From an uncultured Actinomycetota bacterium (lineage in GTDB: Bacteria; Actinomycetota; Actinomycetes; Actinomycetales; Dermatophilaceae): DNA of 64,000 nucleotides. Below are positions 1 through 64,000 of the stretch, one piece after another. Each line of letters opens with the position of its first letter. Position 1 is the stretch's first letter. The DNA lies in the NCBI GenBank assembly GCA_963769085.1, contig CAVYKM010000036.1, positions 1,780 through 65,779 on the forward strand, read 5' to 3'. Made by a program: the position numbers and the translations under genes. The notes beneath the pieces were generated by a model. It did no database searches. It was not told the origin of the DNA and saw nothing but the letters and a program-made list of their open reading frames with translations.

Positions 1-478
1 GCGTGTGGGGTTGGAGATCATCGCGTCGTGCTTGCAGGCAAGGCGGCACATGCCACTGAGCACGGAGCGGCATGTCCTGGCGAGTGCTGGTCCGTGGTTG
101 GCCTTGACTGCCGCCAGGTGGTTGTCGATGAGGCCGACGCTCAGCTCGCGGATCCTGACATTGCCCAGGGCTGGGAGGATTCTGCTTATCGAGGCGGTCG
201 CGGTAGAGCTGTATGGTGCTCGGGCTGAGGTCGCTGCCCCGGACCTCGTCGAACCACACTTCCGCGAGGACGCCGAGCCGGGTCTCGGGCGTGATGCGTT
301 GGCGGTCGTTGGCATGCGTCCTGTCTCGCAGTGCCTGGGCGAGCGCCTGCTGTGCTCTGCTCTGGCTTGAGCCCGAGCGCTGAACGAGCCGGCTCCTGCC
401 GTCCATGTCACGGTAGAGCGCTCGGGCGGTCCACCCGCCGTCGGTCTTGTTGGTGAGCACCTTGCCCGCTGTGCCCAT
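1..478 (-). pseudogene. phage-type tyrosine integrase, N-terminal part (gene runs off the window start); reading frame breaks near ~180
   Basis: Minus-strand ATG at 478. Translation is MGTAGKVLTNKTDGGWTARALYRD...LSPSTIQLYRDRLDKQ, then continues in another frame as ILPALGNVRIRELSVGLIDNHLAAVKANHGPALARTCRSVLSGMCRLA. This is the typical integrase N-terminal SAM-like domain. The gene lies next to a tRNA-like fragment. Confidence 0.6.
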
Positions 479-680
479 GGCGAGCTGAGGACGTCCGGTT
501 CTGGCCACGCCACAATAGTACGGTCAGAGTCATCATTTAGTCATCGAAAACAAAGGCGATGGACGCCAACGGTTGAGAATCGATGTCAGCATCAGGAAGA
601 CATCCTCCCAGGTCAGTGGGCATAAGACGGTCACCTCTGCACGTTGATGCCAACTGTTGAAAGGCCCGGACCCTTACTCA

Positions 681-712
681 CTGGGTTCGGGGTTCGAATC
701 CCTGGCGGCGCA
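681..712 (+). other. tRNA 3'-end-like fragment (T-arm plus acceptor 3' strand); probable att site remnant
   Basis: CGGGG-TTCGAAT-CCCTG T-arm followed by GCGGCGC-A. No complementary 5' acceptor strand (GCGCCGC) and no D-arm upstream, so this is not a complete tRNA. Confidence 0.4.
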
Positions 713-732
713 CAACTCAAGTCTGGCGCCAC

Positions 733-833
733 GCGGCAGTTCGAGCCATGTCGGCAGATCTGCCAAAAGTCGGCAGCTACAACTGCCGCCTTGCGCCATG
801 AACTGCCGTCTTGCTCGATAACTGCCGACTTGC
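733..833. repeat. dense CGGCAG/CTGCCG hexamer array including three tandem AACTGCCGNCTTGC direct repeats
   Basis: Direct repeats at 781-794, 801-814 and 820-833, spaced 19-20 bp. Palindrome GGCAGATCTGCC at 753-764. Inverted CGGCAG-N6-CTGCCG at 771-788. One more CGGCAG near 735. Confidence 0.6.
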
Positions 834-853
834 CAGGGCCCACAGCCGCTCGC

Positions 854-1192
854 TCACAGGTACAGCCCGGTCGTGCCGTCCTCGACGCGCGTGGCGGCCA
901 CCGCGTGGATGTCCTTCTCGCGCAGCAGGATGTAGTCCTTGGACTGCAGCTCCACCTCGTGGCGGTCCTCCGGGTCGAACAGCACCCGGTCGCCGACCTG
1001 GATGTGACGCACGGCGTTGCCGGTCGCGACGACGCTGGCCCACGCGAGCCGCTTGCCGACCGACGCCGTGGCGGGGATGAGGATGCCGCCGCCCGACGTG
1101 CGCTCGCCCTTCTCGGCATCGACCGAGACCAGGACCCGGTCCCACATCATGCGGATGGGCAGGCGCTCGCCTGCGGCCTCGGGGCGGGGCAT
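854..1192 (-). CDS. GroES/Cpn10-family co-chaperone-like protein
   Basis: LPIRMMWDRVLVSVDAEKGERTSGGGILIP...VGDRVLFDPED fits the Cpn10 pattern. Start taken at the internal ATG of ORF 854..1312. Confidence 0.7.
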   Translation of the reverse strand: MPRPEAAGERLPIRMMWDRVLVSVDAEKGERTSGGGILIPATASVGKRLAWASVVATGNAVRHIQVGDRVLFDPEDRHEVELQSKDYILLREKDIHAVAATRVEDGTTGLYL

Positions 1193-1211
1193 ACCCACGT
1201 GCGCGCCTGCG

Positions 1212-1475
1212 TCAGCTGAGCATCCGCCGCAGCAGGCCGATGCCCAGGAGCACGGCTGCCGAGGCGCCAAGAACCGCCGAGATCCGCTCGGTCCGAAGCG
1301 TGCCGTCCTCATTGCGAGTAGCCCGGGTGAACCGCACCTTGGCCGAGTCCACCTCCCGGCGCACGATGGTCCGCGGCTTCGCCCGGTACGCCAGCTCGTC
1401 GATGGTTGCCGCCAGCCGCTTCCGCGTCGTAGCGATCTCGGCCTCGATCTGGGCCATCGACCGGTTCCCGCTCAT
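1212..1475 (-). CDS. DUF3618-like small membrane-anchored protein
   Basis: 87 aa. N-terminal IEAEIATTRKRLAATIDELAYRAKP helix and a C-terminal TM segment. Confidence 0.65.
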   Translation of the reverse strand: MSGNRSMAQIEAEIATTRKRLAATIDELAYRAKPRTIVRREVDSAKVRFTRATRNEDGTLRTERISAVLGASAAVLLGIGLLRRMLS

Positions 1476-1505
1476 CCGAAGGCTCCCTTCGTCCTCACCG
1501 CCACC

Positions 1506-1973
1506 CTACAGACCGAGGTCGCTGCGCAGCTTGGCGACATGGCCGCCCGCCTTGACGTTGTACCGGGCGTCGACAATGGTTCCGGACTCATCCACGACGA
1601 AGGTCGAGCGGATCACGCCCCGGACGGTCTTGCCGTACATCGACTTCTCGCCGAACGCGCCATACGCCTGCAGCACCGCCTTGTCCGGGTCGGAGAGCAA
1701 CGTGATCGTCAGGCCTTCCTTCGCGCGGAACTTGGCCAGTTTCGCGGGGGAGTCCGGGGAGATGCCGAGCACGGCATACCCCTTGGCGGCCAGCGCGTCC
1801 AGCGAGTCGGAGAAGTCACACGCCTGCGTGGTGCAGCCAGGTGTCATGGCCGCCGGGTAGAAGTAGACAATGACCTTGCGCCCGGCGTAGTCGGCAAGCG
1901 AAACCTGCGCTCCCGTGTCGTCGGTGAGGGTGAAGGTGGGGGCAGGGTCGCCCACCGCCAAGCGGTCGGTCAC
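1506..1973 (-). CDS. bcp: thiol peroxidase / peroxiredoxin Bcp
   Basis: YFYPAAMTPGCTTQAC peroxiredoxin motif. GTG start at 1973 with GAGGAG about 8 nt upstream. Confidence 0.9.
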   Translation of the reverse strand: MTDRLAVGDPAPTFTLTDDTGAQVSLADYAGRKVIVYFYPAAMTPGCTTQACDFSDSLDALAAKGYAVLGISPDSPAKLAKFRAKEGLTITLLSDPDKAVLQAYGAFGEKSMYGKTVRGVIRSTFVVDESGTIVDARYNVKAGGHVAKLRSDLGL

Positions 1974-1993
1974 GGCATACTCCTCGTGGTTGC

Positions 1994-2018
1994 TTATTGC
2001 AAAGTGTTCGCAATAAGA
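1994..2018. promoter_or_regulatory. AT-rich palindrome CTTATTGC-N9-GCAATAAG containing TTGCAA-N5-TCGCAA (Nur/Fur-family-box-like)
   Basis: Perfect 8-nt inverted arms in the bcp/cbiM divergent intergenic region. Strikingly AT-rich for this genome. Confidence 0.4.
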
Positions 2019-2089
2019 TTGCGCGCGTCGAACGCGCGAGCACACCGTACCGAACGCCCGCCGGCGCACCCGCACTCGAGGAGGCCATC

Positions 2090-2779
2090 ATGCACGTGCC
2101 CGACGGGTTCCTCGACGCCCCCACCTCCATCGCGACCGGCGTCGTCGCGGTGGGCGCGGTCGCCGCGTCACTGCGTGGTGCCAGACGTGAGCTCGACGAC
2201 CGCACCGCTCCGCTCGCCGGCCTCGTCGCAGCCTTTGTCTTCGCCGCCCAGATGATCAACTTCCCCGTCGCCGCCGGGACATCGGGGCATCTGCTCGGCG
2301 GCACGCTCGCGGCGGTCCTCGTCGGCCCGTGGACCGCCACCTTGTGCATCACCGTCGTCCTCATCGTGCAAGGGCTGCTCTTCGCGGACGGGGGCCTGAC
2401 CGCCCTCGGCACGAACATCACGCTCATGGGGGTCATCGGGGTGTGGGTGGGGTATGCCGTGTTCCGGCTCGCGCTCTTGGCCTCGCCCAAGCGCATCTCC
2501 AGCGTCCCGGTCGCTGCCGCCGTCGGCGGGCTCGTCTCCGTGCCGGTGGCCGCGCTCGCGTTTGCGGGCCTGTACGCCATCGGCGGGACCGCACCGATTC
2601 CCCTCGCCGCCCTGGCGGCCGCCATGGTCGGCGTCCACGCGTTCATCGGCGTCGGGGAGGCGGTCATCACGGCAGTCGTCGTCGGCAGCGTCGTCGCGGT
2701 CCGCCCCGATCTCGTCTACGGCGCCCGGGGCGTCCTCCGCGCCCGCCAGCTGCCGTCCCGTCCGGGGGTGACAGCATGA
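2090..2779 (+). CDS. cbiM: ECF transporter substrate-capture component CbiM/NikM (Co/Ni)
   Basis: N-terminus MHVPDGFLD, multiple TM segments, GGAGG RBS. Confidence 0.9.
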   Translation: MHVPDGFLDAPTSIATGVVAVGAVAASLRGARRELDDRTAPLAGLVAAFVFAAQMINFPVAAGTSGHLLGGTLAAVLVGPWTATLCITVVLIVQGLLFADGGLTALGTNITLMGVIGVWVGYAVFRLALLASPKRISSVPVAAAVGGLVSVPVAALAFAGLYAIGGTAPIPLAALAAAMVGVHAFIGVGEAVITAVVVGSVVAVRPDLVYGARGVLRARQLPSRPGVTA

Positions 2780-3135
2780 ACGCCCGGGCACGAGGCCGGT
2801 TGCTCTGGGTGGCCGGGCTGCTCGCCGCATTGCTCGTCGCGGGCGTCGTCAGCTTCTATGCCTCCGCAGCGCCCGACGGTCTAGAACGGGTCGCCGAGGA
2901 CCACGGCATCGCCGAGCAGGCGGGCGAGCACCCCGCGGAGGGGTCGCCACTGGCTGACTACCAGACCAGCGGGGTCCAAGACGAACGCCTGTCCGGCGGT
3001 CTCGCTGGCGTGATCGGGGTTGGCGTGGTCCTTGTGCTCGGCTCCGGGCTCATGTGGGCGGTCCGGCGTCGCGGCACGGACGACCACTTCGCTGCCGTCA
3101 CGTCGGAGCAGACAGCGTCACCTCATGGGGGCTGA
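2776..3135 (+). CDS. PDGLE-domain membrane protein (CbiN-like accessory component)
   Basis: AAPDGLERVAED motif and terminal TM helices. ATGA overlap with the cbiM stop. Confidence 0.75.
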   Translation: MNARARGRLLWVAGLLAALLVAGVVSFYASAAPDGLERVAEDHGIAEQAGEHPAEGSPLADYQTSGVQDERLSGGLAGVIGVGVVLVLGSGLMWAVRRRGTDDHFAAVTSEQTASPHGG

Positions 3136-3889
3136 GCACGGTCACACGGTCTACTACCACGGCCATTCGCTCGTGCATCGCCTCCCGGCGCACCTGAAGA
3201 TCGTTGCCTTGCTGGGCTACGTGCTGCTCGTCGTGGCCACGCCACGCGAGCTGCTGTGGCCGTATGCCGTGCACCTGGCCACCCTGTCCGTCGCGGTGCT
3301 CGTCTCGCGCGTGCCACCGGCATACCTGCTGCGCCGTCTCGTCATCGAGGTGCCGTTCGTCGTCTTCGCGGCGCTACTACCGTTCGTCGCCACCGGTCCG
3401 CGCATCACCGTGCTCGGCCTGTCGGTGTCAGAGCCCGGGCTGCAGGGCGCCTGGGCACTGCTCGCCAAGGGGACTCTTGGCGTGCTGGCCGCACTGCTGC
3501 TGGCCGCCACGACCGAGCCACGCGACCTGCTCGCCGGGCTGGCCAGGCTGCGAGTCCCGCGCCAGCTGGTCGAGATCATGGGCTTCATGGTGCGCTACCT
3601 GGACCTCATCGCCGGGGAGATGCGCCGGATGCGCATCGCCCGGGCCTCTCGCGGGTTTCGGGCCCGCTCGCCGCAGCAGTGGCCGGTGCTGGGCCGCTCG
3701 GCGGGCGCCCTGTTCATCCGCTCCTACGAGCGGGGCGAGCGGGTCCACCTGGCCATGCTCTCCCGGGGCTACACCGGCTCGCTGCCCGTCGCGGCCCCCG
3801 CTGCCCTGCCGCCAGGGCAGTATGCCGTGGCCGCGCTCCTTCCCGCCGCGGCGTTGCTGACCACGGCGCTGGCGTGGAGCCTGCGGTGA
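3125..3889 (+). CDS. cbiQ: ECF transporter transmembrane (T) component CbiQ
   Basis: Polytopic protein with ...EMRRMRIARASRGF... typical of CbiQ/EcfT. Operon position supports the call. Confidence 0.85.
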   Translation: MGAEHGHTVYYHGHSLVHRLPAHLKIVALLGYVLLVVATPRELLWPYAVHLATLSVAVLVSRVPPAYLLRRLVIEVPFVVFAALLPFVATGPRITVLGLSVSEPGLQGAWALLAKGTLGVLAALLLAATTEPRDLLAGLARLRVPRQLVEIMGFMVRYLDLIAGEMRRMRIARASRGFRARSPQQWPVLGRSAGALFIRSYERGERVHLAMLSRGYTGSLPVAAPAALPPGQYAVAALLPAAALLTTALAWSLR

Positions 3890-4629
3890 GCACGCCCGTC
3901 CTGGACGTACGTGGCCTCGGCTACGCCTACCCCGACGGCCATCAGGCGCTCTACGGTGTCGACCTACACGTCCACCGGGGCGAGCGGGTGGCCCTGCTCG
4001 GTCCTAACGGGGCCGGCAAGACCACGCTCGTGCTGCATCTCAACGGCATCCTCACTCCCGGTGCCGGGTCGGTCGCGGTGTCCGGCCTCCCTGTGACCAA
4101 GGCCAACCTGCCCGAGATCCGCCGCCGGGTCGGCATCGTCTTCCAGGACCCGGACGACCAGCTGTTCATGCCCAGGGCGCGCGACGACGTCGCGTTCGGC
4201 CCGATGAACCTCGGGCTGCGCGGCGCCGAGCTGGACCGCCGCGTCGCGCACGCGCTCGCCGTCGTGGGGATGACGGCATACGCGGACCGGCCCCCGCACC
4301 ACCTGTCCTTCGGCCAGCGCCGCCGCGTCGCCGTTGCCACGGTGCTGGCCATGCAGCCGGAGATTCTGGTGCTGGACGAGCCGTCGTCCAACCTGGACCC
4401 CGCGTCGCGCCGCGAGCTCGCCGACATCGTCACGAGCCTCGACGTCACCGTGCTGATGGTGACCCACGACCTGCCCTACGCCCTGCAGCTGTGCGAGCGG
4501 TCGGTCATCCTCTCGGACGGCGTCATCGTGGCGGACGGACCGACTCGCGACGTCCTTTCCGACGCCGAGCTCATGGCAGCGCACCGGCTCGAGCTCCCGT
4601 ACGGCTTCGATCCCTCGCTGACCCGCTGA
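3886..4629 (+). CDS. cbiO: ECF transporter ATPase CbiO
   Basis: Walker A GPNGAGKTT, signature LSFGQRRR, Walker B ILVLDEP. GTGA overlap with the cbiQ stop. Confidence 0.9.
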   Translation: MSTPVLDVRGLGYAYPDGHQALYGVDLHVHRGERVALLGPNGAGKTTLVLHLNGILTPGAGSVAVSGLPVTKANLPEIRRRVGIVFQDPDDQLFMPRARDDVAFGPMNLGLRGAELDRRVAHALAVVGMTAYADRPPHHLSFGQRRRVAVATVLAMQPEILVLDEPSSNLDPASRRELADIVTSLDVTVLMVTHDLPYALQLCERSVILSDGVIVADGPTRDVLSDAELMAAHRLELPYGFDPSLTR

Positions 4630-4649
4630 CGGCCCCAGCCGCCGCACCG

Positions 4650-5975
4650 CTAGCTCTCCCAGCGAGGCTCGTCCGAGCCCCAGGGATGCGGGGCGAACGG
4701 GTAGGCGTCGAGCCCCGGCAGGGAGAACGCCGGCCGCGACTGCACCAGCCGGCCGTATGCCGTGTCGCTGGCGGTGAGGTAAGGCTCGGACTCGGGCGGG
4801 ATGTCTGCCTCCAGCGGCCCGGGGCCGTGGTTGAGCAGCCAGCTCGCCGTGGCCGCCAGGTGCGCGTCGACCCGCCACGTCCGGCCCTCGAACTCGCGAC
4901 GCCACAACGCCGTGAGCACCCCCGCGGCGAGCAGGTACCCGGTGGCGTGGTCCAGCGCCTGCACCGGCAGGACGCTTGGCGTGACGCCGTCGGCCGACTC
5001 GGCCCAGGCGATCCCAGAGGCGGCCTGCACGATGCTGTCAAAGCCACGCCGGTTCGCCCACGGCCCGGTCGGCCCCCACGCCGAGAGGGAGGCGTGGATG
5101 ACCGACGGGTAGCGGGCGGCCACCGTCTCCGCGTCGAGCCCGTATCGAGCCAGCGCTCCTGGCCGGTAACCGGTAACCAGGATGTCGGCCTCGGCCAGCA
5201 GCTCATGCAGGCGAGCGAGGTCGGCGGGCCGACGCAGGTTCAGCAAGGTGGTGCGCTTGCCCGCACCTGTGTCCAGATGCACCTCCGGGACCTCGGGCAG
5301 GTTCGGGTCGTCAACGCGCAGCACGTCGCACCCCAGGTAGGCCAGGGTTCGGGTGGCCACCGGCCCCGCGACCACCCGGGTCAGGTCGAGCACCTTGGGC
5401 CGCTCCAAGGGCCTCGGGCGGGCCCGACCGACCGCACGCACGTTCACCAGCCGCAGACCGGAGGCGGCCCGACCCGCCTCTGACGCAGTCCACTCGGCCT
5501 GCTGACGAGCCCGCACCGCGACGCCTCCGGCGGCCATGAGCCGCTCCTCGACCTGTTGGGCTGTCTGGGAGCACAGCGCTGCGGCCAGCTCCTCGCGCCC
5601 GGCATCCGGGTCCAACCCGAGCAGGTTCGCGAGCGCGGCGCGGTGGTGGGAGTAGTTGGCGTGGGTGCGGAGCCAACCCTCCGCTGTGGGGAAGAACCCC
5701 GACCATGGGCCGAAGCCCTCCGACCGACGCCCGTCGATGGTCTGCACCTGCTCGCCGAGCATGGCCACCCGCACCTGGGCGGGGTTCACGTCGATGCGGC
5801 CGGTGTTGAGCAGCGCCTCGGCGGCCAGTCCGGCGGCCGCCACTGACCCAACCGCGAGCTCGTCGGTGGGCAGCCGCCCGGGGAGGAAGCGCCCTGGTCC
5901 GGTCTCCAGGTGCGCAGCGGCATACCCGGCCTCCATCCCCAGCAAGGGCAGCGCGTCACGGAGCAACCGGTTCAC
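4650..5975 (-). CDS. family III CoA-transferase (CaiB/BaiF-like) with N-terminal extension
   Basis: VLDLTRVVAGPVATRTLAYLGCDVLRVDDP...ADILVTGYRPGALARYGL. This is the C-terminal third of the stop-free 1099-aa ORF. The GTG 5975 start is tentative. Confidence 0.75.
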   Translation of the reverse strand: MNRLLRDALPLLGMEAGYAAAHLETGPGRFLPGRLPTDELAVGSVAAAGLAAEALLNTGRIDVNPAQVRVAMLGEQVQTIDGRRSEGFGPWSGFFPTAEGWLRTHANYSHHRAALANLLGLDPDAGREELAAALCSQTAQQVEERLMAAGGVAVRARQQAEWTASEAGRAASGLRLVNVRAVGRARPRPLERPKVLDLTRVVAGPVATRTLAYLGCDVLRVDDPNLPEVPEVHLDTGAGKRTTLLNLRRPADLARLHELLAEADILVTGYRPGALARYGLDAETVAARYPSVIHASLSAWGPTGPWANRRGFDSIVQAASGIAWAESADGVTPSVLPVQALDHATGYLLAAGVLTALWRREFEGRTWRVDAHLAATASWLLNHGPGPLEADIPPESEPYLTASDTAYGRLVQSRPAFSLPGLDAYPFAPHPWGSDEPRWES

Positions 5976-6017
5976 GGCATACCGTCCCCCCGGCCAAGCC
6001 CACCCCTCATGACCACG

Positions 6018-6097
6018 TGCGCACGGCGGGAGTCGAACCCGCACGCCGAGGCACAGGAACCTAAATCCTGCGTGTCTGCCAGTTCCACCACGTGCGC
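6018..6097 (-). tRNA. tRNA-Leu (anticodon TAG)
   Basis: Acceptor GCGCACG/CGTGCGC, anticodon arm CAGGA-TTTAGGT-TCCTG, 11-nt variable arm, T-arm GCGGG-TTCGACT-CCCGC, discriminator A. CCA is not encoded. Confidence 0.85.
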
Positions 6098-6169
6098 CCC
6101 CCGCACACTGTACCGAGCGACGGGTGTGGTAAACCGGGCCAAAAGGCCTGCCGGGAGCCGCGATGTAGG

Positions 6170-7712
6170 TCAGCCCACCCGGACGACGACGCTGTGATAA
6201 CCGGTCGCGCCGTCCGGGGCGGGCGGGGCCTGCTGGTCGGTCTGCCACTCCCCGGTATTGTCCCGGGCCCGCACCGTCAGCGTGTGTGACCCGCGCGGGG
6301 CGTCCCACTGGTACACCCACTGCCGCCACGAGTCGACCGTGGGCTCCCCGGCCAGCCGGGCGTCCTGCCATCCTCCCGTCGTCAACGCGAACCTGCACAC
6401 CGGTGATCCCGCGGTGCATCGCCCAGGCAACCCCGGCCACGGCCACCTGGCCGGCGCTCACCTGCGCGCCGGCCCGCGGCACGTCGATTCGTGACTGGGT
6501 CTTCACCGGGCCCAAGGCCGACCAGCCGCGAGGCGTCCAGTACCCCTCGTCGACGGCGAACCGGGTCACCTTGAGCTCGGTCACCCACTTGGTGGCCGAG
6601 ACATAGCCGTACAGACCCGGCACGACCAGGCGCACCGGGAAGCCGTGCTCGAACGGCAGCGGCTCGCCGTTCATCCCGATCGCCAGCAGCGCGTCCCGCC
6701 CGTCGGTGAGCACCGACAGCGGAGTTCCCGCGGTCCATCCGTCGGCGCTGCGGGACAGCACCATGTCCGTGCCGGGGCGCGGGCCGGCCTGCGCGAGCAG
6801 CTCACGCACCGGCCATCCGAGCCACAGCGCGTTGCCGACGAGCGGGCCGCCGACCTCGTTGGACACGCACGACAAGGAGGTATGCCGTTGCACGAGCGGC
6901 TTGGCGAGCAGCTCGGCCCAGGTCAACCGCACCTCGTGGTCAACCTCGCCCCACACCCGCAGCGACCAGTCCTCGGCAGTCAGCCGCGGCACGACGAGGG
7001 CCGTGTCGATGCGGTAGAAGTCCGCGTTCGGCACGATCCACGACGTCACCCCGGCGACGTGCAGGTCGGCGTCCCCGGCCGGGGGTGCGAGCCCGTCGGT
7101 GGGCAGTCGGAGGGCGTCGCGCGAAGCGGTGGCGGCCGTTCCGCCCCGTCCGGACACGGGAGCGAACAGCCCCAGTGCGAGCAGCGAGCAGGCCAGCTCG
7201 ATCACGCTGCGCCGGGTCGGCCCGCGCTCGCGGGTCGCCGCGCTGTGCAGCGACCACACGCTGACCACGCCGCCCGCGAGGGTGGGCACCGCGTCAACCG
7301 GGCCGGCGTTCGGCCGGCTCAGCACCGCCCACAGCGCAACCCCTGCGATGAGCGCCATCCCGACCTGCGCGAGAGTGGGCCGGGTGCGCGCGAGCAGACC
7401 CAGGACGGCAAAGAGCGCGGCCAGCACGATCGCCATCCCGACGAACAGCGCTGCCTTGTCGGCCGTGGCGAATGTGGCCACGGCGAAGTCCTTCAGCCAC
7501 GGCGGGGTCGCGTCGACAAAGGCCGCGCCGACCGCGAGCATCGGCGACGGGTTGCCGCCGGTGAGCCCGAGCGCGGACACCACCACCGCCAGCACGGTCG
7601 CCACCGCGAGCCCGAGGGCCCCCGCGGCCAGGCCCCGGAGCGCCCAGCGCAGCCGACGTCGGCGGACCCGCTCGGCCTCGCCGGGCGGCACGGTGCCCGA
7701 CGGAGTGGTCAT
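6170..7712 (-). pseudogene. membrane-anchored molybdopterin-dependent (sulfite-oxidase-family) oxidoreductase; one frame break near ~6375
   Basis: N-terminal TM region followed by SLSCVSNEVGG...GFPVRLVVPGLYGYVSATKWVTEL. After VQVRVDDG the homology continues in ORF 6170..6430 (WQDARLAGEPTVDSWRQWVYQWDAPRGSHTLTVRA). ATGA overlap with the rdgB stop. Confidence 0.75.
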
Positions 7713-8344
7713 GGCCCGAGCAGCCGGCCCAGGTGCGGCGCCAGTGCGCGGAACGCCCGGCCACGATGGGAGATGGCGTTCTTCTCCTCCTTGGTGTGCT
7801 CGGCCAGCGTGCGGGTGTCGCCGTATGGGATGAGGATCGGGTCGTAGCCAAAACCATTGGTGCCGCGAGGATCCCGAGCCAGCCGGCCCAGCAGCCGGCC
7901 GTAGGTGGCGGCGCTGCGCCCGTCGGGAAGGGCCACGACGGCGGCGCATGTGAAGGACGCGGCGCGGTACGCGTCGGGCACGTCGGCAAGCTGGTCCAGC
8001 AGCAGCCGCACGTTGACCTGGTCGCGTTCGGGGCGAGTCAGGTTGGACCCACCCAGCGACCCGGACCAGCGGGCGCTGAAGACCCCGGGGCTACCGCCCA
8101 GCACGTCGACCGTGATCCCGGAGTCGTCCGCGACGACCGCCATCCCCGTCGCCTCGACCAACGCGGTGGCCTTGAGCCGGGCGTTGCCTTCGAAGGTCAC
8201 CTCCGTCTCGGCGACGTCCGGGGCGTCGGGGAAGTCCGCGACGGAGAGCAGCTGCAGGCCCAGGTCCTCGGCGACCTCGGCGAGGATGTGGCGCAGCTCG
8301 CCAACCTTGTGCTCGTTGCGGGTGGCGAGGACCAGGCCGGTCAT
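7709..8344 (-). CDS. rdgB: non-canonical purine NTP pyrophosphatase RdgB/HAM1
   Basis: [14 protein letters not shown]...FGYDPILIP...SHRGRA motifs. Confidence 0.9.
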
Positions 8345-9084
8345 GCTCGCACTCTCGGCTCGGCGGCCAGCGCCGCCCGCTGAGCTGCGGCGAGCTGGGT
8401 GCAGCCGACGGCGGCGAGGTCGAGCAGCCGCCCCAGCACCGCGCGGTCGAACGGCTCCCCCTCCGCGGTGCCCTGCACCTCGACGAAGCGCCCGTCGCCC
8501 GTCATGACGACGTTCATGTCGGTGTCCGCGTCGGCGTCCTCGACGTAGTCCAGGTCGAGCACCGGCTCCCCGTCGACGACCCCGACTGAAACGGCCGCCA
8601 CCGAGCCCGTGAGGGGCTCGTCATCGGCGTCGACGAGCCCCAGGCGGCGGGCCTGCGTGACAGCGTCGGCGAGGGCGACGTAGGCGCCGGTGACGGCGGC
8701 CGTCCGGGTGCCGCCGTCGGCCTGCAGGACGTCGCAGTCCAGGATGATGGTGTTCTCGCCGAGGGCCCGCAGGTCGATGACGGCGCGCAGCGACCGCCCG
8801 AGCAGCCGGGAGATCTCATGGGTGCGCCCGCCGATGCGGCCTTTGACCGACTCGCGGTCCGATCGGGTGTTCGTGGCGCGCGGCAGCATGGCGTACTCCG
8901 CGGTCACCCACCCGCGGCCCTGCCCCTTGAGCCATCGCGGCACGCCCTCGGTGAACGACGCCGCACACAGCACCCGCGTGCGGCCGAACTCGACCAGAAC
9001 GCTCCCTTCGGCGTGGTCGAGCCAGTTGCGCGTGATCGTCACCGGGCGGGTCTGGTCGGGGGCACGGCCGTCGTGTCGGGTCAC
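8341..9084 (-). CDS. rph: ribonuclease PH
   Basis: [17 protein letters not shown]...[19 protein letters not shown]...[21 protein letters not shown] start. Confidence 0.95.
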
Positions 9085-9880
9085 CAGCAGGCAAGCGCCT
9101 GAAGCCGCGCGCGTCTAGCAACTCGTAGGTAGCTCCCGGTGCGGCGAGCTCGACCTCGCCGTCCCATACCGCGGCAGCCTGGGCACGGCATACCTCCGGG
9201 TCGTTCCACGCCGGGATGTGGGTGAGCACCAGCCGCTTGACCCCTCCGGCGGCCATGGCTGCCTCGGCGGCGCGCGACCCGGTGAGGTGGATGCCGCGCT
9301 CGGCGTCGCGACCGTCGATGAAGGCCGAGTCGGCCAGCACGAGGTCGGCTCCGGTGAGCAGTGGTCCGAGAGCCGGGCAGGAGTCGGTGTCGCCGGTGAA
9401 CGCCAGGACCGTCCCCTCGACCTCGACGCGGAACCCGTACGACTCGACCGGGTGGTTCGTGCGTAGCGGGGTCACCGTGAACGGGCCGATGTACAGCGGC
9501 TGTCCGTCGACGAGCGTCTCGAAATGGAAGTGCTTGGCCATCGAGACGATGTGCCCGTAGTAGGCGAGCGACAGCCGCTGCGGTGTGCCGGCCGGCCCGG
9601 CGACCCGGATTGGGCCGCGTGCGTCGGTGCCAGGGCGGTACCGGTGCATGACGTAGAGGCCGTTGAGGTCCAGGTAGTGGTCGGCATGCAGGTGCGTGAG
9701 CAGCACCGCGTCGAGGCCCAGGGGGTCGGTATGCCGTTGCAGCGGCCCCAGGCTCCCGCTGCCCATGTCGACGACGAACCGCCAGGTGCGCCGCTCGTCG
9801 TCGGCCTCGAGCAGGTAGCACGACGCGGCCGACGCCGGCCCGGGAACGGAGCCAGCGCAGCCAACGACGGTGAGCCTCAT
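9081..9880 (-). CDS. MBL-fold hydrolase; positional equivalent of M. tuberculosis Rv1339 cyclic-nucleotide phosphodiesterase; 3' end uncertain
   Basis: HLHADHYLD metallo-beta-lactamase motif. ATGA overlap with the murI stop. As printed, the frame stays open to 8816 inside rph. A one-base shift near 9090-9120 would end it at TGA 9081-9083, overlapping the rph GTG. Confidence 0.7.
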
Positions 9881-10686
9881 CCCGCGGCCACCGGCTCGCG
9901 GTGGGCCTCGACGGCCGCCTCCGGACCGAGGAACCGTCGAGCCAGCCGCGCGAAGACGAGCGGGTCGCCGGTCGTGATGAACTCGTGCAGCGGCTGGCCG
10001 TTGCCGCTGGAGCGCAGCTGGCCGGAGTCGGCGAGCAGGCGGAACAGGTCCTTGGCGGTCTCCTCCGCGGAGGACACGAGGGTGACCCCCTCCCCCATGA
10101 CGTAGCTGATGACGCCTGTGAGCAGCGGGTAGTGGGTGCACCCGAGAATGAGCGTGTCGACGTCGGCCTGCAGCAACGGCGCGAGGTAGCGGCGAGCCAC
10201 CCCCAGCAGCTCGTCCCCGCCGGTCACGCCGTCCTCGACGAACTCGACGAACCTCGGACAGGGCACCGACAGCAGCTCGACGTGCGGCGCCGCCGCGAAG
10301 GCGTCGGGGTACGCGCGGGAGGTGTGGGTGCCCTGCGTGCTGATCACCCCGACCCGGTCGTTGCGCGTCGCCCGGGCGGCCCGGCGCACAGCCGGGCGGA
10401 TCACCTCGATGACCGGCACGGCATACCGCTCGCGGGCGTCGTGCAGGACCGCTGCGCTGGCCGTGTTGCAGGCGATGACGAGCGCCTTGACGCCCCGGTC
10501 AACGACGCGGTCCAGGCACTCGATCGCGAACTCGCGGGTCTGCGCGATCGGCCGCGGGCCGTAGGGAGTGCGGGCGGTGTCGCCGAAGTAGACGACCTTC
10601 TCGTGCGGCAGCTGGTCGAACACCGCTCGCGCTACGGTCAGCCCCCCGTAGCCCGAGTCGAATATTCCGATCGGCGCGTCTGCCAC
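9877..10686 (-). CDS. murI: glutamate racemase
   Basis: [14 protein letters not shown]...IACNTASA...[12 protein letters not shown] start at 10686. Confidence 0.9.
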
Positions 10687-10924
10687 GGCCAAAGAATAGG
10701 CACCGGCACGGACACCCGTCGCCCACCACGCGGCGTCGCCTCCGTCACACCGTGTACGCCCAGCGCCAGCGGCGGGGCAAACGATTGGCGTGATCCCGAC
10801 CGACACGACGTTTGTAAGTGGAACGTACTATCAACGTGACGTTGACTGCCGCAGGGCGCCGGGCGACAGCGGCATTCTCGCCGACGCTGCAGGGGGTCAA
10901 CCCTGGGCCGGAAGGAGTCGCATC

Positions 10925-11362
10925 ATGACCGTGTTCGACGACGACGAGCGCGAATACCTGTTGTCGGGCATCCGTCTTGGCCGCCTGGCCACGGTGGGTC
11001 TCGATGGGACGCCGCACGTCGTGCCGACGGGCTTCCGGTACAACACCGCCCTGGACACGATCGACATCGGGGGGCACGACTTCGCCAAGCGCAAGAAGTA
11101 CCGGGACGTGCTTCGAAACCCCAAGGTCGCGTTCGTCGTCGACGACCTTGCCTCGGTGAACCCGTGGCGTGTCCGAGGGATCGAAATCCGCGGTGAGGCG
11201 CAGGTGCTCGACAGCGGTGGACGTGACATGGGTCCCGGCTTCGACCCGCAGATGTTCAGGATCACACCCAAACGCATCGTGAGCTGGGGGCTGCAGGGAC
11301 AGCTGTCGTTCAAGGCACGAACCGTCCCCCAGGCGGCCATCACGAGCCGCATCCACGACTGA
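10925..11362 (+). CDS. PPOX-class (pyridoxamine 5'-phosphate oxidase-like) probable F420-dependent oxidoreductase
   Basis: GRLATVGLDGTPHVVPTGFRY...RNPKVAFVVDD...RGIEIRGEA. GGAAGGAG RBS. Confidence 0.75.
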   Translation: MTVFDDDEREYLLSGIRLGRLATVGLDGTPHVVPTGFRYNTALDTIDIGGHDFAKRKKYRDVLRNPKVAFVVDDLASVNPWRVRGIEIRGEAQVLDSGGRDMGPGFDPQMFRITPKRIVSWGLQGQLSFKARTVPQAAITSRIHD

Positions 11363-11429
11363 CCAACCGCCCCGGCTGCGAGCCAGGTCCTCATCCGGTC
11401 CTGACCAACAGAGAAAGAAGGCAACCCCC

Positions 11430-12425
<996 letters not shown>

Positions 12426-12465
12426 AACTGCGACCACCGCTCTGGTAGCCGTCACCGCCCGGTGG

Positions 12466-13065
12466 TCAGCGAAACAGCCGACGCCCCATGAGCGCGCCGG
12501 TGAGCGAGTCCTGCAGCCAGGTGAGGAAGTCATAGACGGAGACGGCATACACCAGCGGGTCGTCCAGGTCGGCGACGGCCGCCTCGCGGGCCAGCCGCTC
12601 GGTGTCCTCCTCGGTCTGCAGGCCGAGGCGTTCGCCCAGCAGCAGCCGAGTGTCGGTGAGCGCGACAAGGAGCGCCTCGGCCTGCGCGCGCGTCAAGGTC
12701 ACCTTCTCGGGCGTCGCGGCTGCCAACGCGTCGATCGCCGTCGTCAGGGTGGTGTACTTGCGCTGACGCAGCCCCTGCTCGGTGAGATGACGGAACTCTG
12801 CTGCCACGTCGGGGTCTCCGCGGTGGGCATCGGGCAGCAGCCGACGCAGGGCCGGGTCGCGCTCCTCGGGGGCGGGGCGGTCGTGGCCCGGCTGGGCGTC
12901 CCGCTCCATGGACGCGATCAGGTCCGTGAAGGCGTCGCCGGTCGGGGTCACCTCGGGCCGCAGCACGGCGCGCGTCTGGTCCATGAGCCCAGCGACGACA
13001 GCCACCTCGGTGGGGTCCATCCGGGCGACGAACGTGTCTCCCTTGCGCCGGAACGCGTGGGCCAT
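12466..13065 (-). CDS. DUF2017-family protein (conserved ClpS neighbour)
   Basis: 199 aa, acidic. Conserved position directly downstream of clpS in Actinobacteria. Confidence 0.7.
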   Translation of the reverse strand: MAHAFRRKGDTFVARMDPTEVAVVAGLMDQTRAVLRPEVTPTGDAFTDLIASMERDAQPGHDRPAPEERDPALRRLLPDAHRGDPDVAAEFRHLTEQGLRQRKYTTLTTAIDALAAATPEKVTLTRAQAEALLVALTDTRLLLGERLGLQTEEDTERLAREAAVADLDDPLVYAVSVYDFLTWLQDSLTGALMGRRLFR

Positions 13066-13068
13066 CGG

Positions 13069-13356
13069 CTACTGGTCCTTCTCGAACGTGGCCCAGAGGC
13101 CGTAGCCCTGCAGCGCCTCTGCGTCGCGCTCCATCTCCTCACGGCTGCCGTGGGAGACGACGGCCTTGCCCTTGGTGTGCACGTCCATCATGAGCTTCTC
13201 GGATTTGCTGCGCGGATAGCGGAAGTAGGTCTGGAAAACGTAGGTGACGTAGGACATGAGGTTGACCGGGTCGTTCCACACCAACGTGATCCAGGGCAAC
13301 GCTGGCTCAAGCACCTCGCGCTCGTAGGTCTCGCGCTCCCGAACCGGAGTGGTCAC
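13069..13356 (-). CDS. clpS: ATP-dependent Clp protease adaptor ClpS
   Basis: WITLVWNDPVNLMSYVTYVFQ...MMDVHTKGKAVV. Confidence 0.9.
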   Translation of the reverse strand: MTTPVRERETYEREVLEPALPWITLVWNDPVNLMSYVTYVFQTYFRYPRSKSEKLMMDVHTKGKAVVSHGSREEMERDAEALQGYGLWATFEKDQ

Positions 13357-13378
13357 GCCCCCACTCTAGGCTGTCGGG

Positions 13379-14683
13379 GTGACCGCGAACCGGACCGCGA
13401 GCACCGCTTTGCTCACCGACCACTACGAGCTGACCATGCTGGAGGCGGCGCTGCGCAGCGGCGCCGCGCAGCGGCGGTGCGTCTTCGAGACGTTCACCCG
13501 CCGCCTGCCCGAGGGGCGCCGGTATGCCGTGCTGGCAGGCACCGGGCGGCTGGTCGAGGCGATCACGCGGTTCCGGTTCGGGCCGGACGAGCTGGCCGCT
13601 CTGCGTCAGCGGGCCGTCGTCGACGAGCCGACCTGCCGGTGGCTGGCGAGCTACCGGTTCACCGGCAGGGTCAGCGGGTATGCCGAGGGCGAGTGCTTCT
13701 TCCCCGGGTCGCCCGTCCTCGTCGTGGAGGCGACGTTCGCCGAGGCGATCGTCCTGGAGACCCTGGTCCTGTCGATCCTCAACCACGACAGCGCGATCGC
13801 CTCCGCTGCGTCCCGGATGACGTGCGCGGCGGCCGGGCGACCATGCATCGAGATGGGCTCCCGCCGCACCCATGAGGAGGCTGCCGTCGCTGCCGCGCGC
13901 GCGGCATACATTGCGGGCTTCGAGCGCACCAGCAACCTCGAGGCGGGCCGCCGCTACGGCGTCCCCACGGCCGGGACCGCGGCCCATGCCTTCACGTTGG
14001 TGCACGACAGCGAGCGTGCGGCGTTTCGGGCCCAGCTGGACGCGCTCGGCCCGGGCACGACGCTGCTGGTCGACACCTTCGACGTGCCGACCGCGGTCGC
14101 GACGGCGGTCGAGCTCGCCGGGCCGGCCCTTGGCGGCGTGCGTCTCGACTCCGGCGACCTGCTCGTGCAGGCCCGCGAGGTGCGCGCCCAGCTGGACGCC
14201 CTCGGGGCGACGAAGACCCGCATCGTCGTCACGTCGGACCTGGACGAGCACGCTATCGCCGCGCTGGGGGCGGCGCCCGTCGACGCCTACGGCGTGGGAA
14301 CCCAGCTCGTCACCGGGTCGGGAGCCCCGACCTGCAGCATGGTCTACAAGCTGGTCGCCCGCGAGGATACGACGGGCGCGGTGGTGCCGGTAGCCAAGAA
14401 GAGCAAGGACAAGCGCTCGATCGGCGGGCGCAAGTGGGCGGTCCGTCGGATCGGCGAGGACGGCCACGCCGACGCGGAGGTGCTTGGGGTGGGTCATCCT
14501 CCGGCCGGCGACGACAACGACCGACCCCTCATGGTCGACTTCGTTCGGGACGGGCAGGTGGTCGACCAGTCCACCCTGGCCGACGCGAGAGCGCGCCACC
14601 ATGCCTCCCGGGCCGAGCTGCCCCGCGTCGCGCTGCAGCTGCAGCGGGGCGAGGTCTGCATCCCGACGATCTACCTGGACTGA
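13379..14683 (+). CDS. pncB: nicotinate phosphoribosyltransferase
   Basis: LLTDHYELTMLEAAL...GTAAHAFTL...VRLDSGDL. Confidence 0.9.
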   Translation: MTANRTASTALLTDHYELTMLEAALRSGAAQRRCVFETFTRRLPEGRRYAVLAGTGRLVEAITRFRFGPDELAALRQRAVVDEPTCRWLASYRFTGRVSGYAEGECFFPGSPVLVVEATFAEAIVLETLVLSILNHDSAIASAASRMTCAAAGRPCIEMGSRRTHEEAAVAAARAAYIAGFERTSNLEAGRRYGVPTAGTAAHAFTLVHDSERAAFRAQLDALGPGTTLLVDTFDVPTAVATAVELAGPALGGVRLDSGDLLVQAREVRAQLDALGATKTRIVVTSDLDEHAIAALGAAPVDAYGVGTQLVTGSGAPTCSMVYKLVAREDTTGAVVPVAKKSKDKRSIGGRKWAVRRIGEDGHADAEVLGVGHPPAGDDNDRPLMVDFVRDGQVVDQSTLADARARHHASRAELPRVALQLQRGEVCIPTIYLD

Positions 14684-14711
14684 CGCAGGCGCCCACCCCG
14701 TTTCGCCGAGA

Positions 14712-14768
14712 GGTCAGCAGATGCTGTCAACCAGGCCTCATTTGCGCATCGTCGCACCCTCGGCGACA
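14712..14768. repeat. degenerate copy of the ~55-bp GGTCAGAAGATGCTG hairpin repeat
   Basis: AGGTCAGCAGATGCTGTCAACCAGGCCT... is near-identical to the 5' half of the copy at 39338. The 3' arm is degraded. Confidence 0.5.
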
Positions 14769-14802
14769 AGCATGGGGGCGGAGGCGGGCGGATAATGGCC
14801 CC

Positions 14803-15447
14803 ATGTCCCTCACCAAGCGTGCGCTGATCATCGTGGACGTCCAGAACGACTTCTGCGAGGGCGGCTCGCTGGCGGTCGCTGGGGGCAGCAGCGTCGCGGC
14901 AGCGATCACGGACTGGCTCGACGAGCACGCCGACCGGTACGCCGCGGTGGCCGCAACGGCCGACTGGCACGAGGACCCTGGCCCGCACTTCGCCGAGCAG
15001 CCGGACTACCTCGACACGTGGCCAGTGCACTGCCTGGCCGGCAGCGAAGGCGCGGCGTTCCACCCCGCGGCGCAGCCGGCCATCGCCCGAGCCGACGCGG
15101 TCTTTCGCAAGGGACTCCACAGCGCGGCATACAGCGGGTTCGAGGGGTATGCCGATGAGCCGGGCACCGGGTTCGGCCTCGCGGAGTGGCTGCAAGGGCG
15201 CCACATCGAAGCGGTCGACATCGTCGGGATCGCCACCGACCACTGCGTTCGGGCGACGGCGCTCGACGCGGTCGCCGAAGGGTTCCGCACCCGGGTGCTG
15301 CTCGACCTCACGGCGGGCGTGGCACCGGCGAGCACCAACGATGCGCTGCACCAGATGCAGGGCGCCGGGGTCGAGCTGGTCGGCGAACCCGTTGTCGGCC
15401 GGACCCTCGTCGAGGGGTCAGACGATGCTGAAACGCGGCCCGGTTAA
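14803..15447 (+). CDS. pncA: nicotinamidase / isochorismatase-family hydrolase
   Basis: ALIIVDVQNDFCEGGSLAV...VDIVGIATDHCV. The last ~10 codons and the TAA stop lie inside the hairpin repeat at 15416. Confidence 0.85.
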   Translation: MSLTKRALIIVDVQNDFCEGGSLAVAGGSSVAAAITDWLDEHADRYAAVAATADWHEDPGPHFAEQPDYLDTWPVHCLAGSEGAAFHPAAQPAIARADAVFRKGLHSAAYSGFEGYADEPGTGFGLAEWLQGRHIEAVDIVGIATDHCVRATALDAVAEGFRTRVLLDLTAGVAPASTNDALHQMQGAGVELVGEPVVGRTLVEGSDDAETRPG

Positions 15448-15470
15448 CAGCATCTTCTGACCACTCGACG
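15416..15470. repeat. ~55-bp hairpin repeat (15-bp arms GGTCAGACGATGCTG / CAGCATCTTCTGACC, 17-nt loop, tail ACTCGACG)
   Basis: Shares arms and tail with the copy at 39338-39392. Lies 14 nt past the hmgA stop. Confidence 0.65.
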
Positions 15471-15484
15471 AACAGGGAGCGCGG

Positions 15485-16711
15485 TCAGGTGGCCTTCCGG
15501 CTCCAGGATCGGTAGTAGACGCCGTCGTCGCACTCGATCCCGCCCTCACCCATGTCCAGCGGGGCGAACGTGTCGACCATGACGGCGGTCTCGTCGAACG
15601 CCTCCATGCCGAGCGAGCGCTCGATGGCGCCCGGCTGCGGTCCGTGGGCGTGCCCTCCCGGGTGCAGCGAGATCGAGCCCTTGACGATCCCCGAGCCCTT
15701 GCGCGCCTCGTAGTCGCCGTCGACGTAGAACATGACCTCGTCGCTGTCGACGTTCGAGTGGTAGTACGGCACCGGGATCGACAGCGGGTGGTAGTCGACC
15801 TTGCGCGGGACGAAGTTGCACACGACGAGGTTGTTGGCCTCGAACACCTGGTGGGTCGGCGGGGGTTGGTGGATCCGCCCGGTCAGCGGCTCGTAGTCCG
15901 TGATGTTGAAGGCGTACGGGTACAGGCACCCGTCCCAGCCGACCACGTCGAGCGGGTGGAACGGCTGGGTGTGAACGGTGCCGGCCAGCCCCGACTCCCC
16001 GTTTCCGCGGTGCTTGATGAACACCTCGGTCACCTGGTCGGCCGACTCACCGACGTCCTCGGCCAGCAACGGCGCCACCGGCAGGCGCAGGTCGCGCTCG
16101 CAGTACGGCGAGTGCTCGAGGAACTGGCCGTACTTGGACAGGTAGCGCCGAGGCGGCGACACATGGGAGTTGCACTCGATGGCGATCACCCGCAGCGGCT
16201 CGTCCGCGGACTGTGCCGGGATCCACCGGTGGGTCGTGGCCCGCGGGATCATCACGTAGTCACCCCGACCGACCTCCAGCGCACCGAACACGGTCTCCAC
16301 GCGGGCGCTGCCTCGCTCGATGTACAGCAGCTCGTCACCGGTCGCGTTGCGGTACCACGGGCTGGTCTGTGACGCCACGACGTAGCCCAGCCGCACGTCC
16401 TTGTTGCCCATCAGCAGCCGCCGGCTGGTCACCGGGTCCGAGGCGGCGACCGCCGCCTCGTCGAAGAGCTGGTGCGGCTTCAGGTGCTTGGGCAGCAGTG
16501 GCTGGTTGGGGGTGAGTGAGAGGTTGCCCAGGTCCCACTCGCGCACCTCGTCGACGGTCGAGGGGATGTAGCGGTGGTAGAGCAGCGAGGAGTCCGAGAA
16601 GAAGCCCTCCTCGCCCATGAGCTCCTCGAAGTACAGGCTGCCGTCCTCGCGCCGATGTTGGACATGCCGCTTCGCGGGGACGTTCCCGACCATCCGGTAA
16701 TGGGCCACCAT
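15485..16711 (-). CDS. hmgA: homogentisate 1,2-dioxygenase
   Basis: ~408 aa. FEELMGEEGFFSDSSLLYH...NLVVCNFVPRKVDYHP...SISLHPGGHAHGP. Confidence 0.9.
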   Translation of the reverse strand: MVAHYRMVGNVPAKRHVQHRREDGSLYFEELMGEEGFFSDSSLLYHRYIPSTVDEVREWDLGNLSLTPNQPLLPKHLKPHQLFDEAAVAASDPVTSRRLLMGNKDVRLGYVVASQTSPWYRNATGDELLYIERGSARVETVFGALEVGRGDYVMIPRATTHRWIPAQSADEPLRVIAIECNSHVSPPRRYLSKYGQFLEHSPYCERDLRLPVAPLLAEDVGESADQVTEVFIKHRGNGESGLAGTVHTQPFHPLDVVGWDGCLYPYAFNITDYEPLTGRIHQPPPTHQVFEANNLVVCNFVPRKVDYHPLSIPVPYYHSNVDSDEVMFYVDGDYEARKGSGIVKGSISLHPGGHAHGPQPGAIERSLGMEAFDETAVMVDTFAPLDMGEGGIECDDGVYYRSWSRKAT

Positions 16712-16745
16712 CGCTCCTTCGCCACACTGCGCTCGCATGTCCCAG

Positions 16746-16774
16746 CAGATGCGTCCGATTATCGGACGCATCTG
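16746..16774. promoter_or_regulatory. 29-bp perfect palindrome CAGATGCGTCCGA-TTA-TCGGACGCATCTG in the hmgA/fahA-operon divergent region (candidate operator)
   Basis: 13-nt perfect inverted arms between the hmgA start (16711) and the next gene start (16810). An IclR-family regulator is encoded just downstream of fahA. Confidence 0.5.
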
Positions 16775-16809
16775 TCACGCTTCTGTAAGGTTCCGCTATC
16801 CTCAGCGCC

Positions 16810-17664
16810 ATGTCAAGTTCCCCCCTGCCCGCCCTGGCGCTGCGCCCGGCCCTGCTCACCGCTCTCGTCGACGACGCCGCGGTCTTCCCTCCGGGCAACA
16901 GCCCTCTCGATGCGGCCGTCGAGGAGCACCTGCACCGGGCCGGCACGCGGCTCGGCCGGTTCGTCGGCCCGCTGCTCGTGCCCGCCGCATCGGCCGCCGA
17001 GCTGATCGACCTCGCCGCCGGCCGGTCCCTGCGGGCCGGCCTCATCTCGCGACCGGGCTCGCCGGTCGAGCCGATGCTCGACGGGGTCAAGCTCCTGCAG
17101 GACCGCACCGACGTCGTGCTCGCCGGGGTGGAAGCCGGCTGGTCTGCGACATGGCAAGAGCTGCTGGACACCGAGCTTCCGGTCACCGTGGAGATCCCCC
17201 GGGACGGCTTCGAGGACGCCCTGGAGGACGTCGCACTCGCCCGGCGCGAAGGCGCCGCGGTCCAGGCCAAGTTCCGTACCGGAGCGACCGAGAGCTGGGC
17301 CTGGCCGGACGAGGTGGAGCTGGCCGGCTTCATGTGTGGCTGCCTCGAACGCGGTATGCCGTTCAAGCTCACCGGCGGTCTGCACCACGTCGTGCGGGCC
17401 GAGCACGGCAGCGCGGACGCAGCCGATCCGCAGCACGGACTGCTCAACATCCTGCTGGGCGTGCACCGAGCCCGCTGCGGCGCCGACGCAGCAGCGGTCG
17501 CCGACGTGCTGGCCGAGCGCAGCCTCGAGCAGCTCGCTGCTCCCCTGCGGGCCCTGCACGACGAGCAGGCTGCGCGCGTGCGCGAAGTGTTCACGGCATA
17601 CGGGTGCTGCACCGTGACCGACCCACTGGGCGAGCTGGCCGAGCTCGACCTGCTGCCCGCCTGA
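16810..17664 (+). CDS. conserved hypothetical protein embedded in the homogentisate cluster
   Basis: 284-aa ORF with coding-like composition. Its stop abuts the fahA GTG. Motifs AKFRTGAT and FKLTGGLHHVVR. No family recognised. Confidence 0.6.
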   Translation: MSSSPLPALALRPALLTALVDDAAVFPPGNSPLDAAVEEHLHRAGTRLGRFVGPLLVPAASAAELIDLAAGRSLRAGLISRPGSPVEPMLDGVKLLQDRTDVVLAGVEAGWSATWQELLDTELPVTVEIPRDGFEDALEDVALARREGAAVQAKFRTGATESWAWPDEVELAGFMCGCLERGMPFKLTGGLHHVVRAEHGSADAADPQHGLLNILLGVHRARCGADAAAVADVLAERSLEQLAAPLRALHDEQAARVREVFTAYGCCTVTDPLGELAELDLLPA

Positions 17665-18915
17665 GTGCCTGAGGAGCATCCCGTGCCGAGCCTGCCGCGC
17701 ACCTGGACCGATGTCCCCGCGGACCATCCGTTTGGCATTGCCACGCTCCCCTACGGCGTGTTCTCGAGCCGGTCCGGCCCGCGCCGAGTGGGCGTGCGGA
17801 TCGGCGAGCGCGTCCTGGACGTGGCGGCCGCTGCCCGCGACGTTGGCATGGAGTCGTGGACAGCTTGGGAAGGGCAGTCCCTCAACGGCTTCCTGGACCA
17901 GGGCCAGGCGGCCTGGGAGGCCGGGCGCGCCTGGCTGACCACGGTGCTCAGCGACGAGGCCTACCGGCCCACGGTCGAACCGCACCTTCACGACCTTGCC
18001 GACGTGACCATGCACCTGCCGGTTGACGTGGCCGACTACGTCGACTTCTACGCGAGCGAGAACCACGCCACCAACGTCGGGACGCATTCTGCCGGCCCGA
18101 CGGGCGTCGCGCTGCCGGTCAACTGGAAGCACCTGCCCATCGGCTACCACGGTCGGGCCGGAACCGTCGTCGTGAGCGGAACGGACATCGTCCGGCCAAC
18201 GGGTCAGCGCAAGAGCCCGCAGGACGCCGCCCCGGTGTTCGGGCCGAGCATCCGGTTGGACATCGAGACCGAGCTCGGCTTCGTCGTCGGCGGCGCCACC
18301 CCGCTCGGCACGCGGGTCAGCGTCGACGAGGCCGACGGGCACCTGTTCGGCGTCGTCCTGCTCAACGACTGGAGCGCCCGCGACATCCAGGCCTGGGAGT
18401 ACGTCCCGCTCGGGCCGTTCCTCGGCAAGTCCTTCGCCACGTCGATCTCGGCCTGGGTCACCCCGATGTCGGCTCTGTATGCCGCACGGGTGCCGCTGCC
18501 GGCGCAGGACGACCCGCAGCCGCTGCCTTATCTGCGGTCGGCGGGCAACGCGGCATACGGGCTGGACATCCGCATCGAAGTGGCGCTCAACGGAACGGTC
18601 GTGACCCGGCCGCCGTACGCGTCGATGTACTGGTCACCGACTCAGATGCTGGCCCACATGACCGTCAACGGCGCGAGCCTGCGAAGCGGCGACCTGTTCG
18701 GGTCGGGGACGACCAGTGGACGTGAACCCTCCCAGCGCGGCAGCCTGGTCGAAATCACCTGGAACGGCACCGAGCCGCTGATGCTTGCCGACGGCTCGAC
18801 GCGCGGGTTCCTGCAGGACGGCGACACGGTGACGATGACGGCGTGGGCCCCCGGCCCAGACGGCGCGCGCATCGGCATCTCCGAGGTGACAGGGACCATC
18901 GTTCCGGCGCGCTGA
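17665..18915 (+). CDS. fahA: fumarylacetoacetase
   Basis: FGIATLPYGVF...DYVDFYASENHATNVG...LPIGYHGRAGTVVVSG...LNDWSARDIQAWEYVPLGPFLGKSF. Confidence 0.9.
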   Translation: MPEEHPVPSLPRTWTDVPADHPFGIATLPYGVFSSRSGPRRVGVRIGERVLDVAAAARDVGMESWTAWEGQSLNGFLDQGQAAWEAGRAWLTTVLSDEAYRPTVEPHLHDLADVTMHLPVDVADYVDFYASENHATNVGTHSAGPTGVALPVNWKHLPIGYHGRAGTVVVSGTDIVRPTGQRKSPQDAAPVFGPSIRLDIETELGFVVGGATPLGTRVSVDEADGHLFGVVLLNDWSARDIQAWEYVPLGPFLGKSFATSISAWVTPMSALYAARVPLPAQDDPQPLPYLRSAGNAAYGLDIRIEVALNGTVVTRPPYASMYWSPTQMLAHMTVNGASLRSGDLFGSGTTSGREPSQRGSLVEITWNGTEPLMLADGSTRGFLQDGDTVTMTAWAPGPDGARIGISEVTGTIVPAR

Positions 18916-18918
18916 GGC

Positions 18919-19591
18919 TCAACCCAGCAGGGCCACGACCCGCTTGGCCGCCTTCCTCAAGTGCGGGCCGACGACGGCCGGCTCGAGGGCCTCCAGTGCG
19001 ACAACCCCTACGGCGGCCGGCAGGGCACCGTCGCGCAGGACGACCGGCATCGGCGACCCCGTGCGCACCGGGCTGCAGCTCCCCTTCGCTCGTCATCAGC
19101 TCGCGCTGGCCGTCCCGGGCCGCCAGAATCGCCCGTCCAGTGGCACCACGGTCCAGCGGATGGCGCGAGCCGCGCCGGTAGGCGACGTGAAAGCTCGGCC
19201 AGGACGGCTCGACAACTGCCACGGCCAGGGACTCGTGGCCGTCCTCGACGGTCAGATGCGCGGTCGCCCCGACCGCTTCGGCGAGCTCGCGCAGCACCGG
19301 GGCCACTGTCGACTGGACGACCGGGGCCACCGAGCCGGACAGTGCGGTGAGCCCCAAGCCGACCCGGACCCGTCCGCCGGGCGCGTGCGTGACGAGCTGG
19401 TGGCGCTCGAGCGTGGCGACCAGGCGGTAGACGACCGGCCGACCGACCCCGAGCTCATGGGCGATCTCGGTGATGGTCAGCCCGCCCGCGTTCTCTCGCC
19501 TGGCGAGCAGCCAGAGGATGCGCAGACCCCGGTCGAGGGTCTGCGACGTCTCGCCGCCGGTGCCTGGCCGGTCGGCGCCCGGCTGGGTCAC
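18919..19591 (-). pseudogene. IclR-family transcriptional regulator; one frame break near ~19050 close to the C-terminus
   Basis: SQTLDRGLRILWLLA...LTITEIAHELGVGRPVVYRLVATLE (wHTH). After GELQPGAHGVA the homology continues in another frame (MPVVLRDGALPAAVGVVALEALE...RVVALLG*). Confidence 0.75.
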
Positions 19592-20447
19592 CGCAGGTTC
19601 GGGACGCGCACGACCAGGGTGTCGGCGACCTTGTCGTGAAGCGCCTGACGGCGTGGGTCCCATAGCAGCCACAGCACGTCCAGCGGCTGCAGGACGAAGG
19701 CGATCAGGCTGGCGATGGGTATCGAGGCTGAGCAGGTTGCAGCCCTGCTGGATCGACTGGCGTTTGAGCGCCTCGACCACGGTGAGCGGGCCGGGCCGGT
19801 TGACCCGCCGGACCGTGATGCCGAGCACCTTCTTACCGGGCGTGGCTCCCGAGCGCACCAGGAAGAACGTCTCGTAGGCGACCCCGACCGCCACCATGAG
19901 CAGGGTCAGCGGAACCGCGTCGCGCATGAGCTGGTCCTGGAACGCCGACTGGTCGATCTGGGTCGACAGGCCCGCCCCGGCGTCGCGGATCACCTGCGCC
20001 GGTGAGGTCGGTCATCGTGGTCACGATGCCCCTGACCCACGGAAACCCGAGCATCGCGACGAGTACCCCGGTGATCAACCCGTCGATGATGCGCGCCAAT
20101 AGCCGCTGCCACCAGTCAGCCAGCGGCACGCCGTCGGGGGCAGTGCGCCCGCCGCTGTGCCAGGCGGTCTGGGGAGCGGCCCCATAGCCGAACCCGTCCG
20201 GCGGCCGGTCGAAGCCCGGCTGCGTTGTCGAGTAACCCGGGACCTGACCCGGGTGAGCGCCCCAAGAGGACTGCTCGGGCGAGGGCGCGTCGTATGCCGG
20301 GCTGTCGCCTGCCATCCACGGCGCGGACTCCGCAGCGGCCGGAGACGACCGCTTGGGCGTCGTGTGCTCGGTCCACAGCACACCGTCCCAGTACCGCAGC
20401 TGGTCCGGGGTGCGGGGGTCGTCATACCACCCCGATGGCTGGCTCAT
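19588..20447 (-). pseudogene. DUF2510 + RDD-domain membrane protein; two frame breaks (~19990 and ~19730)
   Basis: GWYDDPRTPDQLRYWDGVLWTEHT (DUF2510), then WWQRLLARIIDGLI...ETFFLVRSGATPGKKVLGITV...LWDPRRQALHDKVADTLVV (RDD), spread over three frames. The stop overlaps the IclR GTG. Confidence 0.7.
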
Positions 20448-20547
20448 GACTCAACCATGCCACGCCAGGCTCGCCCCGCCGTTCGCAGCGTGGCGTAACC
20501 CGCGACGCTCCTGGACGAGGGTTCGCCGGATCACCCATGATCGTGCG

Positions 20548-21177
20548 GTGAGTGTGCCGGCTGATGACGCAGCCCAGCCGGCGCTCGACTGGCGTCCTCT
20601 CGCGGCCGATGACCTGCCGATGCTTGCGGGGTGGCTGGCCGAGCCGCAGGTGCGGCGGTGGTGGAACCACGAAACGGACACGGCCGCCGTCGAACGGGAC
20701 TTCGGGCCCAGCGTGCGCGGGGAGGAGCCGGGCGAGGACCTCGTGGTCCTCCTCGGCGGTCTCCCGGTGGGTCTGCTGCAGCGGGCTCGCATCCGTGACT
20801 ACGTCCAGGACCTGGACGAGCTCGCAGCGCTGGCCGACGTTCCGCCGGGCGCCGTCATGGTCGACTACCTCATCGCCGACCCCGCCCTGCGCGGTCGGGG
20901 TCTGGGTGCCCGCTTGATCGCCTTCGCGCTCGAGCGGACCTGGGCCGACTACCCCGACGCGAGCGCCGTCATTGTTCCTGTCGTCGCGGGAAATGTCGCG
21001 TCCTGGCGCGCACTTGAGAAGGCCGGGCTGACTCGGATGGCCGAAGGCCCGATGGCGCCGGACAACCCCGTGGACGACCCGCTCCACTACGTCTACCGCA
21101 TCGACCGGCCCGGACGGCCACACGCAGACGGCACTGACGAACTTCGCGGACTCCGTGACCGTGTGGAACCAGAGTGA
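20548..21177 (+). CDS. GNAT-family N-acetyltransferase (Acetyltransf_8-like)
   Basis: LAGWLAEPQVRRWWNHE...DYLIADPALRGRGLGARLI...GNVASWRALEKAGL. Start uncertain; GTG 20548 chosen. Confidence 0.65.
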   Translation: MSVPADDAAQPALDWRPLAADDLPMLAGWLAEPQVRRWWNHETDTAAVERDFGPSVRGEEPGEDLVVLLGGLPVGLLQRARIRDYVQDLDELAALADVPPGAVMVDYLIADPALRGRGLGARLIAFALERTWADYPDASAVIVPVVAGNVASWRALEKAGLTRMAEGPMAPDNPVDDPLHYVYRIDRPGRPHADGTDELRGLRDRVEPE

Positions 21178-21380
21178 ATGACGTGACTTCTGGGTCTCGC
21201 TCATAGGGACACTCGCTCACTCTTACCCCCACCATGGTGCTCTTGGCCTCAGATATGCGGCCAAGAGCGCCGATTCCGGCCAAGAGCCCGATGTCCAGCC
21301 ACGGTCTGGCCGAACGGCGCCGGCCGTCACCGCCGGCTGGCCGTCCCGCGCGCGCTCGCCGAACGGCATACTGTGCCGCC

Positions 21381-22764
21381 ATGAGCGAGGAGCCGTTCCG
21401 GACCGTCATCGAACCGTTCCGCATCCACTCGGTGGAGCCGCTGCGCATGACCACCGAGGAGTACCGGCGAGGAACGGTGCGCGACGCGGCATACAACCTG
21501 TTCCAGCTGCACGCCGACGACGTACTCATCGACCTGCTCACCGACTCCGGCACCGGGGCGATGAGCCGTGACCAGTGGGCGGCCATCCAGCACGGCGACG
21601 AGTCGTATGCCGGCTCGCCCTCGTTCTTCATCTTCCGCGACGCGGTCCGCGAGCTGTTCCCGTTCGAGCACGTCATCCCCACCCACCAGGGGCGGGCGGC
21701 CGAGCGCATCCTGTTCCAGGCCATCGGCGGCAAGGGCAAGGTGGTCCCGAGCAACACCCACTTCGACACGACCCGGGCCAACATCGAGTTCACCGGGGCC
21801 GACGCGGTCGACCTGGTCATCGCCGAGGGCCGTGACCCATCGGCATACCACCCGTTCAAGGGCAACATGGACGTCGAGCTCCTGGAGGCCCTGCTGCGCC
21901 AGCGGGCCCACGACGTCCCCTGCGTGATGATGACGGTGACGAACAACTCCGGCGGCGGCCAGCCGGTCTCCCTCGAGAACCTGCGTGGCGGTCAGCGCGG
22001 TGGCCCACCGCTACGGCAAGCCGCTCTTCCTCGACGCCTGCCGGTTCGCCGAGAACGCCTGGTTCATCCGCGAACGCGAGGCGGGCCAGGCCGACCGCGA
22101 CGTGCCCGACATCGTCCGGGACATGGCCGCGCTCGCCGACGGGATGACGATGTCGGCCAAGAAGGACCCGCTGGGCAACATCGGCGGCTGGCTGGCTCTC
22201 AACGACGATGGCCTGGCGCAGCAGTGCCGCACGCTGCTCATCCTCACCGAAGGCTTCCCCACCTACGGCGGGCTCGCCGGGCGCGACCTCGAGGCCCTCG
22301 CCCAGGGCCTGCGCGAGGTGGTATCGCACGACTTCCTGCACTACCGGATCACCTCGACGGCCTACGTCGCCCGCGGCCTGGAGTCGGTCGGTATGCCGTG
22401 CCTCAAGCCCGCAGGGGGGCATGCGGTATACATCGACGCTCGCGCCCTGCTGGCGCACATCCCGCCGCTGCGCTACCCCGGACAGGCCCTGGCCGTGGCG
22501 TTGTACGAGGTGGGCGGGATCCGCTCGTGCGAGATCGGCACCGTGATGTTCGGCCGTCACCCCGACGGCTCGGAGCACCCCGCCGCCATGGAGCTCGTGC
22601 GCCTGGCCATTCCCCGGCGCACCTATACGCAGAGCCACATGGACTACGTCATCGAGGTCGCCGAGCGGGTCGTGCGGCTGGCGCCCGACCTGCCCGGGTA
22701 CCGCATCGTGGACGAACCCCCGGTGCTGCGCCACTTCACCGCGACGTTCGAGCCGGTCGGCTGA
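21381..22764 (+). pseudogene. tryptophanase / tyrosine phenol-lyase family beta-eliminating lyase; one frame break near ~21986
   Basis: FRTVIEPFRIHSVEPL...LTDSGTGAMS...VPSNTHFDTTRAN, then in another frame VSAVAHRYGKPLFLDACRFAENAWFI...MSAKKDPLGNIGG. An extra G in a GG run explains the shift. Confidence 0.85.
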
Positions 22765-22927
22765 GCGGGCTCGCCAACTTCCCCCAACTCACGCCAGTGA
22801 CAACTGGTTTCACGAGGGTCACCGAATTCCGAGAAGGTCACCGGATCCGATGCGCTTCTTGGAATATCGTGCCGGCTCATCGCCCGTGTGACTGCTGGGG
22901 CTGATGTGGCGGCGATCCTTGGACGGC

Positions 22928-23305
22928 TCAGGCGTACTGGGCTTCGCCGTTGCCGAACGACCAGTTCTCCTTGGCGACCTCGGTCAGGCTGATGAAGACG
23001 TCCTGGGGGCGGACCCCGAGGCGCTCATGCAGCCGCTGCGCGACCGTGGCGTAGAAGGCCTGCTTCAGCTCGGTGGTCCGGCCCTGGTTGAGGGTCACCT
23101 CGATGACGACGATCCCATCGCTGCGCTCGATCCCAAGGTATGCCGGGTCGTAGACCAGGTCGCCCGGCTCATGCTCGGTCACGATGTGGAAGTTGTCCTG
23201 CTCGGGCACGTTGATCGTGTCGACCATGGCCCGGTAGACGATGTCACCGACCTTGCGACCGTCGGGACCCGCGCCCTTGATCGTCGAGATGCGCACCAAC
23301 GGCAT
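22928..23305 (-). CDS. tautomerase-family protein
   Basis: MPLVRISTIKG (N-terminal Pro1 after Met). 125 aa. Confidence 0.7.
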   Translation of the reverse strand: MPLVRISTIKGAGPDGRKVGDIVYRAMVDTINVPEQDNFHIVTEHEPGDLVYDPAYLGIERSDGIVVIEVTLNQGRTTELKQAFYATVAQRLHERLGVRPQDVFISLTEVAKENWSFGNGEAQYA

Positions 23306-23499
23306 ACGTTCGCCTTCCTGATCTGGTTGCCTGCATCGAGAGGTCGGTCGTTGCTGTTAAGCGGCCCGGATAACAGCAACAACTGACCTTTCGACGGGAT
23401 GGTGGGCGTGGGCGCGGGATGGTGGGCTCGGCGCGGGCTCGGCGTGGGCGTGGGCGCGATAGTGGGCAGGGGTCGGGTGCGCTCGTGACTCGCCGCGCG

Positions 23500-23790
23500 C
23501 TACTGGCCCTCGTCGCCCTCGCCACCGCCCTTGAGGCCGTCGTAGATCTCCTTGCACATAGGGCAGACCGGGAACTTCTGCGGGTCTCGCCCGGGCACCC
23601 ACACCTTGCCGCACAACGCCACGACCGGGGTGCCGGACACCGCGCTCTCGAGGATCTTCTCCTTGCGCACGTAGTGGCTGAACCGCTCGTGGTCGCCCGG
23701 CTCCTGGACCTCGGGCAGGACCTCCTCGCGTTCGAGGACGCTGGTCCGCGTGCGGGGCTCGGTGGGCTGGGGCAGCGGGTCCGTCGACGC
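23500..23790 (-). CDS. DUF3039-family protein
   Basis: HERFSHYVRKEKILESAVSGTPVVALCGKVWVPGRDPQKFPVCPMCKEIY. Confidence 0.7.
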   Translation of the reverse strand, partial: ASTDPLPQPTEPRTRTSVLEREEVLPEVQEPGDHERFSHYVRKEKILESAVSGTPVVALCGKVWVPGRDPQKFPVCPMCKEIYDGLKGGGEGDEGQ

Positions 23791-23801
23791 CATGCTCCAA
23801 C

Positions 23802-24149
23802 CTAACCCACGCAGAACTCGTTGCCCTCGATGTCCTGCATGACCGTCCACCGATGGCCGTACTCGTCTTTGTCCGCAACCCGGGTGGCGCCCAACCCGAC
23901 CAGCCGCCCGACCTCGGCCTCGCGGTCCTCGGTGGACAGGTCGAGGTGCACCCGGTTCTTCGCCGTCTTGCCCTCGGGCACCTTCGCGAAGAAGTACGAC
24001 GGCGTGCCCGGGTGGTTGACCGTGCAGAAGTACGGGCTGCCGCCTGGGTCGACGTCCTTACCCAGCAGGGCCGCCCAGAACGCCGACACCGCTTGGGGGT
24101 CATGGCAGTCGAAGGTGATGTTGCTCAGGCTGGCAACCACGTGGATCAC
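23802..24149 (-). CDS. VOC (glyoxalase/bleomycin-resistance) family protein
   Basis: ITFDCHDPQAVSAFWAALLG...RVHLDL...WTVMQDIEGNEFCV. Confidence 0.7.
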   Translation of the reverse strand: MIHVVASLSNITFDCHDPQAVSAFWAALLGKDVDPGGSPYFCTVNHPGTPSYFFAKVPEGKTAKNRVHLDLSTEDREAEVGRLVGLGATRVADKDEYGHRWTVMQDIEGNEFCVG

Positions 24150-24191
24150 TCCTTCTCGCGAGGCCCGACGGCATACCAGCGCTAGCCAGAC

Positions 24192-25409
24192 CTAGCCCAA
24201 CGCGCTGGCGAGGTCCTCGATGAGGTCGCCAGGGTCCTCCAGCCCGACCGACAGCCGGATCGTCCCGTCGGTGATCCCCACGGCGGCGCGCGCCTCGGGG
24301 GTGAGCCGCCGGTGCGTCGTCGTCGCGGGGTGGGTGATGAGCGACTTGGCGTCGCCCAGGTTGTTGGAGATGTCGACGATCTGCAGCGCGTTCATGACGG
24401 CGAACGCCTCTGCCTTTCCGCCGTCGATGCCGAACGTGAGAACCGTGCCACCTCCGAGCATCTGGCGCCGAGCCAGGTCGTGCTGCGGGTGGGTGGGCAG
24501 CCACGGGTGCAGGACGCGAGCCACCCGAGGGTGAGATGCGAGGTATGCCGCGACGGTCAGGGCGTTCTGGTGCTGGCGCTCGACGCGCATCGACAGCGTC
24601 TCCAGCCCCTTGAGCATGACCCAGGCGTTGAACGGCGACATCGACGGCCCGGTGTGGCGCATGAGGTTCTTGACCGGTCCGTCGATGTAGTCGGCCGGGC
24701 CGAGGATGGCCCCGCCGAGGGCTCGGCCCTGCCCGTCGATGTGCTTGGTCGCCGAGTAGACGACGATGTCCGCTCCGTGCTCGAGCGGCCGCGAGAACAC
24801 CGGCGTGCCGAACACGTTGTCGACGACGACCTGGGCGCCCGCCGCGTGGGCCAGGTCGCACACGGCACGGATGTCGACCAGCTCCTGCATCGGGTTGCTC
24901 GGCGTCTCGAAGAAGACCGCGGTCGTCGGCTCGGCGAGAGCCGCCTGCCACTGCTGCAGGTCGGGCCCGTCGACGAACACCGCCTCGACCCCCCAGCGCG
25001 GCAGGATCTCGTCGATGATGACAAAGCACGAGCCGAACAGGGCCCGGGACGACACGATCCGGTCGCCCTGCGCGCACAGCGCCGCGAGCGAGGTGAAGAC
25101 CGCCGCCATGCCCGAGGCGGTGGCGAAGCACGCCTCGGCGCCTTCGAGCAGGCGCAGACGCTCCTCGAACATGGCGACGGTGGGGTTGCCGTACCTGGAG
25201 TAGATGAACTTGTCGATCTCGTCCTTGAACGCCGCCTCGGCCTGCTCGGCACTGTCATAGACGAAGCCCGACGTCAGGTAGAGCGCCTCGGCCGTCTCGT
25301 CGAACTCGCTGCGCGCCAGCCCTCCTCGCACGGCGAGCGTGTCGGGCCGGCGGAGGCGAGCGGACGGCTCGCCGCCTGTTGTCACTGGTGGCTCGCCGCC
25401 TGTTGTCAC
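24192..25409 (-). CDS. metZ: O-succinylhomoserine sulfhydrylase (Cys/Met-metabolism PLP enzyme)
   Basis: YSRYGNPTV...VVYSATKHIDGQGRALGG...THPATTTH. The first GTG (25409) overlaps the rhodanese stop; a second GTG lies at 25385 within a 24-bp tandem duplication. Confidence 0.85.
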   Translation of the reverse strand: MTTGGEPPVTTGGEPSARLRRPDTLAVRGGLARSEFDETAEALYLTSGFVYDSAEQAEAAFKDEIDKFIYSRYGNPTVAMFEERLRLLEGAEACFATASGMAAVFTSLAALCAQGDRIVSSRALFGSCFVIIDEILPRWGVEAVFVDGPDLQQWQAALAEPTTAVFFETPSNPMQELVDIRAVCDLAHAAGAQVVVDNVFGTPVFSRPLEHGADIVVYSATKHIDGQGRALGGAILGPADYIDGPVKNLMRHTGPSMSPFNAWVMLKGLETLSMRVERQHQNALTVAAYLASHPRVARVLHPWLPTHPQHDLARRQMLGGGTVLTFGIDGGKAEAFAVMNALQIVDISNNLGDAKSLITHPATTTHRRLTPEARAAVGITDGTIRLSVGLEDPGDLIEDLASALG

Positions 25410-25413
25410 TGGG
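25366..25413. repeat. 24-bp tandem duplication (x2) spanning the rhodanese stop / metZ start
   Basis: GGCTCGCCGCCTGTTGTCACTGGT followed by GGCTCGCCGCCTGTTGTCACTGGG. Encodes VTTGGEPP-VTTGGEPS. Confidence 0.85.
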
Positions 25414-25813
25414 TCCACGGCAGCCCGGCGGCCTTCCACCCTCCGACCCCGCGGTGCCCGTCGGCGTCCAGCTGGCCCTCGAAGCCGTCGATGACGTTGT
25501 ATGCCGGGCCGAGACCAGCGGCCGTCGCCGCCTCGGCGGCATGGCGGGAGCGCACCCCGGAGCGGCAGATGAAGTAGAGCGGGCGGCTGTCGACTCCGGC
25601 CGCCCGCAGCTCGTCGACGAACCCAGCGTTCCGGGTGCCGTCGGCGTAACGCTGCCATTCGACGAGCACCGTCTTCTTGCCCAGCTCCGATACATCGGGC
25701 GTGCCCACGTAGGCCCACTCGGCCTCGGTGCGCACGTCGACGAGGACGGCGCGCTCGTCGGCCTGCAGCGCGGCATACGTGTCGGTCGGTGTGACGTCCC
25801 CGGCGTAGCTCAT
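25406..25813 (-). CDS. rhodanese-domain sulfurtransferase
   Basis: VLVDVRTEAEW...LYFICRSGVRS active-site loop. Start at ATG 25813. Confidence 0.8.
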   Translation of the reverse strand: MSYAGDVTPTDTYAALQADERAVLVDVRTEAEWAYVGTPDVSELGKKTVLVEWQRYADGTRNAGFVDELRAAGVDSRPLYFICRSGVRSRHAAEAATAAGLGPAYNVIDGFEGQLDADGHRGVGGWKAAGLPWTQ

Positions 25814-25880
25814 GCCGGCTAGCGTAACGACCCGCGATCCGGTGTTGTCCCGCGCCAGCCGCCGGTCCCCAGTCCACGCT

Positions 25881-25926
25881 TCGGTCATGCCAAACGCGCG
25901 GAATACCACGCGTTTGGCATGACCGA
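25881..25926. repeat. perfect 18-bp-stem hairpin/palindrome (TCGGTCATGCCAAACGCG - 10 nt - CGCGTTTGGCATGACCGA)
   Basis: Lies in the divergent region between rhodanese-metZ and corA. Confidence 0.7.
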
Positions 25927-25976
25927 GCAAGCCCTTACTGCCGGAGCCCGAGTATCCCGGCGCTGCCGCACGCGGT

Positions 25977-27020
25977 GTGACACGGGGCGTCCTTCGGCCT
26001 CAGGATGTCAATGTGGACCGCGACGTGACAACCCGGCTGTGGCGTGACGGCGTGCGGCAGGTGGAGGACTTCCCCCTCGATCAGGTCTCCGAGCACCTGG
26101 CCGAGGACGGCGCCCTGGTATGGCTCGACTTGTGCGGCCCCGATCACGAGCAGCTGCAGCAGCTGGCCGATGAGCTGGGCCTGGACGGGCATGCCGTGGA
26201 AGACGCGGTGTCCTTCGGCGAGCGGCCCAAGGCGACCCGGCATACCAACCACACCTTCGTCATGACCTACGCGACTCGGCTGGAGCAGGCGCCGGAGAGC
26301 ACCGAGCTGTTCCAGTCCCGGCTGCACCTCACGCGGATTTCGGCCTTCGTCCTACCCAGGGGTCTGGTGACGGTGCGCTCCGACGACGGGTTCGACATGG
26401 CCGCCGTCGTCGAACGATGGGACGAGAACTCCGACCTGCTGAAGCTGGGGCCAGGGGCGTTGCTGCACGGGCTGCTCGACGTCGTGGTCGACGGGCACTT
26501 CGACGCCGTCCAACAGCTCGACGACGCGATCGAGGACCTGGAGGGCGCCCTCTTCGACGGTGACGTGCTCACCCGCGAGACCCAGCAGCTGACCTTTCGC
26601 ATGCGCAAGGAGCTGGTCGAGCTGCGGCGGGTCGTGCTGCCGATGCGCGAGGTGATCAACACGATCCTGCGGCACCGCTCCGAGCTGGGTCACGAGGGCA
26701 ACGCCATGGACGGGTGGTTCGCCGACCTCTACGACCACGTGCTGCGAGCCGCCGAGTGGACCGAGTCGCTGCGCGACATGGTGACGACGATCTTCGAGAC
26801 GACGCTGTCCCTGCAGGACGCGCGCCTCAACACGATCATGAAGAAGCTCACCGCCTGGGCGGCCATCATCGCCGTGCCGACGGCGGTCACCGGCTGGTTC
26901 GGCCAGAACGTGCCCTACCCGGGATTCGCCCAACCTCTCGGGCTCTGGCTGGCAACCGGAACCATCTCCGTCCTAGCCGTCGGCCTCTACCTGCTGTTCC
27001 GCAGGCAGGACTGGCTCTGA
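25977..27020 (+). CDS. corA: CorA-family Mg/Co transporter
   Basis: C-terminal GWFGQNVPYPG motif followed by a TM helix; N-terminal cytoplasmic domain. Exact start uncertain. Confidence 0.85.
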   Translation: MTRGVLRPQDVNVDRDVTTRLWRDGVRQVEDFPLDQVSEHLAEDGALVWLDLCGPDHEQLQQLADELGLDGHAVEDAVSFGERPKATRHTNHTFVMTYATRLEQAPESTELFQSRLHLTRISAFVLPRGLVTVRSDDGFDMAAVVERWDENSDLLKLGPGALLHGLLDVVVDGHFDAVQQLDDAIEDLEGALFDGDVLTRETQQLTFRMRKELVELRRVVLPMREVINTILRHRSELGHEGNAMDGWFADLYDHVLRAAEWTESLRDMVTTIFETTLSLQDARLNTIMKKLTAWAAIIAVPTAVTGWFGQNVPYPGFAQPLGLWLATGTISVLAVGLYLLFRRQDWL

Positions 27021-27323
27021 GGTGGACAGGACGCCTCCGACTCCGTGCACCAGCAGCACGACGCTGACTGAGCCGGCCTTGCGGTCAACCGAAATCCGCT
27101 CGTACTCGGGCGACTGCGCGAACCTGGTGAACGCCGCTGCGTCGGCGAACCCCAGCACGACGACCTTCCGGTAGCTCCATTCGCCTTCGACGACAACCGG
27201 CGAATCGTCGGAGACCAGCAGCCGACCGTGGTACTGGCGCAGCACGTCCATGAACTGGGCCTGGTAGCGGCCGTACGCGGCACGGTCTGTGATGCGCAGC
27301 TGGGCTATCGCGTAGACGGTCAC
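26973..27323 (-). CDS. DUF1330-family protein
   Basis: MTVYAIAQLRITDRAAYGRYQAQF...VVLGFADAAAFTRFAQSPEY. The 3' tail overlaps the corA end and may be shorter. Confidence 0.6.
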   Translation of the reverse strand: MTVYAIAQLRITDRAAYGRYQAQFMDVLRQYHGRLLVSDDSPVVVEGEWSYRKVVVLGFADAAAFTRFAQSPEYERISVDRKAGSVSVVLLVHGVGGVLSTSEPVLPAEQQVEADG

Positions 27324-27359
27324 ATCGGCTCCGAATGCGGTGGTGAGGTGTGCAGGATG

Positions 27360-27755
27360 TCAGGCGGTATGCCGTGTGGCCCGCCAGGCCGCCACCATCG
27401 CCTCCACGTCGACGGTCTTGGCGAGCAAGGGTGGCAGGCTGCCCACGGCCGGGCGGAGGCGATCGGCCTTGACTCGGCGGTTGTAGTCCGCCAGGACCTC
27501 CCGCACGGCGCCCTCTGACGCGATCCCGGACAGCGACTCGGGGAACCCGGCCGCCTCCTTGCGAAGGAGCAGGGCTGGCGGCAGCACGGCGGAGCCGTCG
27601 AGGTTCTCTCGGCGCAGCACCGACTTCAGCCACCAGTCCTCGTCGTACGGGTCACCGAGGTCGAGCGGCTTGCCCGCGCCTGGCAGGTTGTCGAACTCGC
27701 CGCGCTCCTGCGCCTCGCGGATGCGCCGCTCGGCGAGCGACTCGTACCAGTCCAT
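27360..27755 (-). CDS. DUF1992 (DnaJ-C28-like) domain protein
   Basis: ESLAERRIREAQERGEFDNLPGAGKPLDL. Confidence 0.7.
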   Translation of the reverse strand: MDWYESLAERRIREAQERGEFDNLPGAGKPLDLGDPYDEDWWLKSVLRRENLDGSAVLPPALLLRKEAAGFPESLSGIASEGAVREVLADYNRRVKADRLRPAVGSLPPLLAKTVDVEAMVAAWRATRHTA

Positions 27756-27771
27756 CTGCCAGCGAACCCCG

Positions 27772-28332
27772 TCAGTTCAGGTCCGGCTCATCGGGGAACA
27801 AGGCCACGAACGCGAGGTTGTCGCGCTGGCGGCGCAGCACGTCGCTCCACAGCCGGGCCGGGTACTCGGTGAACGGGTCACGGGCCTCGGCCTCGACGAC
27901 GTACCAGTCCCCGCGCCGGATCTCGTTCTCCAGCTGGCCATCCGACCACCCGGCATACCCGGCGAAGATCCGCAACCCGGCGACCTCAGCCGCGACAAGG
28001 GGCGGCGGGGCGTCGAGGTCGACGACGCCGATCCCCCCGAAGAGCTTGCGCACGCCCATGGGGTCGGCGTGGTCGCCGGGAACCGTGACGATGCCGATCG
28101 CCGAGTCCGTGCTCACCGGGCCGCCTTGAAAAAGGGTCTGGGGCACCGTGGTAACGGCCTGCCAGCCGGGTAGGACCGCGTCGACCGACGCCTCCAGGGG
28201 CCGGTTGAGGACGACGCCCTGGGCTCCGTCGTCGTCGTGGTGCAGCAGCAGGATCACCGAGCGGCGAAAGATCGCGCCCTCCACCTGGGGCGTCGCAACA
28301 AGCAGCCTGCCCGTGAGGTACGCGGTGCTCAC
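27772..28332 (-). CDS. YqgE/AlgH-family (UPF0301) protein
   Basis: GRLLVATPQVEGAIFRRSVILLLHHDDDGAQGVVLNRP...GYAGWSDGQLENEI. GTG start. Confidence 0.8.
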   Translation of the reverse strand: MSTAYLTGRLLVATPQVEGAIFRRSVILLLHHDDDGAQGVVLNRPLEASVDAVLPGWQAVTTVPQTLFQGGPVSTDSAIGIVTVPGDHADPMGVRKLFGGIGVVDLDAPPPLVAAEVAGLRIFAGYAGWSDGQLENEIRRGDWYVVEAEARDPFTEYPARLWSDVLRRQRDNLAFVALFPDEPDLN

Positions 28333-28342
28333 CCGACGATTG

Positions 28343-28768
28343 TCACACCTCGGGGCCTGGCACGCGCCTGCTCGCCGCTCTTCGGTGCGCCGCTGGCAGC
28401 CGAAGCGCTGGGCCGCCCCCATCAGCCGACCTGGCCCACCGTCGCAGGACGACCGCGGCGAACACCGACCCGAGCGCCACGCCCACCAGGTCGGCGACCG
28501 CATCCGCGACCGAGCCCGAGCGGCCCGGTAGCCAGCCAGCCTGAATGCTCTCGCTCAGCGGCGCGTGCACCACAAGCAGTACCGCCGGCCACCACCGGCG
28601 CACGGCGAGCACACCCACGAACACGGGCACGCCGAACAGCAGCACGTGAGCGAGCTTGTCGCTGTCCTGGGGAGCCCCCGAAAGGTCGACTCGCGGCCAG
28701 TACAACGCGGCCAGGTGCACCATCAGCACGACGGCGAACGCGACGCGCCAGCCGGTCGCGGACCTCAC
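28343..28768 (-). CDS. VanZ-like membrane protein
   Basis: DKLAHVLLFGVPVFV...SGSVADAVADLVGVALG. Confidence 0.55.
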   Translation of the reverse strand: MRSATGWRVAFAVVLMVHLAALYWPRVDLSGAPQDSDKLAHVLLFGVPVFVGVLAVRRWWPAVLLVVHAPLSESIQAGWLPGRSGSVADAVADLVGVALGSVFAAVVLRRWARSADGGGPALRLPAAHRRAASRRVPGPEV

Positions 28769-28775
28769 GTGCGGC

Positions 28776-29966
28776 TCATGGGGACTTCGACGTCTTGGTG
28801 CCCTGGCTGCCCGCACCGCTCGTCTGGGTGGTCGTGGCTGTGGAGGTCGTCGTGGCCGTTGTCGCGGAAGTGGTCGCCGTCGACGTGGTCGAGCCTGCGC
28901 TGGGAGGCGTCGTGGTGGAGGACGACTCGGTCGGCGAGGGTTCGGGCGTCGGGGGTGGCGTGGTCGATGCCGGTGGCGTCGTGGTTGGTGGCGTGGTCGG
29001 TGGCGGGCTCGTCGGTGGCGGGCTCGACGGTGGGGTGCTCGGTGGCGTGCTCGGCGGTGGGGTGCTCGAAGTGGCAGGTGTCGGGGTCGGCGCAGGGGTC
29101 GAGGCCGGCGTCTCGGAGGCAGCGGCCGGCGCAGGGGTCTCGGGCTGGCGCACCGGCGTCGCAGGAATCGCCCCGGTCCCGTCGGCCGCCGGCGTGACCC
29201 CGTCGCGGTAGGCCATGCCCCAGCTCAGAACGGACTGCAGGTACGAGTCGGAGTGGTTGTAGGCCAGGATCGCCCGAGCCAGGTTGGCCGGAACGCTCAG
29301 GTCACCTCCGTTGCGACACAGGTAGACACCCGCCGTCGTCGCCGCGTCGAACACGTTGTGCGGGTTGGCAACCCCGTCCCCGTTTCCGTCGCGGGCGTAG
29401 GCCTTCCAGGTGCCCGGAAGGAACTGCATCGGGCCGACGGCACGGTCGTATGCCGGGTCGCCGTCCAGCGCGCCGCCGTCGGAGTCCCTGATCACCGCGG
29501 AACCGGCCAGGCTGCCGTCCAGGCGGGGTCCGAGGATGAGCCCGCGAGTCGTGCCGGTCTCATCGACGCGACCGCCCCCGGCGTGGCCGGACTCGATACG
29601 GCCGATGCCGGCCAGGACCCACCACGGCAGGTGGCAGGCCGGCATACTCGCCGCGAGGTTGGCCTCGGCTTGGCGGTACGCCGCGAGCACCGTGACGGGT
29701 ATGCCGGACTGGCCGGCCGACACGAAGGAGACCGGGGCCGCCTTGGCCGCCTTGGCCGCCGACTCAGCAGCCGCGACCTCGGCCGCGAGGGCGTCGACGC
29801 GGCGCAGCTCGATCACCGTGTCGATCTGCAGGACCCGGTCGATCTGCAGGACCGGCTCCTGCGAGCCGGTGTCCTCGGCGCGCGATGGCGAGCCGGCGCC
29901 CACCGCCAGCAGCAGGGCGGCTGGCAGTGCGACGACGGCGCGTCGCCGCCAGCTCGATCCGCCCAT
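28776..29966 (-). CDS. secreted lytic murein transglycosylase with long Pro/Thr/Ser-rich C-terminal tail
   Basis: Signal peptide. IGRIESGHAGG...GPMQFLPGTWKAYARDGNGDGVANPHNVFDAATTAGVYLC. C-terminal ~130 aa are P/T/S low complexity. Confidence 0.8.
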   Translation of the reverse strand: MGGSSWRRRAVVALPAALLLAVGAGSPSRAEDTGSQEPVLQIDRVLQIDTVIELRRVDALAAEVAAAESAAKAAKAAPVSFVSAGQSGIPVTVLAAYRQAEANLAASMPACHLPWWVLAGIGRIESGHAGGGRVDETGTTRGLILGPRLDGSLAGSAVIRDSDGGALDGDPAYDRAVGPMQFLPGTWKAYARDGNGDGVANPHNVFDAATTAGVYLCRNGGDLSVPANLARAILAYNHSDSYLQSVLSWGMAYRDGVTPAADGTGAIPATPVRQPETPAPAAASETPASTPAPTPTPATSSTPPPSTPPSTPPSSPPPTSPPPTTPPTTTPPASTTPPPTPEPSPTESSSTTTPPSAGSTTSTATTSATTATTTSTATTTQTSGAGSQGTKTSKSP

Positions 29967-30212
29967 CGTCCGCCCCCTGGACCCCGGCTGTGCGGCCGTT
30001 CGCTGACCGCGTCCTGTTGCCAACGCTGACTACCGTAACGCTGAGGGGCCGCCCCGTAAGCGGACTTTCGGGCAGTCTCGGTCACCTTTCGATGACACAA
30101 GGCATCACCAGCCCCACATGCACCGACTTTCCCACTACTTACAGCGGAACGTCCCATTCGTCGGGTCTTGGCGTCGCTTCCGACCGGTGGGCGTCCAGCC
30201 TAGGGTGAGCCC

Positions 30213-30882
30213 ATGACCGAGCACGCGCATCGCCGGCCTGGACGCTCCCCCAGGGTCGAGGTTGTCGGAACCGGCACGGCCTCGGCGACCCCCGACATCA
30301 TCCGGCTCGCCCTCGGCGTGCGCTGTGAGGCCGAAGGCGTAGGGCCGGCACTCGCTCAGGCGGCGGGGGCCGTCCGGGGCGTGTCCGCGGCGGCTCGGGC
30401 GCACGGGTTGGCCGATGCTGACATCGCCTCGACCGGGGCGTCGGTCCAGCCGCGCTGGGACCGCGACGGCAACCGGGTCACCGGCTACACGGCGCATCAC
30501 CAGCTCACCTTGCGGGTTCGCCAGCTCGACCGCCTCAACGACCTGGTCGATGCGGTGGCGGCGTCGGCCGGCAACGCCTTGGTCATCGACTCGATCTCCC
30601 TCGACCTCGCCGATCGCGCGCCGCTTCAGGCGGCCGCGCGAGCCGCGGCCTTCGCCGACGCGCAGGCCAAGGCCGCCCAGTACGCGCAGTTCGCGCGGCG
30701 CTTCGCTGGGGCGGGTGCTCAGCGTCGTCGAGGTCGCCGGGGCGGTTCCGCGCCCCGGCCCGATGCCGATGGCGATGGCGCGCTCCGCGGCCGACTCGGC
30801 CGGTATGCCGGTCGAGGCCGGCGAGCAGACCGTCACCGTGACCGTCCAGGTGGCCTGGGCGCTCGACGAGCCGCCCACCTGA
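30213..30882 (+). pseudogene. SIMPL (DUF541) domain protein; one frame break near ~30700
   Basis: VEVVGTGTASATPDIIRLALGV...GYTAHHQLTLRV, then in another frame SLGRVLSVVEV...MPVEAGEQTVTVTVQVAWAL. Confidence 0.65.
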
Positions 30883-30954
30883 CCGTCCCGACGCTGACTC
30901 GTCGCGCCGCCGAGCAACCGCCGGCTGGAATGCCGTGCCCATTCACTGCGTTCA

Positions 30955-31347
30955 GTGGGCATGGCAACCACCGAGCTGACCGTCCAGACCTTCGAGCGCA
31001 CCGTCCTCGACAACGACATCGTCTTTGTCGACTTCTGGGCGGCCTGGTGCGGCCCGTGCCGGCAGTTCGCGCCAGTGTTCGAGGCGGCGTCCCAGAAGCA
31101 CCCCGACATCGTCTTCGGCAAGGTCGACACCGAGGCCGAGCAGGCGCTCTCGGGCGCCCTGCAGATCACGTCGATCCCGACGATCATGGCCTTCCGCGAC
31201 GGCATTCTCATCTTCGCCCAGCCTGGTGCCCTGCCGGCGCCTGCGTTGGAGGACATCATCGGCAAGGTCCGCGCCCTTGACATGGACCAGGTGCGCGCCC
31301 ACCTGGCCGCACAGCGGGAAGAGCCGGCCACCGCTACGGCCGACTGA
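30955..31347 (+). CDS. trxA: thioredoxin
   Basis: VDFWAAWCGPCRQFAP active site. ATG at 30961 is an alternative start. Confidence 0.9.
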   Translation: MGMATTELTVQTFERTVLDNDIVFVDFWAAWCGPCRQFAPVFEAASQKHPDIVFGKVDTEAEQALSGALQITSIPTIMAFRDGILIFAQPGALPAPALEDIIGKVRALDMDQVRAHLAAQREEPATATAD

Positions 31348-31372
31348 GCCGGGCGGCATACCGGCAACCGAG

Positions 31373-31397
31373 AAGCGCCCCGGCGAGGGGCGCTTTT
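31373..31397 (+). terminator. intrinsic terminator-like hairpin (9-bp GC-rich stem, 5-nt loop, short T run)
   Basis: AAGCGCCCC-GGCGA-GGGGCGCTT-TT. Sits between the convergent trx gene and the tmRNA 3' end. Confidence 0.55.
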
Positions 31398-31422
31398 CGT
31401 GCGATGTGATGTGACCCGCGTG

Positions 31423-31791
31423 GGTGGAGGTGGCGGGAATCGAACCCGCGTCCGATGACGTGGCGGCAGGACTTCTCCGGGCGCAGTGCGCTAAGGCGTT
31501 TCTCGGCCCCAGGGCTCGCACGCACGCGTTTCCTGACAGGCCCAGTCGGGTGCGATTCCCGCGGCGCCCCCCGACGTGACGACACGGTGAGTTCCCTAGC
31601 TGACGCCAGGCACTGAGTCGGGAACTAGCTCAGGCTGACGGACGTCGGAGCTCGCTCAGGCGGCGAGGGCGACGTCTTGCTGCTTAACGTTTTCGGCAGC
31701 TATTCGTTTGCACGGGTCGTTAACGAGATAACCGTGCATCCTCGGCCCGCTTCTCCTGCGACGACGACCACCGTCGAAACCGATCACCCCC
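31423..31791 (-). ncRNA. ssrA: tmRNA (SsrA)
   Basis: 5' GGGGGTGATCGGTTTCGACGG and 3' GCGGGTTCGATTCCCGCCACCTCCACC with G3:U acceptor pair. Internal tag reading frame ...GCC GAA AAC GTT AAG CAG CAA GAC GTC GCC CTC GCC GCC TGA (AENVKQQDVALAA*). Confidence 0.9.
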
Positions 31792-31898
31792 GCGAGGGGC
31801 AGGCCACATCACGCTGTTCAGTTGTGTCGATGCAGAGCATCAGTATGCCGTGTCAACGCTGACGCGGGCCATGCGATTCCCGCAGTGGGTCGCGCCCG

Positions 31899-33500
31899 TC
31901 ACGCGGCCCGGGCCGAGTCGCGGTCCGGGTCCTGGTCGACCGGCGCGGGTCGGGCTCGGCTGACCAGGCGCCTGCCTCGGTTGAGGTCACGGTCGTGCCC
32001 GGTGGCCAGCCAGATGAGCGCGGCGACAGCGGTGGCCCCGACCGAGAGGGCGTAGTTGCGTGAGGCGGCATCGACGGTGCTGTAGATGACCATGGCGGCC
32101 GTCACCCAGATGACCCATCGCCGGGCCTTTGGCGCCGACTCGGTCATCGCGAAGATCAGCCCACCCCACAGCAGGTACCACGGGTGCACCACCGGGCTGC
32201 TGATGACGAACACGAGCAGCACCCACCCGAGGGTGCGTACCGGTTGGCTGGCCTTGTACCTCCACAGCAGCCAGACGATGACCAGGGCCCCCAGCAGCTG
32301 GCTCATCCGCTGCAGGAACGGCACCGCCGCCCCGGCGGTGTCGTAGAACCCCATCATGTTGAGCAGCCACTCGAAGCCGGTGCCCACCATGGTGAAGGGC
32401 GAGAGCATCGAGCGGACGGTGTTGGGGACCCCCATCGCCTTGACCCACCCGAACCCCAGCCCGCTCACCAGGCTGATCGCAGCGAAGGCGACGGCGAACA
32501 CGGCCGTGGCCGGCAGGAGCGCGCGCAGCACCTCGGCGTTGGTCGGCTTCTCCCCCTTGGTCCGCCAGACCGTCAGCGCGGCGACCGCGATGATCGCGGC
32601 GGCTGCCGGTTGTTTCACGCTCGCCGCGGCGGCCACGGCCACGGCCGCCCACATGAGGTGGCGTTCCACGGCGACCCACAGGGCCAGGACCATGAGCCCG
32701 ATCATCAGGCTGTCGTTGTGGGCACCGCCCACCAGGTGCAGCACGACGAGGGGGTTGAGCACGGCGAGCCAGATCGTCGTCTCGCGGTCGTAGCCCAGCT
32801 TGCGTGCCAGCCGCGGCAGGTAGACCGCGATGAGCCCGACGCCGATCGTCGCCGGGATGCGCATGAGCACTGCGGACAGGTAGGCGTTGTGCCCGCTCAC
32901 ATCGACGAGCAGGTGCTGCAGCTGCAGGGACAACGGCCCGTACGGCGCGGGCGTGTACTGCCACAGGGGGTCGACCTGCAGCCGGTAGTCGCCGTCGAGC
33001 AGGCCCGGGCCGTCGGTGTACGGGTTGAGGCCCTGGGAAACCATCGCGCCCTGGGCGGCATAGCTGTAGCTGTCGAAGGACAGCAAGGGAGGGGCCAGCA
33101 GCAACGGGAGGACCCACAGCCACAGCGTTCCCCTCGTCGTCGGCCGGTGGGCCGCCGAGGGCCGCAGCCGCAGCCACGAGTCCAACAGCAGGAAGGCCCC
33201 CACGATGGTGAGCGTGGCGGCGAGGGCCATCCCGGGCCAGTACTGCATCGACCCGATGACCGGCACGCTGCGGAACGGGTTCTGGTTGGGCAGCGACGCC
33301 GGGCTGAAGCTCCCCACGAGGATGAGGGTGGTGGCGAGCATGCCGCGCCGCGTCGCGGGGACACCCCACGACTCTCGGATGTCCTGGACCTCGCGCCGCA
33401 GCTTGCGAAGGACCGACGTGGTGGTCTGATGCGCGACGTCTCGGGTGTCGAGGGCGGTCATGCGTCCCCGTCTGTCATGCCGTGCTGGCTCGGTCATCAA
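31899..33500 (-). CDS. mptB: polyprenol-phosphate-mannose-dependent alpha-(1-6)-mannosyltransferase MptB-like
   Basis: 533-aa polytopic membrane protein. SFDSYSYAAQGAMVSQGLNPY...NPLVVLHLVGGAHND. Confidence 0.75.
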   Translation of the reverse strand: MMTEPARHDRRGRMTALDTRDVAHQTTTSVLRKLRREVQDIRESWGVPATRRGMLATTLILVGSFSPASLPNQNPFRSVPVIGSMQYWPGMALAATLTIVGAFLLLDSWLRLRPSAAHRPTTRGTLWLWVLPLLLAPPLLSFDSYSYAAQGAMVSQGLNPYTDGPGLLDGDYRLQVDPLWQYTPAPYGPLSLQLQHLLVDVSGHNAYLSAVLMRIPATIGVGLIAVYLPRLARKLGYDRETTIWLAVLNPLVVLHLVGGAHNDSLMIGLMVLALWVAVERHLMWAAVAVAAAASVKQPAAAAIIAVAALTVWRTKGEKPTNAEVLRALLPATAVFAVAFAAISLVSGLGFGWVKAMGVPNTVRSMLSPFTMVGTGFEWLLNMMGFYDTAGAAVPFLQRMSQLLGALVIVWLLWRYKASQPVRTLGWVLLVFVISSPVVHPWYLLWGGLIFAMTESAPKARRWVIWVTAAMVIYSTVDAASRNYALSVGATAVAALIWLATGHDRDLNRGRRLVSRARPAPVDQDPDRDSARAA

Positions 33501-33560
33501 CTAGGGGCCCAGCCTACCGCCCGCCGGCCCCGGTCGCCGTCAGGCCGGTATGCCGTCGGC

Positions 33561-35523
33561 CTACCAGGACCCCGAGCTCGAGCCGCCGATGCCGCCGCCG
33601 GAGAAGCTGCCGCCCGAGCTGCCGAAGCCCGACCCGCCGGAGCTGCCGGGTGTGGACTGGAAGGTCCCGGCCGCCGTCGAGGAGAAGCTGTCCACGCCCG
33701 AGACGATGCCGCCGAAGTCGGGGAACGCCGCACCGTGCCAGATGTACCACGTCGGCATGAGGACCGGCTGTCCCGCGGCGGCGGCCGCAGCCGCGACCTG
33801 CTCGAACGTCTTGGCCCACCGCTCGGCCACGCCGAAGACGATGGCGTAGGGCAGGTACCGGCTGAAGATCTCCTGGGCTTCCTCCCAGCGGATCTGGTTC
33901 GCCTCGGCCGTCGCCAGGTACTGGCGGAAACCCAGCGACTGGGCCAGGACCGCGGACCCTTCCGCGGTCTTGGCGGGCACCCGCCGGCCCAGGATGACCA
34001 CGATGATGCCGCCGATGAGGACGCCGGCCCCCAGCAGCAGCCCGGACGGGACCGGCAGCGACAGCCCAGCCGTGCGGTCGACGCCCCGCATCGCGGCCCC
34101 GAGGACGAACAGCAGCACCACGCCGGCCCCGATGAGCAGGAAGCCCAGGGCCAGCCACAGCGCGCGCTGGCGCTGGGGGGACTTGCGGAACCAGCCGCGG
34201 CTGAGCACCTCGTCGTACATCTGGTCCTTGACGCTGGACAGCGTCTTGCTGAAGTGGTTCTTCAGGTCCGAGAGCAGCACCGGGTTGGCCGTGGCGAACA
34301 GGCCCTCCAGCAGGGTGGACTCGTAGGGCCGCAGCACCTCGCCCTCCGGCGGCACCAGCCGGGTCAGCCGCCAGTCGGTGCGTTTGGTGAAGCCGCCTCC
34401 GTCGACCTCCTCGATGCGTGAGAAACCCGCGCACCGCCAGGTCGATGACGCTCGCCGAGACGTCGAGGGTGTCGGCGGACTCGTCGATGATCGTGCCGAC
34501 CAGGCCAGGCTGAACGCCAGGTGGGGGGTTGAACTGCACCGCGATGGTGGGCGGGCCACCTCGCTCGGTAGGCGCCGCGTTGGCGTCGGCCTCGCGTCCC
34601 GGGGTCAACCCAGGCGTCAGGCCGGCATACCACTCGTCGCGCCCCCGCGTGGCCACGAGCGCTCCCATGCCGACGCCAGCGAGCAGCGGCACGAGCAGGG
34701 CCCCGGCGAGGGCGGCGTAGGAGGCGGCCCGAGCTTGGGTCTCGCCCAGGGGCGAGCCGCCGGTGCGGATGTCAGGGGCGATCCTGTCGAACGCCGCCAG
34801 CGGGTATCTCGCCGCGATGGTGAGGTTCTCCAGGCTGGCCAGGGAGGACACCGTGAACTGCGACGTCTCGCCGGCCTCGGCCAGGTCGCAGTCGGTGCCC
34901 GCCGTGCCGCGGGCGCAGCGCACCTCGGTGGCCGCGGCTGGGGCCTTGACCTGCAGGTCGACCTCGTCCTTGGCGATCGGCTCGCTCGTGAAGATGTTGT
35001 AGTAGAACTCCGCGGTCTGGGTGTCGGTGAACGGGTTCATGACGTTGGCCAGGTGGTAGCTCACGACGTAGGTCTGGGTGCCGCTGACGTCGACCTTGGC
35101 CGACCCGATCTTGATCGTCGTGGTCGAGCCGTTGTCAGTCAGCTGGTACTCCGAGTTGGCTCCGGTCGGGCTGGAGACCGACACGCCGCTCATGGCGTAG
35201 TAGCGGTAGGAGTCGGGCTGGTCGTCGAGGCCTTGCCGCACGGTGATGTTGCGGTAGATGCCGTGCCGGACCCCCTGCGCGGGGTCGAACCGGTAGCTGA
35301 TCGTCTCGGTGACGCTCACCCCGCCGTCCTTGTCGAGGGTGTAGCTGCCTTGGAAGGACGGCATGACGTCGGCGGCGGGTATGCCGGCCCCCCAGGCACC
35401 CAGCGTTGCCCCGACAGGCGCACCCAGAGCGCCGGCGGCACCCACCACGGGCAGTGCCAGCAGCACCACCGTGGCCAGCAGCAGGGTGAGCAGGGCTGTC
35501 TTCCTGCGGTGTCCTTGGCTCAT
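33561..35523 (-). pseudogene. DUF2207-domain membrane protein; one frame break near ~34420
   Basis: N-terminal extracellular DUF2207 region in ORF 33514..35523. TM and C-terminal Gly/Ser-rich part in ORF 33561..34559. Confidence 0.7.
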
Positions 35524-36050
35524 CGCTCTCCCCTCGTGTGCATGGCCCGTTCGGCCTCTCGCCGGTCCTGACGCTCGCGCAGGGCTTGCCGTTTGTCGTA
35601 GGACCGCTTACCGGTGGCCAGGGCGATCTCGACCTTGGCCCGGCCGTCCTTGAAGTACAGGGCGAGCGGCACGATGGTCCGTCCGCTCTCGCGGGTCTTG
35701 GACGCGAGCTTGCGCAGCTGCTCGCGGTGCAGCAGCAGCTTGCGCCGGCGCCGGGGAGCGTGGTTGGTCCACGTGCCTTGGGTGTACTCCGGGATGTGCA
35801 CGCCCTCCAGCCACAGCTCGTCGCCGCTGAACTGGGCGTACCCGTCGACCAGGGAGCAGCGCCCGGCTCGAAGCGCCTTGACCTCGGTGCCCTGCAACGC
35901 GATGCCCGCCTCGAAGGTGTCCTCGATGTGGTAGTCGTGGCGGGCCTTGCGGTTGCTCGCGACGACCTTGCGGCCCTGCTGCTTGACCACTGCTCGCGCG
36001 TCCTTCCGATCCCGGCCGGCCCACAGCGTTGGCTCTTCGGTGTCCGGCAT
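35520..36050 (-). CDS. smpB: SsrA-binding protein
   Basis: [29 protein letters not shown]...[30 protein letters not shown]. Confidence 0.9.
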
Positions 36051-36126
36051 CGGCCACGCTACCTGCTCGGCCGGACTGCGGCCGCGTGAGATGGGCCGCT
36101 CGGGCCCGGGTCAGATCCAGGTGCGG

Positions 36127-37450
36127 TCAGATCCAGGTGCGGGGGTTGACGAACTGGCCATCCTCGAGTGTCTCGAAGTGCAGGTGGCAGCCGGTCGAGT
36201 AGCCGGTCGTCCCCGAGTAGGCGATGAGCTGGCCGCGGCTGACCGAGCCGCCGCGCACGACGAACGAGGACAGATGGTTGTAGGTCGTCACCAGGTCCAC
36301 GCCGCGCTGGATGCCATGGTCGATCATGATCCGGTTGCCGTCGCCGCCGCCCCAGCCGGCACTGATGACCGAGCCCGGGGCCGTGGCGTAGACGGGGGTC
36401 CCGCACGGGATACCGAAGTCCGTGCCCGAGTGCAGCTTCCAGATGTGCAGGATCGGGTGGAAGCGCTGCCCGAACTCTGAGGTGATCGGGCCGTCGGCCG
36501 GGTAGTCCAGGTAGTTGGACCCCTTGGCGTTCGTGCCGGAGTTCGGGGCCACGTAGGTCTTGCCCGCCGCCGCTGCAGCCGCCTCGGCCGCGGCCTGCGC
36601 CTCCCTGGCCTTGCGGGCCTGTTCGGCCAACACCGCCTGCAGCCGAGCCTGTTCGGCCTCCGCAGCGGCCAGCTGGGCATTGCTCGGCAGCTTTGCGCCA
36701 CTCGACGTCGTTGGTGTATGCCGTCCGCTGCGCGACCAGGGCGTCGAGGGAGTCCTTGGCGGACTGGGCGCTGGCCTTGGCCGCGTTGGCGGCGGCGAGG
36801 GCCTCGTCGGCTTGGCGCTTCAGCTCGGCGATCTCCGCGCGGACCGCCACGAGGTAGGCCTGCTGGGCCTGCCCGTCGGCACGGACGGCCTGCAGGTTGC
36901 GCAGCGTCTCGTTGGTCGTCGCGGTGACCGTGTCGGCGAGCACCAGCCGGGTCGCGAAGTCGTCCGGGCTGGTCGCCCCCAGGGCCACCGACAGCTCGGA
37001 CGAGGTGCCGCCCTGGAACATGTCCGCGGCGAAGGCGTCGAGGGTGCGCTGGGTGGCGTCCAAGGTCGCAGCGTTCTTCGCGGCCGCCTCGACGGCCCGG
37101 GCCTCGTTCGCCTTGGCGACGGCGAGCTTGGTGGACACCTCCGCCTGATGCGCCGCGGCTGCCTTGGCCTTGGCGTTGGCATCGGCTAGCGCCGCCTCCG
37201 CTGCCGGCACCTGGGCCTGGGTCTGCTGCAAGGACAGGTAGGCGTTGGCCAGCTCGGTGGACGTTCCCTCCAGGGAGCTGTGCAGCTCCGCGACGCGCTG
37301 GTCGGCCTGGCGCTTCTCGTCGTCGGTGTCAGCCCGGGCGAGCGGGGTCACCCCCAACGCCACGACGCAGCCCAGCGCCACCCCGAGCGACAGAACCCGG
37401 CGCGGCCCACAATGACCCCTGCGTCGCACGAACACCATCAGCCCCTTCAT
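36127..37450 (-). pseudogene. coiled-coil + M23-family metallopeptidase (FtsEX-associated type); one frame break near ~36695
   Basis: Signal peptide and long Ala/Gln-rich coiled coil in one frame. HSGTDFGIPCGTPVYA...TGYSTGCHLHFE in ORF 36127..36633. ATGA overlap with the ftsX stop. Confidence 0.8.
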
Positions 37451-38355
37451 ACGTGCAGGTACCGTCGCAGCGTGAACCCGGAGGTCAGCACCGCCAGCAG
37501 AACAACCCCCACGACAACCCACGGGGCGACGACCAGAACGTCAGGCAGCCCGATGAAGGCGGTGTCCAGCAGCGCAGTGCTCAGGTAGCCAGTGACGCCG
37601 TATCGCACCGTCGCCCACAGCATCCCCATGGCCAGACCCGCGCCGAGCAGCGCCGCCACGACGGTTTCCATGACGAAGGGCAGCTGGATGGTGACGTTGG
37701 AGGCGCCGACCAGGCGCATGATGCCCGTCTCGCGGCGTCGGGCGAAGGCCGTCTGACGGATCGTCGTCGCCATGAGCAAGACAGCACAGACGACCATCAG
37801 GCCCGACAGGATGATGGCGGCCCACGAGACGACGTTCATGAACGAGAAGAACTTGTCGAGCAGCTGCTTCTGGTCCTGCACCCGACCGACTCCGGGAGCC
37901 CCTTGGTAGGAGCTCACGATGACGTCGTACTTGCCCGCATCGGTGAGGGACACCCGGAAGGAGTCAGCGAACGCCCGCTCGGTGGCCTGCTCGCCCAGCG
38001 GCGAGTTCTTGAACTGCTCCTTGAACCGCTTGAAGGCGTCCGCCTGCGACTCGTAGTAGACGTCCTTGACCGGCGGCTTCATCTGCTCCAGCTGGGTTCT
38101 GACCTGCTCGCGCTGGGCCTGGGTGGTCGCCTTGCCGCCACACGCGGGGTACTGCGACCCCTCGACACAAAGGAAGATGGACACCTGCACCCGGTCGTAC
38201 CAGTAGTCCTTCATGGTGTCGACCTGCCGCTGGGCGAGCAGCCCCAGACCAAGCAGGTACATCGAGATCATTGTCACGAGGACGACGGAGACCGCCATGG
38301 AGACGTTGCGCCGCAGGCCGCCTGCCATCTCCCCCAGCACAAAGCTCATTCGCAT
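37447..38355 (-). CDS. ftsX: cell-division permease-like protein FtsX
   Basis: Four TM segments and a large extracellular loop. Operon position after ftsE. Confidence 0.9.
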   Translation of the reverse strand: MRMSFVLGEMAGGLRRNVSMAVSVVLVTMISMYLLGLGLLAQRQVDTMKDYWYDRVQVSIFLCVEGSQYPACGGKATTQAQREQVRTQLEQMKPPVKDVYYESQADAFKRFKEQFKNSPLGEQATERAFADSFRVSLTDAGKYDVIVSSYQGAPGVGRVQDQKQLLDKFFSFMNVVSWAAIILSGLMVVCAVLLMATTIRQTAFARRRETGIMRLVGASNVTIQLPFVMETVVAALLGAGLAMGMLWATVRYGVTGYLSTALLDTAFIGLPDVLVVAPWVVVGVVLLAVLTSGFTLRRYLHV

Positions 38356-38369
38356 CGCGGTGACCCCCT

Positions 38370-39182
38370 CTAGTCGCGCTCGGCGGACGGCATACCGGCT
38401 GCCACGGGAGCCGCGGCGTTGACCGCCTTCTCCTCCAGAGCCTCCTCCAGCTCGAGGCCCCGCTCCTGCTCGAGGCGGATCGCCGGCATCGCTGAGGTCG
38501 TCGTGCCGTACTCGCCTCGCGCCTGGTCGCGCACGAGGACGCCGCGGTCGAGCTCAATGACTCGCTTGCGGAACTCGTTGACCATCTCGTCGTCGTGCGT
38601 CGCCATGACGACGGTCGTGCCGGACCGGTTGATCCGCTCCAACAGCGCGACGATGTCGCGGCTCGTCGACGGGTCGAGGTTGCCGGTCGGCTCGTCGGCC
38701 AGCAGAATGGCGGGCTTGTTGACGATGGCCCGCGCGATGGCGACCCGCTGCTGCTCGCCGCCGGAGAGCTCGTGTGGCATCCGCTTGGCCTTGTCGTCGA
38801 GCCCCACGATGCGCAGCGTCTCCGGGACGGTCTGGCGGATCGCGCCTCGGGAGCGGCCGATCACCTGCAGGGCGAACGCCACGTTGTGGTAGACGTTCTT
38901 GTTCGGCAACAGTCTGAAGTCCTGAAAGACCGTGCCGATCTCGCGGCGCAGGATGGGCACCTTGCGCTCAGGCAGCCGCCACAGCTCCCGGCCGGCCACG
39001 AGCACCGACCCCGAGGTCGCGTTCTCCTCCTTGAGCACGAGGCGGATCAAGGTGGACTTGCCCGACCCCGACTGACCCACGACGAAGACGAACTCGCCCC
39101 GCCCGACCTCGAGGCTGACCTGGTCCAGCGCAGGTCGGGAGGTCTTTCGGTAGGTCTTGGTGACGTTGTCGAAGAGGATCAT
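38370..39182 (-). CDS. ftsE: cell-division ATP-binding protein FtsE
   Basis: [38 protein letters not shown] at 39182. Confidence 0.9.
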
Positions 39183-39337
39183 GCCGGCTTCTTCGCTCGG
39201 GGACTCGGGCGGCACCGGCATACCTCCACACCCGGCGCGTCTTCGAGGGTACGGGTGTTGCGCAGGAAGCGCACGTTACCGATGGGACTGGCGTGGCGTG
39301 CGGAGAGCCGGCCGCCCACGAGCCACCCTCGCCGAAA

Positions 39338-39392
39338 GGTCAGAAGATGCTGTCATTCGGCCTGAATACCAGCATCTGCTGACCACTCGACG
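39338..39392. repeat. ~55-bp hairpin repeat (arms GGTCAGAAGATGCTG / CAGCATCTGCTGACC, tail ACTCGACG)
   Basis: Same family as the copy at 15416-15470. Lies 9 nt past the prfB stop. Confidence 0.65.
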
Positions 39393-39401
39393 CGGTGTTG
39401 G

Positions 39402-40511
39402 TCAGGCGTCGCGCTCGGCGCTGCGCTTCCAGCGGATGCCGGCCTCGATGAAGCCGTCGATGTCCCCGTCGAACACGGCGGACGGGTTGCCGACCTCGTA
39501 CTCGGTGCGCAGGTCCTTGACCATCTGGTAGGGCTGCAGGACGTAGGAGCGCATCTGCTCGCCCCAGCTGGCCTTGATGTCGCCAGCCATCTCTTTCTTC
39601 GTGGCGGCCTCCTCCTGCTTCTTCAGCAGCAGCAGCCGCGACTGCAGCACGCGCAGCGCCGCCGCCCGGTTCTGGATCTGCGACTTCTCGTTCTGCATCG
39701 ACACGACGATCCCCGTCGGCAGGTGCGTCATCCGAACCGCCGAGTCCGTCGTGTTGACGCTCTGCCCGCCCGGCCCGGACGAGCGGAAGACGTCGACCTT
39801 GAGCTCGCTCTCCGGGATGTCGATGTGGTCGGTCTGCTCGATCAGCGGCACCACCTCGACCGCCGCGAAGGACGTCTGCCGCCGGCCCTGGTTGTCGAAC
39901 GGGCTGATCCGCACCAACCGATGGGTGCCCGCCTCGACCGAGAGGTTGCCGAACGCGTAGGGCACCTTGACCTCGAAGGTCGCCGACTTCAGGCCGGCCT
40001 CCTCGGCGTAGGAGGTGTCCAGCACCTCGGTCGGGTACCCGTGCCGCTCGGCCCAGCGCAGGTACATCCGCAGCAGCATCTCGGCGAAGTCGGCGGCATC
40101 GACCCCACCCGCCCCGGACCGGATGGTCACGACGGCCTCGCGCGCGTCCCACTCCCCGTTGAGCAGGGTGCGGACCTCCAGCTCGCGAACCTCCTTGGTC
40201 AGCGCCTCCAGCTCGCGCTCGGCCTCCTCGCGCGTGCCGGCGTCGTCCTCTTCCTGGCCCAGCTGCATCAGGACCTCGAGGTCGGCGATCCGGCTGTCCA
40301 TCCCGACGACCCGGTCGCGCTCGGCGTTCGCCCGGGAAAGGGCTGAGGTCACCTGCTGGGCCTTCTCCTGGTCGTCCCAGAGGTCAGGGGCACTGGCCTG
40401 CTTCTCCAGGTCGGCAATGCGGCTGCCCAGCACGTCCAGATCGGTGACCTCTCGCACGGAGTCCATGGTCGCGCGCAGCTGCTTGAGCTGCTCGGCGAAG
40501 TCGACGGCCAC
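39402..40511 (-). CDS. prfB: peptide chain release factor 2
   Basis: SPF tripeptide region (RISPFDN) and GGQ motif ([12 protein letters not shown]). Contiguous frame, no programmed frameshift. GTG start at 40511. Confidence 0.9.
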
Positions 40512-40522
40512 GAACGCCCAGC

Positions 40523-42697
40523 CTACGGGAAGGGACTCTTGGCGAGCTGCCGCCACTTCGTCAGCGCCCGCTCTGTGTAGCCGTTCGGCTCGGCCCGCCC
40601 CGAGAGGACGAGATCCAGCGCCGCCCGGAACGACGGGCTGGCGTCCAGGTCTTTGCTCATCGGCTGGTAGCCCGGTTCGGTGCTGTTCTGCTCGTCGACG
40701 AGCGCGGCCATCCGGGCGAACGTCTCGCGCACCTGAGCCTCGTTGACCAGCCCGTGGTGCAACCAGTTCGCGATCTGCTGGCTGGAGATGCGCAAGGTCG
40801 CGCGGTCCTCCATGAGACCCACGCCCTCGAGGTTCGGCACGGTCGAGCAGCCGATGCCGAGGCCGACCCAGCGCACGACATACCCGAGAATCGACTGGGC
40901 GTTGGTCTCCAGCTCGTGCTGCTTGTCCCGCTCAGACAGCGACGCCCCGCTGTCCGGCAGCACCGGCGCCACCAGCAGCGCGCGTCGGTCGGCCAGTGGC
41001 CGCTTCGCCAGCTCCTGCTGCACGGCGAGCACGTCGGTCTGCAGGTAGTGCAACGCGTGCAGGGTTGCGGCAGTGGGGCTGGGAACCCACGCGGTGCTGG
41101 CCCCGGCGCGCGGGTGTGCCCCCTTGGTGTCGAGCATCTCGCGCATGGCGGCGGGCTTGGCCCACATGCCCTTACCGATCTGGGCCCGCCCAGCGAACCC
41201 GGCTCGCAGCGCCACGTCGACGTTGCGGTCCTCGTATGCCGTGAACCAGGTCTGGTTCTTCTCCTCGTCCTTGCAGACCATCGGGCCGGCTTCGAAGTCG
41301 GTGTGGATCTCGTCGCCAGTGCGATCCAAGAACCCGGTGTTGACGAAGATGACCCGGTCGCTCGCCCGGGCGATGCACGCCTCCAGGTTGGTCGAAGTGC
41401 GTTTCTCCTCGTCCATGATGCCGATCTTGATGGTGGCCGGCGCTAACCCGAGCGCCTCCTCCACCGCGGCGAACAGGTCCACCGAGAGCGATACCTCCTC
41501 GGGGCCGTGCATCTTCGGCTTGACGATGTAGATGCTGCCCGTGCGGGTGTTGCGGTACCGACCGAGGCCGCGCAGCTCGTGCATCGAGGCGACCGCGGAC
41601 ACCACTGCGTCGAGGACCTCCTCGAGGATGGGTTCGCCCGATGTGGTCCGGACGGCGTCCAGGCGCATGTGGTGGCCGACGTTGCGAACCAGCAGCAGCG
41701 AGCGCCCCGGCAGGGTCAGGGGCCCACCGTCGGTGCCGACGTAGGTGCGGTCGCCGTTGAGACGGCGTGTCACCTCGCGCCCGTCCTTGCCGAACGTGGC
41801 GGTCAGCCGGCCCGTTCGAAGCCCGAGCCAGGTGCGGTAGGCGCCGACCTTGTCCGGCCCGTCGACCGTGGCAACCGAGTCCTCCAGGTCCACGATCGTC
41901 GTGACCGCCGACTCCACCATGACGTCGGACACCCCCGCGTGGTGCTGCCGTCCCACCTGCGTCGACCTGTCGATTGCCAGCTCCACGTGCAGCCCGTGCC
42001 GGCGCAGGAGCACCGCGCCGAGCGCGTCGCCGTCGGGGACGCGACGGTGCGCCACGAACTGTTCCGGATCGACCAGCCTGGTCACGCCCTGGGCGGTTTG
42101 GAACGTGAGCCGGCCAGGCGAATCGACCTGGTAGGCAGTCACATCGGCGTGGCCGGCATCGACCAGCGGGAAGTACAGATCCAGCAGCCGGTCCGCCTCG
42201 GTGATGACCTGGGCACCCCGGCGCACGTCGTAGCCGGGCGCCAGCTCGTGGTCCAGGGGCAGCGCGTCGGTGCCGTAGAGCGCGTCGTACAACGACCCCC
42301 ACCGGGCGTTCGCCGCATTCAACGCGTAACGGGGCACGGCCGCTGGCACCACCAGCTGCGGGCCGGCCACCGTCGAGATCTCCGGATCCACCCCGGTGAC
42401 CCTCACCACCGGCTGCTCCAGCGGCAGCAGGTAGCCGATCTCGGTCAGGAACGTCTCCAGCGCCCGCAGGTCGCCCGGCCCGTGCTCGCGGTGCCAGCCG
42501 TCGATCCGCTCCTGAAGCTCATCCCGGCGACGCAGCAGCTCCTCGACCCGTCCGGCGAACCGCTCGTGCAGCCGGCCAACCGTCGACCAGAAGCTCGTCG
42601 GCTCGAGATCGAGCCCGGCGAGCAGCTCGCCGTCGACGAAGCCGCGCAGCTGGGGGTCGACCTGCAGCAGCGCGCCCGTGCTGCTCGTCTCGGTCAC
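40523..42697 (-). CDS. glcB: malate synthase G
   Basis: 724 aa, full length. [13 protein letters not shown]...[11 protein letters not shown]...[21 protein letters not shown]. Confidence 0.95.
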
Positions 42698-43151
42698 TTA
42701 CCTCTCCTCACCACAGCCGCCACCGCATCGCGACGCCGGCAACCGACGGTACGCCCACCCGGCCGGCACTCGCACTCAGCTGCCCCGCGTTCGCTGATTC
42801 GTCCGTGCCCTCTGGCCGTGCCGGCATCGGATGTGATCGCGGCCTACTCGCCTGTGTGGGGACGTGGCGACCCGGAGCAGGTGCCGTGACGTCCCCCGGT
42901 CGGGCTCTCGAACAACTCCTGGACCGGCCTGTGCCGCCGCGGGCGTGGCCCCGATCCGCCTGGCCGCGGATACCGGTTCATGCACTCGCGAGGCTCCGGA
43001 ACCGGTTGGGATGCGTGCATTCCACCATGCCTGCCATCGGCGATGGCTATTGGGCCCAGCGTTGGGCGCCGGCATACATTCGCCGACGTGAAGACCTTCG
43101 CGCCCAGCCAGTGATGAGCGGGCGCCGGGCACACCGGCGGAAAGGATCGCA

Positions 43152-44027
43152 ATGAACACCGACTTCGTCAAATGGCCGACCTTCGAGCAGATCAAGGAGA
43201 TGTTCGCCGAGCTGTTCATCATGGAGCGCCGTGACGACGGTGTCGTGACGGTCACGATGCACTGCAACGGCGGGCCGCTGATCTGGTCGATGGAGCTGCA
43301 CGACGCGATCGGCAAGATGTGGCGGATGCTCGGCACCGACCGTGACACCGAGATGATCATCTTCACCGCCACCGACGACGTCTGGGTCACCGACTTCGAG
43401 GCCGAGAGCTGGTTGCCCGAGAAGTCCGACCCGGCGAACACCCGCTACGACCACATGTTCGTCGACGGGCGGCGGATGCTCATCGCCCAGATCCAGGACG
43501 TCGAGGTGCCCACCCTGGGGGTGCTCAGCGGCTCGGGCGGCCACACCGAGCTGGCCCTGTGCTGCGACTTCGCGATCATGGCCGACGACATCACGATCCT
43601 CGACCCGCACACGCTGGTCGGCAATGTGCCCGGCGACGGCATCCACAGCTGCTTCTTCCAGCTCATGCCGTACCGCCAGGCGGTGTGGTACCTCATGACC
43701 GGCGACACGATGACCCCCCAGCAGGCCGTGCAGTTCGGCCTGGTGACCGAGGCGGTCCCCCGCGAGCGGCTCATGACTCGCGCCTACGAGATCGCCGACC
43801 TGCTCATGAGGCAGAACCGCATCGTCCGTCGCCTGTCCACGCAGGTTATGCGGCGGGGATGGAAGCAGCGCATCGTCGACGACCTGGACATGACGTTCGG
43901 CACCGAGATGTTCGGCTGCTTCTGCGACAGCCACCAGCACTCGGAGATGATGTCGATCAACAAGCTGCTCGGCCTCAACCCCAAGTACCGCGGCAACCTC
44001 GCCCTGCCCGAGAGCGCCAAGGGCTGA
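43152..44027 (+). CDS. enoyl-CoA hydratase/isomerase (crotonase) superfamily protein
   Basis: VTVTMHCNGGPLIW...GHTELALCCDFAIMADD...GDTMTPQQAVQFGLVTEAVP. Confidence 0.75.
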   Translation: MNTDFVKWPTFEQIKEMFAELFIMERRDDGVVTVTMHCNGGPLIWSMELHDAIGKMWRMLGTDRDTEMIIFTATDDVWVTDFEAESWLPEKSDPANTRYDHMFVDGRRMLIAQIQDVEVPTLGVLSGSGGHTELALCCDFAIMADDITILDPHTLVGNVPGDGIHSCFFQLMPYRQAVWYLMTGDTMTPQQAVQFGLVTEAVPRERLMTRAYEIADLLMRQNRIVRRLSTQVMRRGWKQRIVDDLDMTFGTEMFGCFCDSHQHSEMMSINKLLGLNPKYRGNLALPESAKG

Positions 44028-44139
44028 CAGCGGGCCTTAGCCAAGATTGCGGAAGTCCGCCTACCTCCTGCGGGCTGTTGCGAAATGGGGTACCGGCGTG
44101 TCGTAAATGATGGTTTGATGTTGTTTGAGATGATTAGGT

Positions 44140-44471
44140 GTGGCGAAGGGGTATCGGCCGGTGCAGCGGGATCAGGGGTTCCTGCTGCCGCTGGACATGC
44201 GGGATTGGCTGCCTGCGGATCATCAGGTGTGGCTGGTGATCGAGGTGGTGTCCGAGCATCTGGACACCAGCGCGTTCCATGCCAGGCGGCGGCTGGGTGG
44301 GGTGGGCCGGGGCCGGGTATGACCCGGACATGATGCTGACGTTGTTGATCTGGTCGTATGCGCAGGGCGTGCGTAGCTCACGGCGGATCGAGCGGTTGTG
44401 TCATCAGGACATCGCGTTGCGGATCATCTGTGGCGGGAACCTGCCCGATCACGTCGCGGTCGCCCGGTTCC
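44140..44471 (+). pseudogene. duplicated 5' fragment of the IS1182 transposase gene (copy 1)
   Basis: GTG start. MAKGYRPVQRDQGFLLPLDMRDWLPADHQVWLVIEVV... Near-identical to 44472-44800 apart from a few substitutions and one extra G. Confidence 0.75.
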
Positions 44472-46329
44472 GGCGAAGGGGTATCGGCCGGTGCAGCGGG
44501 ATCAGGGGTTCCTGCTGCCGCTGGACATGCGCGATTGGCTGCCTGCGGATCATCAGGTGTGGCTGGTGATCGAGGTGGTGTCCGAGCATCTGGACACCAG
44601 CGCGTTCCATGCCAAGCGGCGGCTGGGTGGGGTGGGCCGGGCCGGGTATGACCCGGACATGATGCTGACGTTGTTGATCTGGTCGTATGCGCAGGGCGTG
44701 CGTAGCTCACGGCGGATCGAGCGGTTGTGTCATCAGGACATCGCGTTCCGGATCATCTGTGGCGGGAACCTGCCCGATCACGTCGCGGTCGCCCGGTTCC
44801 GGGCCGAGTTCGGCGAGGCGGTCAAGGACCTGTTCACCGAGGTGTTGGTGCTGTGCGCCCGGCTCGGGATGGGCTCACTGGCCACGATCACGCTGGATGG
44901 GACCAAGGTGGCGGCCAATGCGTCCCGGTCGGCCAACCGCTCGCGGGAGTGGCTGGCCGAGCAGGCTGCCCGCGCGGTGGACGAGCACGCGGCCACCGAC
45001 GCCGAGCAGGACGTGCTGTGGGGCCAGGGCAGCTGCCCGGACCGGGTGCCGGCCGATCTGCTCACCGATGACGAGCAGGACGAGCACCCCGGCGGGCATC
45101 CCGCAAGTGCTGGTGGGGATGCCGGCAAGGGCGGTGCCGACGACAGCCCGGCGCGGCGGCGGGGGCGTGCCGGGCGGGCTGCTCGGATCGCGGCGGCGTT
45201 GGCGCAGACCCAGGCCGAGGACGCCGAGCGGGCCCAGCGCCAGCACGCCGCGGATGCTGAGCGGGCCGCGGCCGCCCAGGAGTATCTGAAGGCCCAGGCC
45301 GGCGGCGCGCAGGGCACGGGTCGTCCGCCGCAGCGGGCCCGGTTGCAGGCAGCACGCGCCCGGCTGGCCCGGTTGCAGGCCAAACAGCTGGAGAAGATCG
45401 AGTCGTGGAACCATCGGGTGGCCCAGGCCCGCGCCGCCGGGCGGCGTGGGCTGACTGGCCCTGGCCCGACCTCGCTGCAGGACAACGTGCACGTGCGCCG
45501 GGCGCGTACCGCGCTGGAGCGCGCCGAACAGGCCGAACGCGAACGCCAGGACAAGCAGCAGGGCCAGTCCGGCGACCAGGGTGATCTCACGCCGGCCGGG
45601 CGCAACATCACCGACCTGGACTCGCGGGTGATGCCCACCCGCAACGGATGGACCCAGGGCTACAACGCTCAGAACGTGCTCAGCGAGGACGGCCTGATCC
45701 TCGCCGAGAAAGTGACCCAAACCCCTGGCGACGTGCAGTGGTTCCAGCCGATGACCCAAGCCGGCGAGCAGTCCGCGGACCTGATCAACAGCACCCACAT
45801 CGAAACCGCCGTCGAGCAGGCGCTGCCGTGCACCTGCCCAGACCCCGCCACCCAGACCCCTGACACCCCTGCGCCGGCCGCGTCCGGCCCCGGGCCGCAC
45901 TGCCGTCACCATCCCGACCCGATCGGCGTCATGCTCACCGATGCCGGCTACCTGTCCCAGGACAACCTCACCGCCCCCGGGCCCGACCGCCTGATCGCCG
46001 TCGGCAAGCACCGCGATCTCCTCAAAGCCGCCCGAACGGCCAGTCAGGCCGCCGACCCCTCACCCCCGGACCATCCCAGCGGGAACGACCCAGCCGACCA
46101 GGACCCCATCACGCAGATGGCCCGCCGACTAGCCACCCCCGAAGGCATCGCCACCTACAACCGACGCGGCCACATCGCCGAGACTCCGCACGGGCACATC
46201 AAGCACAATCTCGGCCTCCGCCAATTCAGCCTGCGCGGCCTGACCAAGGTCCAGGCCGAGTGGACCTTCGCCTGCAGCCTCGCCAACCTCTTCAAGGCCC
46301 TCCCACTGCTACCCCGGCCCACCAGCTAG
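44398..46329 (+). CDS. IS1182-family DDE transposase
   Basis: KGYRPVQRDQGFLLP...SSRRIERLCHQDIAFRIICG...TLDGTKVAANAS...NGWTQGYNAQNV...LTDAGYLSQDN...KHNLGLRQFSLRGLTKVQAEW. The native GTG is lost in copy 2, so the ORF starts inside copy 1. Confidence 0.8.
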   Translation: MSSGHRVADHLWREPARSRRGRPVPAKGYRPVQRDQGFLLPLDMRDWLPADHQVWLVIEVVSEHLDTSAFHAKRRLGGVGRAGYDPDMMLTLLIWSYAQGVRSSRRIERLCHQDIAFRIICGGNLPDHVAVARFRAEFGEAVKDLFTEVLVLCARLGMGSLATITLDGTKVAANASRSANRSREWLAEQAARAVDEHAATDAEQDVLWGQGSCPDRVPADLLTDDEQDEHPGGHPASAGGDAGKGGADDSPARRRGRAGRAARIAAALAQTQAEDAERAQRQHAADAERAAAAQEYLKAQAGGAQGTGRPPQRARLQAARARLARLQAKQLEKIESWNHRVAQARAAGRRGLTGPGPTSLQDNVHVRRARTALERAEQAERERQDKQQGQSGDQGDLTPAGRNITDLDSRVMPTRNGWTQGYNAQNVLSEDGLILAEKVTQTPGDVQWFQPMTQAGEQSADLINSTHIETAVEQALPCTCPDPATQTPDTPAPAASGPGPHCRHHPDPIGVMLTDAGYLSQDNLTAPGPDRLIAVGKHRDLLKAARTASQAADPSPPDHPSGNDPADQDPITQMARRLATPEGIATYNRRGHIAETPHGHIKHNLGLRQFSLRGLTKVQAEWTFACSLANLFKALPLLPRPTS

Positions 46330-46685
46330 CCCCTCAGAGCCGGGGCCCCCAGGCCCCCGGCAGCACAGCGTGGCCCGCCAAACAAGACCACAAACCCCAG
46401 CGCCTCACCCGGCCAGGGCCTGACCGCGCCGCGCCGGCCGGCTACCCATTTCGCAACAGCCCCCGACACGGGGCAGGATGCCGGGCAAGCCCGCACCGTG
46501 GCGGCATCATTTCGGCATGTCCGCGATCAGTTATGGCGGCTCCGGCGTGTGTTGACCGACCGCCACCAGCGATCGGCGTCTAGCGCCCGCGCATCGACCC
46601 GCGTCATGCCGATGAGCAGGGGTCGGCGTCTCGAAACGCCCCCGGCGCGTTCTACCTCTAAGCAATCACGACGAGAAGGGCCATC

Positions 46686-47397
46686 ATGCGGTTGATCGGA
46701 GCCGGACTCCCTCGCACGGGCACGCTGACGCAGAAGATCGCGCTGGAAATGCTTGGCCTGGCTCCTTGTCATCACATGGTCAATGTCTTGGCAGATCTCT
46801 CCGAGGTCGAGCGCTGGCGCCAGGCCCTCGATGGTCAGATCCGCGCCGCACAGAATCCTTGAAGGCTTCCCGGCGGTGGTCGATTGGCCCGGCTCGTACT
46901 ACTACCAGCAGCTGATGGATGACTTTCCCGACGCAAGAGTGCTGCTGAGCGTTCGTGACGGCGACGCTTGGGCCAAGAGCATGCGCCAGACGATCTGGGG
47001 CGCCCTGTACGGCGATGATTTGATCCACCACATGTCCTGGGCCCGGCGGCGCATCGACCCACTCTGGGACCGCTACTCGGGGCTGATGCAGGAGATGTTG
47101 ACGAATAGCGGGCTGCTCAACGGCGAGGACACCACCGACGAATGGATGCGCGACGCGTTTCACCGGTACAACTACGAGGTCCAGGCGGTGGTCCCCGCCG
47201 AGCGGCTGCTCGTGTGGACGCCGGCCGACGGCTGGGAGCCGTTGTGCGAGTTCCTTGAGTTGCCCATGCCGGACGCCCCGTTCCCGCACGTCAACGACAG
47301 CAAGGAGTTCGGCGAGCGCGTCATCGATGGCAGCTTGGCCGCCGTCGAGGCGTACCGCGCCGCCGACGAGGTGCTCGTCAGCAAGAGGACCTCCTGA
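46686..47397 (+). pseudogene. sulfotransferase-family protein (Sulfotransfer_4-like); frame break near ~46845
   Basis: MRLIGAGLPRTGTLTQKIALEMLG (PAPS-binding loop), then in another frame FPAVVDWPGSYYYQQL...VLLSVRDGDAWAKSM...PFPHVNDSKEF. Confidence 0.7.
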
Positions 47398-47525
47398 CCG
47401 AGCTTGAACAGGCCGACGTCTTCGTGTTTCCCTACAGCAGGTGAGAACTTTGGCCATGTGATTGCTGCAGCCTTGTCGGTTGCTTGCCCGGTGATTGCGA
47501 GCCGCCACACGGTCGCGTCCAGCGG
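47398..47525 (+). pseudogene. C-terminal stub of a GT1/GT4-type glycosyltransferase, cut by the IS256-family element
   Basis: ADVFVFP..GENFGHVIAAALSVACPVIAS-like translation with an internal stop or frameshift. Ends at the IS inverted repeat. Confidence 0.35.
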
Positions 47526-48985
47526 CCGGTGTAAATGAGACGGGCGTAGGTTCGGTTTCGAGACCGCTCAAAGTCATCGAAGAAGGGACCTACGCCCGTG
47601 TCTGCACGAGTATCACCCACCGACCGGATCCACGCCAGGATCGATGCCCTGTTCGCCGGGGACCGTCCGCTGCCGGAGGTCTTGGAGGAGGTGGCCCGGC
47701 TCGGCGCGCAGCTGTTGATGCAGGCCGCCTTGGAGGCCGAGGTGAGCGAGTTCCTGGGCCGGGACCGCTACCAGCGGTCGGCCTCGACACCCGGATGCCC
47801 GGCCGGGGTCGCGCAACGGGTTCCGGCCGGTGACGGTGAAGACCACCGCCGGGCCGGTGACGCTGGAGCGGCCGAAGCTGCGCGGCACGACGGCGGCGTT
47901 CGCGTCCCGGCTGTTCGGCAAGCACGTGACGAAGACCAACGCCTTGGAGTCGTTGGTGATCGCCTCGTTCGTGCGGGGCCTGTCGGTGCGCGACGTCGAG
48001 GCCACCCTGGCCGAGGCGCTCGGGGACCAGGCGGCGATCTCCAAGTCCACGGTCAGCACGGTGTGCCAGGCGATCAAGGCCGAGTACGACGCGTGGAGTG
48101 GCCGCCGCCTGGACGCAGGTCAGCCTGGACTACCTGTTCCTGGACGCCTCGTTCTTCCGGATGCACCCCGGCTCCCCGGCTGAGCCGGTGCTGGCCGCCT
48201 GGGGGATCAGCACCGACGGCAAACCGGTCTTCGTCGGGCTCGCGTCCGGATCGGGTGAGTCCACCGACGCCTGGACCGACTTCCTGACCGATCTGCGCGA
48301 CCGGGGGCTGCCCAGCCCGCTGCTGGTCATCTCCGACGGCGCCCAGGGCCTGATCGCCGCGATCGAGCGGACCTTCCCGAAAGCGTTGCGGCAGAGGTGT
48401 CTTGTCCACCGAGCCAGGAACATCCTGGCGAAGATCCCGACCGGGATGCAGGACGAGATCCGCGACGGCTACTGGGCCCTCTTCGACACCGACGGTCTGG
48501 ACTGCGAGCCCGGACCCAAGCTGGTCGAGCTGCATCGACGCCCGCATCGGCGCGTTCGCCGACAAGTACGCCGCGACCTACCCGGCGGCGATGAAGATCC
48601 TGCTCACCGACGCCGCCGGTCTGACCGCCTACCTGCGCTTCCCGACCGAGCACCACCGCGGATCCGGCACTCCAACTTCATCGAACGCACCTTCGGCGAG
48701 ACCCGCCGCCGGGCCAAGGTCATCGGCCGCTTCCCCGGCGAAACCTCCTGCATCAGCCTGGTCTGGGCCGTCCTGGACCGTGCCTCGGCCGGCTGGCGCG
48801 GCCTGACCATGACCCCCACCGGCCTGCGCCACCTGCAGGACCTACGCCGATCCCTGCTCGACCCACCCCGCCAGCTCCAACCCCGACACGCCACAACACC
48901 CGAACCCGCCGACCAACCCGACGCTGTCAGCGCCACCGCGTAACCTGACCCACGAAGCCGAACCGGGCCCGCTCGTTTACACCGG
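47526..48985 (+). mobile_element. IS256-family insertion sequence (transposase inactivated)
   Basis: Imperfect terminal inverted repeats CCGGTGTAAATGAGACGGGC... and ...GCCCGCTCGTTTACACCGG. Confidence 0.7.
47598..48943 (+). pseudogene. IS256-family transposase, at least 4 frameshifts
   Basis: Blocks in different frames: LLMQAALEAEVSEFLGRDRYQR; VTVKTTAGPVTLERPKLRG; LDYLFLDASFFRMHPG...LLVISDGAQGLIAAIERTFP...QRCLVHRARN; RIRHSNFIERTFGETRRRAKVIGRFPGE. Confidence 0.8.
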
Positions 48986-49276
48986 AATCCGGACGCCACC
49001 CATCGTGACGATGAGAGCGTCAGCGCGACCACGACTGAGGCATGGCACGTCGGCAGCCTGCAGTGACGCCGAGGCGTGCAGATTGCGTGTCCGTTAACAC
49101 CTGCGGGCGGGGCCCGACTGCAGCCCGGGCAGACCTTGACGGGCGGCACGGGCGATGTCTTCGAGGCGTGCTTCTCGGCGTACGGCCCGGTCCTGCGGCT
49201 CCGCGTCATCATGGGAGAAGTGGGGCCGCGCGTCGAGGGCACGCGGCTACGTGGGCGGGGCGGGCAGTCGGTGGTC

Positions 49277-49756
49277 TCAAAGGGTCTCTGTCGTCGTTAC
49301 GAAGGGCCCGAGCAACTGAGCCCGATGCTCTGCCGTCGTCGCGACCCGCAGGACGACACCGTCATCGGTGGTCAACGTGGCCACCGCGGACCCATCACCC
49401 AGGCCATTCAGGCGTTTCCGTTCTTGTGTGGTTGCATCTCGCAGGCTCGCGCCCAGGATGAGTTCCAGGTACTCGTTCCATGCCGCTGGACTTCCGCGCC
49501 AAGCGAAGACGTCCGAGACCCAAACGGCATGACCCCTGATCCACCGGGTCTTCCCCGGCCGGAGGACGCGGACTGGGATGTCACCGTGCCGGTTGCGCAG
49601 GGCCCGGTTCCGGTACACCAAGGCAAAGATGCCGAGTGCGCACAGCCACAACGGAACACCGACGAACGCCAACAGAGCCCAGATCACGAGGCCACCTCCA
49701 TGCACATATGTGTCCCCCCATGGTAATTCTTCATCAGTCCAGGCAGAGGCAGCCAC
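49277..49756 (-). CDS. hypothetical membrane protein (DUF2550-like: N-terminal TM plus PH-like domain)
   Basis: 159-aa ORF. One TM segment (LVIWALLAFVGVPLWLCALGIFALV) followed by WIRGHAVWVSDVFAWRGSPAAWNE. Confidence 0.45.
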   Translation of the reverse strand: MAASAWTDEELPWGDTYVHGGGLVIWALLAFVGVPLWLCALGIFALVYRNRALRNRHGDIPVRVLRPGKTRWIRGHAVWVSDVFAWRGSPAAWNEYLELILGASLRDATTQERKRLNGLGDGSAVATLTTDDGVVLRVATTAEHRAQLLGPFVTTTETL

Positions 49757-50218
49757 ACATCACCCTATCCGGCTGACACCCCTGGGGTGTCGCTGGAGGT
49801 TTGCGAGAACCCGATCGACGGGGTTGTCTATCCTGCTGCGGGCTTTGTGCCCAGCCCAGGTCGTGGAATAGGGTCTGCATCCCGAGGCGGACTCGTTCGT
49901 GCTCTCGGCCGAGCGTTTCCAGGTCGTGGTACATGCCGCCCGCGTCGAGGGGTGCTCCGGTCAGGACGGGGGCGATGACGTGGTCGCGCAGACACAGCAG
50001 CGCGGCGACGGTGCGGACGCGTCCGCGAGACGTGGTAGCGGTTGGTCCGGCTGGGTTTGACGGGAGCGGTCTGCCGCGCAGGTTGCGCCGGTCGCAGGAC
50101 GCCGCGAGCCCGACACCACCACGCGAGCAACGAACACAAACCTCCCGTGACCGTACCTGCTGGACGGCTGCAGATAACCATGTCCAGCAAGCACATTCAC
50201 GGATCGATCCACACCATC

Positions 50219-50637
50219 GGCTACGTCCGCGGCTACGGCGGTAAAAGAAGATCAACGGCCGAAAGCGGCACATCGCCGTGGACACCCTCGGGCTGCTGCT
50301 GGTGGTGGTGTTCGTCACCCCGGCCAGCGTCCAGGACCGCGACGGTGCCTACCCGCTGGTGGCCCTGCTGCGGCAGCAGTTCTCCACCATCACTCTGATC
50401 TGGGCCGACGGCGGCCACGCGGGCCGGCTGGTCATCTGGGCCAAGTCCGCGCTACGCCTGGCCGTGACCATCGTCAAACGCAGCGACGACACCACCGGGT
50501 TCGTGGCGCTGCCACGCCGCTGGGTAGTGGAATGCACCTTCGGCTGGCTGCTGAGACACCGCCGCCTCTCAACTGACGCTTCATACCAGTTCGGCGATCA
50601 GGTGTGCGGCACTGGGCGCGGGATGGCGAGGCTCTAG
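50219..50637 (+). pseudogene. IS5-family (DDE_Tnp_1) transposase C-terminal remnant
   Basis: KKINGRKRHIAVDTLGLLLVVVFVTPASVQDRDGA...LIWADGGHAGRLV...IVKRSDDTTGFVALPRRWVVECTFGWLLRHRRLS. Frameshift at the 5' side and divergent 3' end. Confidence 0.6.
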
Positions 50638-50638
50638 A

Positions 50639-52915
50639 GTGCCTTGGGTGACGGTGCGGACACCGCTCGTGCCGGTTCCGCGGCACGTCGGGCAGGGGCT
50701 GGGTGGTCCTGTTGTCACGCCTGGGTCGAAGGTGCGACCTCCGGCTGCCCGGCCCGGCCAGGTCCGACGGCAGCGACTGCTGCGTGGTCTCTGGGAGAAT
50801 CATTCCGAACTAGTGCTCGTGTTGGCCCCTGCAGGCTTCGGGAAGACCATCCTCATGTCGCAGTGGGCGGCAAGTGCCGGGCGGCCAGTGGCGTGGGCAA
50901 CCGTCTCTGAGGGCGACGCCGACCCGGTCGTGTTGATGTCCACCCTCCTGGAAGCTCTCCGTACCAGTGGGGTGGGGGTCGTCCCGCCCGACGGCGCCCT
51001 GACGGCCGACGAACCCGCGTTCTCCAGACGCGTGCTCCCCCAGTTCCAGCGGTCCCTCGAACAGTTGGACCGGCCGGTAACTCTGGTCGTGGACGACGTT
51101 CATGACATGGCCGGTGTGCGGGCGGCGGTGGTGCTCTCCGCGGTGCTGGAGTCTCTTCCCGAGGGCTCGCAGCTGGCCCTGGTCGGAAGGTCGCGACCTG
51201 ACCTGCCCGTCGCACTGTGGCGCAGCCAGGGACGGGTGCGCGAGCTGGGACCGCAGGAGCTGTCCTTCGACGCAGACGAGGTCAGGGCGCTCCTGGCTGC
51301 GCTGTCGACCCAACAGCCAACGACCGATCTGGTCGAGGAGATCCTGGACACGACGGGCGGCTGGCCGGTGGCGGTCTACCTTCAGGGGTTGGCGACCGCA
51401 ACCGGTCATCAGCCATCGGACATGCCGTCCGCCGCTTTGGCCGACTACCTCGACGGTGTGGTCCTGGCAGGGGCGGCCCCGGAGCTTGTCGAGTTCCTGA
51501 CTCGCTCATCGATCCTGGAAACGCTTTCTGCGCCGTATTGCGATTACGTGCTGGAGGTCACCGACTCCCGCTCCGTCCTGCGCTCGGCGGAGGGAGCGAC
51601 GTTGCTGGTCAGCCGCCTCGATGGAGCCTACGGGTACTTCCGCCTTCACCCGTTGCTGCGCGAACAGTTGGCGCGAAAGCTGCTCGAGTCCGACCCCAGC
51701 GCGGCGAAGGCCCTGCACGTGCGGGCCGCGCGCTGGTGCGACGGGCAGGGCTACGTCGAAGAAGCCATGGCACACGCTGCTCGTGCTGGTGATGTCGACC
51801 TGTTCGGGACTTTGGTTTGGGCGCGCGCACCCGGTGCGCTCATAGTCGGGCGGTACTCGTCGGTGCAAGGGTGGCTCGCCCTTGTCGACGAGTCAGCAGT
51901 GGCGCAGTCCCCGGCGCTGTCCATCACGGCGGCCTGTTCAGCGCTCCTTCGTGCTGATGGCGCCGCGGCGATCCGCTGGGCACAGGTGACGGCGGACATG
52001 CTGGGCCCCGATTGGAAGGACCACCTGGATCGGTCGACGGTCGAGCCCTCTCTTGCGCTGTTGCTGGCGCTGCCCGGCAGAGCAGGGTTCGAGGCATCGG
52101 CTGCGCTCGCCGAGGCTGCCCACCGCTGGCTGCCACCCACACACCCCCTACGCGCCCTCGCTTTGCTGATCCACGGCGCGTACCTGGTAATGACCGGGGC
52201 GACCGACGAGGGCCGGGCCGTCGTTGAGCGCAGTCGAGATCTCGCCCAGTCCTTGAACCTCGCCACCACTTGGGTTGGGTCCTCAACAATGCTGGCTGCG
52301 CTCGACATCCAGACGGAGAACTGGATCAGCGCCGAGGAATCCATCCAGGTAGCCCGACACGTCTGGCTTGAGCACGACCTCGACGACTTCAGCACGACGG
52401 CGTGGGTCTCCGGGGTGTCGGGATTCCTCTACGCACGAGGCGGCACTGAGCGCCAGGCGCGGGCGGACCTGCGGCGAGTGGAGGCGATGATGTCCGGCCT
52501 CCGCCCGCTCCTGCCCTGGCTCCATGTCCTGGTCCAGTCCATGGTTGCGCGCGCCTGGGCCATCCTCGGGAACACCGCAGCGGCGGCCACGGCGGTGGAG
52601 GCGGCTCGCACCATCCGTGACCAGCTGCCCGCATCCACGTTCCTCGATGGCCTCGTGGGCAAGGCAGAGCAGGCGACGGGACGCTGCGAGGTGCTCGCCC
52701 GTCTGACGCCGGCCGAACTGAGGCTGTGGCCTTACCTGCTGGAACGATCGACCCTGCGCGAGATCGCAGCGCAGCTGCACCTCTCGCCCGAAACGGTGAA
52801 GACCGAACTGAGGTCCATCTACCGCAAGGTCGGCGTCTCCTCCCGCCGCGAGCTGCAGGATCTGGCCGACATGCTGGGTGGTACGGCTCGCCCAGGCACC
52901 GGCTCGCCCCGCTAG
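50639..52915 (+). CDS. LAL-type (large ATP-binding) LuxR-family transcriptional regulator
   Basis: Walker A APAGFGKT, long helical-repeat middle region, C-terminal LuxR HTH (LTPAELRLWPYLLERSTLREIAAQLHLSPETVKTELRSIYRKVGV). Confidence 0.85.
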   Translation: MPWVTVRTPLVPVPRHVGQGLGGPVVTPGSKVRPPAARPGQVRRQRLLRGLWENHSELVLVLAPAGFGKTILMSQWAASAGRPVAWATVSEGDADPVVLMSTLLEALRTSGVGVVPPDGALTADEPAFSRRVLPQFQRSLEQLDRPVTLVVDDVHDMAGVRAAVVLSAVLESLPEGSQLALVGRSRPDLPVALWRSQGRVRELGPQELSFDADEVRALLAALSTQQPTTDLVEEILDTTGGWPVAVYLQGLATATGHQPSDMPSAALADYLDGVVLAGAAPELVEFLTRSSILETLSAPYCDYVLEVTDSRSVLRSAEGATLLVSRLDGAYGYFRLHPLLREQLARKLLESDPSAAKALHVRAARWCDGQGYVEEAMAHAARAGDVDLFGTLVWARAPGALIVGRYSSVQGWLALVDESAVAQSPALSITAACSALLRADGAAAIRWAQVTADMLGPDWKDHLDRSTVEPSLALLLALPGRAGFEASAALAEAAHRWLPPTHPLRALALLIHGAYLVMTGATDEGRAVVERSRDLAQSLNLATTWVGSSTMLAALDIQTENWISAEESIQVARHVWLEHDLDDFSTTAWVSGVSGFLYARGGTERQARADLRRVEAMMSGLRPLLPWLHVLVQSMVARAWAILGNTAAAATAVEAARTIRDQLPASTFLDGLVGKAEQATGRCEVLARLTPAELRLWPYLLERSTLREIAAQLHLSPETVKTELRSIYRKVGVSSRRELQDLADMLGGTARPGTGSPR

Positions 52916-53100
52916 GCACGCACCCCGGCTGCTGGTTCGCGCTGACTGGTGGCGCGCGAAGTTCCCCCGTCAGGGGGGATGCCGGGACTGCGGGGAATCT
53001 CGAAGAGTCGAGTCCAGCAGTTACGGCTGCGGCGTCACCGCCGCCCTTCAGAGGGCTTCCGCACCTGCCTCTGAACCAGCGAAGGAGGAGATGAGCAGAT

Positions 53101-53556
53101 ATGAGCAACAGCGTCGACGAACTCGGCCCGGTCGACTGGATCGTGGTGGAGTTCCCGGGCAACAAGTTCAACGGCGAGATCGCACCGCACCTGGTGGACC
53201 TTGTCGATCGGGGCATCATTCGAGTGCTCGACCTTCTCGTGCTGACCAAGGACGCGGACGGATCCATCGAGGGGTTCGAGTTGGCGGACCTGGACGACAG
53301 CGAGATCGGCCAGCTGCGCACCTACGAGGCGGAACTGGCGATGCTGCTCAGCGAGGACGACGTGGCCTCGATCGCCGAGGCGGTGAACCCGAACAGCGCG
53401 GCCGCGGTCTTGGTCTTCGAGAACACGTGGGCAGCGCCGTTCGCCTCTTCGGTTCGTCACGCCGGCGGGCAGTTGGTCGCCACGGGCCGCATCCCGATCC
53501 AGGCGTTGCTGGCTGCCATCGAGGCCGACGCCGACGAAGAGAGCGAGGAGATCTGA
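53101..53556 (+). CDS. DUF6325/DUF1269-like small acidic protein
   Basis: GAAGGAGGAG RBS. VDWIVVEFPGNKFNGEIAPHLVDLVDRGIIRVLDLLVL...AAVLVFENTWAAPF. Confidence 0.55.
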   Translation: MSNSVDELGPVDWIVVEFPGNKFNGEIAPHLVDLVDRGIIRVLDLLVLTKDADGSIEGFELADLDDSEIGQLRTYEAELAMLLSEDDVASIAEAVNPNSAAAVLVFENTWAAPFASSVRHAGGQLVATGRIPIQALLAAIEADADEESEEI

Positions 53557-53557
53557 A

Positions 53558-53710
53558 ATGCCACTTGCCAGGAGAAGGGCTCGTCGGGCCGGGGTCGTGG
53601 GGGCGCCGGTGGCACGTACGGCCACGACGGTGGCGACCGCCGCTGTCGTGGCTCACGGCGTGAACCGTCGCACCGACCGGCGCGACGACCGCCGGGACCG
53701 GCGCCGCTGA
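53558..53710 (+). CDS. 50-aa Arg-rich micro-ORF (hypothetical; below the ORF-track length cut-off)
   Basis: ATG 2 nt after the preceding stop. MPLARRRARRAGVVGAPVARTATTVATAAVVAHGVNRRTDRRDDRRDRRR*. Confidence 0.3.
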   Translation: MPLARRRARRAGVVGAPVARTATTVATAAVVAHGVNRRTDRRDDRRDRRR

Positions 53711-53727
53711 GCGGGTCGCCTCCCGAG

Positions 53728-54156
53728 ATGACCACACCATCGAAGGCACGACAAGGAGGCATGGACATGTCGCAAGAGGTTAGTGAGCGAGGTACAGCCG
53801 GGGCGATGCTCGCCGCCATCTTCATGATCATCGCAGGATGCTTCGGTCTGCTGCAGGGCATCGCCCTCATCGCCAAGGGCACGTTCTACGTCCAACCAGA
53901 GAACTACTGGATCACCACCAGCGCATCCACCTGGGGCTGGTGGTTGCTGCTGGTCGGGGCGGTCGTCACCGCTGCAGGCTTTGGCGTGCTCTCTGGCGCT
54001 GCTTGGGCGCGTTGGCTGGGCATCGTCATGGTCAGCGTGCAGGCGTTGACCAACTTCGTGTTCATCCCGGTCCAGCCGTTCTGGGCGATCACGCTGATCC
54101 TCGTGGATCTGTGGGTCATCCACGCCCTGTTCGTGCACCGACGCGTAACGGTCTGA
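53728..54156 (+). CDS. DUF7144-like integral membrane protein
   Basis: Four predicted TM segments. STWGWWLLLVGAVVTAAGFGVLSGAAWARWLGIVMVSVQALTNFVFIP. Start may be the internal ATG near 53761. Confidence 0.6.
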   Translation: MTTPSKARQGGMDMSQEVSERGTAGAMLAAIFMIIAGCFGLLQGIALIAKGTFYVQPENYWITTSASTWGWWLLLVGAVVTAAGFGVLSGAAWARWLGIVMVSVQALTNFVFIPVQPFWAITLILVDLWVIHALFVHRRVTV

Positions 54157-54297
54157 CCAGCAACCTTTGCGGGCGCCGCGGCGCGACCGGCACAATGCCC
54201 ATGGACCCTCGCGGCGGCCGCCGGCAGGACCGACCCTGGCCCGAGGCCCCGTTTCGTACGCCAGTTGTGAGCGTGATGTCGAACCCGAGGAGTGGCC

Positions 54298-56709
54298 ATG
54301 AACGAGCCTGATCGCAGCAAGCTCCCGATCCGGCGCCCTGCTTTCGGCGGGACGGCGGCTCGGACTCTGCAGGGTTGTCGAGCCGGACTGGGCCCTGATC
54401 GACCACGTCCACCCACCGGCCGGCGCGCCCAATGTCTTGGTCGTGTTGATCGACGATGCGGGGTTCGGCAACCCGAGCACGTTCGGTGGTCCGATCGACA
54501 CGCCCAACTTCACGAGGATGGCTCGAGGGCGGGCTGCGGTACAACCGCTTTCACGTGACGGCGCTGTGCTCCCCGACCCGAGCCGCCCTGCTGACCGGCC
54601 GCAACAGCCACACCGTCGGATTCGGCTCAGTCGGGGAGTTCTCCAACGGCTTCCCCGGCTACACGGCCGTTCTCCCACGCGACTGCGCAGCGCTGCCCCG
54701 GGTCCTGCGCGACAACGGGTACAGCACCGCTGCGTTCGGCAAGTGGCACCTCACGCCGGACGGCCAACAGGGACCGGCCGGCCCCTTCGACCGGTGGCCG
54801 AACGGGTGGGGCTTCGACTACTTCTACGGGTTCCTGGGCGGCGGCGCGAGCCAGTGGGACCCGTGCATGGCCGAGAACCAGAAGATCATCGGAACGGACC
54901 CCGCCTTCGACGACGAGGACAACCCCTACTACCTGCCCGACGCCATGGCCGACAAGACGATCCAGTGGCTGCACGCAGTGCGCGCGCAGGACGCGACCAA
55001 ACCGTTCTTCGCCTACTTCTCCACCGGGTGCAGCCACGCGCCACACCACGTGGCCGACAGCTGGGCCGAGAAGTACAAGGGTCGATTCGACCAGGGTTGG
55101 GACCGCATGCGCGAGGAGGTGTTCGCGCGGCAGCAACAGCTCGGGGTCGTTCCCTCCGATGCCGAGCTGACACCTCGGCACGAGGCGTTCCCAGCCTGGG
55201 ACGACGTGCCCGAGCCGCTCAAGGCGTACTACGCGCGGCAGATGGAGGTCTACGCCGGGTTCTCGGAGAACGCCGACCACAACGTGGGCCGGGTCATCGA
55301 CGCGATCGAAGAGCTGGGCGAGCTCGACAACACCCTGATCTTCTGGATCTGGGGAGACAACGGCGCCAGCATGGAGGGCTCGCCCACCGGCTCGTTCAAC
55401 GAGCTGACCATGCAGAACGGCATCCCGCTCACCGACGAGATGCAGCTGCAGCTCGTCGAGCGCTACGGGGGGCTGCGAGGCCTGGGGCGGGGCCATGATG
55501 GACCCGCACTACTCGGCGGCCTGGGCCTGGGCCGGAAACACACCCTTCCAGTGGGGCAAGCAGGTCGGCTCGCACCTCGGCGGCACGCGGAACCCGATGG
55601 TCGTGCACTGGCCGGATCGGGTCACCGATGCTGGCGGGCTGCGCTCGCAGTTCACGCACGTGACGGACCTGGCGCCGACGATCCTGGAGGTGTGTGGCAT
55701 CCCGGCGCCGGAGGAGGTCGACGGAATCGTGCAAGAGCCTCTGCACGGGGCCACCTTCGCCGACTCCTTCACCGACGCGGCCGCACCGGAGCGGCACACT
55801 CAGCAGTACTTCGAGAGCGTCGGGAACCGGGCCATGTACAAGGACGGCTGGTGGCTCGCGATGCGCACCGAGCGGATCCCGTGGGTCCTCACCCCGGCCG
55901 CGCTACAGCCGTACACGCCAGGGGTCTGGAACCCCGACGACGACCCCGTCGAGCTGTACTACCTGCCCGAGGACTTCAGCCAGGCGCACGACCTGGCCGC
56001 GGAGCATCCCGAGAAGGTCGAGCAGCTGCGCGCACTGTTCTGGTCGGAGGCGGAGAAGTACAAGGTGCTGCCCCTGCTGGCCACGCTTGGGGTGTTCTTC
56101 GGGGTCGCGCCGCCGCTTCCGCAGGTCTCGACGTTCGAGTTCCGCGGTGATGTCGAGAACGTCCTGTCCGGCATGGTCCCGCGGATCTACAACCACTCCT
56201 ACACGATCAGCGCCGACCTTGTCATCCCCGACGGCGGCGCCGAGGGTGTGATCGTGGCCGAGGCCGACCACCTAGGTGGCTTCTCGCTGTTCGTGGACGG
56301 TGGACGGCTCACGCACACCTACTCGATGATGGGGGTGTTCGTGTTCCGCCAGCGGTCCGAGGAGCCGCTGCCGACCGGCGAGGTGAGCGTTCGGATGGAG
56401 TTCGCCGCCGACGCGCCGAAACCGGCCGCGAGCGGTACAGTCACCCTGTTCGTGAACGACAAGCCCGTCGGGAACGGACGCATGGAGCACACCGTTCCCA
56501 TCCGCTTCTCCGGTTACGCGGGCATGGACATCGGGCGCGACAACGGCGGGGTCGTTGACCTGAGCTACGCCGATCGCAAACCGTTTGCGTTCACCGGAAC
56601 CATCAAGAAGGTCGTCTTCGACGTCAAGCCCCACCTCGCGCTCGAGGACGAGCACGCCGTGCACCTGGCCGCTCAGCACGGCCAGGCGCTGCACGCAGTC
56701 ACCGCCTGA
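54298..56709 (+). pseudogene. Cys-type arylsulfatase, about 3 frame breaks (~54375, ~54520, ~55490)
   Basis: [20 protein letters not shown]; [19 protein letters not shown] (C-x-P-x-R formylglycine motif); GKWHL; [12 protein letters not shown]; C-terminal domain in ORF 55495..56709. Confidence 0.85.
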
Positions 56710-56739
56710 ACCGATCGATCACCGGAGGGAGTCGACACC

Positions 56740-57264
56740 ATGGCATTCGACGAGGAAACGATCGACGTACTCATCGGCGGCTACCTGTCCAAGGACGCGG
56801 CCATGCAGGACTACGAGTCCGTCCTTGGCTGCGGCGGCTACCTGCACGGCGCGGTCGTCGTGACCAAGAGCCTCGAGGGCGAGCTCGAGGTCCAGCAGAC
56901 CGACCACATGGTGCGTGAGGGTGCGGAGGGCCTAGGGGCGGTCGGCCTCGTCGTCGGTCTGTTCGCACCCCCGCTGCTGGCCGCGACCGCCGTCGGCGCC
57001 GCCATCGGGGCAGGGCTGGGCAAACTGGCCCACCATCGCACGGCGGACAAGCTGCAGGAGCAGGCCGGCGAGACGATCCCGATCGGGGGCGCCGGGCTGA
57101 TCGTGGCCTACCCGCACTCCGCAGCCGGCACCGTCGAGCCTGCCGTCACGCGCACCATCACCCGTGCGGTCGGCGAAGCCGAAGGCCACCACGTCAAGGC
57201 CCTCAAGGGCGCCATCGCCGACGCCCAAACCAAGCTGGCACAGTCCCAGAGCTCAAACCCGTGA
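56740..57264 (+). CDS. DUF1269-like membrane protein
   Basis: Glycine-zipper TM region GLGAVGLVVGLFAPPLLAATAVGAAIGAGLG flanked by soluble domains. Confidence 0.6.
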   Translation: MAFDEETIDVLIGGYLSKDAAMQDYESVLGCGGYLHGAVVVTKSLEGELEVQQTDHMVREGAEGLGAVGLVVGLFAPPLLAATAVGAAIGAGLGKLAHHRTADKLQEQAGETIPIGGAGLIVAYPHSAAGTVEPAVTRTITRAVGEAEGHHVKALKGAIADAQTKLAQSQSSNP

Positions 57265-57498
57265 GGCGGCCGCTGCACACGCCGGCGGGTCAGCAGTACT
57301 GACGCCGGCGCGGACACACCGACGAGCAAGGGCGCGCGCGGAGGGCGCGCGCGGGAGGCGCCATGGTGTCCGGAGGGCTCGGGGACGAACCTGAAGTTCC
57401 CCTCGTCTCCGTCGAGAGCGCGTACCAGAGTCGGTCACGCGTTCGCGTCCTCAACCAAGCCTCCTTGGACGCGGCGCTTCGTCCCGCTCGTCGAGTCG

Positions 57499-59205
57499 AT
57501 GCGGGGCTATTCCAGGAACGCGCTTGCCGTGGACGCCCTCGCCGGGCTGACCGTCGCCGCGCTCGCCCTTCCAGCCTCGATGGCTTACGCGGAGCTCGCT
57601 GGGCTTCCCGTGACTGCTGGGCTGTACGCCCTGCTGCTGCCCGTCCTGGCGTACGCATTTCTGGGCTCCGGGCTGCGGGTGATGGTCGGTCCGGAGGGCG
57701 CTGTCGCGCTTCTCGTGGCCAGCGCTCTCGCACCGCTGGCCGCCGCGGGGTCGGCGCAGTACACGACGTTGGCGGCAGCCCTGGCCCTGGGCGTAGGCGC
57801 CGTCTTCCTCGTGGCGCGGCTGCTGCGCCTGGGCTGGGTCGCCGACTACTTCTCCCAGGCGGTGCTGGTCGGCTACATCTCGGGGGTGGCCGTGCTGATG
57901 ATCCTCGGCCAGCTGGAGAAGCTGACCGGGTTGTCCAGCCAGTACAGCAATTCCGTTCAGGCCGCGTTCGACATCCTGTGGCACCTTGGTGATGCAAGTG
58001 CCGCGACCGTGGCCGTGGGGATCACTGCGCTCGCGGTGCTCGTGGTGTTCGGGCGGTTCTTGCCACGCTGGCCAGGGGCGCTCGTGGTCGTCGTGCTGGG
58101 CATCGTGGTGTCGTGGTGGTTCGACCTGCAGGCGCGTGGCGTCACGGTCACCGGTCCCATCCCGGCTGGGCTGCCCTCGTTGGAGCGTCCGGACCTCACC
58201 AGTTCTCAGATGCTCTCGCTGGTGATGCCGGCTGTCGCGATCTTCCTGGTCAGCTACTCGGACGCCGTCCTGACCGCACGATCGTTCGCCGCTCGCCATG
58301 GCGAGACGATCGACGCGGACCAAGAGCTGCTGGCCTTCGGCGCGGCCAGCGTCGGGGCGGGCTTCACCCAGGGCATGCCGATCGGCACCAGCGGATCACG
58401 CACGGCGGTCAACGACTCGATGCGGGCGACCAGCCAGGTCAGCGGCCTGGTCAGCTTCGGGGCGATCGGGCTGATCCTGCTGCTGCTCACGGAACCGATC
58501 CAGTACCTACCCACCGCGATCCTGGGCGCGGTGATCGTATTCGCGTCGTTGAAGCTCATCGAGCCCCAGCAGTGGCGAGGTCTGGCCCACAGCAGCCGCG
58601 TCGAGGTCGGGATCTCGGCGGTCACCGCCGTGGTCGTGGTCGGCATCGGGGTGCTGCCCGCCATCGTGGTCGCGGTGGTGCTCTCCATCATCGACGTCGT
58701 TCGCCGAGCGGCCACTCCCGGTGACGCAGTCCTGGGCTGCTCCCGGTCAAGTGGGTTTACCGATCAGCGGTACGCCGACGTGGACACCCACCCCGGGGCC
58801 AGGGTCACCCCGGGGGTGGTCGTGTACCGGATCCAGGAACGGCTGTTCTTCGCGAACGCCCACTTCTTCAAGCGTCGGGTGTGGGCAGCGGTGGACGGCG
58901 CACCCAAGCCGGTGAGGCATCTCGTGCTCGACGCCGCCATGATCAGTGGGATCGACGCGAGCGCGGTCGAAGCCGTCCGGGAGGTGCAGGCGGGACTGCA
59001 CAGCCGCAACATCGTCCTGGAGGTGGCCCGTGCGACCGATGAGCTGCGCGAGCAGTTCGCCCAGACCGGCCTCACCGAGCTGATCGGTCCTGAGCCACTT
59101 CCCGCAACCGTCGCGGCGGCGGTCGTAGCCTGCGTCGTGGGTCCGCCTGCTCCGAAGGGGCCCCACAGCGATCAGGCGGACCCAGACGGGTCGCCGACGG
59201 GCTGA
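57499..59205 (+). CDS. SulP-family anion (sulfate) transporter with C-terminal STAS domain
   Basis: DALAGLTVAALALPASMAYAELAGLPVTAGLYA, then STAS (VVVYRIQERLFFANA...). Confidence 0.9.
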   Translation: MRGYSRNALAVDALAGLTVAALALPASMAYAELAGLPVTAGLYALLLPVLAYAFLGSGLRVMVGPEGAVALLVASALAPLAAAGSAQYTTLAAALALGVGAVFLVARLLRLGWVADYFSQAVLVGYISGVAVLMILGQLEKLTGLSSQYSNSVQAAFDILWHLGDASAATVAVGITALAVLVVFGRFLPRWPGALVVVVLGIVVSWWFDLQARGVTVTGPIPAGLPSLERPDLTSSQMLSLVMPAVAIFLVSYSDAVLTARSFAARHGETIDADQELLAFGAASVGAGFTQGMPIGTSGSRTAVNDSMRATSQVSGLVSFGAIGLILLLLTEPIQYLPTAILGAVIVFASLKLIEPQQWRGLAHSSRVEVGISAVTAVVVVGIGVLPAIVVAVVLSIIDVVRRAATPGDAVLGCSRSSGFTDQRYADVDTHPGARVTPGVVVYRIQERLFFANAHFFKRRVWAAVDGAPKPVRHLVLDAAMISGIDASAVEAVREVQAGLHSRNIVLEVARATDELREQFAQTGLTELIGPEPLPATVAAAVVACVVGPPAPKGPHSDQADPDGSPTG

Positions 59206-59301
59206 GGCGGGCGGTTCACGTCAGCGGGTTCAGGCGGTTGGTGTGGGTGGATCGCGGTATGGACTCGGCGCCTCCGCGCGTGGCCGCCGCCCTGCTTCCG
59301 C

Positions 59302-60996
59302 TCAGGTGTTCGCGGAGGCGTCGGCGCGGAAGGCCTGCAGGGCGTCGATGACCGTGGGGAAGATGTGGGCGCTGTCGATGTCCTCGAGGGTGCCGTAGGC
59401 CTTCAGCGTGGCCAGCAGGCCGGGGTCGACGCCGGCCAGTGCGAGCACCCGGCCGTTAGCGTGCACGGACTTGACCAGACCGGCGAGGTTGAGCCCGGCG
59501 GAGTAGTCGACGTCGGTCATGGCTGAGCAGTCGAGGACCAGCCAGCGCACCTTGGCGGGTGCAGCGGCCAGGAGTCGTTGGACGTCGTCGACGAAGAGGC
59601 TGCCGTTGGCGTAGAAGAGCGGGGCGTCGAATCGGAAGACCAGCAGCCCGGGGAGGCTCTGGGCCCCTGGCTCGGCAGGCTCGTAGGTCGGTTCGCCCGC
59701 CTGGTCCACCCCGACGAGGAAGTCCTTGGGTGTGTACGCCCGGCGCACCAGTTCGATGATCGACAGGACGACTGCCAGCACGATGCCCTGCTCGACGCCC
59801 CACCCGAACACGACCATCGCGGTCACGCAGGCGATGACGAACTCGCTGACTCGGGCCGCCCGGATCCTCTTCAAGCCCAGGACGTCGACCAGGCCGAGAC
59901 CGATGAGGAAGACGATCGCGGCCAGCACGGCCGTGGGCATGTTCGTGAGGTACCCCGTGAGGAAGAGCACGACCACCAGGACCACGAGCGACATGGTGAT
60001 GTTGGCGAGCTGGGTGCGGCCGTGCTGCTCGTCGAGGATCTCGGTCTTGGTCGGGCTGCCGTTGACGACGAAGGTCCCGCTGAGGCCGGCAGCGATGTTG
60101 GCACCGCTTAGCCCGACGATGTCGCGGTTCACGTCGACGCGTTGCTCGTGCTTCATGGCGAAGCTGCGGGAGGTCGCGGCGCTCTGCGCGATGATCAGCA
60201 CGAAGCACGAGACCGCGATCCCCGCCACGGCGGGCACGTCGCTCCACGTGATGCCCTGCGGCAGGCCGATGGGCGGGAAGCCGCCTTGGACCGGACCGAT
60301 GACGGCAACCCCGTTGGCGCTGGAGTCCAACGCGTTGGACACGACGATCGACAGGACCACCGCGAGGACCGCACCGGGCACCTTGGGCGCGAAGCGCTTG
60401 CAGCCGAGGATGATGATCAGCGTGCCTGCGGCGTAGGCGAGGGTCGGGCCGTTGGCGTCGACAGCATGGGTGATCGTGTACCACTGCTGCTGGAACCAGG
60501 TGCCCGTCCCCTTGTGGATGCCGAGCATGTCGGGGATCTGCCCGGTGAGGACCTGGATGCCCACGCCGGTGAGGAAGCCGATCAGCACCGATGCGCTCAG
60601 GAAGTCGCCCAGGAAGCCGAGCTTGAGCAGCCGTGCCAGGATCAACAGTCCACCGCCGACCAGCGCCACCAGGCTCGCCCAGGCCAGCCACTCGGCGGAG
60701 TTCGGTGTGAGCCCGGCGATCCCGAGCCCGGCCAGTCCAGCGGCCATGATCGCGGCCGTGGCGGAGTCCGCGCCAACCACGAGCAGCCGCGACGAGCCGA
60801 GCAGGGCGAAGGCGATGGTCGGGAAGATGATCGTATAGAGACCGGTGACCACCGGCGTCTGCGCGATCGTGGTGTACCCCATGGTCTCCGGGATCGCCAC
60901 CGCTGCCAGGGTGACACCTGCAACGAGGTCGCCTGTCAGCCACCCGGGTTCATAGCCGCGCAACGACTTCGGAGTCAGCTTCGCAAGAACCGACAT
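59302..60996 (-). CDS. SulP-family anion (sulfate) transporter with C-terminal STAS domain (second copy, convergent)
   Basis: DLVAGVTLAAVAIPETMGYTTIAQTPVVTGLYT, then STAS (LLVFRFDAPLFYANG...). Confidence 0.9.
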   Translation of the reverse strand: MSVLAKLTPKSLRGYEPGWLTGDLVAGVTLAAVAIPETMGYTTIAQTPVVTGLYTIIFPTIAFALLGSSRLLVVGADSATAAIMAAGLAGLGIAGLTPNSAEWLAWASLVALVGGGLLILARLLKLGFLGDFLSASVLIGFLTGVGIQVLTGQIPDMLGIHKGTGTWFQQQWYTITHAVDANGPTLAYAAGTLIIILGCKRFAPKVPGAVLAVVLSIVVSNALDSSANGVAVIGPVQGGFPPIGLPQGITWSDVPAVAGIAVSCFVLIIAQSAATSRSFAMKHEQRVDVNRDIVGLSGANIAAGLSGTFVVNGSPTKTEILDEQHGRTQLANITMSLVVLVVVLFLTGYLTNMPTAVLAAIVFLIGLGLVDVLGLKRIRAARVSEFVIACVTAMVVFGWGVEQGIVLAVVLSIIELVRRAYTPKDFLVGVDQAGEPTYEPAEPGAQSLPGLLVFRFDAPLFYANGSLFVDDVQRLLAAAPAKVRWLVLDCSAMTDVDYSAGLNLAGLVKSVHANGRVLALAGVDPGLLATLKAYGTLEDIDSAHIFPTVIDALQAFRADASANT

Positions 60997-61038
60997 CGAA
61001 CCTCTTCATCACCTAGTGACCGGGGCAAACCAGCCGGG

Positions 61039-61488
61039 TCAGGACGCGAGGGCCTTGGCCTTCAGCTGGTCGAACTCGGCCTGGGAGATAGCACCAGAGT
61101 CCAGCAGACCCTTGGCGCTGGCGATCTGACCGGCGACCGACGCGCCACCCTGGCTGGCGACGACCCCCTGGGCGTCCTGGACCTGTGCCTTCTGCAGCTC
61201 CTGGCGGGACTCGATGGCGCGCTGGGTCATGCCGCCGCCCCGGGCGATGAGGTAGATCAGCATGCCCAGGATCGGCACGACAATGATGAGGAGGATCCAG
61301 AAGGTCTTGGACCAACCGCCCAGGTCGCGGCTGCGGAACAAGTCGGAGAAAATCCAGAACAGGCACATGAGGTAGGCGAAGAAGATGAAGAATTCGAACA
61401 TTGCCAGCAGGAACGAACCGTTGTTGTCGAACACTTGGGGACTCCCGCGCCTGCGCCGCTTCTGGGCGCTCGTGGTGGACGCGTCCAC
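61039..61488 (-). CDS. PLD-nuclease-N-like TM domain + SHOCT domain protein
   Basis: FIFFAYLMCLFWIFSDLFRSRDLGGWSKTFWILLIIVVPILGMLIYLIARGGG, then C-terminal LLDSGAISQAEFDQLKAKAL (SHOCT). The start could be ATG 61401. Confidence 0.7.
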   Translation of the reverse strand: MDASTTSAQKRRRRGSPQVFDNNGSFLLAMFEFFIFFAYLMCLFWIFSDLFRSRDLGGWSKTFWILLIIVVPILGMLIYLIARGGGMTQRAIESRQELQKAQVQDAQGVVASQGGASVAGQIASAKGLLDSGAISQAEFDQLKAKALAS

Positions 61489-61531
61489 TCAAGCGTTACC
61501 CCGAGCGGCCCACATCCCCCCTGACGGGTGA

Positions 61532-61790
61532 ATCCCGCTCACTGACTCGGAAGACCCCCTCAAGCCCAGCGGTGGCACTGTCGACGTCGAGCCCGGCCCG
61601 CACTACCTCTGCCCCGGCTACCTCGAGTTCTTCCGCCACGTCGACCGCCCCACGCGCCACAGGACGTCGCACCTTCGCCCGGGGGCCACGCCCTGGAGAT
61701 CATGACCTGGTACGCCCGACTCGATGCGCGAGACCGCCCCGGGCGGCAGAGCCGTAGGGGGCGTCGCATCGTCAAACGGCGGCCGCGATC
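61532..61790 (+). pseudogene. C-terminal stub of an anaerobic sulfatase-maturating (radical SAM/SPASM) enzyme
   Basis: Open frame ...VDVEPGPHYLCPGYLEFFRHVDRP resembles the conserved anSME C-terminal block (G.NYLC.GYK.FF.H). A further ...GHALEIMTWYARLDA segment lies in another frame. No upstream radical-SAM core is present. Confidence 0.4.
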
Positions 61791-62331
61791 GCGGCCAGGT
61801 AGTCACCGGTGCCGCCCCTGTCGTGCACCATTCGGGCGTGCTCGACCACCGCGGCCCGCTTGTCCGGCCGCGGTCCGCACCTGGGCGCGCGGGCGGGGTC
61901 TGGCGAAAGCTGGGCGTCGGGCACGTCGTCGACCGGCTCCGCCCTGATCGGAAGCGCGGTCCACACGGAATGCATCCAACCCGTCGACTATGTGCCGGCT
62001 CGACTGCGCCTTGTCCGCGGCCTGTCGCGAGGCCCCCGGCATCGTCGATGGCGCGTGGTGGCCGCGATCCTCAGATCCCACGAAGGAGGCGCCGGCCCTT
62101 CTGGCGGCCGTGGACGCAACGCGCGAGGACCAGGCCCATCCACCTGACCTGTGACCCGAGGATTTGCCAGCCTCACCGGACGCGGCCGCGGCGACCGGAC
62201 CTTACGCTGCGCCAATGACCGCCTCGACACCGATAACGCCACGATTACGGCACCCCGCTGGGCGACCTTGCCGGCCCCGAGGGTGCGCCTTGACTGGGTA
62301 GGTACGCACCACCTCACGAAAGGCACCACCC

Positions 62332-63250
62332 ATGAACCGCCATTCGCGCGGCGCCTGCTTCGGGCGGCGACCCTCGCCCTTGCCATGGGAACCGCGTCCG
62401 CGGGGATTGCGAGCGCCGACTCACCATGCTGACAGCAGGCCCGACGGTCACGTCTACGAGACGACAAACGCGAGCAGTGGTAAGGCGATCCAAGTGTTCG
62501 ACCGAGCTGCCGACGGTCGGTTGACAGTCGGCGAGACGGTCCCCATCGAGGGCCAAGGCACCGGCTCGTCGCTGCACTCACAGGGCGGACTCGTCCGCGA
62601 CGGCTCGCTGCTCTTTGCCGTCAACGCCTGCTCGGTGCACGGTCTCCGCACCGAAGATGATCGACGCATGGCCTCGAGCTGCGCGACACGATCTTCAGCG
62701 AAGGATGTGATGCCGGTCAGCGTCACGACCTCGGACGGGCTCGGAAACGTCGTCAACCAGGGCAGCGACACCATCGCCGGATTCCGGGACACCGTGTCCG
62801 GCCGACAGCCTGCCGCACTCCACCCGCCCCCTCATTTCAACCCCGCGGGCGGCAGCACCGACGCGGCGCAGAATCTCCTTCACTCCGACGGGTCGACGCT
62901 GCTTGTCACCGAGAAGGCGAGCAAACACTCATCGACACGTTCGCCGGCAGCGGCGGCTACGCGCAGCACGCGGCCAGCATCCGTCAACAGGGACGACGCC
63001 GATACGGCTTCGACTTCGACAGGCGTGGCCACGGTGTGGTATCCGAAGCGACCACCGGATCAGCGTCCTCCTTCGACGTCGGCCGGCGCGAGCTCAGCGT
63101 CGTCTCAACGGCGGTGAGCGACACCCGGGCTGGCGCCTGCTTGCTGGTCACACCGCCCCGCGGCTATACGACGTCGTCAACGTGCGGATGGGCGGGGTCG
63201 TCTCGTCGTGGTCGGTCGGACGCGACGGCTCCGGGAGAAGACCCGGGCGG
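62332..63250 (+). pseudogene. beta-propeller lactonase-family protein, multiply frameshifted and 3'-truncated
   Basis: The signal peptide RRLLRAATLALAMGTASAGIASA lies in a different frame from the ATG. Blocks GHVYETTNASSGKAIQVFDRAADGRL, LLFAVNA, VVNQGSDTIAGF, DGSTLLVTEKA, VVSEATTGSASSF and VVNVRMGGVVSSWSVGRDGS are spread over all frames. Confidence 0.55.
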
Positions 63251-63796
63251 CTGCGCTCCCGAGAAGCTCCCAGCCCGCCGTCTTTCGATGTCATGACGGG
63301 CATAGAGCAGGTCAAAGCTGAAGGCGATGATCAGCAATGAGATCAACACGCTGATGGCGGCGAGCACGAGAGTCGGCGTCGTCGACGACTCCTCCACCAG
63401 CACTCGAAGCATCGACGCGAACGCACCTACCGCGATCACAACCTCCCATGCCTGACCTGCGCCAACGGCGAGTACCCACCGCCTGAGCGGTGCCCGGGCC
63501 AGCGGACTGGCTCGGACCGGGCGCACGAGCTCGTGGCGGTCACACCCGGAGAACGCAGGCATGCCAAGGACAAGGTAGGTGATGGCAAAGGCGTTCCAGG
63601 CAGTCAACTGCAGGCCTGGGCCGATCTCAATGCCGAACTCGCCGTCGGAGTCGGTCTGCACGGCAACAAGGCCGAGGATCAACAGCACCAGCACGAACGT
63701 CGCTGACCACGGTGCCCCGACGGCAACTGACATCCACAACCGAAAGACATCCGAGCACCCGCGCGGGACCTCGGGGTGGGTTGCCGCCTCGTTCAT
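63164..63796 (-). CDS. hypothetical polytopic membrane protein (possibly DUF1345-like); 3' end uncertain
   Basis: Several TM segments. The C-terminal ~45 codons run antisense to the lactonase remnant and may be spurious. Confidence 0.4.
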   Translation of the reverse strand: MNEAATHPEVPRGCSDVFRLWMSVAVGAPWSATFVLVLLILGLVAVQTDSDGEFGIEIGPGLQLTAWNAFAITYLVLGMPAFSGCDRHELVRPVRASPLARAPLRRWVLAVGAGQAWEVVIAVGAFASMLRVLVEESSTTPTLVLAAISVLISLLIIAFSFDLLYARHDIERRRAGSFSGAQPPGSSPGAVASDRPRRDDPAHPHVDDVV

Positions 63797-64000
63797 GGTG
63801 CCGGGACCACCTCAGGACCAGTCGGTCAAGGTTCGCTGGCGCGGCGTCACATCCAAAGGCTATGACGAGGCGGTAGACAATGAGTCCTGGCCACCGCCGG
63901 AGCCGGGACAGACTGCTTCGACTCCGGCCACGGAGCGCCGTCGAGGAGCCAACAATGTCGATCGCTGGACACGAACCCCGAGCAAACCGGCCAGTACCGT

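What the first reader, a model, noticed from the sequence alone, without database searches (positions are those of the whole stretch)
1772..43077. Hyper-abundant non-palindromic octamer CGGCATAC / GTATGCCG confined to the core genome
By eye I count 53 exact copies. 27 read CGGCATAC on the + strand, starting at 1772, 1973, 3318, 4274, 5918, 5975, 9186, 10419, 12543, 13902, 15125, 17594, 18551, 21364, 21487, 21841, 23300, 24169, 25771, 26238, 27951, 29641, 31354, 34623, 38388, 39216, 43070. 26 read GTATGCCG, starting at 2452, 3262, 3820, 4756, 6880, 9729, 13522, 13678, 15147, 17354, 18477, 20292, 21605, 22391, 23138, 24543, 25499, 27367, 29448, 29699, 30803, 31843, 33548, 35389, 36716, 41234. 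That is about one per 0.8 kb. My rough independent-base expectation for an octamer with three A/T positions in ~70% GC DNA is only 1-2 copies in 43 kb. There is no strand bias. Most copies encode Tyr-Ala (TAT GCC G) or Ala-Tyr (CG GCA TAC) on whichever strand is coding, using TAT and GCA, which are otherwise rare codons here. Others fall in the remaining frames: Gly/Ser-Met-Pro, Arg-His-Thr, Gly-Ile-Pro with rare ATA, and Val-Cys-Arg. About 9 are non-coding, several of them abutting start codons (GTATGCC-GTG at bcp and the CoA-transferase; the tautomerase ATG lies inside the motif). The codon-preferred synonym GTACGCCG occurs only twice in the core (14938, 29678). This points to a DNA-level process, not protein-level selection. 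Candidates are a HIP1-like iterated element, an uptake or recognition sequence, a nucleoid-protein site, or the end product of a sequence-specific C-to-T bias (methylation/deamination or very-short-patch-type repair bias) at GTACGCCG. I know of no described actinobacterial counterpart.
Basis: seen in the sequence. Interest (0 to 1): 0.85.

Follow-up and report, generated by a model that had tools for sequence, protein, structure and literature searches.

The report
Hyper-abundant oriented octamer in Intrasporangiaceae genomes
An exact 8-base word, CGGCATAC, occurs about once per 800 bases (about 80 times more often than in related bacteria) in the native genes of one family of soil actinobacteria. 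It is kept intact while surrounding DNA diverges and tends to alternate in orientation, which resembles the DNA uptake signals of Neisseria and Haemophilus and has not been described in this phylum in the literature I could search.

Summary
CGGCATAC/GTATGCCG occurs 53 times (27+/26-) between 1772 and 43077 and never in the IS-rich last 21 kb. It is the commonest 8-mer of the window. Expected counts are 1.1 (dinucleotide shuffles), 1.3 against 33 observed in coding sequence (synonymous-codon shuffles), and 0.7 (density in 1.6 Mb of outgroup actinobacterial DNA).

It is not a feature of one contig. It marks one monophyletic clade, GTDB Dermatophilaceae / Intrasporangiaceae. This includes cultured Intrasporangium oryzae, Lapillicoccus and, weakly, Terrabacter. 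It is absent from Yimella and all other actinobacteria sampled.

- **Construction:** copies were built in place by transitions, transversions and even amino-acid replacements.
- **Saturation:** 71% of synonymously accessible Ala-Tyr and Tyr-Ala contexts carry the motif.
- **Retention:** 18 of 18 copies are kept at 93% DNA identity.
- **Sharpness:** one-mismatch forms are not enriched.
- **Orientation:** there is no replication-type skew. Neighbouring copies face opposite ways 69% of the time, and each orientation is evenly spaced.

A C-to-T deamination or repair bias cannot explain this. My best reading, inferred and untested, is a DUS/USS-like DNA uptake or transfer recognition sequence spread by molecular drive and read directionally. 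The main rivals are an intracellular oriented maintenance signal and a HIP1-like methylation-linked motif.

The parts
1772..1779 (+). motif copy, inside the bcp/AhpC-TSA gene (1506-1973, -); reads G-TAT-GCC-G (Tyr-Ala) on the coding strand
1973..1980 (+). motif copy abutting the bcp start codon (GTATGCC|GTG)
2452..2459 (-). motif copy in cbiM, Tyr-Ala frame
3262..3269 (-). motif copy in cbiQ, Tyr-Ala frame
3318..3325 (+). motif copy in cbiQ, Ala-Tyr frame
3820..3827 (-). motif copy in the 3' part of cbiQ
4274..4281 (+). motif copy in the ABC ATPase gene (3874-4629), Ala-Tyr frame; kept in L284
4755..4762 (-). motif copy in the 3' part of the CoA-transferase gene; kept in L284
5918..5925 (+). 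intergenic motif copy between the CoA-transferase gene and tRNA-Leu; kept in L284
5975..5982 (+). intergenic motif copy next to tRNA-Leu (6017-6097); kept in L284
6880..6887 (-). motif copy in the molybdopterin oxidoreductase gene, Arg-His-Thr frame; kept in L284 and L285
9186..9193 (+). motif copy in ORF 9081-9821 (-), Val-Cys-Arg frame; kept in L284, L285, L082 and L088
9729..9736 (-). motif copy in ORF 9081-9821 (-), Arg-His-Thr frame; kept in L284 and L285
10419..10426 (+). motif copy in murI, Tyr-Ala frame; outgroups have C-TAC-GAC-G (Tyr-Asp), so it was built with an Asp-to-Ala change
12543..12550 (+). motif copy in the 3' part of the DUF2017 gene; L285 has CCGCATAC here
13522..13529 (-). 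motif copy in pncB codons 48-50; outgroups have TAC GGC (Tyr-Gly), so it was built with a Gly-to-Ala change; shared with L082, L083, L284 and L285
13678..13685 (-). motif copy in pncB codon 100 (GGG TAT GCC G); shared by 15 loci of the clade; outgroups have GGC TAC GCC G
13902..13909 (+). motif copy in pncB codon 175 (GCG GCA TAC); shared by 14 loci, including I. oryzae
15125..15132 (+). motif copy in pncA, Ala-Tyr frame; left arm of a conserved inverted pair
15147..15154 (-). motif copy in pncA, Tyr-Ala frame; right arm of the inverted pair (14-nt spacer)
17354..17361 (-). motif copy in ORF 16810-17664, Gly-Met-Pro frame; kept in L284 and L285
17594..17601 (+). motif copy in the 3' part of ORF 16810-17664; kept in L284 and L285
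18477..18484 (-). motif copy in the fumarylacetoacetase gene, Tyr-Ala frame
18551..18558 (+). motif copy in the fumarylacetoacetase gene, Ala-Tyr frame
20292..20299 (-). motif copy in an uncalled or intergenic stretch (19993-20554); kept in L285
21364..21371 (+). motif copy in the tryptophanase-like gene, Ala-Tyr frame; kept in L082
21487..21494 (+). motif copy in the tryptophanase-like gene, Ala-Tyr frame; L082 has CGGCCTAC
21605..21612 (-). motif copy in the tryptophanase-like gene, Tyr-Ala frame; kept in L082
21841..21848 (+). motif copy in the tryptophanase-like gene, Ala-Tyr frame
22391..22398 (-). motif copy in the tryptophanase-like gene, Gly-Met-Pro frame; kept in L082
23138..23145 (-). 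motif copy in the tautomerase gene, Ala-Tyr frame
23300..23307 (+). motif copy containing the tautomerase ATG start codon
24169..24176 (+). intergenic motif copy (24150-24191)
24543..24550 (-). motif copy in the Cys/Met PLP-enzyme gene, Ala-Tyr frame
25499..25506 (-). motif copy in the rhodanese-like gene
25771..25778 (+). motif copy in the rhodanese-like gene, Tyr-Ala frame
26238..26245 (+). motif copy in corA, Arg-His-Thr frame
27367..27374 (-). motif copy at the 3' end of gene 27360-27755
27951..27958 (+). motif copy in the AlgH-like gene, Tyr-Ala frame
29448..29455 (-). motif copy in the SLT-domain gene, Ala-Tyr frame
29640..29647 (+). motif copy in the SLT-domain gene, Ser-Met-Pro frame
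29699..29706 (-). motif copy in the SLT-domain gene, Gly-Ile-Pro frame (rare ATA codon)
30803..30810 (-). motif copy in a poorly resolved stretch (30715-30882)
31354..31361 (+). intergenic motif copy flanking the tmRNA gene (31423-31791)
31843..31850 (-). intergenic motif copy on the other side of the tmRNA gene
33548..33555 (-). motif copy at the 3' end of the DUF2207 gene, or in the spacer next to the MptB-like gene
34623..34630 (+). motif copy in the DUF2207 gene, Tyr-Ala frame
35379..35386 (-). motif copy in the DUF2207 gene, Gly-Ile-Pro frame
36716..36723 (-). motif copy in ORF 36059-37522 (-), Ala-Tyr frame
38388..38395 (+). motif copy at the 3' end of the FtsE-like ABC ATPase gene (38370-39221)
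39216..39223 (+). motif copy containing the ATG start codon of the FtsE-like gene
41234..41241 (-). motif copy in the malate synthase G gene, Ala-Tyr frame; kept in L060 (85% nt identity)
43070..43077 (+). last motif copy, intergenic, upstream of the enoyl-CoA hydratase gene
43078..64000 (.). motif-free tail. From about 44.4 kb it is an IS-rich accessory region: an IS1182-like transposase (44491-46329), a Mutator-family transposase fragment (48098-48943), a DDE fragment (50278-50637), a LuxR regulator, a split sulfatase and two SulP permeases

Best explanation
CGGCATAC is a lineage-specific recognition word for a protein that handles double-stranded DNA during gene exchange. The closest analogues are the DNA uptake sequences of Neisseriaceae (DUS) and Pasteurellaceae (USS).

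Proposed mechanism:
1. Cells of this Intrasporangiaceae/Dermatophilaceae clade preferentially import, or transfer to one another, DNA fragments that carry the word.
2. Imported fragments replace the resident allele by homologous recombination.
3. Any variant that creates the exact octamer is therefore over-transmitted (molecular drive) and, once present, is protected from loss.
4. Over long periods this fills the recombining native genome wherever proteins tolerate it. The cheapest places are Tyr-Ala and Ala-Tyr dipeptides.
5. Recently acquired islands stay bare.

The word appears to be read directionally or strand-specifically, so a second copy in the same orientation close by adds little. 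This would produce the alternation and the even spacing of each orientation.

Shown here: the abundance, sharpness, clade restriction, in-situ construction, conservation, exclusion from islands, orientation pattern and same-orientation interference.

For: 1. Magnitude and sharpness match uptake sequences. Density is 78x the outgroup density in the richest lineages and 31x in intermediate ones. One-mismatch forms are at 0.98x and 1.35x. [quoted passage not shown]

2. The two orientations are equal: 27:26 in the window and similar in every locus.

3. The motif is restricted to native DNA. There are none in the 21-kb IS-rich tail (P = 2e-12) and none in the 5.2-kb integrase cluster of L285. Treangen 2008 (PMC2397512) reports the same for DUS: over-represented in the core, absent from recently acquired genes, highly conserved.

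4. Copies were built in place by many kinds of change, including Gly-to-Ala in pncB and Asp-to-Ala in murI. 30 of 42 synonymously accessible contexts are converted. Findlay and Redfield (PMC2817400) analyse how coding-region uptake sequences interact with the proteome.

5. Retention is strong.
- 18/18 at 93.1% nt identity (P = 3e-5).
- 13/15 at 85.8% (P = 7e-6).
- 9/11 and 27/48 where the amino acids are conserved, against 26-27% for control 8-mers.
- 3/134 in outgroups.

6. There is a single origin. Motif-bearing loci form one clade in the NAPRTase tree, next to motif-free Yimella. Sites are largely independent in deep branches: I. oryzae shares 1 of 4 aligned sites with the window.

7. The flanks differ by lineage. 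Position +1 is C in the window's lineage and G in Intrasporangium and Terrabacter (P = 8e-7). This recalls DUS dialects (PMC3630211).

8. Copies affect each other at a distance.
- Spacing is more even than random, and each orientation is evenly spaced.
- 69% of 166 adjacent pairs are in opposite orientation.
- Unconverted accessible contexts lie nearer to a same-orientation copy: 334 against 956 bp, P = 0.005 and 0.025. There is no effect for opposite-orientation copies.

9. Natural transformation exists in the same order: Micrococcus luteus, dependent on Flp pili and ComEA/ComEC (PMC4322843).

10. HIP1, the other hyper-abundant octamer, is now being linked to transformation (10.1101/2024.09.10.611283; 10.64898/2026.06.24.733823).
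Against: - No experiment or gene links the word to uptake or transfer. Competence is not known for any member of this clade.
- The window holds no competence, pilus, methyltransferase or translocase gene.
- In USS and DUS genomes singly mismatched forms are still over-represented. Here they are not, overall.
- In the H. influenzae fragment data reanalysed by Bakkali, USS orientation had no significant effect on uptake. I found no report of alternating orientation among the USS/DUS papers I checked. That feature therefore needs an extra, untested assumption, and it fits an intracellular directional reader equally well.
- Conservation and even spacing are also what selection for an intracellular function would give. 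Xu et al. drew that conclusion for HIP1.
- All statistics on relatives come from loci of 2-22 kb around two genes, not from whole genomes.
Confidence: 0.4

Rival explanations
1. The word is an intracellular, direction-dependent genome-maintenance signal kept by natural selection. Examples would be an unskewed Chi-like regulator of a helicase-nuclease (AdnAB or RecBCD) that needs one properly oriented site on each side of a two-ended break, or a self-DNA mark read by a translocating enzyme. Each orientation would be needed at regular intervals, so selection keeps about one copy per 1.5 kb per orientation.
For: - Each orientation is evenly spaced (CV 0.68 and 0.65 against 0.97). Orientations alternate. 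Same-orientation copies interfere, while opposite-orientation copies do not.
- Conservation is strong.
- The motif is confined to native DNA.
- An exact 8-mer is the size read by RecBCD and by FtsK-family translocases (my knowledge).
- A word that is rare by chance in 70% G+C DNA would discriminate self from foreign DNA well (inference).
Against: - The Chi and KOPS/SRS words I know of are skewed with replication direction (my knowledge). Here every locus is balanced.
- Selection for a minimum density does not predict conversion of 71% of accessible contexts, or pairs 22-74 bp apart.
- Building sites by replacing a Gly conserved in about 75 outgroups implies a stronger per-site force than expected for one of thousands of redundant sites.
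- Chi over-representation is a few-fold (my knowledge), not 30-80x.
Confidence: 0.25
2. The word is a HIP1-like element: a hyper-abundant octamer that contains or overlaps the target of a lineage-specific DNA methyltransferase. It would be kept because the methyl mark serves nucleoid organisation, strand marking or methylation-dependent DNA exchange. A non-palindromic site is methylated on one strand only, so alternating orientation would put marks on both strands.
For: - It has the same length as HIP1, a comparable over-representation (15-300x for HIP1), conservation within and between reading frames, and non-random spacing.
- Alternation would give both strands marks at regular intervals (inference).
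- HIP1 enhances transformation in a methylation-dependent way (abstracts seen). This reading therefore overlaps with the best explanation.
Against: - The word is not palindromic and contains no palindromic sub-site of 4 bases or more, unlike HIP1 (sequence itself).
- No methyltransferase gene is in the window and no methylome data are available.
- A fully specified asymmetric 8-bp methyltransferase target would be unusual (my knowledge).
Confidence: 0.15
3. The word is the end product of a context-specific mutation or mismatch-repair bias. This is the first reader's idea of C-to-T change at GTACGCCG through methylation and deamination, or a very-short-patch-like repair, with no function of its own.
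For: - The one-step precursor CGGCGTAC/GTACGCCG is 2.7-fold depleted in motif-rich lineages (6.0 against 16.4 per 100 kb). It occurs twice in the core and three times in the shorter tail.
- TAC-to-TAT and GCG-to-GCA changes are the same C-to-T change on the two strands.
Against: - The precursor pool (0.16 per kb) is seven times too small to yield 1.2 copies per kb.
- Ancestral states such as GTACGGCG, CTACGACG, CCGCCTAC and GCGCTTGT need transversions and changes at positions 1, 2, 3, 5 and 6.
- All eight positions are equally sharp.
- The motif raises A+T locally, against the genome's compositional trend.
- Copies are conserved, not merely replenished.
- Conversion depends on the distance to same-orientation neighbours.
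- The co-resident island has none, although its codon usage is similar.
Confidence: 0.05
4. The word is a loading or recognition site for a conjugative FtsK-like double-stranded DNA translocase (the TraB type of mycelial actinomycetes). It would spread because chromosomal segments rich in the word are mobilised more often. This is a transfer-drive variant of the best explanation.
For: - FtsK-family gamma domains read non-palindromic 8-bp words directionally: KOPS, SRS and the TraB recognition sequence (my knowledge). This fits the length, the asymmetry and the orientation-dependent interference.
- Intrasporangium forms a branching mycelium (abstract of PMC3035309). Mycelial actinomycetes are where TraB-type conjugation is known (my knowledge).
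Against: - No TraB or FtsK-like gene is in the window.
- TraB recognition sequences are plasmid-specific and clustered in clt loci, not spread at one per kb over chromosomes (my knowledge).
- A word that stays stable across a whole family argues for a conserved chromosomal reader.
Confidence: 0.1
5. The pattern is an artefact of sequencing or assembly, for example systematic nanopore miscalls at a methylated GTACGCCG site.
For: - Some related contigs have long-read-assembler style names (contig_NNNNN).
- The window shows split genes.
- A C-to-T miscall would create exactly TAT and GCA.
Against: - The same word is equally abundant in contigs whose names follow SPAdes conventions (NODE_..._cov_...), in JGI metagenome contigs, and in an I. 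oryzae type-strain assembly. I take that assembly to predate routine nanopore sequencing, but the platform and date were not checked.
- The precursor pool is too small.
- Many copies differ from their orthologues by several bases and by amino acids.
Confidence: 0.01

Closest known systems
DNA uptake sequences: DUS of Neisseriaceae (GCCGTCTGAA core) and USS of Pasteurellaceae (AAGTGCGGT core)
   Same: - Short non-palindromic word at about one per kb.
- Tens- to hundreds-fold over-represented.
- Equal numbers in both orientations, with no replication skew.
- A very sharp drop from perfect to one-mismatch forms.
- Present in coding and non-coding DNA, in frames that cost little.
- Concentrated in the native or core genome and missing from recently acquired DNA.
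- Conserved between related genomes.
- More evenly spaced than random.
- Flanks differ by lineage ('dialects').

   Different: - It is 8 bp rather than 9-12 bp, with almost no flanking consensus.
- It occurs in a high-G+C Gram-positive family where neither competence nor uptake specificity is known.
- One-mismatch forms are not over-represented overall.
- Neighbouring copies alternate in orientation and interfere only when in the same orientation. I found no such report for DUS or USS in the papers I checked.
- No inverted-pair terminators were seen.
- Function is untested.
HIP1 (GCGATCGC) of cyanobacteria
   Same: - An exact octamer, 15-300x over-represented, at up to more than one per gene.
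- Conserved within and between reading frames.
- Non-random spacing.
- Function long unknown and now being tied to DNA exchange.

   Different: - HIP1 is a palindrome that embeds the targets of two orphan methyltransferases. CGGCATAC is fully asymmetric, and no methyltransferase is known for it.
- HIP1 periodicity is on a 10-90 kb scale. Here the regularity is at about 1-2 kb and is specific to each orientation.
Chi sites and FtsK-family polarity words (KOPS GGGNAGGG, SRS, TraB recognition sequence)
   Same: Non-palindromic words of up to 8 bp that are read directionally by a translocating enzyme and are enriched in native DNA (my knowledge).
   Different: - Those words are strongly skewed with replication direction or towards dif, or are clustered on plasmids, and are only a few-fold over-represented.
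- Here orientations are balanced and alternate within every locus, and the excess is 30-80x.
Very-short-patch repair / Dcm-type word bias (CCWGG against CTWGG in E. coli)
   Same: A DNA-level process that enriches one word at the expense of a one-step neighbour. Here CGGCGTAC is 2.7-fold depleted.
   Different: It acts at one position only and gives modest excesses. It cannot build an 8-mer through transversions and amino-acid changes, or produce distance-dependent orientation patterns.

Membership tests
DNA uptake sequences (DUS/USS) | Short non-palindromic word, over-represented by tens to hundreds of fold, at about one per kb | tested here: met
   53 copies in 41 kb against 0.7-1.3 expected; 78x the outgroup density
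DNA uptake sequences (DUS/USS) | Equal numbers in both orientations, with no skew tied to replication | tested here: met
   27:26 in the window; balanced in every related locus. Whole-genome origin/terminus mapping was not possible.
DNA uptake sequences (DUS/USS) | Steep fall in over-representation from perfect to singly mismatched forms, with the singly mismatched forms still in excess | tested here: inconclusive
   The steep fall is present: 78x against 0.98x. However, one-mismatch forms are not in excess overall. A+T-rich decay forms are 4-7x up and the G+C-rich precursor is 2.7x down (compare).
DNA uptake sequences (DUS/USS) | Enriched in the core genome and absent from recently acquired DNA | tested here: met
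   Zero copies in the 21-kb IS-rich tail and in the L285 integrase cluster
DNA uptake sequences (DUS/USS) | Sites conserved between related genomes beyond the neutral expectation | tested here: met
   18/18 and 13/15 retained at 93% and 86% identity; 82% and 56% against 27% for control 8-mers
DNA uptake sequences (DUS/USS) | Cells are naturally competent and preferentially take up DNA carrying the word | not testable with these tools
   Needs uptake or transformation assays. Competence is documented only for Micrococcus luteus in the same order.
DNA uptake sequences (DUS/USS) | A surface DNA receptor specific for the word (ComP in Neisseria) | not testable with these tools
   No pilus or competence genes in the window.
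HIP1-type highly iterated palindromes | Palindromic octamer | tested here: not met
   CGGCATAC differs from its reverse complement GTATGCCG
HIP1-type highly iterated palindromes | Embeds the target of cognate orphan DNA methyltransferases | not testable with these tools
   No methylome data and no methyltransferase gene in the window
HIP1-type highly iterated palindromes | Hyper-abundance maintained by conservation of individual sites | tested here: met
   (compare)
Chi sites | Orientation skewed with the direction of replication | tested here: not met
   Balanced and alternating in the window and in 14 or more other loci
Chi sites | Modulates a RecBCD/AddAB-type helicase-nuclease | not testable with these tools
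   Biochemical assay needed
FtsK/SpoIIIE polarity words (KOPS/SRS) | 8-bp asymmetric word polarised towards dif on each replichore | tested here: not met
   The length and asymmetry fit, but there is no polarity within any locus
Very-short-patch / deamination-type word bias | The excess is explained by one-step conversion of a depleted partner word | tested here: not met
   The precursor pool is 0.16 per kb against 1.2 per kb. Ancestors differ at several positions and by transversions.
REP/MITE-like dispersed repeats | The word is part of a longer conserved or hairpin-forming element | tested here: not met
   175 unique contexts; flank information is at most 0.3 bit per position

The most novel reading that the evidence does not exclude
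Intrasporangiaceae/Dermatophilaceae carry the first DNA uptake or transfer specificity sequence found outside the Proteobacteria (and, if HIP1 qualifies, the Cyanobacteria). It is an exact 8-mer that is read directionally, so copies of the same orientation interfere and the genome settles into an alternating, evenly spaced array.

This would mean self-preferring DNA exchange exists in a high-G+C Gram-positive family. It would also mean that a single uptake or transfer event is polar with respect to the signal.
Probability: 0.35. Interest if true: 0.9.

Novelty: new variant of a known kind. Interest (0 to 1): 0.8.

Why it matters
Only a few bacterial groups are known to have filled their genomes with a short word: Neisseriaceae, Pasteurellaceae and cyanobacteria. 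Each case has informed how bacteria tell their own DNA from foreign DNA, and how selfish transmission bias can reshape proteins.

This is a new case in the Actinomycetota.
- **It can be tested in culture.** It is present in cultured type strains, Intrasporangium oryzae NRRL B-24470 and, weakly, Terrabacter aeriphilus (culture-collection strain).
- **It supports correlation studies.** Density varies from 0 to 1.9 copies per kb across one clade, which suits a search for the responsible gene by phylogenetic correlation.
- **It has an unusual property.** Orientation alternates and same-orientation copies interfere. This points to a directional reader and could discriminate between models.
- **It has practical uses.** The word is a sharp marker of native against recently acquired DNA in these genomes and in metagenome bins. 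If it is an uptake signal, it would be a tool for transforming a group that currently lacks genetic tools.

Tried and rejected
- **Maximal-order Markov null:** it masks the motif because its sub-words are equally inflated. I replaced it with dinucleotide shuffles, codon shuffles and an empirical outgroup null.
- **Order-2 Markov scan of all loci for other hyper-abundant words:** too noisy because of codon effects. An empirical pooled null found no comparable word in other actinobacterial lineages.
- **Viral-contig scan with an inverted motif pair:** Uninformative. Further viral scans were dropped because chance matches dominate a pattern of 16 specified bases.
- **Plasmid search with the tail:** one irrelevant hit. 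Fetching the Terrabacter plasmid pDBF1 by a remembered accession failed.
- **Exact-protein look-ups for three window proteins:** failed, probably because of my start-codon choice.
- **Literature searches:** searches for the octamer and for actinobacterial uptake sequences found nothing relevant. Karlin 1996 is not held.
- **Enrichment at gene ends or in intergenic DNA:** not seen. Deciles are roughly flat and 15% of copies are intergenic against about 12% non-coding DNA.
- **Rejected readings:**
  - codon or dipeptide selection: all frames and non-coding DNA are used, and the codon shuffle gives 1.3;
  - an RNA-level signal: both orientations relative to the coding strand, 18:16;
  - part of a longer repeat: flanks carry almost no information;
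  - Chi- or KOPS-type polarity: no skew;
  - a single C-to-T bias;
  - a sequencing artefact.

Full report
**1. The observation**

An exact search finds 53 copies of CGGCATAC/GTATGCCG, 27 on the + strand and 26 on the - strand. All lie between 1772 and 43077, and none lies in the last 20.9 kb.

The word is the single most frequent 8-mer of the window, although it has three A/T positions in DNA of about 70% G+C.

It is very sharp.
- 54 of 56 GCATAC hexamers lie inside it.
- More than half of all CATA and ATAC tetramers lie inside it.
- The 24 one-mismatch variants have 0-11 copies each.

Three independent nulls agree on the excess.
- Dinucleotide shuffles give 1.13 +/- 0.99.
- Shuffling synonymous codons among the called coding sequences gives 1.28 +/- 1.10 against 33 observed. 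This null is conservative, because the rare TAT and GCA codons contributed by the motif stay in the pool.
- The density in 1.63 Mb of outgroup actinobacterial loci predicts 0.66 copies in the 43-kb core.

The flanks carry almost no information. Across 175 unique contexts the best flanking positions give 0.2-0.3 bit. The word is therefore not part of a longer repeat.

**2. Where it sits**

The core (1-43 kb) is ordinary housekeeping DNA. It encodes a Cpn10-family protein, Bcp, CbiMQO, RdgB, RNase PH, MurI, ClpS, nicotinate phosphoribosyltransferase, the homogentisate pathway, CorA, SmpB, tmRNA, release factor 2 and malate synthase G.

About 45 copies are in coding sequence and 8 are intergenic, close to the coding fraction. 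Their position within genes is flat.

In genes the word appears in either orientation relative to the coding strand (18:16) and in all frames. Two frames dominate: nCG-GCA-TAC (Ala-Tyr, 13 copies) and G-TAT-GCC-G (Tyr-Ala, 12 copies). These are the frames in which only one rare codon is needed.

TAT is 24 of 257 Tyr codons and GCA is 85 of 1405 Ala codons, and 14-16 of the 24 TAT codons are in the motif.

Among the 42 contexts that could become the word by synonymous changes alone, 30 (71%) are the word. These contexts are [Ser/Pro/Thr/Ala]-Ala-Tyr, and [residue with a G-ending codon]-Tyr-Ala-[Val/Ala/Asp/Glu/Gly].

The motif-free tail contains an IS1182-like transposase gene, a Mutator-family transposase fragment and a DDE transposase fragment. 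It also holds a LuxR regulator, a split sulfatase and two SulP permeases. Its codon usage is similar to the core, but its 22 Ala-Tyr and Tyr-Ala dipeptides include no motif. At the core density, the chance of zero copies in the tail is 2e-12.

**3. Who has it**

The window's nicotinate phosphoribosyltransferase is identical to one from an NCBI MAG labelled Dermatophilaceae bacterium. Its closest cultured relatives are Intrasporangium, Lapillicoccus and Terrabacter at 74-76% identity.

Among 80 genome loci fetched with malate synthase G, only a Dermatophilaceae MAG carries the word, with 14 copies in 11.5 kb. Geodermatophilus, Blastococcus, Pseudonocardia, Actinomycetospora and alphaproteobacterial loci have 0-3 copies per locus of up to about 22 kb.

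Density in loci fetched around the phosphoribosyltransferase gene:

| Locus | Organism or source | Copies | Length |
|---|---|---|---|
| L284 | relative, 96% protein identity | 18 | 16.7 kb |
| L285 | relative, 88% identity | 17 | 21.3 kb |
| L287 | Dermatophilaceae MAG, 80% identity | 29 | 21.3 kb |
| L082 | metagenome contig | 22 | 15.6 kb |
| L288 | Lapillicoccus | 10 | 9.9 kb |
| L282 | Intrasporangium oryzae NRRL B-24470 | 15 | 21.4 kb |
| L283 | Terrabacter aeriphilus | 6 | 21.3 kb |
| L286 | Yimella | 1 | 21.6 kb |

In L285 no copy falls in the first 5.2 kb, which encode three integrases.

In a neighbour-joining tree of the protein, all motif-bearing loci form one clade, next to motif-free Yimella. 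Densities inside the clade range from about 0 to 1.9 per kb.

Pooled against the outgroups, the richest lineages have 78x and the intermediate ones 31x the outgroup density. One-mismatch forms stand at 0.98x and 1.35x.

The word is equally abundant in contigs whose names follow SPAdes conventions, in JGI contigs and in an early type-strain assembly. I did not check sequencing platforms directly, but this makes a sequencing artefact very unlikely.

**4. How the copies arose and how they fare**

Codon alignments polarise the changes.

- At pncB codon 100, outgroups read GGC TAC GCC G. Fifteen clade members read GGG TAT GCC G, which takes two synonymous changes, one of them a transversion to a rare Gly codon.
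- At codon 175, GCG/GCC became GCA in 14 members.
- At codons 48-50, TAC GGC (Tyr-Gly in about 75 outgroups) became TAT GCC (Tyr-Ala) in the window, L082 and L083.
- In murI, C-TAC-GAC-G became G-TAT-GCC-G (Asp to Ala).
- Other copies differ from their orthologues at 3-5 positions.

The word is therefore assembled in place from point changes of every kind, including amino-acid replacements.

Once present it is kept.
- Against L284 (93.1% nucleotide identity over 13 kb), all 18 copies are shared in both directions. About 10 of 18 would be expected if neutral (P = 3e-5).
- Against L285 (85.8% identity), 13 of 15 are shared (P = 7e-6).
- Where the encoded amino acids are conserved, the exact 8-mer is retained in 9/11 (L082, L083) and 27/48 (rest of the clade) comparisons, against 26-27% for control 8-mers in the same phases.
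- In outgroups it is retained in only 3/134.

Deep branches have mostly their own sites. I. oryzae shares 1 of 4 alignable sites with the window. Accumulation has therefore continued independently in several lineages.

**5. A C-to-T bias is not enough**

The one-step precursor CGGCGTAC/GTACGCCG is indeed depleted. It stands at 6.0 against 16.4 per 100 kb, with 2 copies in the core against 3 in the shorter tail. But several things do not fit a bias at one position.

- The outgroup pool of that precursor (0.16 per kb) is seven-fold too small to supply 1.2 copies per kb.
- The sister precursor CGGCCTAC is not depleted.
- The documented ancestors need changes at most positions of the word.
- A purely local mutational or repair bias also cannot explain section 6.

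**6. Copies sense each other, in an orientation-specific way**

- Overall spacing is somewhat more even than random (CV 0.79, P = 0.04; largest gap 2.3 kb against 3.6 kb expected, P = 0.02).
- Orientation alternates. There are 37 runs against 27.5 expected in the window (P = 0.005). Across nine lineages, 114 of 166 adjacent pairs (69%) are opposite, against 84.7 expected (P < 5e-5). In four lineages that share few sites with the window the figure is 64% (P = 0.03).
- Each orientation taken alone is evenly spaced (CV 0.68 and 0.65 against 0.97; P = 0.02 and 0.01; label permutation P = 0.009).
- The 12 accessible contexts that have not become the word lie closer to an existing copy of the same orientation than the 30 that have. 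The medians are 334 and 956 bp (Mann-Whitney P = 0.005; permutation P = 0.025). Distance to the nearest opposite-orientation copy does not differ (P = 0.9).

Sites shared by descent make the lineages partly non-independent. All samples are short loci, so these patterns need whole-genome confirmation.

**7. Flanks differ by lineage**

In the window and its nearer relatives the base after the word is C (29/53 in the window). In Intrasporangium and Terrabacter it is G (16/21 against 32/155; P = 8e-7). Reading-frame usage may contribute to this. If it is real, it resembles the dialects of uptake sequences (PMC3630211).

**8. Interpretation**

The properties are those of a word recognised as double-stranded DNA by a lineage-specific protein, with a transmission or selective advantage for the exact sequence.

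The best-matching known class is the DNA uptake sequences. They share:
- a similar density;
- equal orientation;
- an 80-90-fold step between perfect and one-off forms (PMC1939737);
- enrichment in the core, absence from recently acquired genes, and high conservation (PMC2397512);
- interaction with protein-coding sequence (PMC2817400);
- equal partition between strands and even spacing, as reported for USS (Karlin 1996 as cited in PMC2238722).

Natural transformation exists in the same order: Micrococcus luteus, using Flp pili and ComEA/ComEC (PMC4322843).

I therefore commit to a DUS/USS-like uptake or transfer signal spread by molecular drive, with a directional reader to account for section 6. 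My confidence is about 0.4. A conjugative TraB/FtsK-type translocase variant is listed separately at about 0.1.

What is shown is the pattern. What is inferred is the machine.

The main rivals are:
- an intracellular oriented maintenance signal under selection, such as an unskewed Chi-like or self-marking word (0.25);
- a HIP1-like methylation-linked element (0.15, overlapping with the best explanation, since HIP1 itself is now being linked to transformation).

A mutational or repair bias alone (0.05) and an artefact (0.01) are essentially excluded.

**9. Novelty**

Full-text searches for the octamer in either orientation, for actinobacterial uptake sequences, and for Intrasporangium together with such terms found nothing relevant. 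The I. calvum genome paper does not mention it.

I rate it a new variant of a known kind: lineage-specific hyper-abundant short words. It is the first in Actinomycetota that I could find, and its orientation alternation is a property I did not find described for the known cases.

The library does not cover subscription journals, so prior description cannot be fully excluded.

Noticed in passing
window 31423-31791 (-), with motif copies at 31354 and 31843: tmRNA gene with the tag peptide AENVKQQDVALAA. One motif copy flanks it on each side, in opposite orientations, and none lies inside the RNA gene.
   Followed up: no
window 4650-7949 (-): A 1099-codon ORF runs without a stop through a CoA-transferase gene, the tRNA-Leu gene (6017-6097) and a molybdopterin oxidoreductase gene. 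It is a high-G+C read-through, not one gene.
   Followed up: partly
window 21234-22904 / 21985-22764; 54456-56150 / 55495-56709: The tryptophanase-like and sulfatase genes each appear split into two overlapping frames. These are either frameshift pseudogenes or indel errors of the assembly.
   Followed up: no
L081 4180-4438 against window 39480-38950: A contig of a same-species MAG is 99.8% identical to the window over 4.2 kb. It then switches, at the 3' end of prfB, to a 72%-identical allele of the FtsE-like gene and lacks the window's roughly 170-bp spacer. It is either a recombinant allele or a chimeric MAG contig.
   Followed up: partly
window 15125-15154; also L082 5982-6011, L087 2597-2626, L284 9516-9545, L285 11755-11784: Two motif copies form an inverted pair with a 14-nt spacer inside pncA. 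The pair is conserved across several lineages.
   Followed up: partly
L285 1-5200: A cluster of three phage-integrase-family genes plus HTH genes lies next to the molybdopterin oxidoreductase gene of a relative. It has no motif copy, while the adjacent 16 kb has 17.
   Followed up: partly
L150; L069 and L073; L076; L071; L115: Other loci show their own unusually frequent words.
- L150: CGTACTCC x10 and AGGAGTAC x8.
- L069 (uncultured Rhodospirillales MAG) and L073 (alphaproteobacterial MAG): AATGCCGC x8 in each; L069 also has ATTGCCGC x8.
- L076: AAAAGGTG x14.
- L071: GGAATTCC x10.
- L115: CGTCACTA and AGTAGTGA.
Some may be ordinary repeats. None was examined.
   Followed up: no
window 14937-14944: GTACGCCG here is the exact motif (GTATGCCG) at the orthologous pncA position in L285 and L083. 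This is either a loss in the window's lineage or parallel gains elsewhere.
   Followed up: partly
L255, L273, L206 (viral contigs): A few IMG/VR contigs of 60-66% G+C carry 4-5 motif copies in 3-7 kb. They may be prophage fragments from motif-bearing hosts.
   Followed up: no
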